Position numbers and translations under genes: made by a program. Positions 1 to 64,000 of a stretch of DNA of 64,000 bases are shown in pieces. This stretch comes from Macrostomum hystrix. Its lineage: Eukaryota; Animalia; Platyhelminthes. The notes beneath the pieces were generated by a model that did not search any database, was not told where the DNA came from, and saw nothing but the letters and a program-made list of their open reading frames with translations. Within the stretch, counting starts at the first letter, position 1, and the number at the start of each line of letters is the position of its first letter. The stretch covers positions 5,332,001 through 5,396,000 of the forward strand of contig CATNEN010000024.1 of NCBI GenBank assembly GCA_950097015.1, given 5' to 3'.

Positions 1-1843
1 GCGATAATATGGGACCTGAGGCTTTTCATGTTTACATACTTACATGTACTGTAATTTCATTTAGAATTACGGATACATGTAACTGTACGTGTACTCTTTA
101 TAACAATTCAGTGTCCGGAATGTTTACACCAAATGTTTACACAAATCAGATCGAATCGGGTTTCGACAGCGAAAAATGTAAATATTGTAGACTGCTAATT
201 AACGGGCGCGCGAGGAGTATCAACGGGTACAGTAAAATGTGTACATAAAGTACAATACGTAAAGTACATTGTACATAAAAATAAATACTTGCTACTCGTA
301 TATGCATAGTGCAATGCAATACGATCGTAATTTATATGCTTAACTTATAAAAGACAATTGTGCCGGAAAACTAAAATGATCTGCGATAAAGAAGAAAATA
401 ATATTTTTATCGACCCATAAAGCAATTATCAATATACAAAAAAGTTTGAGCTTTCGGTGCAATCAAGCTAGCGCACTGCGCAATTATTCCATAATTCGAT
501 CGCTAAACTTTCTGTTGCTCTTCACGATGTGAGAGAATTTCGAAGCAAAGGTAATGAAAAATGTATTACGAATTTTCAATATGCTTTTTAGAATGAATGA
601 AAAACCTAGAGACATTTTAAGACCTAAAAACTGACATTTTTGAAGTGAAAAATTACATCACAATCAATACTGCATTATGTGCACTGTAAAGCCAAATGGT
701 CGTGATGAAAAGTTTTTGGTCACGGCTGGAGAGTATGCATAACAGAATTTTATAATGCGCGTTGAAAATAGTGCACAGGTTTTTTTCATGGATGCAAAGT
801 ATTTTTACGTGCAGCAGTGAAGATCATGGTGAAAAAAATTGTTGTACTCATTAGGATCGAAACAAAATAAAAAATCTTTCAAAATTTCGAATAATCGTAG
901 AAATGTACGTTAAACGAAATAAACTTCTTGGTCGTCGAAAAACCTAGTGAAAATTTAGTTTTGACCAGAAAGCATGATTAAAATTTTTATATAGTGGAGA
1001 TTAATTATTTTGCTAGGTAACTTTTTTGCTCAGAAATAATAGCTAGATATAAATAAAATAATTATATATCATGTTTCATAAAGTTAAAAGTGATGGAGAA
1101 AACTAGGAAAAAATATAACTAGTTTTTAGAGAAGCTGGATCCATTTATATGCTGTAATTAATTATATGCTAAATACACTTCGATTTTTTATTGCTCCTCT
1201 TTCTTAGCGAAATATGCAACTTAAGTCTGTCAAAAAGAAAAAACTTGCTTAATTAATTAAAAAAGAACATAGTTAACATTTTTAATACATTCAAGCACCT
1301 CTTAAGCCATGTTATTTTTACTTACAAAAAATTACACAATCTTCAAGCAATATTCTTGCTTTATTTAAAAAAGCTAGTATTGAGTAATTAGCCATAACAA
1401 TGGATTAAAAACATGTTTGCATTTTTTTGATGAATTATAATATAATTAATGTATATTTCAAATGAAAATATTTGTCAAGAATATATATTAAAACCACCCA
1501 TGTACTAACTCATAATTATTTTAACTCTCCAGTTGGTCACAGAATTAATTTAATATTACTTACTTGATTTGCTAGAACCTAATCAATAAATTCAAGTAGC
1601 TCCATGTAGCAGTTCTATGCTGGCCTATGACAAGTCATTTTTTACATTTTTTTTGATAAAAATGTTAGTAAATTCGTTTTTAAATCAAGGAAAATGGCAA
1701 AAAATATGAATAGTTAATGAACAACTATAGTTGTATATAAAACCTAAGATAAATATATTATATCTTATTTGCAGTATAAATTTGGTTTTTCTAGCCTTAG
1801 TAAGTGTTGCTAACAGCAGTCGACGCATAACCCCAGTTCCAGG

Positions 1844-2608
1844 ATGGAAGCCGCCCCACCAGCGCCACCACCAGCTGCTGTAGCAGAACACGTTGCCGCT
1901 CTGCACCGCGGCGAGACTCTGGTCCGCCCAGCCGCCTACATTGGCTCATTCGCTGTTGAGGGCGCCGATCCGCGCCACCGTTCAGAGTTTGCCCACTGCG
2001 AGCTGGACCGAATGCGCGACTATAACCGGTCCAAACCGGTCCAGCTCTGGCTGGCCCTTTCTGGCATCAAGGTGTGCGACGAGCTGGGCCGGACTGTCTA
2101 CATGGCGCACGCACTCAGGCGGATTTCCTATGCCAGCTGCAATCCGGATCACTGCCAGTTCGCTTTTATGGCTCGCGAGCCGAAAGCTCAGGTTAGCCAC
2201 TGTTGATCAGCTTTGTTGTACTTTCTTCGCAAACACATTGTGTCGATTTTGTCAGTGCACATCGTAAAAACACAATTCAAGGTGAACCTTCAGTACTGCC
2301 ACGCATTCGTCACAGCGCACCCGGACCTAGCCGAGGAGCTAAATAATCTTGTTGGCGACTGCTTCAAGCTGGCCTACACTTTGCAGCAGCAACAGAAGCA
2401 ACAGCAGCAGCGACAGCAGCAGCAATTGCAACAGCAGCAAATGCTGATGCAGCAGCAGCAACAGTTGCAACAGCAATTGCAGCAGCAGCAGCAAATTTTG
2501 CAGCAGCAACTTCAACAGTATGCAAAGCAGCAACCTTTTCAGCAGCAAACGGTTCAAAATCAGCAGCAACAAGTACAACAGCAGCTTCAGCTGTACCAAC
2601 AGCAGCAG

Positions 2609-2661
<53 letters not shown>

Positions 2662-4020
2662 TTTAGGACGTCGTTCTGAGGCAGCCCAGCAGACTAGTCC
2701 GCCGCTATCACAGCACCATCAGCAGCCGAGTGCATCGGGCTCCGCTGTGGCTGCTGAAGACACTTCTCGAAGGTCCTCGCAGCTTGGCGCGCCGCCGCCT
2801 CCACCTCCACGGGACAGCAGCTGCGCCTTGGACCAATCAGTGTCCAGCAGTTCTTCGTTAGCCAACATTCAGTGGTCAGCTACTGATCCCAATCTGCCAG
2901 ATCCTGGCGGAGGCCCTCCTTCTCATCATCAGCAAGCGCAAAACTCACAGCAGCAGCAGCAGCAACTTCGTCGAAATCGTCGATCTGGCCGCGACTATCT
3001 GACGACAGCTGGCGGTCTAGCTGGCAATGGGACGTCCGCTTTGGCTGCCACCACCACTGCGGCGTCCATCGATGAAGCCCCGCTATCACCAGCGCCTCCG
3101 CCGCTGCCAGCTCGGTGAGTTACCTAGGATGATCAAATCCTTATGATGAGTACTAATAACGAGCTATAAGCAGTTCTCTTGTGAGTGTTCTCAAAACTAA
3201 TTACGAAGTATCTCGGTATTCCTCAACCATGACAACTCATTTGAATGTCCAAACGTTACTCCGACTACATTGCAGCAGCCAAATCGCAAGCGGATCGGAT
3301 GTGACTCGGTTCTCGCCAGCCTCGGCATCGTCCTCCTCATCGTTGGCTCCGGCTCCGCCAATAAGCACGGAAGATGCCGACGTCGGGGCCAACGATGCGC
3401 CCTCGCCACCGCCAGTGAGTGCCGCCTGGTACCAGGCTGACATGCCGCGAGACATCGCCCTAGACCTGCTCAGCCGCGAGGAGATTGGCGCGTTCATTGT
3501 GCGCGACAGTGGCACACATCCGGGATGCTATGCCCTGTCTGTGCGGGTGGCACGTGCCAACAATCCCAGCGGCTTCGCGCACTATCTGGTGCAGCGAACT
3601 GAGCGTGGCTGCGTCCGCTTGAAGGGTCTCGCCAAGGTGAAAACATTCCCACTATTGTTTCAGACAAGTGGCACTGAGTGGATCGAGCATGACTAACACT
3701 TGCTTCCTTGATTTGGTTTTTAAGAGCCTTTCCGAATCCCGTCTTCCGCTCTGTCCTGACAGGAGTGGCCCGGCCTGCAATCCATGGTCTGCCACCTCTC
3801 AGTTATGCCGGAGCTGCTGCCCTGCCCGCTGCGGCTGCCAAGGCGTCGTCAAGAGGAGAACCCGGTCTACACCGACGATCGGATTGGCACGGTCGGCACC
3901 AACGCGAGCGATGAGCAGGCGGCGGCTTCCGGCTGTCCGTACGGACTGGGACTGCCGCCCGACGAGGATTATCAACGCTTGTCCGACTTCAGCTCCATCA
4001 TGGCCGAGCTGCGAATGTGA
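1844..4020 (+). CDS. SH2D5: PTB + SH2 domain adaptor, SH2D5/EGFRAP-like, ~599 aa, 4 exons, polyQ linker
   Basis: Exons 1844-2191, 2282-3114, 3276-3636, 3763-4020 are all GT-AG and total 1800 nt in frame. PTB motifs: AYIGSFAV, RRISYASC, QFAFMAREP, YCHAF. SH2 motifs: WYQADMPR, GAFIVRDS, YALSVRV, HYLV. The start codon is uncertain because an upstream exon is possible. Confidence 0.8.
2385..2660 (+). repeat. CAG/CAA-rich polyglutamine tract, ending in a pure (CAG)16 run at 2612-2659
   Basis: Read directly; lies between the PTB domain and the Pro/Ser-rich linker. Confidence 0.95.
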
Positions 4021-4587
4021 GCAGGCTAGGGGGCGGCTGTTTCGCGTGAGCAGTAAGGCTCGCTACGCGGAGGAAAGTATGTCTAGTGCTTTCAGTCTGC
4101 AGACATGAACTTTCATTATCCAGATACTCGTTTGCTTTAAAGAAACAGATCTTGGTATGGTACAATACGCTCGTTATAAAAAATGTTTATCTGAGAACAA
4201 CGAGACAAGTTTTAGTGGTATCTTTTTGTTGTTACTTTTGAATGACTGACACTGCCTAAAGATAATGTTCATTTCGTGAATGAATCTCTTTCAGTTTCGG
4301 CCTATATTAGTATGTCCTGCTTTGCATTGCTTCTCTGCTTCATTGCTTAAGCATATCGAATGCGCAGACATCTTGGCCTTTATAGTAGACTTGCGTGAGA
4401 TTCTTCCTCCTTCGTATCTTAGGCTTTGCCAGCTCCAGTTGTATTGTGAGTTTGCATCAGACTCGATCAAATTTATGCTTTTGTTAATCATAATAGTATT
4501 TTTATTAACTAATCGTATACTTCAATGCTCCTAGTTCAATATGCTTACAAAATCTCAGTCAGTTTTTCTTCAATAAAGCATTGTTAA

Positions 4588-6654
4588 GTACACAAGCTAG
4601 CAGCTTGTTCTGCAGGACCCTATCCTTGGGACCAATGTACACAAGCTAGCAGCTTGTTCTGCAGGACCCTATCCTTGGGACCAATGTACACAAGCTAGCA
4701 GCTTGTTCTGCAGGACCCTATCCTTGGGACCAATGTACACAAGCTAGCAGCTTGGTCTGCAGGACCCTATCCTTGGGACCAATCTACACAAGCTAGCAGC
4801 TTGTTCTGCATGACCCTATCCTTGGGACCAATGTACACAAGCTAGCAGCTTGTTCTGCAGGACCCTATTCTTGGGACCAATGTACACAAGCTAGCAGCTT
4901 GGTCTGCAGGACCCTATCCTTGGGACCAATGTACACAAGCTAGCAGCTTGTTCTGCATGACCCTATCCTTGGGACCAATCTACACAAGCTAGCAGCTTGT
5001 TCTGCAGGACCCTATCCTTGGGACCAATGTACACAAGCTAGCAGCTTGTTCTGCAGGACCCTATCCTTGGGACCAATCTACACAAGCTAGCAGCTTGTTC
5101 TGCAAGACCCTATCCTTGGGACCAATGTACACAAGCTAGCAGCTTGTTCTGCATGACCCTATCCTTGGGACCAATGTACACAAGCTAGCAGCTTGTTCTG
5201 CAGGACCCTATCCTTGGGACCAATCTACACAAGCTAGCAGCTTGTTCTGCAGGACCCTATTCTTGGGACCAATGTACACAAGCTAGCAGCTTGGTCTGCA
5301 GGACCCTATCCTTGGGACCAATCTACACAAGCTAGCAGCTTGTTCTGCATGACCCTATCCTTGGGACCAATCTACACAAGCTAGCAGCTTGTTCTGCAGG
5401 ACCCTATCCTTGGGACCAATGTACACAAGCTAGCAGCTTGTTCTGCAGGACCCTATCCTTGGGACCAATGTACACAAGCTAGCAGCTTGTTCTGCAGGAC
5501 CCTATCCTTGGGACCAATGTACACAAGCTAGCAGCTTGTTCTGCAGGACCCTATCCTTGGGACCAATGTACACAAGCTAGCAGCTTGTTCTGCAGGACCC
5601 TATCCTTGGGACCAATGTACACAAGCTAGCAGCTTGTTCTGCATCACCCTATCCTTGGGACCAATGTACACAAGCTAGCAGCTTGTTCTGCAGGACCCTA
5701 TCCTTGGGACCAATGTACACAAGCTAGCAGCTTGTTCTGCAGGACCCTATCCTTGGGACCAATGTACACAAGCTAGCAGCTTGTTCTGCAGGACCCTATC
5801 CTTGGGACCAATGTACACAAGCTAGCAGCTTGTTCTGCAGGACCCTATCCTTGGGACCAATGTACACAAGCTAGCAGCTTGGTCTGCAGGACCCTATCCT
5901 TGGGACCAATGTACACAAGCTAGCAGCTTGTTCTGCAGGACCCTATCCTTGGGACCAATGTACACAAGCTAGCAGCTTGTTCTGCATCACCCTATCCTTG
6001 GGACCAATGTACACAAGCTAGCAGCTTGTTCTGCAGGACCCTATCCTTGGGACCAATGTACACAAGCTAGCAGCTTGTTCTGCAGGACCCTATCCTTGGG
6101 ACCAATGTACACAAGCTAGCAGCTTGTTCTGCAGGACCCTATCCTTGGGACCAATGTACACAAGCTAGCAGCTTGTTCTGCAGGACCCTATCCTTGGGAC
6201 CAATCTACACAAGCTAGCAGCTTGTTCTGCAGGACCCTATTCTTGGGACCAATGTACACAAGCTAGCAGCTTGTTCTGCAGGACCCTATCCTTGGGACCA
6301 ATGTACACAAGCTAGCAGCTTGTTCTGCAGGACCCTATCCTTGGGACCAATGTACACAAGCTAGCAGCTTGTTCTGCAGGACCCTATCCTTGGGACCAAT
6401 GTACACAAGCTAGCAGCTTGTTCTGCATCACCCTATCCTTGGGACCAATGTACACAAGCTAGCAGCTTGTTCTGCAGGACCCTATCCTTGGGACCAATGT
6501 ACACAAGCTAGCAGCTTGGTCTGCAGGACCCTATCCTTGGGACCAATGTACACAAGCTAGCAGCTTGTTCTGCAGGACCCTATCCTTGGGACCAATGTAC
6601 ACAAGCTAGCAGCTTGTTCTGCAGGACCCTATCCTTGGGACCAATGTACACAAG
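4588..6654. repeat. 49-bp tandem minisatellite, ~42 copies
   Basis: Unit acacaagctagcagcttgttctgcaggaccctatccttgggaccaatgt; unit starts at 4590 and 4639; copies are near-identical and have no spacers. Confidence 0.97.
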
Positions 6655-7841
6655 GACTCTGTTTTTGGGGCTAATTTAGACAGGCTAGCAGACTATGTAC
6701 AGACAGCAAAGAATGTAAAAAGAATGATATTCTTGATAACTGGTTTGATAGCTGTGTAAGAAATATTGTCTGTTAGCGTACTCCAACTCGTTAGCTATCG
6801 TTACTTTATTTTCTTATCAATAGTCAAAAATCGAATTACTTATTTTCAGCAGTCGATGAATGATAGTTTATACTGCCAGTAGTCTTGTGAGCTTCAATTT
6901 CCATTATGTTATTTAGACCAGAATGCATAATCTTAGAGTTAAATTAATCAAGTTTTGTGTAGTCATTTTTTTACAATTCTATGCCGCTGTTAACTTCGTT
7001 TTTTCAGTCATTATGATAGTCAAATTCTTGTTGCCCTGTTAACTGTGTTTCTCCTTTTGTTCGCAATAATTGATTATTGGACACTTCAGTAGTAAAAAAA
7101 CATGTAATAAGCTTTTATTTACCTCAGTTTTACTCAGCAGTTTGCTAATTATGGTATTATACTACATGTATTGCATGCATTATGACTTTGTGAGCCTAAT
7201 TTTTCAGTTGTTCCAATTTTTGCTTCAAAGTATTTCATCCAATAAGCGCCTTTTTAACTGTTTGGACCGAAAAGTCCCACACGAAACAAAGTAAGAGAGT
7301 GCGACCCTGATGCGACAGGTGTATTAAGCTAATCGAATCAGTACTGCATGGAAATAGCGGGCTCCAGGTAGAATTTAATTATTGCATTATATTTGCAACC
7401 GAGTGGAGAGCTAAATAAATTTAGGGCCATTTGACCCTGATCTCAGCTTCACTTTAAGAATCAGCGATACACAATTAATAAATGGATTGTTTATAGGGTT
7501 TTGAACATTTTTCTTCATGTTAATATCTGGGATCCAATGCTTAATATATATATAGCTAAGTAGAGTTTCTGATGTCGTCGAGTTATACTTGTAGTTTTTC
7601 GTAACATAATTATTGCAGAAGAAGAATCGGTAGGGCCTGTAATGCACACTGATATCAGGTAAGTTATGCTAAGTAAGTTCATCAACGTGTTAGAGTACGC
7701 AGTGTTCTGCGTTTTTTAAAAATCTTCTTAAAAAACGGATTAAAAAAATTGATCACATCACTCGAAACTCGCATCAATAATCAATCTCTTCCATAATAGT
7801 TTTTCGTTTCAAATCATTCTGAATCCGTCAATATGAGAAGC

Positions 7842-10800
7842 TCAAATGTCGAGCGAGTCGATGACTCTCTGCAGCGAGTCCGCGGCGTCCTTGGCGGTCG
7901 GCCTGCTGTCGGGAGAGCCGCTCCAGCAGCGGTTCATTAGGTCCCACAGCGAATCCGGCATGGCTGGCAGCCGTCTGGGACGGCAGTCCATTGCACCAAT
8001 CAGCTGAATGGCTCCGATGCTGTTCGTGAGTTCCGCATATTCCGGATGCCGCCGAGCTGTGCCCTCGCTAAGGGGAGTGAGAAAATTTCTTGCTCTGTAT
8101 GCACTACATAATTCGTTGTACTCGTAAATCGTTCTATTTGTCATTGTCAAGATTCCTTGGCGATGCTGATAAACCAGGAAAACGGTGCTTACAATAAAAG
8201 AGCAAAAATAAAATTCTTTCTTAACGTTACTGAACCCTGAACCTTATTGGTTAAGCAAGTGACGCTAATTTAACTATCTTTATTAGATTTTGGAAAAATA
8301 ATATCACGCAAGCTCGAATCGTGGGGCCGAACATTCACCGTGGGGCCGAACACGTCACTAACCAGGCCCCCTATCAGCGGAACAAATTGAAGCCCTGCCA
8401 GCGTGGCTGGGACAGCGCAACCTAGAGCCTTCTGTCTAGTCATCCACGACGAGTTCTAATAATATACTCGTATTTTGCAGGAGGGCAGTGGGCACTAGCA
8501 TAGTCCGCAGCCATCGAGGAGGCCATTCTGCCCATTCCGCTGACTCCTGAGCACACACACACGCACGCACAGATACCGGCAAATACTCACAGGTAATTAT
8601 GAATCTGCCCTGAATTTCTCACCCCATGCCGAGTCCTATACTCGTAGCGCGTAACCTATACAGGTGGTCTTGTAGTACAAACAGCAGGGCCCTTTCCCGA
8701 CTTGGAGGTTTGTCGTCTGTCTAGCAGAAGACGCCAAGTGGCCCAGCCAGGCCAACGGTGCTGCTTTCGGATATTGGATGACAAAGATTGCATTTTGACA
8801 ATGTCCCCACTTTCTGGCCAATTTGTGTCTAGTCAACTTGTATTGTAATGAGTGGCCTATCTAGAGAAAAAAATAATACATATAATGGTCGTAACACAAT
8901 AATAAAGTAAAACAATAATATAAAATATAGTCCCTATCAGGGAATTTCCTCGAAACGATAGTACTTACAATAGGTACCAGAGAGCAATGCCCAAGCCAAA
9001 AATGTCGGCGCTGCTTGAGAAGCATAACTCGCCGAGGACGCTTTCTGGCGCCTGGTAGACTGGGTTGTACGTAACTCCGCCAGAGGTACCGAAGCCGGAG
9101 CACTTTAAGTAGCCAAAGCCAGCGAGCTTTACTCGATCCAGGTTTTCTGACACCTAAAGTAGAAAGGAACATTCAGAATATTTAGACACAAATAGCAAGC
9201 TGGAAAATAATAAATCAATGGCAAATTAAGAGGCGAGAACGTACCCAAACATTATGAAGCACAACATCTTTGTGTACGAGCTCGCTTCCGTGCAGGAACT
9301 GGAGAGCCTTTGCGAGCTCCAAACCGATCCTCAGACGTTGACGAACCGAGAGACTCTGCCGCTGCATCAGAGTCCATGCGTCGCAGAACATCAGCTCCGT
9401 GTACAAATCCACCGTCCAACGCTTCTCTTCAGGTCTGCTCTTGTTGATTCTCACACCGACCACACGGACGAGATTCGGGTGCTCCAGAACGCTGAAACAT
9501 AATTGAATGCATCATTTTCGAAATACAAAAGCAAAAAGAAACCTGGCTGCCTTGTGAACTATTTAATCACCTGCTGTAATGGTACACATCTGTGGCAATG
9601 TCGTCGAGGGTCGAATCGTCGGACACGATTCTCTTGGCAGCGAGCGCAGGTTGGCCGTTCTCATCCAACACTCGAAAAACCTCGCCCTGAGCTCCAGATC
9701 CAAGATTGCTCTCCGTGTCGACACGGTGTCCACGATACTTGTAATTCGTGGTCACGTCCATTGTGAACATGCACAGTCGAGCAACCTTCGGATACAGAGT
9801 CTTGATTTCGTTTCGCTCCTTCTCAGTCATCTTCATGGACATTTCAACAAGTTGTTCGGACGAGCTAATGTTGTCGAGAAACTCAATATGCTGCTTGTCG
9901 AACCATTCTTTGAGCGAGTCTACCAGACACTCGACAAGCTTCTCCTTGTCAATCGAATCTAGCATTTTGCCCGTAATTAATTTATAGTTTTTTATTTACC
10001 AAAGAATGTTATAGCATTCTGCGAGCGCAGTTGTATTTAAATTAAAATGTGTCTAGATCATTTCTCATTCACAATTTATTTTAATTGACTTACCCAAATA
10101 GAGACTCGCTTGAAACTCCTTCCATTTAAAGTCCTGAACTGGCGTGGACATCGAAAAAACAATACCTGGGCTTTTCATGACTTTCTTGAAGAAATGCTTA
10201 ATTCTGGTGAACAGTATGAGAATTGGACGAAGCATAAAATCCTGAGATGACAGTGCGGAGCCCTCGAGTAAGCTCTTCTTCAGCACCTGGTATGCAGGTG
10301 TCTGCTCCACATCCTTCTCATACTCGACTACTTTCTGTTTGAGTTCTTCCAAGTCATGAAGGCATGCCTTCAGAGCACCGCATTTCAAGTATTCGCTGAA
10401 TGTAGCAATGATTCGATCATCGATCACATTGTGAATCTCGTCGACACACTTCTTCTGTATGTCACTCTGAGACATGTCGGCTTGAATGACGCTGTCTGAG
10501 TAGCTCACTGCTTTTACCTCGTCAAGTAGGAATTGCTTCTTCTCGGCAAAGAACTTTTTCACCTGAGTTCGAAACTCACTTCGATGCCGCTCTACAATGG
10601 CCTTCGACTGCTCGTGAACTTCTTGCTCCAACTTCTTGATCTGGAAGACTGCCTTCTTCTTGCGTTGATTTGACTCTTTGATGTCGGTGGCCTTCTCCAT
10701 GAACAATGTCAGGATCTGACAGTGGACACCAGTCAGACCTGCACCAGCACTCACGATGAGATTCCTGAACTGATCCTGAGCGAACTTCAGGATTCTGATC

Positions 10801-12818
10801 TTTACTTCTTCGAACTGCTTGACCCACTTTGAGTTCTCCATCTCTTTGAGTACTTCTGAGTCAATGTTTCCCGTTTTGATCATGAGATCCTTCTTGCGCC
10901 GGAATCGCCTCATTTCCCAACACGACACGCAACAAAACTTTTGACAGGTTTGTCTCGTGTCACTCTGGTTGATGTAACCTAGTCGCTGCAACTTTGAGAA
11001 GACTCGCTCTGCTTTCTCCTCTTCAATCTCTTCCTTGCTTCTCTCTGAACTTCTGGCAGTTTCGGAAGACACATCCATCTTGCTGACAAGATAGAATACC
11101 TCAGCTCCAATCTCTGGTAGTTGAATTACTTTTAAATCCTTTTGGGCCTGAAATTTTTACATTTCTGTTAAGAGTTTTATGCCTTTATGCATCAGAAGTT
11201 TTTCAGCATTTTATGGCCGGTGGGTAAGATGCTGGGAGCCGCACTAAAACTCTCAAAACTTACTGCTAGAGTGACGCCGGCGTTTGAGTCGATGACGTAG
11301 ATGATGATCGGCAAGAACGAGTCAATCGCTCCTAGCGTCAGCGAGTCCAGTGACGAGTTCTCATTCAGTCCGGGCGAGTCGATGATGTCGATGCCGTGTC
11401 GCAGGAACTCACTCTTGATGCCGGCCTCGACCGTCGAGCTGATGAGCTGCTCGTTCTCCCGATCCTCGTCCCCCAGTTTCACCAGGTCCTCATTGATTGG
11501 CGGTTTCTCGATGTACTGGACATCTCCGATCTGCTCTCCCGTCTTTGATCGCACGAGCACGTAGATTCGATCGGAGTAGGTGAGCCGAGTGACTCGAGCA
11601 GTGCACGGAGACTGCGACTGGGCCACGAAGGTGCCACCTTAATATGAATGGGCTTTTTATATGATGGTGGATTTTGCTTTTGCACAAAGCTATCATGCGA
11701 CAACGTGTCTGAAAGTGACACTTTTTTCGTTTCATTTGTGCTTTGCAAAATTGACTAGTTTACTGTTACGAAGAACAGAAAAATAAACGTTTTTGGGGAT
11801 TGAATTCAACAGTGCTTTTTTAGCGTTTTGTTGTTGCACGTTGCGAGTACATATCTGTCTTACTCTCACATTAGTTTGACAACAAATAAAATAGAATACT
11901 TAATCCCCTCTGACTCTCAGGGCCGCAATGGGGACAGGCACCTTTGATTTTTCGTGTTTTGTCAGATGTTGGTGGGTCCACCCATAGACTATCGTACAGT
12001 CTGTTTTAAGCTGAAGGCCCAATGATACATAGTAAAAGCCGTATACACGTAGGACGCTTGTAAATTAAAAGTACAAACAAATAGAAAATTTGATTAACTA
12101 CTAAAGCATATTCAAATCATTTTAGAAATAAAAAACTCTAGAAACACTTTAGCGTTGCGTATAGTCCGGCAATTTTCTGTAGTAACTCATATTTTGTCTA
12201 TGGTCTGGTCTCATAAATCGTGACTCAAGAAGGAGCCAATTATGATTTATCGGGCCAGAAATAGAGGCCAATTAATGAACCCTTTTCTATGGCCTTCTTA
12301 ATGAACATGTAAGCTCTTTAGTGCTGCATAGAGTGGTTCAAAAGGTTTCATTTTATAACATTCACCGAATTAGTTGTAAGGTCGAAATTATCTTTTCAAT
12401 AGAACCGGGATTCAGCGGGTTTTATAATACACGTCTACTGTATATTCCTTATGTTCCGAAAATCCATAAAATTTTCTAAAAGCTTGAAAGAATTATTTTA
12501 GAGAGCCTTTCCTCGCTCACCAAGAAGCTCGTTGATGAAGGAGCTCTTGCCAGACTTAGTCTGTCCAGCAATGATGATGCAAGGCCTTGTGTTGCCATCT
12601 GACACGGTCTGATTGCCTTTGAAGAGCTGTTTGACGGCAGTTTCCACAGACTGTAGCTTGAGATTCTGCCGCAGCTGGGCAGCGAACTCCGGGGTTAGGC
12701 TGGCGCAGATCGCGCCATCTAGCAGGGACTGCACGCTCCGCAGCTGCTCGCTGAGCAAGTCGCGGCTGACGTCAAAGTCGGAGATTTCCTGCTCCAAGGA
12801 GCCGGCTCGTGTTGCCAT
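7842..12818 (-). CDS. DSTYK: DSTYK-like copy A: dynamin-like GTPase fused to a predicted pseudokinase, 923 aa, 7 exons
   Basis: Exons 12818-12521, 11637-11264, 11147-10094, 9958-9571, 9491-9245, 9153-8969, 8067-7842 total 2772 nt in frame. GTPase motifs: G1 GQTKSGKS, G2 SPCTAR, G3 DSPG, G4 SKMD. DSTYK-like segments: DSFLPIIIY and YPKVARL. Kinase motifs are degenerate (HKDVVLHN, AGFG). Confidence 0.85.
8482..8720 (-). mobile_element. tRNA-derived SINE family 2, partial copy in intron 6 of copy A
   Basis: Shares gagggcagtgggc...gccattctgcccattccgctgactcctgagcacacac...ttggaggtt with the copies at 27225, 36085 and 63080. Confidence 0.7.
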
Positions 12819-14900
12819 ATCCGTGATAGTTCCGAGCTGCTCTGCAATGCCTGACTAGTAAGGATGATTTTATTTTGGTTGCTGACAGCTGTTATAAGAG
12901 ATACGAGCTACACCTTGTGACGCATGTAGTCAATTGCGGTAAGGAGCACATGAAATGCCTGGCAATCTGCTTCGCATGCTAAATAGCTGTAAAAGGCTCT
13001 TACAATGTTTAGCTCCAACTGCAACCCCTATACAGTTTGACTATGTAGACTTAGTAGCAAACGCTTCAGCCGACGTATAGTTTCTCGTGTTTACTTTATC
13101 TCCTGTTCATTATAGTATCCACGGCCCTTCAGCCAGCAGTGATTTTTGTAATGACTGCCTGTCTGCCAGAACTGAATCCAACCAAACATACAGATTTAGT
13201 CAAGTAGTCAAGCTTGCCAATTGCCTAATAAAGTAGACCATTGCTTAGATGTTTAGCAAATTAAGCGTCACCTTATCTCCAGGCTTCCATCTGGCAAATG
13301 CAGGACAGTCCAAGCAAAGTCTAGATAATGCAGCTGCAACTGCTGATCATTTCAACTTTTGTTTAAGCCATTCTCGGTGTATGAGGCTGCATAATTTCGC
13401 GATCGAGCCCGCTGAACGATTGATGTCGCAGGAAGCTGGAAATTAGTTTGGCATTGCCAAGACTAACCTTGATTGAATCTTTAGCTATGAACTGCACAGA
13501 ATTAGCATCTGAAGCGATTCATTTCAAACTAAACTCCACAACACTCCATATAATATTTTAAAGTCCAACTAAACAAACCGTTTACCAACGAATCTAATCT
13601 GTGCGTGGCAATCTCGATGGCTACCGATGCTAAAATTGCTGTGTATTTTTGCTGTTCACTTTCAAATTCTCAAAATAACGATGAGCTAAATTACCTTTTA
13701 ATAGCAATACCTAAGCGTGACAATGTGCGGAATGACACAAGAATAAAGAAATTATCATCAATAGTATGTGTGTGAATTGTGACAAAAATGATCAAGCCAC
13801 AATGAGCGTGGTCTTATCTGCATCGATGGTCACCATCAGTATCTACTGAAAGGTATGTTAGCTAAAATAAGTTGAAACAAAACACATGGATATGGAGTCT
13901 GGGTAAATATTTAGCTAATGAAAGCGTGGGATTTCAGTGGTATTTTAAAACGTCTTAATTATACGATTTAGATTTATTTAGGACTTCAACAACAATCTTG
14001 ATGCTAGAGAATACGGAAAAATATGCATGCTATTAATTTTGTGGATAAAACTAGGCGAAAATTATTCAAAAAGTGTCCAGGTAAATCTGATTGGGAAAAC
14101 TCTTAAACAAAGCGTATAGTGCGGACGCAAAGCTGAGCGCATACTAATTTGAAAACAAATAGTTAGATTTGCTAGGATATGTCTTGAAAACATCAATTTC
14201 TACTCAGTCAATTCTAATGAATAATAATTCAAGATTGAATATAAAAGCTGTAAAAATCTTGATTATGTAAGCATTGCCAACAATTATTAGGTTGACAGTT
14301 CTAGGCTAGGATTTACACTCACAGACATTATCATTTGTAGTACATAAATGTAAAATTTATGGGTAATCTAGAGTGCAAAGCTACGAGTACACCACAACCA
14401 TGATAGGGTCATAGCACTGTTCGGATTTGAAATCAATAACTGCACATTTTGCATGTGTCTGTGGCAAATGTAGCCTTATCACCAACTCACTGCATGCAAA
14501 ACATCGGTGAGATCTTTGTGAAGAGGAAAAGGTCTGAAAAAGTGATCCTTTTTCGTTGGTTACGAGCGTAATAGACAACTTATTATTACCTTTCTTAAAT
14601 ATGCAGATAAAGTACGGAATCGCAGGTAGCAAAATAAATTGAGGAAAATTAGCGCCTTAAGAAGATACTCAACCTCGACTGACGGCACTCAACTAGTAGT
14701 AGCTTCAAAGACGAAATTCTTGAAGTAGATCCCTTAGCAATTATGTTCTTCGTAAACATCCATCCAATCATTAATTTTCCGAGCTGACAACACAAAATAA
14801 AAAAACTGATTTGTCAATGTTTTGTGAAAAAATATTTTGTCAATAAGAACAGGAACAAAGTTTAGCCATTGTCTTAACAAAATGAAATGTTCTGCTGAAC

Positions 14901-17900
14901 TCACGAATTGAGCGTGTCAAATATTTTCTGCAGCTGCTCAACAGCGGCCTCTGCTGTGGGCCTGTTGTCCGGAGAGCCGCTCCAGCAGCGGCTCATCAGG
15001 TCCCACAGCGAATCCGGCATGGCGGGCAGCCGCGTGGGACGGCAGTCCAGTGCACCAGCCAGCAGAATGGCGCCAACGCTCGGCATTATCTCGACGTACT
15101 CTGGATGTCGGCGGCCAGTGCCCTCACTGTAGGGGCGCAACGTGTCGGGTGACGACACGAAAAAAATCAATAAAGCAGAATCGCTGACCAAAAATAAAAG
15201 TATGCGATTTTTTGTCAGAAAGCTTTAACAGAAGAAAGACACGTTATTTTTCCCCTGGGGAAGACAACGGGGGAATTTGAAATACCCACTGCCTACTTCA
15301 CGATAGCTCCCAAACCGTATGACCGATTTTCATGAAAGCCCAACATCTTTATTACAATGTTTCACCCTTTACGATGGACTAACTTTCAAAGCCGTCCGAC
15401 ATCAGCATCGTCGAGATATTCAACGATTCTTGTCGGAGACCCTGGTGACAAGAACAACTGACATTTTTCTGTATAAAACTTTATGAAGAATCCATGTTTG
15501 TTCGAAAATGAAAAAAGTAACAAATTAATATAATCAATCCAAAAGTGCCCTGATCTTATATTAGTGCTTGTATAAATCACTCCATTCTTTTCAATTATCA
15601 ATAGAACAAGCACACAGACTTATCCAGTCTGCATCTCAAAAATGTTGCTGTCGATTTGAGTGTGTCTCAGCCTCGACTGCAGCTGATACAAAAGACTTGA
15701 AAAATAAACTAAGCAATGAAGATGCAACTTACAATAGGTACCAGAGAGCGATGCCAAGGCTAAACACGTCAGCACTGGTGGTATAGTTCTCGCCCCGGAC
15801 CATCTCTGGCGCCAAGTAGATGGGCGTACCAACCAAGGAGCGGTTAACGAAGCCAATGCTCTTGACGAGTCCAAAGTCGGAGAGCTTAACATGAGTCAGG
15901 TCTTCGCTTACCTAAAGCGAACAATGATTTTCTTAATCATAACTAAATGACAGAAAAAAGTTTTTTCACATTTTATATTTATTCGATTAAGCTACTCAGC
16001 TTAGAAGTGATTCTCACAAGAACATTGGCGAGCTTAATGTCCCGATGGATAAGGTCGCTTGCGTGCAGGAACTGGAGAGCCTTTGCGAGCTCCAAACCGA
16101 TCCTCAGACGTTGACGAACCGAGAGACTCTGCCGCTGCATCAGAGTCCATGCGTCACAGAACATCAGCTCCATGTACAAATCCACCGTCCAACGCTTCTC
16201 CTCAGGTCTGCTCTTATTGATTCTCACACCGACCACACGGACGAGATTCGGGTGCTCCAGAACGCTGAAACGTGTTTTTATGTCGCATTCCATATCATCA
16301 ATAGAAATTTCCAGTAAGAAATCAGGAATCTGTGTGCTGCTTATTCACCTGCTGTGGTAAACTTCGGTGGCAATGTCATCGAGGGTCGAATCGTCGGACA
16401 CGATTCTCTTGGCAGCGAGCGCAGGTTGGCCGTTCTCATCCAACACTCGAAAAACCTCGCCCTGAGCTCCAGATCCAAGATTGCTCTCCGTGTCGACACG
16501 GTGTCCACGATACTTGTAATTCGTGGTCACGTCCATTGTGAACATGCACAGTCGAGCAACCTTCGGATACAGAGTCTTGATTTCGTTTCGCTCCTTCTCA
16601 GTCATCTTCATGGACATTTCAACGAGTAGTTCGGACGAGCTAATGTTGTCGAGAAACTCAAAATGCTGCTTGTCGAACCAGTCCTTGAGCGAGTCTACCA
16701 GACACTCGACAAGCTTCTCCTTGTCAATTGAGTCTAAATAAATTTTCCCAAAATTTAGTTCCTCTTGTTAGTCAGCGAGGAAAGCATGGTATTAATAAAG
16801 TTTACTTAAAATGGAAAAAGAAAAAGTATTTTTATGTGTTTCAGTTCAGTTCTCATGGACAATTTTTTTACTTACCCAAATATAGTTTGGCTTGATACTC
16901 CTTCCACTTAAAGTCCTGAACTGGCGTTGACATCGAAAAAACTATACTTGGATTTTCTACGAGGTGCTTGAAGAAATGCTTAGTTCTAATGAACAGTATG
17001 AGAATTGGAGGAAGCATAAAATCCTGAGATGACAGTGCGGAGCCCTCGAGTAAGTTCTTCTTCAGCACCTGGTATGCAGGTGTCTGCTCCACATCATTCT
17101 CATACTCGACTACTTTCTGTTTGAGTTTTTCCAAGTCATGAAGGCATGCCTTCAGAGCACCGCATTTCAAGTATTCGCTGAATGTAGCAATGATTCGATC
17201 ATCGATCACATTGTGAATCTCGTCGACACACTTCTTCTGTATGTCACTCTGAGACATGTCGGCTTGAATGACGCTGTCTGAGTAGCTCACTGCTTTTACC
17301 TCGTCAAGTAGGAATTGCTTCTTCTCGGCAAAGAACTTTTTCACATGAGTTCGAAACTCACTTCGATGCCGCTCTACAATGGCCTTCGACTGCTCGTGAA
17401 CTTCTTGCTCCAACTTCTTGATCTGGAAGAGTGCATTCTTCTTACGTTGATTTGACTCTTTGATGTCGGTGGCCTTCTCCATGAACAATGTCAGGATCTG
17501 ACAGTGGACACCAGTCAGACCTGCACCAGCACTCACGATGAGATTCCTGAACTGATCCTGAGCGAACTTCAGGATTCTGATCTTTACTTCTTCGAACTGC
17601 TTGACCCACTTTGAGTTCTCCATCTCATTTAACTTTGGGTCATTCTTATTCTTTTTTATCATAAGCTCCTTCTTGCGTCGAAATCGCCTCATTTCCCAAC
17701 ATGAGACACAGAGAAACTTTTGACAGGTTTGTCTCGTGTCACTCTGGTCGATGTAACCTAGTCGCTGCAACTTTGAGAATACTCGCTCTGCTTTCTCCTC
17801 TTCAATCTCTTCGACGGGACGACCAGCTTCTATTTGAGTATCTTTTGAGACGTCCATTTTCGTGACTAGGTAGAACACTTCAGCTACTGTCTTTTTTATG

Positions 17901-20087
17901 GTTGTCAAATCCTTCTGAACCTGTTGCATGAAGAATGTGTCGAATTTAGTCGACAGTTTTGGATTTCTCTGGTAGTACGGATAAGCTCGTAATTGGAATT
18001 CAAGTGTAATTCGAGAATTTTGACTCACCGCGACCGTTACTCCGGCGTTTGAGTCGATGACGTAGATGATGATCGGCAAGAACGAGTCAATCGCTCCTAG
18101 CGTCAGCGAGTCCAGTGACGAGTTCTCATTCAGTCCGGGCGAGTCGATGATGTCGATGCCGTGTCGCAGGAACTCACTCTTGATGCCGGCCTCGACCGTC
18201 GAGCTGATGAGCTGCTCGTTCTCCCGATCCTCGTCCCCCAGTTTCACCAGGTCCTCGTTGATTGGCGGTTTCTCGATGTACTGGACATCTCCGATCTGCT
18301 CTCCCGTCTTTGATCGCACGAGCACGTAGATTCGATCGGAGTAGGTGAGCCGAGTGACTCGAGCAGTGCATGGAGACTGCGACTGGGCCACGAAGGTGCC
18401 ACCTTAATATGAATGGGTTTTTTATATGATGGTGGATTTTGCTTTTGCACAAAGCTATCATGCAACAACGTGTCTGAAAGTGACACTTTTTTCGTTTCAT
18501 TTGTGCTTCACAAAATTGACTATTAGTTTATTGTTCCATTTGCTTTTTTGGACTGAGAATAATAAACATTTTTTGGGATTAAATTCAACAGTGCTTTTTT
18601 AGCGCTTTGTTGTTGCACGTTGCGAGTACATATCTGTCTTACTCTCACATTAGTTTGACAACAAATAAAATAGAATACTTAATCCCCTCTGACTCTCAGG
18701 GCCGCAATGGGGACTGGCACCTTTGATTTTTCGTGTTTTGTCAGACGTTGGTGGGTCCACCCATAGACTATCGTACAGTCTGTTTTAAGCTGAAGGCCCA
18801 AAGATACATAGTAAAAGCCGTATACATGTAGGACGCTTGTAAATTAAAAGTACAAACAAATAGAAATTCGATTAACCAAGCACACTAAAGCATATTCAAA
18901 TCATTCTAGAAATAAAAAACTATAGAAACACTTTAGCGTTGCGTATAGTCCGGCAATTTTCTGTAGTAACTCATACTTTGTCTATGGTCTGGTTTCATAA
19001 ATCGTGGCTCAAGAAGGAGCCATTTATCGGGCCTGACATCGGACATCTCCGATCTGCTCTCCCGTCTTTGAACGCACGAGCACGTAGATTCGATCGGAGT
19101 AGGTGAGCCGAGTGACTCGAGCAGTGCATGGAGACTGCGACTGGGCCACGAAGGTGCCACCTTTACATTATAGTGTCTCTTGTTTTATTGATTTCGTAGT
19201 TTTTTATATAGACTGTTATGTCTACAACAGTTCTGGTGGTTCTCAGTTTATTATTCAGACCAAATCTATCTATCTCTCTATCTATCTATCTTCCTATCTG
19301 CCTATCAATCATTTTTTGCGCATGCTTTAAAGGTACTGCTTTTGTATATTTAGCGAATTGTTAGATTAAGTTAAATATTATACGAATATAAATATAGCAA
19401 CAATAGTAAGGTACAATAACAATGCATTGACGGTAGAAAAGATGCGAAAAACGCGCATATTTTTGCCATACTGTGATATTGTTTGGAATATAAAAAACAC
19501 AGTTCTTTACTCTTTCTAGGGCTGCTGCAGTCTCGCAATCTTTGTTAAGTTTTCTATGTACTTTTCTAGCTTTCCTGTTACCTCTGTAATTTCATGCACC
19601 ATTAAAAATGGCTTTGTCTTCTGCTGTGAGACAATCAATATCTACTCGTAAATATACATTTACGAGATAATGCATCTCGTAATATAAGTAAGTTTTCTCT
19701 GGTATGAAACTTCATACTACTAAATAAACGCTTTCAGGGCCAAGTACTTATAAAATGGCCTGCAGGCAGCTCACCAAGAAGTTCATTGATGAAGGAGCTC
19801 TTGCCAGATTTTGTTTGGCCAACGATGATAATGCATGGCTTGCTGTTATCACTAGATCCCGTTTTGTTGCCACGGTAGAGCTGATCTACTTTCTGAGAAA
19901 CTGTTTCTAGTTTAAGTTCTTTTCGCAGGGATGCTGAAAAATCTGGGGACAATGTGCGTGCGAAATCAACATCAAGGAGATTCTGTGTTTCAGTCGTACG
20001 CTCCTTGATGCGGTCGCGGCTGCTTCGAAATTCAACGATGGCCTGATCGAGAAAGCCAGTCGTCTGTCCGAGGTCCTCGGCGGCCAT
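14901..20087 (-). CDS. DSTYK: DSTYK-like copy B: dynamin-like GTPase fused to a catalytically intact kinase, 922 aa, 7 exons
   Basis: Exons 20087-19775, 18402-18029, 17920-16876, 16733-16349, 16264-16018, 15911-15733, 15126-14901 total 2769 nt. GTPase: GQTKSGKS, DSPG, TKMD. Kinase: LGSGAQGEV, LAAK, alphaC ATEVYH, HRDIKLAN, SDFG, GTPIYLAPE. Exon 6 is not in the supplied ORF track and was translated by hand. Confidence 0.88.
15252..15560. repeat. Dispersed non-autonomous DNA-transposon-like repeat in intron 6 of copy B; homologous to 20933-21200
   Basis: cccctggggaagacaacgggggaatttgaaatacccactgcctacttcacgatagctcccaaaccg...aagccgtccga...cagcatcgtcgag recurs at 20936-21105. Confidence 0.6.
19041..19160 (-). 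pseudogene. Orphan duplicate of the 5' 120 nt of GTPase exon 2, inside intron 1 of copy B
   Basis: Near-identical to 18283-18402 (one synonymous change, CGT/CGA). It has its own AG acceptor at 19162-19161 and is joined at ~19035 to intron sequence shared with copy A. Confidence 0.85.
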
Positions 20088-20606
20088 GTCTGCTCTGCAG
20101 ATTGCTATTGTCGACTTGCTTTTCTTCGCCTCTGGGCTAGTGGAGGCTAGGGACTGAAACTGCCGAGAGCCAAAAGCAAGCTGGTGCAGGCTTTGAAGTT
20201 GTGCCTTTTGTACGCAGCCAAAGGTCCGGCTCTAATGTACATTTAACAAATGCCTGCCTGCACGCAGGGGTGTTGCTCTCCTGTTAAACTCTCTGTCCCC
20301 AAAATGCTTTGCTGCGTGCGCGCTCTGTCTCACTAAACTTCGCATAAAAATAAAGAAGCGTAGCTTGTGCAGTCTATCTATCTTTTTGCCTTCCATCATT
20401 CTATCCGTCTGCAGATCCGTCTGTCTAACTAAGCCTTGGATGCCATAGTATTTGTTATGCTTGTTATATCAAAGATGTGCTTTGCTTTGCATTGAGAGCA
20501 TTGCTCCTAAATATCTTTCGGGTACAGTTTTTAACAGCTAAAAGGCTCAAATGACTAGTCCGCTACCCGCCTGCTAGTAAATTGCTGCGAGTTGTTAACC
20601 ATAGAA

Positions 20607-20920
20607 CAGAGGTTGTAGCCTAGTGGTTAGGGCGTCGGACTAACGACTTGAAGGTCGGGGGTTCGATTCCCGACTCCACTGAAACCATTTGTGTCCTTTA
20701 GCAAGACACTTAACTCTGCATTGCTTCAGTTCACCCAGCTGTTAAATGGGTACCAGCATCAGCTGGGATAATTGAAGGTGGGTGTGGCGTCCCCCCAGTC
20801 CATGGACTGAACAGCTGCAGTACGTAGCCTTCAGATGCGCCGCGCAATAGCTGCGGCTGTGCTGTCGGCTGCACATCTGGCCCAATTGGGGCAGGTGTAA
20901 TCAATTATTATTATTAATTA
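20607..20920 (+). mobile_element. tRNA-derived SINE family 1, full length, 12-bp TSD
   Basis: A box TAGCCTAGTGG, B box GGTTCGATTCCC, central GTGTCCTTTAGCAAGACACTTAAC box, (att)n tail; TSD ttaaccatagaa at 20595-20606 and 20921-20932. Confidence 0.9.
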
Positions 20921-20932
20921 TTAACCATAGAA

Positions 20933-21365
20933 AGACCCCTGGGGAAAGACAGCGGAGGTATTTCAAATACCCAGTGCCTACTTCACGATTGCTCCCAAAC
21001 CGAATGACCGATTTTCATGAAGTCCATCAGCTGGATCAAACTTTTTCATCCATTTATTGTTCCATTAACTGAACATTCAAAGCCGTCCGAGCCAGCATCG
21101 TCGAGTGAAGTCAGAGCCAGTGAGCCGGCATCACTAGCAATTAACATTGCTTGTATAAACCTCTTTGGTGAAAACCATTTTGGTTCAAAGGTGTATAAAT
21201 AAAATATATCATTAGAGCAATAAATTCAACTATAATTGCGGCATGATTACATGATAAAATTTTGTGAGCAGAAAATTTATGTTTAGACATTGGTTGGATA
21301 TTTTCGGAGGGACAGAAAAATATGGGTATTTGAAATACCCGTTGTCATTCTACTGTTAAGGGTTA
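20933..21365. mobile_element. Degenerate non-autonomous DNA transposon with imperfect inverted ends; right end AGGG|TTAA is piggyBac-like
   Basis: The palindrome GGTATTT(C/G)AAATACC occurs near both ends (~20957 and ~21325); the right end reads ttaagggttaa; a second copy lies at 15252. Confidence 0.45.
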
Positions 21366-22248
21366 AATCTGTTCTGGCGGAACTGTAACGTTATTAAAAG
21401 GATATTAAAATACAGGTACTAATGTGTCTTACACTATTCAACGATGGAAAGCTCGCCGGAAGGACTTAATAAGGCTTGACTGCTGTATTTTCTAGATCTC
21501 GCAGACTGACACATTGTCATCGGGTCGAGTATAAGGCGATCGCTTTAAAAACTTCTCGATTTCACAGCGTCGAAACCATGCAGAAATTTTCATAGGCCCG
21601 AAAGGGAATCACAGCATAAGGATTGTATGAGCGCGTACCTTGAGAAGTTATGAAATATGTTAATCGACCCAAAAAGAAACTAGAGGGACCCTGATATGAC
21701 AATGCGATGTGACATTCGGGTTTTTCGTGACAAGTAAACTTAAGATAGCGCTCTTTTGGGATGGCGACGATGCTTACAGGGATACTTATTAGTGAGGCAT
21801 ATTTGCAACGCACCGGAGAGGTGCATGTGCCCTCGAGCAATTCATAATTTCTGACAAAATAAATTTATTAATGTCTTTTCCCTTAAAAATGCAAGGTTTG
21901 GTGGACTAACTGTTCAAGCATGAGCTTGATTTTTTAATGAGAATCTTAGCCATTGTCCCAGGGGCGATTCTTTCCTATCAAAAGCGCTTTTATTAAAGCT
22001 TCCAGTGTGGCATTTATTACTAGAAACAGTTTCTCGTTGCGGTTCAAAATAATTGCTGTCCCGCTGTTGGCGAAGCGATTCACAATTGGCCTCTTCCGGA
22101 GTCCCGCGCTACGCCACCCCAGTTTGAGACAAAGCAGTGCGCGGCCGTCTCTTCCGAAGGCAATCAGTCAGTCTCATGCCTGCCAACACTCTTCCCTCTA
22201 CAATTTTCTCTGAGTCAGCCATCGGTAGCCTGCTGTTCGATTGTCGAC

Positions 22249-22980
22249 TGTTAGATGGGTGCGATATGGTCGGCCCCGAAACCGGCAGAGATGGAGGGAG
22301 AGGAAAGAATGGAAACTTTCCCACCCTGGTTCGGGTTAGCTAGCGGATGTCTGCCATTGCCGGCACTAATTAGCATAATTATTCCACTAATCGTTCGGCC
22401 ATTTAGCGCCCAAGAGAGAAACATAAGCGGGCTGGTCAGAAGGAGAGAACGAGCTCCAAGCTGCGTTTGCGAGAACAGGACGGAGGACAGCGAGATTGTG
22501 AGGCCAGAGAGAGAAAGCGACCGATTCTGGAGATAGGCTGCCGATCGGGATGCGATCGCTTCCGCTCTAGGAGGGTGGTCGGAACGGGAAGGGAGCGAAA
22601 GCAGTTATCGGCAACATGTGGCCCTAGTCCCCCCGCACACACAGCTGGGATTAAACCCCCGCCGCATGTGGCCGGATAGATAGGAGTCGGGAAAGCTCGC
22701 AGTTCAACTAGCTCTGGGCCCACAGGGGTGGGAGATGACGAGCAGCTCAGAGGCTATAAAAGATGGCGGAGTCGGGACCCCAGTCAAACCCACTCGTCAG
22801 TGTTTGCCTAACATTGAGTAGCTTCAACACCGTAGCTCAGCTGTTCCTCCACAGCATGCTGTAAGTTCCATTGTGCGTACCAAATCTTGGCCGACTTCGC
22901 GGTCAAAATAAATTAGCAGTGGCTGCCCTTGATATGTCAAGTTTTTCTGTTCGGCCGTTTTAAAACTGCCGCTTTAACCA
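22249..22980 (+). mobile_element. Possible solo LTR-like sequence
   Basis: GC-rich block beginning TGT, with ctataaaag (~22754) followed by aataaa (~22909), ending near ttaacca. No matching TSD was found, so the boundaries are uncertain. Confidence 0.3.
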
Positions 22981-23189
22981 GGGAAAACACTGGGCGCAAT
23001 TGCCTCTAAGGACATGCGACCTGAGTAGCTAATCCCTGTTCTGAGCATTCTGTACCAGAGAATCTTGGCACATCATACTGCAGCCATTTGAATCTGCAAC
23101 TTAATATCAGTAACAACCTCCTTTGATAAATCGTAGCTACAGCAACCGTCTTTGATATATTGTAGCTACAGAAATCAATATTCGTTGAA

Positions 23190-23883
23190 ATCACTAGCAA
23201 TCATCCTTGATTTCACTAGCAATCATCCTTGATTTCACTAGCAATCATCCTTGATTTCACTAGCAATCCCTCTTGATTTCAGTAGCATTCCCTCTTGATT
23301 TCACTAGCATTCCCTCTTGATTTCACTAGCATTCCTTCTTGATTTCACTAGCAATCCCTCTTGATTTGACTAGCAATCCCTCTTGATTTCACTAGCAATC
23401 CCTCTTGATTTGACTAGCAATCCCTCTTGATTTCACTAGCATTCCCTCTTGATTTCACTAGCAATCATCCTTGATTTCACTAGCATTCCTTCTTGATTTC
23501 ACTAGCAATCATCCTTGATTTCACTAGCAATCATCCTTGATCTCGCTAGCAATCATCCTTGATTTCACTAGCAATCATCCTTGATCTCGCTAGCAATCAT
23601 CCTTGATTTCACTAGCAATCCCTCTTGATTTGACTAGCAATCCCTCTTGATTTGACTAGCATTCCCTCTTGATCTCGCTAGCATTCCTTCTTGATTTCAC
23701 TAGCAATCCCTCTTGATCTCGCTAGCATTCCTTCTTGATTTCACTAGCAATCATCCTTGATTTCACTAGCAATCATCCTTGATTTCACTAGCAATCCCTC
23801 TTGATTTCACTAACATTCCCTCTTGATTTCACTAGCATTCCCTCTTGATCTCGCTAGCATTCCTTCTTGATTTCACTAGCAAT
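23190..23883. repeat. 22-bp tandem minisatellite, ~31 copies
   Basis: Unit cactagcaatcatccttgattt, with variants cactagcattccctcttgattt and ctcgctagc; unit starts at 23192 and 23214. Confidence 0.95.
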
Positions 23884-24452
23884 CTTATTCCTCACTACCC
23901 AGAAACCAATGCTTCTGTAGATGGTTCATTATTGTTGAAGCTCGGAAAAGTTGCTATAGCTTTCTAAACCAATTGTAACTTAAGCCGTCCATTGACACAG
24001 AATTAACCGCACATAATTAATAGTGAAAATTGTGTCTACTTCGCTGCATTGACGCTTTCCTGAAATATTTTTTGGATAATTTTTTAATTAAAAAAAATAT
24101 ATAAATTTGTTGGCTTAAAAAGCTATGCTGTACGAGTATCTAAAAATGTTTGTCGTTGAGTTTTCTTTCCAAATACTACTGCTAAAGTAGTAGGATTAAA
24201 AACTTGGTGCTTTTGGGTAAGTACTGAAAGGGTTGTTGAATAGAGGGAATAGAGAGTAAAACGAAGTGTTAAAGGCCTAATGCCTTCAAATTTTGTTAAA
24301 GACTGAGTGCTGACATGGATGTTGAAGGGGTGTTCAAAGAAGTGTTAAAGAGCGAGTGTTCAATGGGGGCGCATGCGCTTGTAGTAATACCAATATTAAT
24401 ATTTGCAGGAGGGCTGTGGGCAATGGTATTACACCATTTGGTGACAGTTAAC

Positions 24453-25955
24453 CAGGGTTCGGAAAACTTACTCGTATTAGCTGGCAGGCCAAAGAGAGAA
24501 TAGAAAAAACGACAGCGGGCCGCTTTGACTATAGAAATATGATATAAGGGAGAGATGAGACACAGGAGAGATGGGACACGGGAGAGATGAGACACGGGAG
24601 AGATGACACACGGGAGAGTTGAGACACGGGAGAGAAGACACACGGGAGAGATGACACACGGGAGAGATGACACACGGGAGAGATGACACACGGGAGAGAT
24701 GACACACGGGAGAGATGACACACGGGAGAGATGACACACGGGAGAGATGACACACGGGAGAGATGACACACGGGAGAGATGACACACGGGAGAGATGACA
24801 CACGGGAGAGATGACACACGGGAGAGATGACACACGGGAGAGATGACACACGGGAGAAATGACACACGGGAGAGATGACACACGGGAGAGATGACACATG
24901 GGAGAGATGACACGGGAGAGTTGAGACAGAGATAGCGGGAGAGACGAGAAAGGGGAGAGATGAGACACTGGAGAGTTGAGACACAGAAGAGTTGAGACAC
25001 AGAAGAATTGAGACAGATATAACGCGAGAGACGAGACACGGGAGAGACGAGACACGGGAGAGACGAGACACGGGAGAGACGAGACACGGGAGAGACGAGA
25101 CACGGGAGAGATGACACACGGGAGAGATGAGACACGGGAGAGTTGAGACAGAGATAGCGGGAGAGACGAGAAAGGGGAGAGATGAGACATGAGAGAGACG
25201 AGACACGGGAGAGATGACACACGGGAGAGATGACACACGGGAGAGATGACACACGGGAGAGATGACACACGGGAGAGATGACACACGGGAGAGATGACAC
25301 ACGGGAGAGATGACACACGGGAGAAATGACACACGGGAGAGATGACACACGGGAGAGATGACACACGGGAGAGATGACACACGGGAGAGATGACACACGG
25401 GAGAGATGACACACGGGAGAAATGACACACGGGAGAGATGACACACGGGAGAGATGACACACGGGAGAGATGACACACGGGAGAGATGACACACGGGAGA
25501 GATGACACACGGGAGAGATGACACACGGGAGAGATGACACATGGGAGAGATGACACGGGAGAGTTGAGACAGAGATAGCGGGAGAGACGAGAAAGGGGAG
25601 AGATGAGACATGAGAGAGATGAGACACTGGAGAGTTGAGACACAGAAGAGTTGAGACACAGAAGAATTGAGACAGATATAACGCGAGAGACGAGACACGG
25701 GAGAGACGAGACACGGGAGAGACGAGACACGGGAGAGACGAGACACGGGAGAGACGAGACACGGGAGAGTTGAGACAGAGATAGCGGGAGAGACGAGAAA
25801 GGGGAGAGATGAGACATGAGAGAGACGAGACACGGGAGAGACGAGACACGGGAGAGATGAGACAGGATACTATAGGTGTTGGAAGGGGCAACGGGCCGGA
25901 TTTGGGAGCTTCGTGGGCCGCATCTGGCCCGCGGGCCGGAGTTTGCCGACCCCTG
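24453..25955. mobile_element. Non-autonomous hAT element (Charlie-like termini) carrying a 16-bp minisatellite
   Basis: TIRs CAGGGTTCGGAAAAC (24453) and gtttgccgacccctg (25941-25955, reverse complement CAGGGGTCGGCAAAC), 13/15 match; 8-bp TSD cagttaac / cagtagac. Confidence 0.8.
24548..25864. repeat. 16-bp purine-rich minisatellite (ggagagatgacacacg)n with a ~640-bp higher-order duplication
   Basis: Read directly; the same block of variant units occurs at ~24890-25200 and ~25530-25860. Confidence 0.95.
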
Positions 25956-26676
25956 CAGTAGACCCACAGCCAGCGAGGAGGCAATTCTGCTGACTCCTGA
26001 GCACACACGCGCACAGATATACATATCATACGCAGGCACAAACCCACGCTTGTGCAATTTGTGTACATCTGCCCTGACCTTCGTCATGCGGTGTACACTC
26101 TCACTGAACCACGGAGGTTGGCCCTCAATGACGTACATCGCGGCAAACGATTTAACCGCTCTGCCACTCACCCCATAAAAGGCAGGTTCAGTGGAGTCTA
26201 AGCAATTAATTAATTGAACGAAGTGTTATATTAGAAAAAGGAAAGATCTGCAAGAAGACAGTTTGTCAAGATTTGTTATGAAGTGTTGTAAAAATGCACG
26301 CATATCATAGCTCGTAGAATGCATGCAGAAGAGATAAAGTGAGAATCGATGGAAAAACGCCAATCTAGTCTTCAGCAATGCGCCCTGCTGCTTGCATACG
26401 CAGGCAGCGCAAAATCTTTGCAGAGATTACACTTCGATTTGTCCACAATGGTGCAGTGGAGGGGAGAGAAGCTGAGAGCGGATGTTTAGCAGAGTTCTTA
26501 GCAAAATTGTAACACCAAGTGGACAGGTGCGTGGGGTCGTATGATCAACTGTTTCGATAGCTTTGCGCTGAGGCTCAATAAGTGTAAACATAAATTCAAG
26601 CCATTTGATTTAAGGCTTAGTTGCACAAGCGGAGCCATCTAACTGGTTACTGCATCCAGCTACACAGCAGCCACCG

Positions 26677-29600
26677 ATGGCTGACGCAATTTCAACCAAA
26701 GAGCCGGAGGAGCAGGACTTCTTAGCCCGGGAGATCAGGAGGTTCTATGCCAACCGAGAGCAGCTCAGGAAGACACTGTTAGAGACGCAGGAGTTTATCA
26801 AGCACCGGTTCGCGCAGAATCTATCTACGGAATTCTCGATCTTGGTGACGCAGAACCTCCAGCTGGACAGCGTCTGGCAGCAGGTCAACCGACTATTCAA
26901 CGGTCACGGCAGCGACAGTGGCAACAGTAGTAGCTGCAGCCGGCCGTGCATCATCATTGCCGGTCAGACAAAGTCTGGCAAAAGCTCCTTCATCAATGAA
27001 CTGCTCGGTGAGTGAAGCTTAGAAATCTACCTGTTTAGGTGCAATCAGTATGATGATGAAGTCAGTTCTTATGTATTCTATAAATGTAATGATGATACTA
27101 GCAAATTTAATACGAGAAAAAATTCCTAACCCGTTTAGGGTAGTTGCATGGCCAGTGGAACATGCGTAGCTATTGTGCTGGTGTCCATTTAAATGGATTA
27201 GAAAAAATAATTTTCACTTCTACTAGGGCTGTGGGCAATTGCACAATTTGGGTCAAACTAGACCCGCAGCCAGCGAGGAGCCAATTCTGTCCATTTCGCT
27301 GACTCTTGATCTGCTCTAATTTTCTCATCGTCTACATGTGCCTTCGAGGTTGCCCCTCAAGGGCGTAAACTGTACGACAATCCCCCAAAGCCTTCTCTCC
27401 GCGGCTGCGCCCCACATGAATGTGGCCTCGCGGCGGAATCGAGCTCAGGGACCGTGGTGCGAGAGGCAAACGCGTTAGACCGCCCTGCCACTGACCCACA
27501 ATGTGTCCATTTTAGAGCTTAGTGACTTGGCCACTTGGTGACTTAGGGAATAGGCTGTCTTGCTTGCTGCATTGCTGTCTTGGACACAAATGGTTTCCCT
27601 GGTTGAGATGTTTTGTTCTTGGTCAAAATTCCGAAGCCCAAATCTCAGGGCTGCAACCTCCCCAGTTGTAGGCTGATGCCCCCAGAAGTGCGACCTCCAT
27701 TTTCGTTAACAAACAGTAAGTGGGTAGTTAGTAATCATGAGAATTCTTTCCCAATCTGCTAGCGCACTTAAACAATAATTGAGGCTCAATCTATGGTACA
27801 ACAAAAACTTCTGGAAAATCAGAAGAAATCATGAGGTTCTACTATACTATGCCATTGGTCATCCTATAGTGGTTAGAGCGCTACACTAAAAAATGAGATT
27901 TCTGGTGTCTTAATCTTTATCTAAATTTATAAAAATCTACAACTGTACAACACTCACTGTACATCTATCTTGGCAAAATGATTTCTTGACACTTAAAAGA
28001 CACTTTCTAACTAATCAGAATTCTAGAAACGTTTCACATCATGCGAGAAAAACTCTTAAGACAACCAAGGGGAATTTGTCTGTGAAGAAAACCTTTCTAT
28101 TTCTTGGGAATGGTTTCAGGCAAGCAGCTAAAACATAGAAATGTGCATTTATATCCACACTCGTATATTGGTGAAAAAATCTGGTGTCTCAAGGTGGCAC
28201 ATTCGTGGCCCAGTCGCAGTCTCCATGCACTGCTCGAGTCACTCGGCTCACCTACTCCGAGCGAATCTACGTGCTCGTGCGATCAAAGACGGGAGAGCAG
28301 ATCGGAGATGTCCAGTACATCGAGAAACCGCCAATCAACGAGGACCTGGTGAAACTGGGGGACGAGGATCGGGAGAACGAGGAGCTCATCAGCTCGACGG
28401 TCGAGGCCGGCATCAAGTGTGAGTTCCTGCGACACGGCATCGACATCATCGACTCGCCCGGACTGAATGAGAACTCGTCACTGGACTCGCTGACGCTTGG
28501 AGCGATCGACTCGTTCTTGCCGATCATCATCTACGTCATCGACTCAAACGCCGGAATCACCGTCGCAGTGAGTAGAAAAATACACAAACGCAAAAGCCCA
28601 TTAATTTGCCATAGCTTTTTATAGCTATATAAATAGCTACTCGTACTGAATGGATGTATCACACACGTACCCTTTAAGGTTCAGAAAGACCTTCAGACAA
28701 TTCAGAAGACCGCCTCAGGAGCTGAAATTTTGTACTTAATAACCAAAATGGACGTTGCTGATCACATCGCTGCAGAGATGGGTCGCGAAGTTTCTGAAAT
28801 GGAAGATGAAAAGGCGGAGCACGTTTTTTCTAAACTCCAACGCCTGGGCTACATCGGTCAGGGCGAATCGAGGCAGACCTGCCGAAAGTTCTTGTGTGTC
28901 TCTTGCTGGGAGGTTCGGCGTTTCCGGCGTAAGAAAGAAAAAATCGAGAAGAAAATGAAAAAGAAGAACTTCGACTCTGGATCTAACCTTATGTCGGTTC
29001 TCATGAATGAGATGGAGAACTCAAAGTGGGTGAGGCAGTTTGACGAAGTCAAGAAAAGAATTCTAAAGTTCGCTCAAGATCAATTCAAGAATCTGATTGT
29101 GGGTGCCGGTGGCAGCCTCAGAGCAGTTCACTGTCAGATGCTCACAATGTTCATGGACAAGGCTCACGACATCAAGGAGTCGAACCAGCGCAAGAAGAAA
29201 GCGCTCTACCAAATCAAGAGTCTGGAGCAGGAGATTCACGACCAGTCAAAAACCATCGTGGAGCGTCACCGAGGCGAGTTCCTGGCTCAGGCGAACAAGT
29301 TCTTTGCTGATAAGAAGCCTCTAATTCTAGAAGAAGTGAGAGCGCTGAAGTACTCCGACTCGGTGATTGCAGAAGACATGTCTCAAAGGGATATTGAGAA
29401 AAAGTGTGTAGAGGAGATTCACGTTCTAATCAATGACCGAATCATCGCGACATTCAGCGAATTTTTAAAAGACGGTGCTTTGAAGCTATGCTTCAAGGAT
29501 TTGGACGAACTGAAGGAGAAGGTTGCCGAGTATGAGAGAGACGTGGAACAGACTCCGGCATACCAGGTGCTGAAGAAGACGCTGCTTGAGGGCTATTCAT

Positions 29601-31256
29601 TGTCTTCGAAGGCTATTGTTTGCGGATCTGTGACTTGCTTCATTCGTAACCTCGGCCGCGCTCTTCGGGTGCTGTTTAGACACCCGGACATCTTTTTTGG
29701 CAAGGCTGTTCAGCACCCGACGTGGAAGGAGCACCAGGCCGTTCAGTACCTGAGTGAGTTGTAACGACTCTTTTAAGATATTTTAAGATAAATTAATTTT
29801 TTAATGCTGAAATCCTTTCAGAAAACATCGACCGCGAAAAGTTAGTTGACTGTCTGGTCTCCAGCATTGGTGAATGGTTCGACAAGAGGCATTCCGACTT
29901 TCTAAACTCAATGAGCTACTCTGAGGTCCTTGTTGAGAAGTCCTACCGCATGACTGACCGCGAGCGGAGGGAGATAATCAAGCTTGCTCCTACAGTTGCT
30001 CTACTGCATATGAACGCATTCGCAATCATAACTCGATACAAGTTTCGCAACCACCGACTTGACCTCGACACCTGCCTAGGCTCCGGCGCCCAGGGTCGCG
30101 TCTACCGGGTGCTGTCGCCCAGCGGGATTCCTGTTTTGGCTGCGAAGAAAATCGTCACCAATCGGGCCGGGCTGGAGGAAATCGCTGCCGAAGCCTACCA
30201 CAGCAGGTTGGCTTGGATTGACTCATTCGGCCGGGATCATATTCTTGTGGCGCAATCATTAGAGCTCAGGACTGACCTAGAGGGCCAGGGTTCGAGTCTC
30301 AGCTCAAGGGAAGCCATTTGAGTTCTTGTGCAAAACTTTTTCCCCATTGCTCCGGCTCACCCATCTGGAAAACTAGTGCCAGCATTAGCTGGGGGTAGAA
30401 ATTTTTGCGTGACTTTTTGTGGGATGTAGTGTTGTCTTACACTTAAAATATGCTCCTACTCGTAACTTTCAGTGTTCTTGAGCATCCGAACATTGTGCAA
30501 GTTGTTGGAACTGTCCTGCTAGAGAACGTGAAGAACTCAGGCCAGTGGTCCGTGGAGCTCTACATGGAGCTGATGCACTGCGACGCCCTGACCCTGATGG
30601 AGCAGCACAGCGTCAGCCTGGCCAAGCGGCTCTGGCTGGGCTTGCAGATTTCCAAAGCGCTCGAGTTCCTGCACTCAAGCCAGTTGATTCACCGCGATGT
30701 GAAGCTTGCGAACTTGCTGGTGAACAAAGACCTGACCATAGCCAAGCTGTCGGACTTTGGCCTGCTGAAAAGTCAGGGCTTGGTGAATCACACCCTGGTT
30801 GGCACTCCCATCTACTTGTCGCCTGAGTTAGTTAGGCGCGAGAACTACGGCATTAGCACTGACGTATTTAGCCTTGGAATCGCGCTGTGGTACCTTGTGT
30901 AAGTTGCATTGTATTCAACAAGAAACTTTTTCAGTATCAACAGTGGTAGGGACTTTACTTTTGGCTCGGTGCCGAATAATTTTCGTAAGAAAGCCCACTT
31001 TTTTATTTGGCCCCGAACAAACAGTGAAGGCAGTGGCCGGCGTCACCCGGACTATGTAAATAACCTGAAGACGGTGGAAGAGGTGCTGGCGGCCACCTCT
31101 GACCGAGGCTGTCGGCCTAACCGTCTGCCGCAGGCGTCCGACCCGCTGTGGCAGCTCATGACCCGCTGCTGGGACGAGACGCCATCTAGGAGACCAGCGG
31201 CTGCGGAGGTGTCTCGCAGCTTGGAGGCGATCATTGCCCAGATCGAGGCAGGCTAG
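26677..31256 (+). CDS. DSTYK: DSTYK-like copy C: dynamin-like GTPase fused to a catalytically intact kinase, 940 aa, 6 exons
   Basis: Exons 26677-27007, 28194-28567, 28679-29753, 29822-30206, 30473-30898, 31025-31256 total 2823 nt. GTPase: GQTKSGKS, DSPG, TKMD. Kinase: LGSGAQGRV, LAAK, AAEAYH, HRDVKLAN, SDFG, GTPIYLSPE. Confidence 0.88.
27225..27495 (-). mobile_element. SINE family 2, in intron 1 of copy C
   Basis: The minus-strand head has tggcagggcgg (A box) and gctcgattcc (B box); the body matches 36085-36416. Confidence 0.8.
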
Positions 31257-31897
31257 CTGCTGATTGGCCCGCTTCTTATGTACCATGATGACCAATGGCC
31301 GTTGATATAGACGTCAATAGATTTTTATCTGTAATTAGGGGATAAAATAGATTATTAATTTCTGATATATTGTTATCCCCAGTTCACTATTTAGTGAGCA
31401 AACTATGTTTCATTCGATATTTAGTCTGCAAAAAAATCTAAGGTGTCAGCTATCACTAGAATTCAGTGGCAATAAAACTGTGAGATCTTTTTACTAATCC
31501 TTGATTAATGTCGTGTGTTCTATTTTTATGTGATCGATTAGCGTCATGTGATCAAACAAAAATGCTAAATCTAGATTTTGTTCTTTTAAAGTTCCTTTTG
31601 AGTTAGCGTGCTGGAAATTTAAAGACCAAAAAGTGTAGCCCCTTTTTCTAGTAAACTTTTCCTTTGTAATTCCTTCGGAATTTTATTCTATTGAATAGTA
31701 GAAAAGCGGATTTAGATCAAAGTACCTATAGTTTATAGATGAAGTATGCATGTACCACTAAAAGAAAAAAACGGGACACTTTGTTTCTTGGAAAATTCAT
31801 AAAAAGCATATTTTCATGGAAAACTGCACTAGCAAAATAGAAACTTTTCACTTTTCAGACTAATTGGAAGCAGATCCAATGCTGTTTATTTACTCGT

Positions 31898-32331
31898 AAT
31901 AATAATAATAATTGACACTAGACCCAAGGGCCAGTGCAGGTGTTGTGTGTCAAGCACACTAGTAGGTGGGGACTGCACACCTAATGTGCTCCCCGGCTCT
32001 CTCGGACACCGGTTGACAGCCGCGTGTCAGCAATGGAATTTATTTTTTTCCAAACATATCGGCAGCATCCAAAACCCCATAGAATTGCCACACAGAACTG
32101 CTTTATTCCACGCCAGCCGGAATTATTACTTCCCGACGAAATGTCGGTACTCATTTGCAGCTGAGTAGACTGTGAGCACATCAGTCGGTACTCATTTGCA
32201 GCTGAGTAGACTGTGTGCACATCAGGGCAATGCAGCTTGCCAAAGGCTGCACGAATAGTTCTAGACTAGGTCGGGAGTCGAACCCAGGACCATCTGATCC
32301 AGAGTTCGACGCCTTACTGACTGAGCTATCC
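31898..32331 (-). mobile_element. tRNA-derived SINE family 3, with a short internal duplication
   Basis: Minus-strand head atagctcagtcagtaagg...gggttcgactcccga; CAGCTGCAAATGAGTACC box duplicated at 32145-32217; (att)n tail at 31898-31914. Confidence 0.75.
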
Positions 32332-32699
32332 GTTTATTTAATAAGAGTATATCTTGAAAAACATGTTGCTTCAACGAATTTTAGAAAGCTTCATTCATTA
32401 ATAGTTGATCTTCAAATTATTTTCGCTTTTTATCATGAGGCACAATAGCAACCAATCAGACATAAAATTAGCCAATTAGCATTAAGTAAGCCAACAGATC
32501 TTTTATGAAAAAAAGCCACGCAATTCTCGTACGTTCTCGTAATACTAGATTAGAAAGTGACTGAAGCTTTCGTGTATAATGCTTTCTAAAATTCGCTGAA
32601 GCGACATGATTTGCAAGAAAAATAGAAAAATAGAAAAGTTCCAAGATCGCTAGTGCATTTTTCGGTGAAAATCAGCCTTTAATAAATTTAGGAAGTAAG

Positions 32700-32929
32700 A
32701 GAGGTTGTAGCCTTGTGGTTAGGGCGTGGGACTCACAACTCGAAGGTCGGGGGTTCGATTCCCGACTCCACTGGAACAATTTGTGTCCTTTAGCAAGACA
32801 CTTAACTCTACATTGCTTCAGTTCACCCAGCTGTTAAATGGGTACCAGCATCAGCTGGGATAATTGAAGGTGGGTGTGGCGTCCACCCAGTCCATGGACT
32901 AAACAGCTGTACGCAGCCTTCAGATGCGC
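32700..32929 (+). mobile_element. SINE family 1, 3'-truncated
   Basis: Near-identical to 20607-20840. Confidence 0.85.
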
Positions 32930-33409
32930 GGAAGGACAGCGAAAACAGCGAAACTTTTTACAGAGTCAAATTAGGCTATACGCCTATACAATAATCTACT
33001 AGAATGAGTAATATGAGATTTATAGCAGCGAGACGATTGGTGTACTATTCAAAGCAGCAAGAATTTCTTACCATGTTCTATCATGATCTCTGTCTCTATT
33101 TCCAAGCAACTTACTTCTAAAAGTTATAGTACTGAATCTCAATGGAAACATGCGCTTGTAAATGCGCCAAAGGAGTTGTTAGGAAGAGTATTGCGATAAG
33201 GAGTTGCAAGCACTAAAGTCTAGAACTCGACTACAGGGTGCTACGGGGAGAGAAGAGTGTGCAGTGCACCGCATGTACATTGCATTGTGCGTGGCACATT
33301 TGTGGCTCATTCATGAGTGCAAATGCGAAGAAGCGTTTTTGCATTTAAAAAGGCCAGAGCTTGAGTAGCTCATTTGTTGCTTGTCCAACAAAAATAGGCC
33401 ATCTCACCC

Positions 33410-36400
33410 ATGGCACAGGTTTCGGGGGCCCTGGTCCTGTTTCTCGCTCATCGCAGGAAGCTGGCCGAAGCGCTAGACGCGGCTCATTGTCTGCTAGACG
33501 AGGCGAAGCGGTGGCAGCTCGTGACAGAAAGCTCGGTCGGGAAGCTTGAAGAGACAATGCTCGAGATTCAGCAACTGGTGCGACTGCGCAAAGAAGATTC
33601 TCAGGGCGAGCATCACCGGCAAAGCTGCGGCTTGTTGATTGTAGGCCAGACAAAGGCCGGCAAGAGTACTTTCATCAACGAGCTGCTGGGTGAGGAGGCT
33701 CTTTGATTTCGGCTTTCGGCTGGCCCCAGATGTGGGAGGGGACCAGTGCATCCTTGTCCTTGAGGAAATTGTGAATATTTTCCTGATCTTCTGAACCGAG
33801 AACCTCTTTTTGTTAATTTATACTCTCGTAAACGCAAAGTCAAGTGTCCTGCTAAAGTACACAATTACAGCATTGTTCCAGAGGAGTCGAACTCACGACC
33901 TTCAAGTCATGAGCGAGGTCCACTAGTAGTTAGGTTTAGTAGTACTTAGTCGTGAGTCCGACGCCCTGGCCACTAGGCTAGAAACCCCTATAATAAAGTA
34001 GCGATCCCTACTGTACAACAACGATCCAACCCAAACCCTAACCGTAAAGCAAGTGAATATCTAGCAGCTTGTGGAGCAAAGTTCAGCAACCAAACTTCAT
34101 ATACACCAATTAACAGCTCTTTGAACGGTGATATCGACACGCACTTCCAATTTATTAAGGCGAGCAGGTGGTAACCCAGTCTCAGAATCCCTGCACCTCC
34201 CGGGTGACTCGAATCATCTACTCAGCGGAGCCATTCAGTGACGACAGTCACGATTTGAAAGTCGTCGGACGACCTAGCGAGTTTCTGCTGGCTAGCGGGC
34301 TGGATCTCATCGACACGCCCGGCCTTAATGAGAGCGCTCACCTGGACCAGCTCACTCTAGCCGCCGTTGATACCTTCCTGCCCTTGGTGGTCTACATAGT
34401 CAACGCAAATAATGGCGTTAGCCGCACTGTAAGGCTTTCAGCTTTTTTTAAAGCTCTGGTTAATAGGACGCTTTTTGATTGATGGAACAACACACACGAA
34501 TTCAAACACCCAAAGGTTGAAGAGGACATTCGCAGCCTCCAAGCCCGTCTAGGCGGACCTGATAAGATCTTCTACCTGGCCACGCACATGGACGTTGACG
34601 AGGCCGATACATTAGGATGCGCTCAAACCCGTGAAATCTATGAGCAGGAGAAACTCAATCGGTTGCTAGTTGGACTCCAGCGATTGGGCTGCTTCGGGTC
34701 TGTCGAGCAGCCTCAAGTACATTTAGATGGGAATGTCAAGCTGCTTGGCGAAACTGAGTGGCGAAAAGAACTTCTAGACCAGAGGTTAAATGCAAGCAGC
34801 GACCAGAGATTGAATGGCAGTAAAAAGAAGCGGCCAAGCGCTTCGCTGAACTTACCACAATGGGATCGTTTCTGTTGCATCTCGAGCCGAGTCTTAACCA
34901 ACATCAGACATCGTCGCCGGCGCCAGAAGCTCCGCCAGCGGGACCTGACGCCAGTAAACGAGGAAGAAGCGCATTGGCTGGAAGCCTTCCAGCGAACAAA
35001 GTCCTACCTGACGTCCTTTGTAACCCGACGTCTCACAGAATTGCCCTCAGAGGCAGCTTCGTCGTTGCGTTGTTCCCTGCTTGAAACCCTGCACAGAGAC
35101 GTAACTGAACTGGCTTCGCCGACCGTCGAGGAAGCCTGCCTTACAAGACGCCTGGCGCTGTTGAATATCGGACATGCGGCTGATCGCCTGCTCGCCGATT
35201 CGTCAGCAGCGGTGTCGGTGGTGTCTGTTAGACGCGACCTTGTCCAGTGGCTCACCGCTGCACTAAAGCGAAACTACCGGGAGCTTACAAAAGTGGAACT
35301 TTCGGAGCGTCTGACGGGTCACGAGCTTCTCGGTGTCTTAGCCTGCCAGATAGGTCGCGAGTTCGATATGGGCATGCCCCGTCTAGCCGGACTTTTGCAG
35401 CGCGGAGTGTCTTTGGTGAAACAGATGGAAGCGGCAGTCTTAGAAGGCATGCAGCAGCCTCAACGACAAGCTCTGCGGTCGGCGGCCACCGATGGTTTTC
35501 GGTTAGTCGAACGTAGCCTATTGCGCCAGCTCAGCGACCAGAAAGCGATGAACAACAATGGTGGCAAGCAGACTAATGCAGCTTCTAGCAGTAGGCTCCG
35601 ACTCCTTTGGGGCCAGCAGAAGAAACTGTCAGTTGAGGAAGATTTTATCTGTGAGTCGTGGATATATACACTCGAGTCTTTACTGGAGAAAAGCAATTCA
35701 CTCCGCGGGTTCTAGTCAACCTTGGACTGGTTTTCAAAGGATGTTAATTTACCAGGCTGTGTTAGCAAATTGCTCTCGATGACGATTGACTGAAAAAGTG
35801 TGCATCAGCTGTTTGGTCCCCGTCAATTAAGTTTTTGCCAGTAGTTGCCGCACGTGCAATTCCATAATCTTTATATAGACAAAATAAAGGAATTTAATCA
35901 AAACTGGAAAAGACGAGAGATATATTGTTTTCAAGTGTTAGTAAAAAAATTGCGTAGATTTCCAAAAATACATTATCATAGGATCAAAGACACAGTGTCC
36001 AGACCCATATATCCGCAACGCCATAAACTTCAGGCTTCTTCTTGGTCATCCTAATACGCTCGTAAAAATAAAAATCTTTGCAAGAGGGCTGCGGGCAATG
36101 GCACATCTTTTGGTGACACTAGACTCGCAGCCAACGAGGGGGCAATTCTGTCCATTCTGCTGACTTCTGAGCACACACGCACACACGTACCGTACGCAGA
36201 CACTTGCTCACACAAGTGTGTACCCTGACTTTCTAATCGTCAGGCAGTGCACACTGTCACTGTGCCTTGGAGGTTGGCCCTCAAGGGCGTAAATTGCGCG
36301 ACAAGCCACCAATCCTTCTCTCCGTGGCTGCGCCCCAAGTGAATGTGGCCTCGCCGCGGAATCGAGCGCAGGGACATTGGTGCGAGAGGCAGACGCGTTA

Positions 36401-39400
36401 ACCGCTCTGCCACTCACACCCTTGGTCACCCTACCATGCAGGCACATTGAACCCGACCAGACTGGCTGACGGAATCCTGCAAGACCTGCACGGTTGGTTC
36501 GAGGAGCGGCACCAGCGCTTTATGGAGGCCGTGCGCACGGTCGAGGAATGGCTACAGTTGGAGCTGAGGGCAGCGGCCGAGAAACGGCGCCGTAGTCTGA
36601 CGCTACTGCCGAGGTGCCTGACGCTGAGCCTTCAGCTGGACAGCATTGCCACAGAGTGCGGCCCATTGCGCCCCTACCTGCTGGAATCCAAAGGCTGGCA
36701 GCTGGTTGCCATCGGAGCGCAAGGCAGCAGGCTTTATCGGCATGGGGACCAGGCGATCAAAGAGCTGCTGCTGAGTGAGCGGCAGCTAAGCGAGATCGCA
36801 CCTGGACTGCACGAGAGCCGGTGAGCCATGTCTTAAAAATATCAGAGGACACTACAACACTACAGAGGATGGACTAATCAGATAATTACGATAAAGTTGC
36901 ATTTTTAATTAGTCTGAGAAAATTTCTTATGAAAACAAGCAGTTTCAGTAGGAAGTACTAAGTGAGAAATGAAAAAATCTATAAATGAGGCGTACACAAA
37001 CGTGCATTACAGAAGCGATAGAAACTTTTGTGCAGCTTCGGTGGAAAGGTACTGCTGGAAGTAGTTCGCATATGTGCATACACAATAATAATTGTCGCAA
37101 GGATTTTTTTCAGGGGACGCCGCTTTACTGTCTAATTGGGAGCCGAAATTCCATAAGCCGGATTGCCATGGATTGCCATGGATTGCCATGGATTGCCATG
37201 GATTGCCATGGATTGCCATGGATTGCCATGGACTTGAGGGCTCAGAAATGGAACTGAATATTAAGAGCATATTAACTTTTCCTCAAAGAAGATAAGCTAG
37301 ATTATGTATCAATTAATTTTCTGATGCCCAACAGCTTACAAATTGTGCAGGTTCCACAGTGACAGCAGCAACAGCAACCATCTAATCAAACTCACTGGCC
37401 TTCGATTGGAGAAAATCAACTCGCCCAATGAGCTGCCTCCCGGCATCTGGAGGCTGCAGCTGGTCATGCCCTTCCAGCGCGGATGCTGCGACCTGCCCGC
37501 CTTTCTGACGCAACGGCGGCCCTCGCTAGTAGAGAGGCTCCGCGTTGCTCTGGCGACAGCCGAAGCGGTGTCTTGGCTTCACTCGGAGCTCAAAATGGTG
37601 CATGGCAACCTGCGGCCTTCCAATGTGTTTGTGAGTTTGTCCAAACAAATTGAGAAGTAATCGTGTGAATTAGGATATGAAAATGTGTAGAGTGAAACAA
37701 TAGAATTCTGGGTTAGTAACACAACAGGCTTCAGAGGGGATATTATGAAAGTAGTTATAATCAGCCGTGATGCAGGTCTTGTACCAGTTTCGAAAGGCAC
37801 AAAATTTATTGGATTGTCAAAGTTCCTCAACTGACCTCATGACCTCATCATCTACGCCATCTCAGGTAATGAAATCAGACGAAGAATGGGTTGTAAAACT
37901 GTCGGATCTCGGCCAGCGACTATCAACAACAGATCGGGACGGATCCCCCGAACTAACCTTCACTTTGAGCTCGAGCCCGGGCCAGCGTCTCTCGAGCCGG
38001 ATGGCCAGTCGGGATGTCTGCTCACTGGGCTCGATTCTGAAAATGTTGATGTGAGTTCGCGAGAGCTAGTGTTCTCATATTATCCTTAAAAGTGCTAATT
38101 TTATATTGTTTATTTTGCGTCAATAACGAGGAAATACGAGTACATTATAAATTCGAGCTAAGCCATAGAAAAACAACACAAACATATGTACGTTAAAGGG
38201 CCAAAAATTGAACAAAATATTCAAAAGTTTTAATAAATAACACGAAATATTTGAATCTAGGAGCTTAAAACTGAAATCGAAACTGAACCTGGGATCTAAA
38301 AGTTATTTTGCTCATGAAAAACTAACAGTAGAATGGTAGCGATCGTATTTTTAGGACTTAATCATTCTAAAATACGAAACCTAGATGGCCTCAGGGCAGC
38401 GGCTTTAGCTCGTATTGATCTAAATTATAGTATTCTTTCTATGAAGCCCCCGAGTCTCTCTGTTATTCACGTGCTTTCCTGTCTCATTAAATTCCCTATA
38501 AGCATTTGAAATTTTGAACAGTGCCGGTCACTTTCTCTATGAATTCATTCCTAATGGGCACATAAACGGATAATATAATAAAATAAAACGCAACTTGCCG
38601 GCCAAGCAGTGGCCCGAAAAAGGTGGGACATGCTTCAAAACGCGTTTAAGGGCTAGTTCGTGGACACGCTTCGCTCCGTCAGCCTGGCTCGGGGCATGGG
38701 CGTCGGAGAAGATCAGGTCGATGTAACGGGCCATCGTCCCTGTCCGCGCCTGGGCGGTCCCTGCGGAGTCCACAGAAGCACATCCGCAGCGGCTCAGGGC
38801 AGTAGGCTTCAGCCCTGATCACATGCCCAGCCAGCCGCAGGCGCCGCTGTCTCAGCATGTCGGAAGGCCGCGTCAGTCGCGCTCGCTTGTACAGTGAGTC
38901 GGTCGTCGCGCTTCCTGGGCCGCGGCGGGCGCTAAACGCAGCGCGAAGCAGGGCCGCATGTGTCGCGGTGAGCTGCCCCTCGAGCGCCTCCGTCAGAGTC
39001 CAGGTCTCCGCATGATAGGGCAGATTATAAACGGACCAATCGTACCTAATGTCCTAAACAGAATATCAACTCCGTTCTCTACTTCGACTCTGCACATTTT
39101 CATAAGCGATTTTAGGTTTTGCAGTTCACGATGCCTCGTAGGCCAGTTTCGGGACATTGTGCATGCGCCTTTGTTCCGGGTTAGAGATTATTGCTAGACT
39201 TTTTCCCTGGAGAAAAATCTCTTAATCGTGTAATAAAAATGGCCGAGCTTGGCAGTCTTTTCAACCCTCTGATGTCTTAGGTGTCTTAGGAACTCTGCCT
39301 CAAAGTTGGCCCTGTGCGTTTTGATGGACTTTGTTCTTCAGTCCGTTGACAGTTCCGCATGACTTCGCCATACTTATTTTTCCCTAAGGCCAGCATCGCT

Positions 39401-40114
39401 CTATTCTGCATCTGCCACCAACTTGGTGATGATGAAGTCTGGTCGGCTCTGAAATGAGGACCAGTACTGAAGGCTTCCTTTTTTTATTTTTTCATTGATA
39501 GATTGACTAATTACAGCTGAAAGTATCAACTCTTTATAAAGGAGGTTGTAGCCTTGTGATTAGAGCGTCGGACTCACGACTTGAAGGTCGGGGTTCGATT
39601 CCCGAGTACTCCACTGAAAGACACCTTTAGAAAGACACTTAACTCTGCATTGCTTCAGTTCACCCAGCTGTAGTAATTGAGGGTGGGTGTGGCGTCCCCC
39701 CAGTCCATGGACTGAACAGCCGTACGCAGCCTTCAGATGCGCCGCGCATTAGCTGCGGCTGTGCTGTCGGCTGCACATCTGGCCCAATCAGGGCAGGTGT
39801 AATCAATTATTGTTATTACTATTATCAACTCTTCTATACTTCCCTCTTCTGCTGCTTTCAGATCTGGTACAGCAGATGACACGACAGAAACTTCCCATCC
39901 AGACGCGACAACAGGTTTGCCACCCGAGTGTAACTCCGGCATCAGTCGCCTTCTGATCGAGTGCCAGCCCGACCAGCTCGATCATCCTGGATTCGCTGGC
40001 TCCAGCTGCGGCCTGTCAGCCGCTGCTCTGACTGCTAGGCTGAGAGCGTTGCTTTCAGCTGCCTCTGTTACTCTTGTCAATGACAATCAAAATAGTTTAG
40101 AATCGAATGTTTGA
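33410..40114 (+). CDS. DSTYK: DSTYK-like copy D: divergent dynamin-like GTPase fused to a predicted pseudokinase, ~926 aa, 7 exons
   Basis: Exons 33410-33689, 34160-34428, 34516-35650, 36442-36820, 37351-37630, 37866-38050, 39862-40114 total 2781 nt, with the same intron phases as copies A and B. G1 GQTKAGKS, G3 DTPG, G4 THMD; kinase HGNLRPSN and SDLG. The last exon is assigned from phase and weak similarity only. Confidence 0.72.
36085..36416 (-). mobile_element. SINE family 2, full length, in intron 3 of copy D
   Basis: Minus-strand head gagtggcagagcggttaacgcg...gctcgattccgcgg with A and B boxes. Confidence 0.85.
37160..37231. repeat. (gattgccatg) x7, 10-bp tandem repeat in intron 4 of copy D
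   Basis: Read directly. Confidence 0.95.
38634..39025 (-). mobile_element. 5'-truncated, frameshifted 3' fragment of an RTE-like non-LTR retrotransposon, in intron 6 of copy D
   Basis: Hand translation PYHAETWTLTEALEGQLTATHAALLRAAF...SLYKRARLTRPSDMLRQRRLRLAGHVIR resembles the YxxETWTL...RRLRxxGHVxR C-terminus of RTE-clade ORFs. Confidence 0.75.
39541..39823 (+). mobile_element. SINE family 1, with a near-perfect TSD tatcaactctt(c)tata
   Basis: Matches the 20607 copy; the flanking duplication is at ~39524-39538 and ~39823-39838. Confidence 0.85.
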
Positions 40115-40296
40115 CAAAAAGGGAGTTTGCCTTTCTCAAAAGCGCGAAAAGGTATTTGAATTAATCAACACTAGCTGTTAGCTTGCGTAGTCCTACTAAA
40201 TTAGTCCTTGATTTACGCCTTCAACAGGCAAGGCTGATCAAACTCACTGTGTCTTAGAACTCTTAATTGATAAATTTGTATAATTTACGAGTAATT

Positions 40297-40596
40297 GAAT
40301 AATAATAATTGATTACACCTGTCCGATTGGGCCAGATGTGCAGCCGACAGCACAGCCGCAGCTAATGCGCGGCGCATATGAAGGCTGCCTACAGCTGTTC
40401 AGTCCATGGACTGGGGGGACGCCAAACCCACCTTCAATTATCCCAGCTGATGCTGGTACCCATTTAACAGCTGGGTGAACTGAAGCAATGCAGAGTTAAG
40501 TGTCTTGCTAAAGGACACAAATTGTTCCAGTGGAGACGGGGATCGAACCCCCGACATTCAAGTCATGAGTCCGACGCTCTAACCACAAGGCTACAA
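40297..40596 (-). mobile_element. SINE family 1, inverted relative to the 39541 copy
   Basis: Reverse complement of the family-1 consensus, including the (aat)n tail at 40297-40310. Confidence 0.88.
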
Positions 40597-40630
40597 GTAC
40601 TCTTAAACTATCTGCAATCATTTAGTACTT

Positions 40631-40960
40631 TTATAAGCGAGCGTCCGACATCGAGCATGAGGCGACATATCGAGGTTGAAGTTTTCTGTCCAGACGCTGA
40701 CGGACGTGCGACAGAGCTTCCATGCTGTTCGTCAGCATCGGCGACCGCGTGCCGAACGTCCGCGAAGCTGGCTCGTCTGGGGCTGCCTTTTGTTCTGTGA
40801 GGACAGTTCTGCAATCGTAGGTCATGTCTACGAGTATAAGCTCGTACTTTAAAGGGGCGGCGCTGTTCCAGGTGGTCAGGACCGTCCTGCTGTACAAAGT
40901 TGGACGCTGGTAGAGTGGCTCCAACTGATGCGAGTCGAGGCGGAGCACGGTGGCTGGATT
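40631..40960 (-). other. Unassigned coding-like segment (possible terminal exon of an unknown gene)
   Basis: Open 105-codon GC-rich frame (LRLDSHQLEPLYQRPTLYSRTVLTTWNSAAPLKYELILVDM...) with a possible AG acceptor near 40955; no family recognised. Confidence 0.3.
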
Positions 40961-41940
40961 ACGAAAAATTGGAACTAAAATTTAAGGTTAAAAACGGCTT
41001 GCGATTAAAATTAAAAAAAAATCTGACTAATTCTACGCTCGAAATTCGAAATTTTGTATTTCACTCCGAATTGAATTGAACTGCGCGCTAGTTGCAGAAC
41101 TCATAAAACTATTTATTATGTTCGACTGCGCAGAAAATATCACGATGTAATCCTGGACATGCTTTATTTGCGTAGCCGCCTTTTCAAACCGAAATATTTT
41201 AGCTACGTTGCAGGCATTTCTGGGCCCATGGCCCTTTTATTCAGATGGCAGATCTGCTAGGCAACTGAAGCGGCCAGGGAAATTGAGTTTACGAGTATGT
41301 GCGGCTGTCCACGCCCACTGTCTTCATTCATATCTTCATTCGTGCGTGCATAATACAGACTAATTATGGCTTCATTAAGAAGCATAACTGAGAGTTTATA
41401 ATCCATATTCATTCTATTATCTATAGTATATAGCTAGACTCAAGCAGCGAAAACATGACCGAGCAACGCCCAAACCACTGAGAGGAGCCTGCTGCGAACA
41501 AACTCTTTGTTTCTGTATTTCTTCTGAGCTGATAGTTCTGGGTTCTAATGGCTTCAGGTCAGTTTGTTGAAGCAGACATCGTAGTTTTTATAGAGGTACT
41601 TTTGTCAGGATTCCGCGTTGCTAGGCTTTGCACAGATCACATCAAAGAGTGAACTATTTTCATTATGCACGGAAAAACGTCCAGTGCCATTTTTTTTCCT
41701 CTTGAAAAAGTCTCTGATTTCTTAGGTATCGTTGCATTTTAATCCCAGAAGACTATGGGAATAGGGCAATTGTTTATCCGCCTTGTCCAGCCAATGAGCG
41801 CTCACTGCTGGGACTGCTGGATAAGGTGTGGCTATAAAATTAACATAAATAGCTCGTACACATATTTGATATAAATCTAAAGCATTTAAAGCTATATTGA
41901 GAGGCTATTCTATCAACATCTGCACTTTATTGCTGTCACG

Positions 41941-43367
41941 ATGCATGGAAATTTGCTAGCCTGCTTCATCTATCTGTTTGCCATCGGTCAAATTGCTGTA
42001 GGCGAAATGCCACGGAAAGCATGTGAGTTTTACGGTCAATATTCATTGATTTGAGGCAGAAGAATTTCAAAGTGGACATATGAAAAGTGTGTTCCTTCTC
42101 ACATTTAGACTCATTAAATATATATTTCCCAATTTATATAATTGTCATCGGTCGTAAGTACAGACCACTCATTCGGTCCAATGTGGTTGCGCCACGGAGT
42201 TAGTGGAGGCTGCAGAGCGACTTGCTCAGAACGGTCTTGAAAGCCGAGTTTCATAGTTTTTCAATATCATTTGCCACGGAGGAAACGAGCTTGCTGTTAG
42301 AGATTTGGACTTCTGAACGAGAGGTCGTGGGTTCGAATCCAAGCCTTAGGGAAGCTAACTTTTTCCTTGAGCAAGGCACCTAATTCCCGACTCTGATTCA
42401 GCTTATCCAGCTGTAAAATGGGTACCCGCGTCAACTGCCTCCCAGTGCAGAGCCAGTGGCTGCACTCTTTATCTTTAATATCGTGTACTTTTTGTGATTA
42501 TCAATGTGGTAACAGGTTGCGTCAGCACTCTTTGTCTGAACTGTCCATGTGACAGTTGTAGGTTGTAGCCTTGTGGTTAGATCGTCAGACTCGCGACTGT
42601 TAAATGGGTATTAACATTAGCTAGGGTAAATTAGGGTGGGTGTGGCTTACTCCAGTCCATGGACTGAACAGCCGTACGCAGTCTTTAGATGTGCCGCCCA
42701 ATAGCTGCGACTGTGTTGTCGGCTGCACATCTTGCAGGTGCAATAAATTAAGACTATCCTATATTATTGTTATAATTGTCCATGTTAAATGAATTCCTCC
42801 GCAGGCTTCCTGGCGCCGATCACGAAGACCGCCTTGTCATCGGGCATCATTAGTTCCAGCGAGCCGCCAGCCAACCTCAGCGAAATCTCAGTCTACGAGA
42901 GCGAGAAAATCTGCCTGTTCCGGCTCACCGACAGCTATTTCCTCACCTGGAACCAGGCAGCCGAGTTCTGCGCCCTGTTCAACGCCACGCTGCCAATGCT
43001 GAGAACTGCCTATGGATGGCAGCAGCTGAGAGTATACACTTCGAATCGACGCTTCTGGACAGGGTACACGCGCACCAGCGGTTCGACCTGGACCTGGCAG
43101 CCGGGGAGCGACTTAGCCGGCTCTCTTGCTACCGATGACTTCCAGAAGGGCAGCAACATCACAGGGATAGATTGGAGTAAGTCGGAGCCGAGCAACTCAT
43201 ACTCCGCCGAGGACTGCACAACAATGAGCTACGATGGCGGACTGGCCGACTATCCGTGCTCCATCGTACCGCCCTGGGACTCCTGTACTGAGTCTGCCGA
43301 TGTTGTGCTCACAGTATGCCACCGCTCTGACATCGAGAGTAAGTTCACCCACCTGACTGGTTGCTAA
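41941..43367 (+). CDS. Secreted single-domain C-type lectin, ~214 aa, 2 exons
   Basis: Exon 41941-42022 (signal-peptide-like MHGNLLACFIYLFAIGQIAVG, gtgagt donor, phase 1) joins 42805-43367 in frame. CTLD motifs: TWNQAAEFC, FWTG, WTW, WSKSEPSN, EDC, DYPC. Confidence 0.78.
42280..42745 (+). mobile_element. Two degenerate SINE pieces in the lectin intron (42280-42445 and 42555-42745)
   Basis: B box gggttcgaatcc and cagctgtaaaatgggtacc box; the second piece is a family-1 copy with an internal deletion. Confidence 0.65.
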
Positions 43368-43743
43368 AGTAGTGTCTGCTTCAAAATTAGTGAGGCTTCG
43401 GAGAGCGGTTTGTTCTTCTCTGTCGAGGCCCCACCTGGTTGTGCTTTAAAGTGCATTTCTCTTTCCAATTCGAATGACTTTACAGTTTGCAGGTTTATTG
43501 AAACACCACCCACGGTGTCGACTCCACGTGACTATTATATTATTGTCCTAGCCACTTTTGCAGGTGAGCTATCTCGATCTGGTGCTTTCAGTTTTAATGC
43601 TACTCGAAAGTCAAAGCTATATAAGACCTTTGGGCTAAACGGCTCATTGCACAGTCTTCGAACCTCAGGTCCAACAGCCAAGTTCATAGTATCATTTCTA
43701 TCTATCTTAGATAGATAGAAACAACCAAAGAGCAAGAAAGAAA

Positions 43744-44310
43744 AAGCAAGAAACCTGAAACTAACTAGGAATCGCAGCAAGTAACCTGAACTAACTAGGA
43801 ATCGCAGCAAGTAACCTGAACTAACTGGGAATCGTAGCAAGAAACCTGAAGTAACTAGGAATCGCAGCAAGAAACCTGAAGTAACTAAGAATCGCAGCAA
43901 GTAAGCTGAAACTAAATAAGAATCGCAGCAAGAAACCTGAAGTAACTAAGAATCGCAGCAAGTAAGCTGAAACTAAATAAGAATCGCAGCAAGCAACCTG
44001 AAACTAACTAGGAATCGCAGAAAATAACTTGAAACTAACTAGGAATCGCAGAAAATAACTTGAAACTAACTAGGAATCGCAGAAAATAACTTGAAACTAA
44101 CTAGGAATCGCAGAAAATAACTTGAAACTAACTAGGAATCGCAGAAAATAACTTGAAACTAACTAGGAATCGCAGCAGGAAACCTGAACTAACTAGGAAT
44201 CGTAGCAAGAAAACTGAAACTAACTAGGAATCGCAGCAAGAAACCTGAAACTAACTAGAAATCGCAGCAAGAAACCTGAAACTAACTAGAAATCGCAGCA
44301 AGAATCCTTA
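43744..44310. repeat. 30-31-bp tandem minisatellite, ~18 copies
   Basis: Unit ~gaaacctgaaactaactaggaatcgcagcaa; atcgc recurs at 43771 and 43801. Confidence 0.93.
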
Positions 44311-45286
44311 AAATAACTAATAATCACTACTGAAATACCAAAACCGTTGATATTTTCTAAAAAATGCAGCCATCATCGGCTGCGCATCAACAGTCCTGGG
44401 CGTCCGCTTCATAATGAATTCTGTTGAAAAGCGGTCTCGGTCGGATATTGACAGCGCCAGCTTGCAGACGGCAGCCGAGAGAAGGAAGCTTCGAAAGCAG
44501 CGCGGACACGCCGATCGAGAAGATGACCAGGAGGTCAGGGAATAGACTTGGCGGTAGAGTGTGATTAAGCCGACTGCAGTTATGAAGGCAGTCCGAAATT
44601 TCTATTCAGACTGACATAAAACTGACAGACTGACTATTCAGAATGACATTTGAGTTTGAATAAAGAGCGAATAAAAGAGCCATCAATACCTACAACCCAT
44701 GCAGTTGGTGTAAACGGAAAACATAATGCTAACCCTTTTCAATCTTATGATCGTTGCTATTGACCTATTTATTATCTAAAATTCCATAGTTGCTGCAATC
44801 ACCTGATCCAAAACTATATAATGTAAAACCGGCAAAATTTTCGTCTTTTCTCTACTTGTTTCGTGAAATACAACTGAGTCAGCAATTAAAACTCAATAGT
44901 GTCTATTAGTACATTTATATACGTAGTTTGCGTCGATAGTTATAAGATAATTGTTTATGTTGTTTACAACGTTTTTAAAATTCTCACCCGAATTAGGATC
45001 CGTTTAATGCGGCACGCCATAATTACTGCCGCGAGTAGAGACTGGGGTTTTTTATTTAAGGTAAAGGTTAGGTTAAGGTTAAGCTTACAAAAGCAAGTGC
45101 ATGATGCTAGGGGAGCGAAAGTTGGCTACATCGCAGCTGTTTCTAGAGTCTCTGTCATCTGTGCTATGTAATTTGCGAGTAACTCTGCTAATTCTCCATA
45201 TTCTTGAATCATCAAGTAGAAGGCCTTAGATCAAGTAGAGAGCTGATGGAAAAAAGCTCACTGCTGCAATCACGGGCAGATCTCGG

Positions 45287-45455
45287 CAGTGGCGTAGCTA
45301 GGAATTTTCGATGGGGGGATAAAGGAAAAAAATTTAAACGAACAATTAAAAAATTGACTGTATTTTAATGGTAATACTCCCCTTTTAACTCTCCCACAAT
45401 TTTTATGCCGCTTGGGGGGATATATCCCCGTATCCCCCCCCTATCTACGCCACTG
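45287..45455. mobile_element. 169-bp hAT-type MITE
   Basis: TIRs CAGTGGCGTAG / CTACGCCACTG; perfect 8-bp TSD gatctcgg at 45279-45286 and 45456-45463. Confidence 0.88.
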
Positions 45456-47197
45456 GATCTCGGTGACAATAATATAAGATTTGGTTTTGATTAGAGGCAA
45501 TCCTATCATCCAATCAAAATTCTGCTAACAAATGGTGGAGCCGTAGAATTATTAGCGCTGGTTGGATGACACATAAACAATGTACCGACGCGAAAAATCC
45601 TCCGTTTATCAGTTTATTCCTTACACTTTTATAACTTTTCGTTTGTTTAACTTCCGAAATCGATACTCTTCAGAACGTCTCAATTTTGATTTCGTCGAAA
45701 GGAGTTACGAACGTGCGTGTGGCTGGCTGACCCCACACTAATTTGGACGTCTATCCATCTGCCTAAAAGTCAGTTAACTCAAACAACTGTTTATATTGAA
45801 TATTTGTATCTAAATTGGATATTGTAAAGTCAAACCTCATCATGGTTATATTAGTTAACTATAAATCTTGCAATGAGGCTTAGTTTTTTTTCATTTTTAT
45901 GCTTTTTTAATTTACGACCCGTATTAGGCCTATAGGCCTAGCTTTTGCTGACCAGTGTCCAGTGACAACTCTCAGGTTCATGTCATGTCGCTCTTATATG
46001 CAGGAAATTTTAATGCATATTTGTGTTTGCTTGGCTTGGAACACACATGGCACGGAATATGTATACGGAATAGACATAACTTAATTACCTACCTAGCACA
46101 GTCAATTTTTGTGGTTCCAGTCTCTTTGTCTGCTGCCATCTCGTCTGCCAAGAAGAGACGAGATGGAGGGTTGAATTATTTTTTGGCAAGTGAAATTCAC
46201 AAGAAGACGGGTTTGGCCTTAACAGATATGAGAATAAATTTAATCCCTTGCTATCAGTAACATGCCAGTGTGTGGAAATTATTCAATTAACTTTTTTAGT
46301 TCTTTTAATAATGTTAACAGTACATAATTTTCTTTTTGTGTGCAGTAATTCCCTGCCATGCAAGTGAGAGACCACTTGCTAAATTATGAACAGGAATAGT
46401 TAGCTTAGTTAGGCCTAGCTGGAGTTTTCCGCAAACCAAAATCACTGTTCTGTTATGTTTCTTGTCATGTGCATATTTAAACAATCAATAGGCCCTACAA
46501 CATTTTTTAAGACAATAAAAGCTGTAGCAGTGGACTTAGTTTTAATTGTCATTATGGCTGACAATTTTGTAAAAAAGTTGTTTTAAAGACAAGTTAATAG
46601 CAGATGAGATAGCTATAGACAAAAATATTGAAAAACATTTTTGGGTAGCTAGCTTCACTTGTTGCACATAGCATTGTCTTGACAATATTAAGTTTTACAT
46701 TATGTATATCAGCTAACCACTTACAGCTAGCCAAGCCAAAATCATTGCAATAGAAAATTATAAAGTAAAATTGCTCTATTGTCTTAAATTTATTCCATTT
46801 TAATGTTTATCCATTAATTACATTTTGTATATATTTAATATATATTATGGTTTATTTGTTTCATTTTCTGTATAGCTATTGCCATTACATATATTTTTAC
46901 TGTACTATGCTTTGTAGTTTGTTTTCCTAGTTGGCTAGCTAGCTATATATATATATATATATTAATAGTATATAATATATAATAAATATTATAGTTAATA
47001 CTATGATTAGGCTATAGATAGCTTACTAGTTAATGAAGACAAAGTATTTTCGCCCCAGTGAGCTAACAGGTTAGAAGTTGATATGGCCTAGTTTTGAATC
47101 GATTGAAGTTGAAAATGGTGCAAGCCACTTTCGGCTATGGAAATTTCAGCACAGTACACTGGAAAAGTTCCGGTTCTACTATCTATATAATCTATTA

Positions 47198-47445
47198 GGC
47201 TTTTCATTTTGCCGATTGCAGAACCAGAATCGGTTTGGAATTTCTAAGAAAAGAGAGAATAACAACATCGATTTTTGCTCACATGCCCACAAAAATTATT
47301 TTTCTTCTCAGGATTTTTGCCAACTTCCTGATTTAAAAAAAAATATTTTCCAAAGCAACTATCTCACCCGCTAAGGCGCAAAAAGTTATACTGCTCAAAA
47401 TGGATCTGGTTCTGGTTCTGGAAGGAAGCGGCAAAATGAAAAGCC
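47198..47445. mobile_element. 248-bp MITE with TA TSD, nested in the Helentron 3' region
   Basis: TIRs GGCTTTTCATTTTGCCG / CGGCAAAATGAAAAGCC, flanked by TA on both sides. Confidence 0.7.
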
Positions 47446-47769
47446 TATATATAATCTACTGTGTAATTCCGGTATGACAATTCAAATGTTAGAGAGACAT
47501 CCGTGAAGGAATCACCAGCTTGATGAAAAATATCTCTTGGCATATGGACATACATGTGTCAGCCATGTAATCCTTAAGAACATGGTGAGGAGCAAAATTT
47601 CAAATATAAATTTAAAATTGTCATACAGAACTGAGCTTGTCATAAATAAGCATTGACTTACTTATGTGGAAAGGCAGAGACCTGCAGAGACCAGAAGATA
47701 GGCTGTCAGGGGCTAGCAGGAATCAGCAGACAGGGCAGAGCAGCAGAAACTGGCAGATAGGTTGTCAGA

Positions 47770-48610
47770 GAGGCCAACTGAGACTGGCAGACAGGCTGGC
47801 AGAGAGGCCGACTGAGACTGGCAGACAGGCTGGCAGAGAGGCCGACTGAGACTGGCAGTGAGGCCGGCTGAGACTGGTCATCAGGGATGGGTGTGGCAGC
47901 TGCACTGTGGACACCTTGAGAGTGGAATCATACGTGTAACAAAAATTATCGCAATGATACATGTACCTATAGCAGAGATCAAGGACCGGATGCGACATAG
48001 GAAACTGATAGAAAATGTTGCTACAAATAACTGCTTTTTCGATAAATATAGATATTTGAGTAAGGCAAGTCCAGTGACCAGGGTATGTTAAGGTTACATG
48101 TATATTCATGTACACACCTGTCAATGACCGGCAGTCTGCGGCAGATACATGTACATGTAGTCAAGGCAAGCCGGCAGATGAACTGGCAGAGCTAGACTGG
48201 TAGACAAATAGGCAGACAGGCCAGCCAGCATAGACCAGTAGACAAGCCGACAGACAGTTAACAGGCCAGCAGTAAACAGGCCAACATAGACCAGTAGACA
48301 AACCGGTAGACAGGCCAACATAGACCAGTAGACAAACCGGTAGACAGGCCAACATAGACCAGTAGACAAACCGGTAGACAGGCCAACATAGACCAGTAGA
48401 CAAACCGGTAGACAGTCTAACATAGACCAGTAGACAAACTGGTAGACAGGCCAACATAGACCAGTAGACAAGCCAGTAGACAGGCCAAAATAGAACAGTA
48501 GATAAGTCAGTAGACAGACCAGAATAGACCAGTAGACAGACCAGAATAGACCAGTAGACAGACCAGAATAGACCAGTAGACAGACCAGAATAGACCAGTA
48601 GACAAGCTGG
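47770..48610. repeat. AGAC-rich minisatellites (34-bp and 22-bp units) downstream of the RepHel stop
   Basis: ggcagacaggctggcagagaggccgactgagact x~2.5; agaccagtagacaaaccggtagacaggccaacat x~7; agaccagtagacagaccagaat x~4. Confidence 0.88.
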
Positions 48611-48641
48611 CAGACAGGCCAGGTAGAATATTTAAATTTTA

Positions 48642-51600
48642 CTATTGGGGCTGCAGGCGAAGAAGTCGTTTCTGTTCTGCAACTTTTACTTTCACAGTCT
48701 CCTTTCCACACAACTTTAAAAACCGATCATAGTCGCATGCGTTTACGCGAATGTCAGCTAGTCGTCTAACGCGGCTCAGTGCAGTGTATAGCAATCCAGA
48801 AGCCTCTTTCTTAGAACCAGAATGGCCCAAGTCTACAAAGACTTTATTCAAAGTGAGCCCCTGAGACTTGTGGACAGTTATAGCCCAAGCTAGCTTGATT
48901 GGCAATTGCTTTATACTGGATAAAGAATCAACTTCTGAAACAGCAAGAGTAATGGGTAGAATTGGAACAACATTACACATTTCATTTAGTCCTTGTTGCT
49001 GAAAGCATGGATTAGCCACTTGCATAGAAGGGCCATTGTATTTATCAAATTCAACCCAAACAACGGATGGTAAGCTGGGTGGTTTTGTGCCAGGGAGAAG
49101 CATATTCCTCGAACAGTTCCTGTGGATCCATTTACTAAGCCATGTCTCACTGATATGTTTCTTGTTAGCATTACTCGGCAGCCGACAGCCAGAAACAATT
49201 CCTCATGGAGCCCTGAGAAACAATCGGAACGTTTGTCTGAAGGAATGGAACCTGTTAATAAAGCATTGACGATGCATACGGGTTGACCCGAGTTAGTACA
49301 CAACTCTGCTAGTTTGTGATAATTTTCTTCAAGGACTCGTTTATTTGTATGATACAGATGGGTACACTCTTCGTTAAACTCCGGAGGCATCAAATCAGAC
49401 GCTGCAACACGACACTCTTTACTCATGAGAACATTGTATGTGTCTCTATTTGCATTCCCTTCACGAATCTTCTGCAACAATTCAGCAAAGCGTTGATCTT
49501 GTGCCTGACGTACTAATTGATCAAGATGAATGACAGTACGGAACTCCAAGTACAACATTCTACCCAACTTTTTCGATTCACTTGCAGCTTTAAAACTGGT
49601 TTGCAGTTTTGTTCGATTGACGGCAACAGATGAGTACAAAGCAGAGTCTAGAACGGGTGGCAGTTGAAAAACATCACCAACAAGGATAATTGAACGCCCT
49701 CCGAAAGTGCACTCCTTGCTACGCGGAAAAGCCATCCTTAATCGAGCGTCCACTGATGCAAGCAACTTCTGACCTATCATACTAAATTCGTCCATAATTA
49801 GGTAGTCAACCTGAGCAAAATCATTTTGAAGATTTGCTAATGCACGCCCAGACATTGGAGAAGCTTCATTGTTCCACTTTTGTTTCCTTCCAGTCGTTAT
49901 TCGTAGCGCTGAGTGAAGGGTTTCGCCTCCAATATTGTAAGCGGCAACACCAGTTGGAGCGAAAAGGCGGCATCTGTTGCCTAGAAGCTGCTTCAGTGCA
50001 CTGATGACAAAACTTTTTCCACTTCCAGCACTACCGTAAATGATGAGACGCAGTGGCTGCACTTTCGAAACCGCACCTTCGAAAGAAGCAGTTTGACGTT
50101 CGTTATCAAGGCATTGCAAATGATTAGAAACTAAATCATACACCTGTCGCTGCTTTACATTCAACTGCCTTAGACATACAACAGCTTCACCTCCATCGAC
50201 CAATCCTTTTGAATTTGACTTTATGTTTCTTATTAGCTCGCTAGCCTCCACTAATGAGGGGAATCGGATCATAGACGAACTCCAGTCATAATCTGCTGGC
50301 ACAGGTGGGAATCTATTTAACAATCGAGTCCTCGGATCCTGCATGGCTTCATCATGACGTGTAGCTAGCATTTGCATCCACTCTTCCTGTCTGACATCGG
50401 GCCGTGAAGGTTCAGCAACAGAAGCAGCATTCTCTACCGGAAGATCTGGTGCACGATCTGCTTGAGCTTGTTGCATGGCATCTGCTTCGTCACGCTGAAG
50501 CTGTACCAAATTTGTAACGATGAGAGGGCAGAATTCATCTGATTCAGCTTGTCGTTGATTGTATGCTTCGCGCCAAGTGGTAGCAACGCCTTTGGCATCC
50601 TGCTCTGTGCGCCACGAAGTATACAGAAGCGTTTGTTGACGAAAGAATTCTTCTTGCTTGTCAGGATTGGCAGCATTGGCTCTCAAAGTAGGATTAACGA
50701 TCAAAACAGCTTCTCTTCCTTCTGGTCTCCACGCAACTTGATTTCGAACAAATACCAACTTACTGAAGAATTCAAACATTGTCATGTCATCAAACATCGC
50801 GGAGCGATTTTTGTACTTGTCGAGACTATTTTTGCATGTGCCTCGCTGAGAAATCATTCTATTGTAGCCTGTTTGAACGAAAACGAAGTCTCTCGATGCA
50901 CGATACATCGGAGTCTGAAGTAAAAGATGGCATACCTCTTGAGCACTATAATCACGACTGCCAATCTGACTCATTAATTGCTGTTGAACAATTCGCTGAG
51001 CTCTGTCTGTCCGTGGGCGACCATCAATAGCGTTTCCGTTTTGCATATCTGCTTGCTCTTTCTCTGCTTCCAATGCAGCTTCGCCACTTAACTTTTCCAA
51101 ATGCTTTGAGGGCACTTCACCTTTGCTTGTATACTTTATCAAATATCGGACCAGACACTTTGGTGAAACAACAACTTGAACGTCTACGTTGGCACGCCAT
51201 GCGCACAAAACTTGGGGGTTATATATACCCATTCGGTCGTCATTTCGTTGTGTTTCAACCTCCCAGTGCAGTCGTGAAATTCTCTTTGCAGTAGTCACTT
51301 CCCTAAGTTGTCTTGGGTACTTAAATCGGCACAGATCTTTGCCATGTTGAGTGCGCAAGCACTTTTCGCTGCAGCGACTGTGACGTTGGATTAAGTGAGC
51401 AATCAATTGTAAATCAGCTTTATTATTGACAATTTGGGTTGGATTCGAACGAGATGGATGCCTCTCAGGAGGAATTTTTTGATAGCGCACATTATTTCCA
51501 CTCTCCGATCCATCAATTGCCACGTTAATGCTTGTTGTGTACTTATCAACGAAGGCGCGCATTTGTTCTTCAGTTACTTTTTCGGATCTGACATCGAAGC

Positions 51601-53233
51601 CGTCAGGCAACCACACGAGGCCGTGAATATGTGGACTGCCTCTACTCTGGTATTCAACTCTGAACCAAAAATCTCTAACCTTCCAATGGTCAATAAAAAA
51701 GCGCCGCGTGAAAATTTCGAAGCGATTCCAAAAGACGGTGTCAGCTAATCCTGGATCTGTTAGAAGCTTCTGCAGTAAGTTTGGGGAACCATCTTCAGAC
51801 TGTTCACTTTGCCAAAATGCGCGTAATTCTGGCCAATGCACATCTGCAGCAGACAGAGTGACAAATAAATGAGGCAATCCAATCGTCTGTATCATTGCTT
51901 CCAAGCGACGCCTCTGCAACTCCCAATAGGATTTTGTCCCTCGTAACATCATACCTCGGGCGCTTACACTAGCAAGAACCTCGGGATCCTTGAGGCGTTC
52001 TTTCATTTGCTCCGCATTTAAATTGGCACAACCTTTCTGGCTGACATAAACGCGACCTAATTCTAAAGCGCGCCATCGCATAATCATGTTTTCTAGAAAA
52101 AAGCGAAACCGAGGATCGCATCGAAATCGTGAACAATGGAATCGCATTAAATGCAATCCATAATCTCCTATGCTGATAGATTGAATTCGAGGACTACGGT
52201 AGTCACCACTTCCATCAGGAAATAGATGAGGAAATGCAAGTGTGAACAAGCCCTCCTGTCGAAATTCATTCACAGGATGTCTGCTTGACTTTGGCCACCG
52301 CAGCTTCTCTTCCAGAAGCTTTTGGCGAACTTGGTCTTCCAGTTCTCGCAGTGGGGATTCCATAAGTACAGCACTAATACTGTCACTACTGTGGGTCTCT
52401 GCATCGTCGTCGGAGTTTTTCTGCAAATTTATCTTTTCAGCAGATTTTGGATTTCTCTCCGCCATTTCAGATGCAAACATTGTTAGTAGACCACACATTA
52501 TATCATCTTCGGGTAACGCTGCAATGGCCTCTTCATCGAGATTAATGGCGTACTCCTTGAAGTATTTATTATTTTGCATTAGATATTTAATTGCGGCGAC
52601 CACTTTTTGTCGCCGAACTCGAAGTTTATTCGTGAATGCATTCAGATTTTTCTTTACACTCGCATTTTCCAGATCTTGCTGTTTCTGCTGCTCATGCGAT
52701 TCATACAAAAGAACTACTGGAAGTGATTTTCTCGGCAGCATTTTTACAACGTCAGACTGATCCTGTGGAAACAATATGCCATGTCCATGAGAACTTAACT
52801 GTCCTTGGGGAAACAGCCTAAATATTGTCAGTACACTTAGTACAGGCGATATCAACATCTGCTCAGCCACAGTCAAGTCGCGTAGTTCTTCGGGTTGCTC
52901 GCACGGATTGATATTGTTGTCATCACTAAACTTTTTCGGGTTGGATTTATCGGAAATGCAACGCTGACAGTTTAAATCGCTTTCATTCCGGAAATAAACA
53001 CCGGGAAACTTCTCTTTGCAAATGGCACACATTTTTATATTCGATACAAATCGCATGCTCTCCTCAAAAAAGGCATTCCGCATTTTTATAAACTGATTAT
53101 CAAAAGGATGCTTCAAGCACTCTGGAACTGTGGATTCGTCAGAGAAGCAAGGAGTCTGCAAGCCTTCCTCACTTTCAAGTTGCGAAAACGCTGAAGGTTC
53201 TGTTTGGTGAGCATTTGTGGAAAATGAAGGCAA
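48642..53233 (-). CDS. Helitron Rep (HUH) + PIF1 helicase; one frameshift near 49095 joins ORFs 53233-48986 and 49103-48642
   Basis: Rep: LFVTLSAADVHWPEL, RVEYQSRGSPHIHGLVW, YLIKYTSK. PIF1: GSAGSGKS, APTGVAAYNIGGETLHS, IMDEFSMIG, GDVFQLPPV, VRQAQD, and after the frameshift LAWAITVHKSQGLTL and LYTALSRV. Confidence 0.93.
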
Positions 53234-53547
53234 ATTTTCTTTCTGCTGAACCTTAAGAACATGGTCTTCAATCTCATTCTCACAATTGCGGTTGAATGGC
53301 CCATCGGTAACAACTTGTGGCCTTCTTGTGGATGCACGTCTGGAGGTACTGTCCTCAAAAATAGTTGGAAGCAGACGCTTGCATGGTTTTCAAGGTTTCG
53401 GCAGCTTCTTTGAAGTAAAGTTTTTGTCGATCGCATCCCCTTCAAAACTCGATGTAGTGGGCATATTATCAGCTCTTAGTTTTCGCCTATGCTCACCTTC
53501 ACTGGACCATCCAGGCGAAGGAACGCCATTATTGGCTGTAGGAAGTA

Positions 53548-56454
53548 CACTGTAATTCCCAAAGGTCCGAAGAAGGGTCCGGGAAAGGTCCATTGTGGAG
53601 GGTCCGGAGCGTCGAAATAACAGACCATGAAAGTTCCGTATTTTGATGGGTCCATATTGTAAAGTCCGTATTGCAAGGTCCGTATTTTGAAAGGTCCCTA
53701 TTGCAAAGTCCATATTTTTCAGATGTCCGCATTATGGGTCCGAAATATAAAAACTATTACACCCCAAAATGTATTCACTTGATCTGCAAGACACAAAATA
53801 CCCACTATTATAGGTATGAATTTTATGAATTTCCTTACCTGTAAAATTGTCCCCAATTACAATATGTGAGGCATACAATGTTTTCAGTCATTGCTCAATT
53901 TAAGAAAAGTAAGAAGTGAAGCATTCGTAATCAACAATCGCATGTTTATGAAGGATGTTAACGAATTTAAAGTATTTTTCATGGTATATAAAGATTGATC
54001 CTAAAATATTTATTGTTGTAGTACAAAAACAGTGGTAATAATAATATTTAGTAATTATTTGTTGCACATTACACATTGCGAATAAGTGTTTGCTTTGGTC
54101 ACTCAAATAGTGAAGTTGAATATACAGACTAAAAAGCACAAACTAAATACACAGAGCAATAAATAAGCAGCCAACATCGCCGTGACCCTCTGATGACAGA
54201 TAACAGTCTATGATTATGATTGTGAATATGAAAATAAATATTGTGATTGTGATTAGGCTTGTGAATACGATTAATTCACAGTCATACTCAATCGTACTAA
54301 CATGAAAATGAATATAATTATTATAAAAATGAAAATGATTACAATAGTCATGTCTAGGCGTTATATAATCATCTAACGAAGTGCATCCAAAATAGCTACT
54401 GCAGCCTTGCGGACGGCTTTCTTGCGAAGGCCCGACAGCACTTCGATTACCTCCAGAAACGCCTCTAGGGCAGGGAGGTGCTGGAGGTTGAACGCGATGA
54501 AGACAATTACAAATGCAATTATCGAGTCAGTAACACTGTCGAATGGGATGCTCGCACCGTTGACGAAAACGCCGCACCATTTTCCATCCTCTGTCAGAAT
54601 TCTGACTGGCAGTGCGTTGCGAAGAATAATAGACGGGTCGACTCGCAACCGACAGAGAAGAAGAAAGACAGCCACAGGCAGCTTGTCCTCCTCTGAAACA
54701 ATAAAGTATCCCCAGTCATGAAAGTAGCAATAACTGGCATTTTTATCAAATTACTTATTTGAAATTCTTCAAAGTAAAGCTCATTCAGCTCTCTAATTAA
54801 TGGAAATAAACAAAACTGTAAACCTTTCTTTTTAACATTTGAATCATTAAATACTGTTAAAAGAAAATATAAGTCTGAAGATGAACTAAGATATTCAGGG
54901 AAATTAAGAATAGTAAAGTATACTACACATAATTTATGTTTTGTTTTGGCAGACCCAATAGGATTACATATTTCAATTTTATCTGAATAAAGTTTTATGA
55001 ATATACCATTCTTATTTGTTAACAATGGACTAATATGTTCTTCAAAATAAGTAGACTTGAAAAAAAATTTTCATTGTTGTTTGCATTTAAATAAGAATTT
55101 GTAATAATATACTTAATCAATGTCTCATTTTTTATAATAGAACTAAGTGTTTCTTTTATTGGAATATATAGAATTTTTAATTTTGATTCTTCATCTATGA
55201 TTTCATTGGGCTCAACAAAATTAAACTTGTTTTGTAAAATTTCAAATATTTTTTTATTACTTAATAGATGCTCTAATGAAAGGTCAATCATTTCTTGCAA
55301 ATTTAATTTATTTTTATAAGAATTATAGCTGTTAACTATTGAAGGACATTCTTCTTTTAAGAATTGCTCAAATAACAAAAAATAGTCATCAGCAAACTTC
55401 AATACTATTTCCTTAACAAGTTCACATAATTGATTAGATTTGCTTTTAGGAATTAAAAAGAAATGTCTAGACTTTAGATAAAAGTAAACAAAATTTTCAG
55501 CAAGATGTTTTCTTGTATTTTCACATAAAAAATCACTAGATATTTCAAATTCAGGGTCTTTTTTTTCATTTTCAACTTGGTTACAAATAGTAGATAATAT
55601 GGCTATATCTATAGGCACAGCTTGCAATTCATTTTCTAAAGGGTTTCCTAATAAGTCTAGAGTAGGGTTATTATGAACACAATTTGGCTGTAGAACTTGG
55701 TCTTGGGAAAAATTATCAACAACACTGTTTTTGTGCATACGATAGGCATGTGCTTGTAATCCTTCAATTGTAACACTAATATGGAAACATCCCCTAACTG
55801 GACATAAAAAATTGCTATTCCCAAAAGAATGGTATAGTTTTATATGACTTATAAGCTTAAATAAATCCTTGTGTGTATGAAGACATATACTACATTGAAA
55901 TAGTTTTGAAATTACATTTTCATCTCCATTTAACATATCCTGGACAGTGGATAAGCCTACTAAATTCGACGTTGTGGAATGGACAACGCGTAAAAACGTT
56001 TAAAAAGCACTAATTTTAAGGTTTGATCAGAACGAATTGCACGCAACAATCTAAATGTTCGAAGTTAGTAGAGTGAAACAAAAGTTCCCAACATATTTTT
56101 GATCTGTGTTAGAAATGCGCTTGTACCTGTTAAAAGGAATACAATATATAATTCCTTTAATTTAAGGCATTTAGAGCTTTCGATTGATGCAATTACATTT
56201 GACGGATAATTTTATTTGTGTTTTTATGCGGCAAAAAATACGGTGGTATAAAACCTAAATTAATTTCCAGTCCGATTTTCTCTATAAAATCACGCGTGTG
56301 CTTAAAAAAAATATAATTTGAGGGCACTTGAAAAAATTTCATTCGTTTTCTCTGACCAAAAAAATCGGACCTTCAGACATGAAGGTCCGCCTTCAGGCAT
56401 GAAGGTCCGCATTATGCAATTCGGACCTTATCCGGACCCATGAGATTTACAGTG
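53548..56454 (-). mobile_element. Internally deleted EnSpm/CACTA-superfamily element (CACTG termini, TA TSD), 2907 bp
   Basis: Left end CACTGTAATTCCCAAAGGTCCG versus right end (reverse complement) CACTGTAAATCTCATGGGTCCG; TA on both flanks; GGTCCG subterminal repeats at both ends; strongly AT-rich interior. Confidence 0.85.
54373..55936 (-). pseudogene. Truncated EnSpm-like transposase (two C2H2 fingers plus LYSD..CNPIGS..HKL block) fused by deletion to the C-terminus of a second element ORF
   Basis: ORF 55936-55019 shifts frame at an A8 run (~55060-55067) into 55025-54594; similarity stops at GDTL (~54700); 54675-54373 resembles the SAMD3-like accessory ORFs of animal EnSpm elements (family assignment from recall). 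Confidence 0.65.
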
Positions 56455-57333
56455 TAGTACGTCATAGTGTTCATTGTGAAATAATAGTCGAACTACAGCA
56501 GCAGGCTGCTGAACTGTGCGCTGCATTCTCACTGTTCCATCGGCATTATAAATGTACATGTCTACATTTAAGCAGCTGCTTATAACAGTAGGAACCTCAT
56601 CTGGAACATATTGTCCAGTTAAAAAAGTTGCAGCAACTATGTCATGAAATCCGGCTTCATCGAAAAAACCTTCATTTTGCATTGCTCTCAGATAAGGAAT
56701 AGCAGCCTCTCCTAGGAATTCTCGAAGCTCGGCGCTACTCCGAGCCAGATTTGTTCCACGCAAGGATTTGCTGAGAGCATGAAAGAAGCAATTTCCATCT
56801 CCAGGAACACGCTCTCTGTGCAATTCTGGCATTGGAATGAAGTTTGAGTTAGAACCATTATAATTCGGCGCAGACTGTTTTAGATTCGTTTCAGCTTCTG
56901 CATGAATGATTGTGGGAGTGACTTTTTGTTGAAATTCTAAAGAGTAATCTTCGGATGTACTGGAGTTCTCACTTGAAGCATCCAAGTCCACATTAAAGGT
57001 TGGAAAGGCTGCAAATCGGTTCGATTTTTCATCTATCTTTTGTCTCTTGCCGTTCGTCGATTCTGACACTGCACGGGGCGTCCTCGTTCGAGTGCACTGG
57101 CTAACACGTGTGTCATTTTCAGGTTCTTGACACCGTCGCCCAATCAATTCAGCCTTTGAAGAACGATTTCTACGAAGTCGCTTTTGGGTCCGCCATTCCA
57201 CAACTGATTCAGTCAATGGCAGTTCATCGGAGATGCAATCATTCACAGCAGTCACATGTGTGAGAGAAGCAATGTGCCACTTACCTGATGAACTTCGTTG
57301 AAGGCAAATGCGAGGCACACTGCGCAACATCAT
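56455..57333 (-). CDS. OTU cysteine-protease domain, N-terminal part of the Helentron polyprotein
   Basis: Cys box VPGDGNCFFHALS and His box LLFHNEHYDVL; the frame is cut immediately after HYDVL by the CACTG element. Confidence 0.85.
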
Positions 57334-57374
57334 CAGTCAGTGTGGAAATTATGTCCTCTCTTTCTTTAACCACC

Positions 57375-57670
57375 AGGGTCGAACTGGGACTTGCAGATGC
57401 AGTGGCACTGTCAGTTGCCATCAGAGTTGCACTGGGACTTGCAGATACAGTGGCACTGTCAGTTGCCATCAGAGTCGCACTGGGACTTGCAGATACAGTG
57501 GCACTGTCAGTTGCCATCAGAGTCGCACTGGGACTTGCAGATACAGTGGCACTGTCAGTTGCCATCAGAGTCGCACTGGGACTTGCAGATACAGTGGCAC
57601 TGTCAGTTGCCATCAGAGTCGCACTGGGACTTGCTGATACAGTGGCAGTGGCACTGTCAGTTGCCATCAG
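57375..57670 (-). repeat. 48-bp tandem repeat, ~6 copies, encoding (MATDSATVSASPSATL)n on the minus strand
   Basis: Unit gcactgggacttgcagatacagtggcactgtcagttgccatcagagtc. Confidence 0.92.
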
Positions 57671-59649
57671 TATGGCACTGGCAGTGCATGGCAGTTACCT
57701 GCCCTGAATAGGTCTACATCTACTGATTACTGTAGATCTTCGAAAACAAAGAATGGAAAATATTAAGCACGTATGTTAATTAATAGTCAGAGACGAAGAT
57801 ATGATGCGCTCTACGCTGCAATTAAAATGGCATATTGAAACAAAGCCTGAGAAAGCCTGAATCGTTTCATCCCAGTCGACTGAACCCATCCACCTCTTGG
57901 AAAGGACGCACTGTCTGTCCCTTCTTCCCCAATCCCTTCTTGCAACAGTGTTCAGTGTACAGTCCAGGGTGAATCTCTTTCTCCTTCTCTTCTCCGTCTG
58001 TGCACGCACCCCACAGTCCAAGGCCCCACTTTCCGCCAACGCCAACCAATCCTCTGCATCCTATCGCATTGCAGGGCTGGCTTCTCCAATACCACACAAG
58101 GGAAGGGCATTTGCTTACTGAGTGGCGGCTGGCGGAAAGGGGTGTAGACTGTTTGTCTCGCTCGGAAGTAATGTGTACATTAGTGAGTGTCAATGTACAT
58201 CCGAGATTCATGCGAAGCGAAGGAAGGAAGGAACGATGGGATACCCCGGGAGGGATAGGTTAGGAAGGAAAGGCAGGCAGCCTGCCTATGGTTTGGCTGT
58301 GTTGGCCTTGGGTTCTGACTCTGACTTCTAACTATCACAGTGATAGTTAATCGGCGAAATGACTTGCCAAAAATACAGAGCTGAAGAAAAAAGTTACTTT
58401 TTCAACTTCGACAGCAATTTTCACAGGGATCCACTCCGTATAGAAAAAACTCCTTGCATACCATTAAACTACAGTAAGTTAGGAAACAAATGATGGCATT
58501 CGCTTGTCTCTAGCACATTCCATAAATTATAATGAGCACTTTTTCGGAAAGCAGTTTGAGAACGGGATTTTCAGTATTCCTTAAATAACTTCGGCATGCA
58601 AGAAGATTAAGATTTGAAACTTTACACACTTATGCAACTTCGAATTTCGCATCGATTGACGCATAGTGCATCATTCTAGCTTCTTTGGTTCCAGCACAAC
58701 TTCGAAAAAACGAAAAGTGCACACTTTCTTCTTTTGTACGTTTTGTCACCAAAGTGCCAACTTTTTGAACCAATTAAAAAAAGTAACCCGATATTATCAT
58801 GTGACTTAGACAGGCGCACATATAACCCTCAGACATTTCCTCTCAAACTCTTCAAGTGCATGAGGAAATGCACTTTTGTGGGCGCAAAAAAACGAAACGA
58901 TTTGTTCACTGTCTTACTGTGCTACAATAGTAGGCTCTACCATTACAAAATTATATTCACACGAAAGAGCAGAATCTTCTCTTTAAAATGATACCCCATT
59001 TGTCGAGTTAGGTGCAGTGGTTTCGAAGTTACAGCATTTTTAGTGAGAGCATTTTTCAAATTTTTCTTCTGCACACGTCTCAACTTATTAACTCGTCACA
59101 AGCCAGGCCACCCAATGCGCTTCGCGCATTGGCTGGCTGTTTGTTCCTCGTGCTTGGCACTTCGTGCCTTCGCGCTCGCTCCGCTCACCCCAACAGCACA
59201 CAGGCCACGCGCTTCGGACGTGGCCTGTGTGTTGTTGGCGTTCGCGGAGCTCACTGGGGAACTAGTTTCTTTAAGTATTCCAACAATGCATAGCCATATT
59301 TAGTGATATGCATAAACTAACCCAAATTCTTAGAATAAAATATTTATCAAATTGTTAAGATTTTATTAATTGCATATAATATATAGCTTAAACATCAGCA
59401 TTAGCTTCTGGTTTAATATCTTATTCATCATCAATGTGTAATTTGGTAATCATAATGCATTAAAAATGAAAATACAAAACTCCTTTGAGTTTTTTATTAT
59501 AATTCTTTCTTTCTTTCTCAGTAGAGTAGAGCTTTGATTTTATCAATATTTTATTCAATTCACAAACAATTCACTAAATTTTCAGCAACAAGAGTTCAAT
59601 TTTGGCCACAGAATCCAAAAGCCGACTTCAGACTTTGTTGAGTTGAGCA

Positions 59650-62600
59650 ATGTCACGCAAGTTCACATTCAAATCCTTCAAGTCAGGCACCAATAATGGC
59701 ACCAGTAATGCTAACGAATCGGCCAATAGAAGCCTATTGGACTCAACGCTGACAGCGGAAGTCGAAATTCAGGCCCAGCAGAAGCAGCCGTCAGCATCGT
59801 TTGCCCTATTCGGTACATCAGCACCCGCAGTTCCTGCTGCAGAAAAAGCTTCCAGCAATCATGGGAGCTCATTTAAATCGGTGCCAACTGCCAAAGTGCC
59901 ACCGATTTCGATGCAAAACCCATCCGCAGTACAGTCGACATCCAATGTCCAAGAGAGTAGTCGACCGTCTTTGCTATCTAGCATCTACGCCAGGGATTCC
60001 CAGATGGTCGACCTGCTTGCAGAGTCGCCGGCAGCTCCTAAACAGCAGCCAGGTGACTTTGACGCCTCCGCCATGCCGGAACCGTCTGGCTACGAGGACC
60101 CCAACCACTATATTGACGAATTCGACGATGATTTGGACTTCCGTATACCGTTATCCATTAATAACAGATCTGATGTCCTGTCATCAACGACACGGGCCGG
60201 CCCCACCACGCCTGCATCGACTGGACCAGTCGCGACAGCTGCTTCAACAACGAAGATAGCGAAGCCAGAGCCGGTCAAAACTCGGCATGATGACGACGAC
60301 GACGAATTTCTTACACCAGTTCAATCTGCTGGTCGGAAGCGTCCGCGAATCGAGTCCGACAATGAGGACGAAGATGATGACGACGATTTCATCAGCGAAT
60401 TCAAATTCGACGACGACCTTGATGATGACGAAGACGCCGAGGAAGAAATTTTGGATACACAGCCATCCGCAACGCCGCGTGCCTCAGTTCCCACTGACAC
60501 TGCGGAGCCAGAGATTCGTCTCTCGAAGCGCATCTACGAATCCATGCGTGGTGTCTGTCTGGCTGTCAGGGAACTGCCCTCCGGCCAGCTCTTTGACGCT
60601 TTCGGCCAGTCTGCCACTGATGTTTTCCGGTTGCTGGGCGAGCTGCGCGGTCACCTCGACTCGGACGCGCCGTCATTGCTTGCGCCAACGCCTTCTGTTA
60701 CTAAGCAGCCGACGCCGCGATCTACGTCTCCTCCTCCAGCACCGCAGCGACCAATGCCGACAACGTCGTTAAACTCTTCTTCGACTTCGCGTCCTGCTGT
60801 CGTCAAGCCGGCTCCAGTACCGACGCCACTTCCAGTTGACTCTGACCGCAAGCCGTTGTTCAAGCGAGCCCGTGGCCTCATCGACTCTTTCGGTATGGAC
60901 TCTAGCAGCAATGCCCCAGTGTTGGCGACTTCAACAGTGTCTGTTTCTGCTGGAGCGTCTGGCAAGCTAACTACTGCAATGACTGCCAACTTCGCAGCCG
61001 GCGAAAAGCCGTCCATATCGTCCGTCCGCGCGTCTCTCGATTTTGACTGCCCGCCAGCAGCATCGAAGTCTTCAGCAACGGCTGCAACTTCATCAACTGT
61101 CCGGCCGAAGAAGGCGTCATTAACGGCTGCTGAAGCCACTGCCGGTGACAGTTACGTGCCTTTGGAGTCGCGCCAGTCAAAATGGGTGTCGGCAGTTTCC
61201 AACGCAGCTGTGCCGGCGCACGCCGGGCCGACTAACACAAAGCAGCCGGATCATTCGACCGAATTCGGCCGGCAAGATTATCCGCATTCGCTAAGAATGC
61301 AGCGAGAATTTCGCGAGTTATTCGGCTTGAAAGAGTTTCGGCGTAATCAGCTACAAGCCATTAACGCCTGCCTGCTCGGCCACGACACTTTCGTTCTGAT
61401 GCCCACTGGAGGAGGCAAAAGCCTCTGCTACCAGCTGCCCGCTGTGGTGACAGACGGCTGCACTATTGTGGTGTCTCCTCTGTTGTCTTTGATCACCGAT
61501 CAGGTTAATAAGCTGAACTCTCTAGGTATCAGAGCCTACCAGCTGACTGGCGATATCGGGCCGCAGCAGCAGGATCAGGTGTTTGCCATGCTCACGAATT
61601 CCACCGGCTGTCAGGTGCAGCTACTGTACGTTACTCCTGAAAAAATTAGCCAGTCTGATAAGCTTCAGCGCTGCTTCACTGTGCTGCACCAGCGCGGGCA
61701 GCTAGACAGATTCGTCATCGACGAGGCTCACTGTGTCAGCCAGTGGGGGCACGACTTTCGACAGGATTATCGCAATTTGAATAAACTGAGAACCATGTTT
61801 CCAAATGTGCCGATGATGGCCTTGACGGCCACTGCCACGCCTCAGGTTCGGAGACTTTTATAATTTCATAAAAACTTCAGACGAAAACTAAAATATTAGT
61901 AGTGGGAGGTTTCTTAGGCTATTTTAAGTTTGCTCTCAACTGTCTTTGTTAACATTTATCTGTCGCACAGGTTCGTCTCGACATTGAGAAGCAGCTGGGC
62001 CTCAGAAAAGATGATACCAAATGGTTTATTTCGTCGTTCAATCGACCCAACCTGCGCTACCAGGTCGAACAGAAGAAGGGCAAGGCCAGTATGGACCAAG
62101 TGGTGGAGACTATTAACAAATCTTTCCGCAATCAGAGTGGCATTGTTTACTGCTTGTCGCGCAAGGAATGCGAACAGGTGGCCACGACGCTGTGCCGTTC
62201 CGGCATCAAGGCCCGGGCCTACCACGCCGGCTTATCCGACACGAAGCGGCGCGACGTCCTTCAAGACTGGCTTCAGGAGTCCACCTGCAAGGTTGTCTGC
62301 GCCACCATCGCATTCGGCATGGGCATAGATAAGGCCGATGTGCGCTTTGTCATTCATTATTCCATGCCGAAATCGATCGAAGGCTTCTACCAGGAGGCCG
62401 GCCGAGCCGGACGGGATGGCAAGCCGTCCACCTGCCTGCTGCTGTTCTGCTACTCGGACAAGACCAGGCTGCAGCGCCTTATTGAAGGCGAAACTGGCGG
62501 CACCTATGAGACTAGGCAGATCCACTACAGCAATCTGAACAGCATGGTGTCCTACTGCTTAAATGTCACGGATTGTCGGCGCGCCCAACTGTTGACCTAC

Positions 62601-64000
62601 TTTGGCGAATATTTCGACAAGTCCGACTGCGACGCTATGCGTGGCTGCGCCTGCGACAACTGCGACAACAGGGCTGACTTTGAGCTGCGCGACTTCACTA
62701 AACAGGCGTCAACTGTGGTTGAACTGGTGCGCAAACTGCTGGAGGATCGCCGGGTGAAACTGGCCCCCGGCCAGCTGGTTCAGTTCTTCCGTCGCCTGCA
62801 GAACAACCGGCTGAGCAGTCTGGACCTCACTAGTCACGCCCTGTACGGCAGCCTGAGCCACATTAGCACGACTGACATGGAGCGGCTGGTGCGAAAGCTC
62901 ATCTGCGAGCACTACCTGCAGGAGGAGCTTGTGTCTCAAGGAGAGCACATCTTTACCTACGCTGTGCCGGGGCCACGCGGCGCCCTGCTGCAACAGCCTG
63001 GGCACTGCTTCCAGCTGGCTATCAAGGTTAGGAGACTGGCTTTACTGCTGTGTATATGGGGCAGGGTTGAGCTGAAAGTGCATGGCAGAGCGGTCTTTGC
63101 CTCTCGCACCAAGGTCCCTGAGCTGGATTCCTGTGCGAGGCCAAATTCATTTGGGGTGCAGCCGCGTAGAGAAGGCTTGGGGGCTTGTCGTGCAATTTAC
63201 ACCCTTGAGGGCCAACCTCCAAGGCACAATGAGAGTTTACACTGCCTGACGATGAGAAATTCAGGGCAGATGTACACACCTGTGTGAGCGTGTGCCTGCG
63301 TACAGTATCTGTGTGCGTGTGTGCTCAGGAGTCAGCGAAATGGGCAGAATTTCCTCCTCGCAGGCTGTGGGTCGAATGTCACACATTATTTTTATTAAAG
63401 GTGCTGGCATTGAGTAATGTACTCTTGTGCACCGTCCATTAAAATATTTAATCCTAACTATTACAAAAAAATTTAATTCGCCATTCTGTTTCCACCATCC
63501 CAGGTGTCGAACCGCTCCTCCGCGGCCAAGCTTGATGACAAGAAGCCGCTAGACAAGTACGCCGCAGCCAAGGAGAACTGCTTGAACGAGCTGACAGAAC
63601 TAGCCAAGCAGCTGGCCATGGACAAAGGCGTTAAAAACTACACCAACGTATTCCCAACTGAGTGCCTGCGCGAGATAGCGGAGCGGCTGCCAACCACGGT
63701 GGACGAGCTGCTCACCATCACTGGCATGACTCACGCCAAAGTTGAGAACCTTGGCGCGCACAGGTTCCTAGAGCTGACGCAGGACTATCTGCTGCTAACT
63801 GAGACCATGCGAGCAGAGGAGCGCGAAGCCGAAGAGAAGGCTCGCCGTATGGCTCCGCCAGTCCCTGTGGTCTCATCTAGCGGCGTTGGCAGCTTCGCTA
63901 AATCGTCCAGCGGATCCTCCGGAGCCGGCGGCGGCAATCGATCGAAGTACTTTTCTAGTAAGAAATGGCGTCGAGGTCGAGGTACAGCTAAGCAGCGCGG
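59650..64000 (+). CDS. BLM: BLM-like RecQ helicase; 3' end lies outside the window
   Basis: Exons 59650-61845, 61971-63026 and 63504->64000 are in frame. Long acidic N-terminus; helicase motifs [63 protein letters not shown]; [19 protein letters not shown]; HRDC-like helices in exon 3. Confidence 0.9.
63080..63380 (+). mobile_element. SINE family 2, in intron 2 of the BLM-like gene
   Basis: catggcagagcgg...gagggccaacctccaaggc...gtgtgtgctcaggagtcagcg matches the reverse complement of 36085-36416. Confidence 0.85.

What the first reader, a model, noticed from the sequence alone, without database searches (positions are those of the whole stretch)
7842..40114. Four-gene dynamin-GTPase/kinase cluster laid out as pseudokinase <- kinase <- | -> kinase -> pseudokinase
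Seen: four full-length, frame-intact genes (923, 922, 940 and ~926 aa) share one architecture and the same intron phases. The inner, divergently transcribed pair (B, C) keeps alphaC-Glu, HRDxKxxN and DFG. Each is followed in tandem by a paralog that has lost catalytic residues (A: HKDVVLHN, AGFG; D: HGNLRPSN, no alphaC Glu). Known: kinase/pseudokinase pairs such as RIPK3/MLKL and JAK JH1/JH2, and GTPase-kinase fusions such as ROCO/LRRK2, act as switches; DSTYK (RIPK5) is usually a single-copy gene. Inference: a lineage-specific signalling or defence system in which GTP-driven G-domain dimerisation couples an active kinase to a pseudokinase partner, resembling sensor/helper pairs. This is the best candidate for an undescribed system in the window.
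Basis: partly seen in the sequence, partly recalled or inferred. Interest (0 to 1): 0.85.

Follow-up and report, generated by a model that had tools for sequence, protein, structure and literature searches.

The report
Flatworm GTPase-kinase cluster with two pseudokinases
Four neighbouring flatworm genes each fuse a dynamin-like GTPase to a protein kinase; two copies have independently lost the kinase's catalytic residues yet are kept by selection. This points to, but does not prove, a kinase/pseudokinase switch in the little-studied DSTYK family.

Summary
Rebuilt gene models give 923 (A), 922 (B), 940 (C) and 926 (D) aa. All introns are GT-AG with phases 1,0,1,2,0,2; C lacks the phase-0 intron. 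The layout is A<-B<-|->C->D.

- **Catalytic state.** B and C keep every kinase motif. A has HKDVVLHN and AGFG. D has HGNLRPSN and no alphaC Glu.
- **Expression.** Contigs of four public runs, which are RNA by their behaviour, join D's exons at exactly my predicted junctions. A's expression is only suggested.
- **Family.** These genes are not the DSTYK orthologue, which lies on other contigs. They are a Macrostomum-specific expansion of a DSTYK-superfamily branch with a live BDLP/mitofusin-type GTPase and a live kinase.
- **Conservation.** M. lignano has A-, B-, C- and D-type orthologues, the same dead motifs and the same B<-|->C->D order. Synonymous divergence is saturated (dS above 1.3).
- **Selection.** A and D became pseudokinases independently and remain under purifying selection (omega about 0.25).
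- **Gene conversion.** Conversion homogenises the GTPase core of A, B and C, and the stalk and N-lobe of A and B. It stops 5 nt before A's catalytic loop.

Physical coupling of kinase and pseudokinase is plausible but untested, and the sensor/helper analogy is unsupported. The scan noted related GTPase-pseudokinase genes elsewhere in this genome (s1-351216, s1-310556).

The parts
7842..12818 (-). Gene A, 923 aa, 7 exons: dynamin-like GTPase, helical stalk and pseudokinase
   Evidence: Model; all introns GT-AG, no internal stop. Dynamin_N in exon 2. Four runs that behave as RNA hold 0.35-0.39 of its 31-mers, against 0.205 shared with the B/C/D coding sequences.
14901..20087 (-). Gene B, 922 aa, 7 exons: GTPase, stalk and catalytically intact kinase
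   Evidence: Intron 2 (18028-17921, 108 nt) is an open in-frame intron. The M. lignano orthologue is P0023. Omega against it is 0.08.
26677..31256 (+). Gene C, 940 aa, 6 exons: GTPase, stalk and catalytically intact kinase
   Evidence: Pkinase E 6.5e-28. The M. lignano orthologue is P0024, omega 0.06. C has lost the phase-0 kinase intron that P0024 keeps.
33410..40114 (+). Gene D, 926 aa, 7 exons: GTPase with altered G4, stalk and strongly diverged pseudokinase
   Evidence: Joints at 34428|34516, 35650|36442, 36820|37351, 37630|37866 and 38050|39862 in runs X4-X7. A D-type orthologue lies next to the C-type gene in M. lignano. dN 0.37, dS 1.56.
9251..9274 (-). A catalytic loop HKDVVLHN (HRD Arg changed to Lys; catalytic-loop Lys changed to Val)
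   Evidence: The M. lignano A-type protein P0004 has HQDVALSN.
9112..9123 (-). A AGFG in place of DFG (the Mg-binding Asp is lost)
   Evidence: P0004 has APFG.
37601..37624 (+). D catalytic loop HGNLRPSN (catalytic Asp lost)
   Evidence: The M. lignano D-type gene has HGNLHAAN.
34582..34593 (+). D G4 motif THMD (Lys changed to His), where the other copies have [ST]KMD
   Evidence: The same THMD occurs in the M. lignano D-type gene.
16024..16047 (-). B catalytic loop HRDIKLAN; its DFG lies at 15870-15881
30690..30761 (+). C catalytic loop HRDVKLAN (30690-30713) and SDFG (30750-30761)
9279..11033 (-). Conversion tract 2 in A (exon 3 to exon 5), 90.2% identical to B 16052-17812. It ends 5 nt before A's catalytic-loop codons.
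   Evidence: dS(A,B) is 0.077 here, against 0.81 in the C-lobe and 2.7 in the N-terminus. AU tests.
11258..12243 (-). Conversion tract 1 in A (distal intron 1 plus exon 2), 94.3% identical to B 18023-19027
28194..28567 (+). Exon 2 of C (GTPase core), homogenised with exon 2 of A (11264-11637) and of B (18029-18402)
   Evidence: 4-10 nt differences per 360 within the species, against about 40 between species; the same pattern holds inside M. lignano.
19039..19163 (-). Orphan copy of the first 123 nt of exon 2, inside B's intron 1
   Evidence: 98.4% identical to A and 97.6% to C.
20088..26676 (.). Divergent B|C intergenic region with two satellites (22-mer x31.5 at 23191-23884; 16-mer x80 at 24548-25864)
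   Evidence: purine skew. The same head-to-head B|C arrangement, 2.2-2.8 kb apart, is found in M. lignano.

Best explanation
**What it is (shown).** This is a conserved tandem cluster of four paralogues of the DSTYK superfamily in a Macrostomum-like flatworm.
- Each protein has a BDLP/mitofusin-type dynamin-like GTPase, a helical neck and trunk, and a C-terminal protein kinase.
- They belong to the branch where both enzymes are intact ('class I'). They are not the canonical DSTYK orthologue, which this genome carries elsewhere.
- B and C are competent kinases.
- A (derived from a B-like ancestor) and D (an older split) lost catalytic residues independently. Both have been kept as open, selected genes since before the split from M. 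lignano; D is shown to be expressed, A only suggested.
- Gene conversion keeps the GTPase core of A, B and C nearly identical, and also the stalk and kinase N-lobe of A and B. In both species the homogenised A/B stretch stops short of A's dead catalytic loop, DFG and activation segment.

**How it most likely works (inferred).**
- As in BDLP and mitofusin, GTP-dependent G-domain pairing and stalk contacts assemble dimers or oligomers. That would bring the C-terminal kinase domains together.
- A's assembly surfaces are 97-100% identical to B's, so A should enter any assembly that B forms. There it would act as a catalytically silent subunit that modulates or scaffolds B.
- D, with an altered G4 and a shortened G domain, would act as a more specialised partner or as an independent GTPase scaffold.
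- Nothing here shows the biological role. Endolysosomal membrane signalling, possibly in defence, is suggested only by what is published for mammalian DSTYK.
For: **Models and motifs.**

**GTPase class.**
- The N-terminal profile A1 hits BDLP 2j68 at E 3.5e-23, then Fzo1 and MFN1.
- The AF2 model of the B-type orthologue's N-terminus (pLDDT 76) matches BDLP 2j69 over its full length at E 2.5e-15.

**Superfamily.** Fish DSTYK and bee RIPK5 match profile positions 13-622.

**Class structure and placement.**
- A-D, F and their M. lignano orthologues form one clade inside class I, with D-type sister to F+C+A/B.
- The genome's own canonical DSTYK lies at C38 and C41.

**Conservation.**
- P0004 and P0008 are A-type (HQDVALSN, APFG).
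- A D-type gene (HGNLHAAN, SDLG, THMD) lies directly downstream of the C-type gene on two contigs.

**Selection.**
- Omega is 0.08 for B and 0.06 for C.
- D has dN 0.37 and dS 1.56.
- The A/B C-lobe gives omega 0.33.

**Mosaic ancestry of A.**
- Ends: (A,P0004) 100/100, and (A,B) is rejected at p 0.0046.
- Middle: (A,B) 100/100, and (A,P0004) is rejected at p 2e-6.

**Expression.** D's exon joints appear in four runs. A's word share is 0.35-0.39, against 0.205 explicable by B/C/D transcripts.

**Recurrence elsewhere.** A live kinase has pseudokinase neighbours in Lingula, and a mixed cluster occurs in Saccoglossus.
Against: - No direct evidence for heteromers. The G-domain complex prediction gave no answer.
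- No A-type gene was found next to the B-type gene on the M. lignano contigs read, so A/B adjacency may be specific to this species.
- The conversion boundary at the catalytic loop could be self-reinforcing, because divergence blocks conversion, rather than selected.
- dS is saturated, so the omega values are rough.
- A's transcription rests on an indirect k-mer share. Intronic repeats could contribute to that share.
- No transmembrane or obvious membrane-binding segment was found.
- GTPase and kinase activity are inferred from motifs only.
Confidence: 0.6

Rival explanations
1. Ordinary tandem family expansion without coupling. The four genes act independently, for example in different tissues. 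A and D are stand-alone dynamin-like GTPases whose kinase-like domain is only a structural or docking module. On this reading, adjacency reflects how tandem duplicates arise, not joint function.
For: - The family is clustered in many phyla, as expected of tandem duplication.
- A whole ancient branch of GTPase-pseudokinases (class III) exists, and single-protein function is conceivable for it.
- No A-type gene lies beside the B-type gene in M. lignano.
- The complex prediction gave no answer.
Against: - The near-identity of the A and B assembly surfaces makes co-assembly hard to avoid if B self-associates, as dynamin-superfamily proteins generally do.
- C->D adjacency is conserved over saturated synonymous divergence.
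- Live-kinase/pseudokinase adjacency recurs in Lingula.
Confidence: 0.3
2. A is a decaying pseudogene that looks intact only because gene conversion from B keeps repairing it.
For: - About 70% of A is a B-like conversion tract.
- A's unconverted exon 6 evolves fast: 50% identity to P0004, against 88% for B and its orthologue.
- Direct RNA evidence for A is lacking.
Against: - The unconverted N-terminus and C-lobe (about 240 codons; dS to B 0.8-2.7) have no stop or frameshift.
- M. lignano A-type proteins share many derived residues with A, and group with it 100/100 in those parts.
- Omega is 0.2-0.4, not 1.
- Runs that behave as RNA hold more of A's words than B/C/D transcripts can supply.
Confidence: 0.07
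3. Assembly artefact: the paralogues are collapsed or expanded haplotypes or a mis-join.
For: None found. M. lignano relatives are known for duplicated genome content, and two near-identical M. lignano contigs carry the cluster.
Against: - A-D differ far beyond allelic levels: A/B 70-94% at the DNA level, and D 26-39% at the protein level.
- Each type has its own orthologue in another species.
- RNA contigs match D at 99% or more with the predicted splicing.
- The whole-genome search places each gene at one locus.
Confidence: 0.01

Closest known systems
Canonical DSTYK (dusty kinase, 'RIPK5') of vertebrates and insects
   Same: The length is the same (about 900-980 aa) and homology is colinear over the whole protein. 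The N-terminal profile matches fish DSTYK at positions 13-622 with E 4.8e-38, and the kinase sits at the C-terminus. Public databases name these genes DSTYK or DSTYK-like.
   Different: - Canonical DSTYK has lost G1, G3 and G4 (a pseudo-GTPase) and carries HRDIKLKN and DLG.
- The window's genes keep a complete GTPase, and B and C have DFG.
- They form a separate clade.
- The genome has its own canonical DSTYK on contigs C38 and C41.
BDLP / mitofusin (Fzo1, MFN1/2) class of the dynamin superfamily
   Same: They share G1-G4 motifs, the sequence-profile match and the full-length fold match of G domain plus helical neck and trunk.
   Different: - The window's proteins have no transmembrane or paddle-like hydrophobic segment.
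- A protein kinase or pseudokinase is fused to the C-terminus.
- GTP hydrolysis, dimerisation and membrane binding were not tested.
'Class III' DSTYK-like GTPase-pseudokinases (Nematostella P0081, Lingula P0085 and P0183, Saccoglossus P0089, and the nearby gene E of this genome)
   Same: A live GTPase is fused to a dead kinase, often next to a live-kinase paralogue.
   Different: These are ancient, separate clades. A and D arose independently inside the Macrostomum class I clade.
ROCO proteins / LRRK2
   Same: The logic is the same: a GTPase and a kinase in one polypeptide, with dimerisation-dependent regulation proposed.
   Different: The GTPase here is dynamin-type, not Ras-like Roc, and there is no COR, LRR or WD40 domain. 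The resemblance is functional only, not homology of the GTPase part.
Kinase/pseudokinase pairs (JAK JH1/JH2, RIPK3/MLKL)
   Same: A live kinase is associated with a catalytically dead relative that is kept by selection.
   Different: The partners here are separate, full-length paralogous genes. No interaction has been shown, and this is an analogy recalled from general knowledge, not tested here.

Membership tests
Dynamin superfamily, BDLP/mitofusin class | G1 (GxxxxGKS/T), G2 Thr, G3 (DxxG) and G4 ([NTS]KxD) motifs | tested here: met
   A, B and C have GQTKSGKS, CTAR, DSPG and [ST]KMD. D has GQTKAGKS, DTPG and THMD, so its G4 Lys is changed to His.
Dynamin superfamily, BDLP/mitofusin class | Pfam Dynamin_N above the gathering score | tested here: met
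   B exon 27.8 bits and A exon 2 31.9 bits, against a cut-off of 27. D exon 2 reaches 25.3 bits, just below the cut-off, as a fragment. Full-length orthologues carry PF00350.
Dynamin superfamily, BDLP/mitofusin class | G domain followed by a helical neck and trunk with the BDLP fold | tested here: met
   Tested on the M. lignano B-type orthologue P0023:1-648, not on the window's joined protein. The AF2 model has pLDDT 76. Foldseek finds 2j69_A at E 2.5e-15 with TM 0.48 over the full length, then IniA, DLP1/2 and mitofusins.
Dynamin superfamily, BDLP/mitofusin class | Nucleotide-dependent G-domain dimerisation and stimulated GTP hydrolysis | tested here: inconclusive
   The complex prediction of B-type plus C-type G domains with GTP gave no answer. 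This needs biochemistry.
Dynamin superfamily, BDLP/mitofusin class | Membrane-binding element (paddle, TM or PH domain) | tested here: inconclusive
   The highest 19-residue hydropathy is 1.6-1.76, and it lies in a G-domain strand. There is no TM-like segment. An amphipathic paddle cannot be excluded.
Active eukaryotic protein kinase | Gly-rich loop, beta3 Lys, alphaC Glu, HRDxKxxN, DFG and APE | tested here: met
   Met for B and C, and for paralogue F on contig C1.
Active eukaryotic protein kinase | The same motifs in A and D | tested here: not met
   A lacks the DFG Asp (AGFG) and the catalytic-loop Lys (HKDVVLHN), and its alphaC Glu is changed to Asp. D lacks the HRD Asp (HGN), the alphaC Glu and APE, and Pfam barely recognises its kinase domain (E 0.006). 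Both are therefore filed as pseudokinases.
DSTYK superfamily (broad) | Colinear homology of the roughly 640-aa N-terminal module plus C-terminal kinase with named DSTYK proteins | tested here: met
   The profile of the N-terminal module retrieves fish DSTYK, bee RIPK5 and Lingula, amphioxus and Nematostella DSTYK over positions 13-622.
Canonical DSTYK orthologue | Groups with vertebrate and insect DSTYK; degenerate GTPase motifs; HRDIKLKN and DLG | tested here: not met
   The window's genes form a separate clade, sister to the canonical one, with different motifs. Canonical copies lie at C38:5783325-5789898 and C41:2601626-2604956.
ROCO / LRRK | Roc (Ras-like) GTPase with a COR domain N-terminal to the kinase | tested here: not met
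   No Roc or COR hit was found; the GTPase is dynamin-type.
Paired sensor/helper immune genes (NLR-like logic) | A head-to-head pair of a sensor and an executor, with a demonstrated genetic or physical interaction | tested here: not met
   The layout part was tested. The head-to-head pair is the two live kinases, B and C, and the pseudokinases lie downstream in tandem. Interaction is not testable with these tools.

The most novel reading that the evidence does not exclude
The DSTYK superfamily may work as two-enzyme assemblies in which one module per subunit is expendable.
- Vertebrates and insects kept the kinase and killed the GTPase.
- Class III, A-type and D-type proteins kept the GTPase and killed the kinase.
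- Live and half-dead subunits would co-assemble through the BDLP-like G domain and stalk into a GTP-gated kinase switch on endolysosomal membranes.

In Macrostomum, on this reading, selection actively protects A's dead catalytic loop against ongoing gene conversion from B. That would make the dead state itself the selected trait, and the cluster could serve innate defence.
Probability: 0.2. Interest if true: 0.8.

Novelty: new variant of a known kind. Interest (0 to 1): 0.6.

Why it matters
DSTYK is an understudied human disease kinase, linked to urinary-tract malformation and spastic paraplegia SPG23 and recently to STING phosphorylation at late endosomes (PMC10492769, PMC11933320). Its large N-terminal region has no function assigned in the papers I could search, and no paper in the held library links DSTYK to dynamin.

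This locus shows that the ancestral form is a BDLP/mitofusin-type GTPase fused to a kinase. It also shows that one of the two enzymes has been silenced repeatedly: the GTPase in vertebrates and insects, and the kinase in class III and, twice more, inside this cluster.

Macrostomum lignano is an experimentally tractable flatworm. It carries live and half-dead paralogues, with the C- and D-type genes side by side. Whether GTP-driven assembly controls the kinase, and what a pseudokinase subunit does, therefore becomes directly testable.

The sharp stop of A/B gene conversion at the catalytic loop is also a clean natural case of concerted evolution halting at a site of functional divergence.

Tried and rejected
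- **Complex prediction.** G domains of the M. lignano B-type (P0023:75-335) and C-type (P0024:91-351) proteins with two GTP gave a score of 0.00. The verdict was no answer, so it counts neither for nor against binding.
- **Locating the M. lignano A-type gene.** P0004 is not on record in the contig collection. A further protein search found only UniRef copies (P0004, P0008) and no genomic context. A/B adjacency in M. lignano therefore stays unresolved.
- **P0009.** I thought this 'SH2 domain-containing' protein might show SH2/A synteny. It is a frameshifted A-type gene model and is not informative.
- **Kinase domain against solved structures.** The best matches are generic (STK24/MST3, EGFR, FGFR4, JAK). 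There is no DSTYK structure, so this gives no finer class.
- **Literature.** Searches for DSTYK with dynamin, GTPase domain or AlphaFold, for Macrostomum with kinase and dynamin, and for M. lignano gene ids found no description of this architecture or of these genes. The original 'dusty' paper is not held.
- **Alignment run.** The first large alignment timed out and was redone with a faster setting.
- **Orthology of D to class III.** I considered that D is an orthologue of the ancient class III pseudokinases, because Lingula P0183 has a similar G4 (THND). I rejected this: D groups with the other Macrostomum paralogues at 99-100 support.
- **RNA for A.** Read laying allows one call and I spent it on D, so A's transcription rests on the k-mer share only.


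Full report
**1. Observation**

The window is eukaryotic and intron-bearing. I rebuilt the four genes from stop-to-stop frames, GT-AG enumeration and guide proteins.

| Gene | Strand | Span | Length |
|---|---|---|---|
| A | - | 7842-12818 | 923 aa |
| B | - | 14901-20087 | 922 aa |
| C | + | 26677-31256 | 940 aa |
| D | + | 33410-40114 | 926 aa |

- Every intron is GT-AG and there is no internal stop.
- Intron phases are 1,0,1,2,0,2 in A, B and D. C has lost the phase-0 intron inside the kinase domain; its M. lignano orthologue still has that intron.
- Pfam finds Dynamin_N in A and B and Pkinase in C. D's kinase-like part is barely detectable (PK_Tyr_Ser-Thr, E 0.006).

**2. Motifs**

| Gene | GTPase motifs | Kinase motifs | State |
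|---|---|---|---|
| A | GQTKSGKS, DSPG, SKMD | HKDVVLHN, AGFG, alphaC Glu changed to Asp | pseudokinase |
| B | GQTKSGKS, DSPG, TKMD | HRDIKLAN, SDFG, all others present | active |
| C | GQTKSGKS, DSPG, TKMD | HRDVKLAN, SDFG, all others present | active |
| D | GQTKAGKS, DTPG, THMD; 39 residues missing between G2 and G3 | HGNLRPSN, SDLG, no alphaC Glu, no APE | pseudokinase |

- All four have a conserved switch-I Thr.
- B and C keep the Gly-rich loop, the beta3 Lys, the alphaC Glu and APE.

**3. Expression**

One search found four small runs of one study (X4-X7, kind not on record) that hold 0.35-0.39 of gene A's sampled 31-mers. I laid them on 34150-40120.

- Their contigs lie on D's exons only.
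- They carry GT..AG joints at 34428|34516, 35650|36442, 36819/20|37350/1, 37630|37866 and 38050|39862. These are all five of my predicted introns within the stretch, including the 1.8-kb last intron.
- The runs therefore behave as RNA, and D is transcribed and spliced as modelled.
- For A the evidence is indirect. Only 0.205 of A's 31-mers are shared with the B, C or D coding sequences, and A's own coding sequence accounts for 0.52. The observed share thus exceeds what the paralogues' transcripts can supply. Repeats in A's introns could contribute, so I call A's expression suggested, not shown.

**4. What the proteins are**

- A profile of the N-terminal ~640 residues of family members (alignment A1) hits the bacterial dynamin-like protein BDLP (2j68, E 3.5e-23), then Fzo1, MFN1 and Campylobacter DLP1/2.
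- An AlphaFold2 model of the M. lignano B-type orthologue's N-terminus (pLDDT 76, pTM 0.60) matches BDLP 2j69 along its whole length (E 2.5e-15, TM 0.48). IniA, SynDLP and mitofusins follow.
- No TM-like segment is present.
- The kinase domain has no specific relative among solved structures.

**5. Family**

The closest database proteins are Macrostomum lignano entries named DSTYK. The same Dynamin_N plus Pkinase architecture occurs in hemichordates and nemerteans.

An exhaustive profile search with the N-terminal module alone found 91 clusters at E below 1e-30. Named ones include DSTYK of fish, bee ('RIPK5'), Lingula, amphioxus and Nematostella, each matched over essentially the whole module. 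The family is therefore the DSTYK superfamily, and its N-terminal region is a BDLP-like module.

Motif tables and a tree show three kinds of member:

- **Class I:** GTPase and kinase both intact (Macrostomum, nemerteans, hemichordates, Lingula P0077, amphioxus P0078).
- **Class II:** canonical DSTYK of vertebrates and insects, with G1, G3 and G4 destroyed but a live kinase (HRDIKLKN, DLG).
- **Class III:** intact GTPase with a dead kinase (Nematostella, Lingula P0085 and P0183, Saccoglossus P0089, and large hemichordate expansions).

Placement of this genome's copies:

- A, B, C, D and a fifth paralogue F (contig C1, active motifs), with their M. lignano orthologues, form one clade (99-100 SH-aLRT) inside class I. 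D-type is sister to F+C+A/B.
- With F, C and B active, A and D lost catalysis independently, within the flatworm lineage.
- The genome's canonical DSTYK lies elsewhere, at C38:5.78 Mb and C41:2.60 Mb.
- A very divergent GTPase-pseudokinase, E, lies about 42 kb beyond D. It falls with class III, with weak support.

**6. Conservation of the cluster**

- Two M. lignano contigs show B-type (-) <-|-> C-type (+) -> D-type (+), with 2.2-2.8 kb between B and C and about 1.1 kb between C and D.
- The M. lignano D-type gene has the same HGN catalytic loop, SDLG and THMD.
- M. lignano also has A-type proteins (P0004, P0008) with HQDVALSN and APFG. No A-type gene lies within 3.6-10 kb downstream of the B-type gene on these contigs, and P0004's locus could not be retrieved.
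- In Lingula, the live class I gene is flanked by a class III-a and a class III-b gene. In Saccoglossus, several pseudokinase members sit on the same 297-kb contig as the live ones. Mixed live/dead clusters are thus a recurrent trait of the family.

**7. Selection**

Between the two Macrostomum species dS is saturated (1.3-1.8).

| Comparison | dN | dS | omega |
|---|---|---|---|
| B vs M. lignano B-type | 0.152 | 1.841 | 0.08 |
| C vs M. lignano C-type | 0.084 | 1.339 | 0.06 |
| D vs M. lignano D-type | 0.37 | 1.56 | about 0.24 |
| A vs B, unconverted C-lobe | 0.27 | 0.81 | 0.33 |
| A vs B, N-terminus | 0.574 | 2.726 | 0.21 |

- D's values are similar in the G domain, the stalk and the pseudokinase.
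- In exon 6, A-type proteins are 50% identical between species, against 88% for B-type.
- Both pseudokinases therefore evolve several times faster than the kinases but are far from neutral, and both keep long open frames.
- These numbers are approximate because dS is saturated.

**8. Gene conversion**

- A and B are 97-100% identical in protein over residues ~81-200 and ~330-760. They are only 32-50% identical in the first 60 residues and 42-68% from the catalytic loop through the activation segment.
- At the DNA level there are two tracts. A 12243-11258 matches B 19027-18023 at 94.3%, including 600 nt of intron. A 11033-9279 matches B 17812-16052 at 90.2%. The second tract ends 5 nt before the first codon of A's HKDVVLHN.
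- dS(A,B) is 0.077-0.12 in the tracts, against 0.8-2.7 outside them.
- Careful trees with AU tests:
  - For the ends, (A, M. lignano A-type) has 100/100 support and (A,B) is rejected at p 0.0046.
  - For the middle, (A,B) has 100/100 support and (A, A-type) is rejected at p 2e-6.
  - The groups were named after I had seen quick trees.
- The same mosaic is seen between P0004 and P0023 inside M. lignano.
- Exon 2, the GTPase core, is homogenised among A, B and the inverted C. There are 4-10 nt differences per 360 within the species against about 40 between species, mostly synonymous, and the same holds within M. lignano.
- An orphan copy of the first 123 nt of exon 2 lies in B's intron 1 (19039-19163).

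**9. Mechanism**

Shown:
- the architecture and the motif states;
- the independent origin of two pseudokinases, and their retention;
- expression of D;
- concerted evolution that spares A's catalytic core.

Inferred:
- By analogy with BDLP and mitofusin, nucleotide-dependent G-domain pairing and stalk contacts assemble the proteins.
- In BDLP-like folds the C-terminal helix returns to the neck beside the G domain. The kinase domains would therefore be brought together on assembly.
- A's G domain, stalk and N-lobe are essentially B's, so A should join any B assembly as a silent subunit.
- The persistence of the dead catalytic loop despite conversion on its 5' side, in two species, suggests the dead state is itself maintained. 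Divergence-limited conversion is an alternative explanation.
- D, with an altered G4 and a shortened G domain, may be a more specialised partner.

The only direct computational test of pairing gave no answer.

A defence role is possible. The arguments are tandem expansion, fast evolution, the immune roles of other dynamin-superfamily GTPases (general knowledge), and mammalian DSTYK acting on STING at late endosomes (PMC11933320). Nothing here tests it.

- Joined (spliced) proteins of A-D were used only inside local scripts, for alignment, trees and dN/dS.
Those steps used single exons by reference or natural database proteins.

**11. Verdict**

This is a new variant within a known but barely characterised family. 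The main added value lies in three results: the family-wide picture of reciprocal silencing of GTPase or kinase, the conserved C-D pair, and the conversion boundary at A's catalytic loop.

Noticed in passing
window 11264-11637, 18029-18402, 28194-28567: The GTPase-core exon 2 evolves in concert among A, B and the inverted C. There are 4-10 nt differences per 360 within the species against about 40 between species, and the same pattern holds inside M. lignano. Between-species dS of this exon (0.47-0.53) is also much lower than the gene average (1.3-1.8), which hints at extra constraint on the DNA or RNA.
   Followed up: yes
window 19039-19163 (-): An orphan copy of the first 123 nt of exon 2 lies inside B's intron 1. 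It is 98% identical to A's exon 2 and 97.6% to C's, and is probably a relic of duplication or conversion.
   Followed up: partly
window 30473-30898: C has lost the phase-0 intron inside the kinase domain. A, B, D and the M. lignano C-type orthologue (P0024) keep it, so this is a recent precise intron loss.
   Followed up: partly
window 17921-18028 (-): B's intron 2 is 108 nt, in frame and free of stops. If retained it would add 36 residues inside the G domain. ORF listing reads it through as one 507-aa frame.
   Followed up: no
window 23191-23884 and 24548-25864: Two satellites (22-mer x31.5; a strongly purine-skewed 16-mer x80) fill the divergent B|C intergenic region. This inflates it to 6.6 kb, against 2.2-2.8 kb in M. 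lignano.
   Followed up: no
window 35950-36549 and 39550-39949: Parts of D's introns 3 and 6 are covered at depths of hundreds to thousands by the RNA-like contigs, with many loose ends. These are expressed dispersed repeats.
   Followed up: no
window 48986-53233 (-): A single 1415-aa open frame carries Helitron_like_N, DUF6570 and PIF1 helicase domains. It is an apparently intact Helitron transposase.
   Followed up: no
window 59650-63287 (+); 42789-43367 (+); 3181-3696 (+); 56428-57333 (-): Other genes in the window: a RecQ-type helicase (DEAD, Helicase_C, RecQ_Zn_bind, RQC), a C-type lectin frame, an SH2-domain frame and a weak otubain-like frame.
   Followed up: no
G000:C24:5413828-5418291 (L011 1827-6290, -): Gene E lies about 42 kb beyond D. 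It has an intact P-loop (GRSNTGKST) and G3, a long stalk exon and a dead kinase-like part. It falls with the ancient class III GTPase-pseudokinases (weak support), so class I and class III genes are linked here as they are in Lingula.
   Followed up: partly
G000:C1:16674864-16684625 (L012/L013): A fifth class I paralogue, F, has all kinase motifs and one extra intron in the stalk exon. Its M. lignano orthologue is P0006.
   Followed up: partly
G000:C38:5783325-5789898 and C41:2601626-2604956: Two loci carry the canonical (class II) DSTYK, 58-70% identical to bee DSTYK across the kinase-domain exons. The window's genes are therefore additional to the true orthologue, not replacements for it.
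   Followed up: partly
proteins P0134 (fish DSTYK), P0136 (bee RIPK5): The N-terminal ~640 residues of vertebrate and insect DSTYK are homologous to the BDLP-like module, but G1, G3 and G4 are destroyed, making it a pseudo-GTPase. I found no paper in the held library that says so.
   Followed up: partly
L016 (Lingula anatina LFEI02000064.1, 200254-232020): Three adjacent family genes lie here: a class III-a pseudokinase (+), a class I live kinase (+) and a class III-b pseudokinase (-). This is an older version of the 'live kinase with dead neighbours' theme.
   Followed up: partly
protein P0117 and its cluster: An intron-free 923-aa GTPase-pseudokinase of this family lies on 3.2-3.5 kb metagenome and Logan contigs. 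One source annotates it as 'EngB'. Its organism is unknown, and the contigs may derive from transcripts.
   Followed up: no
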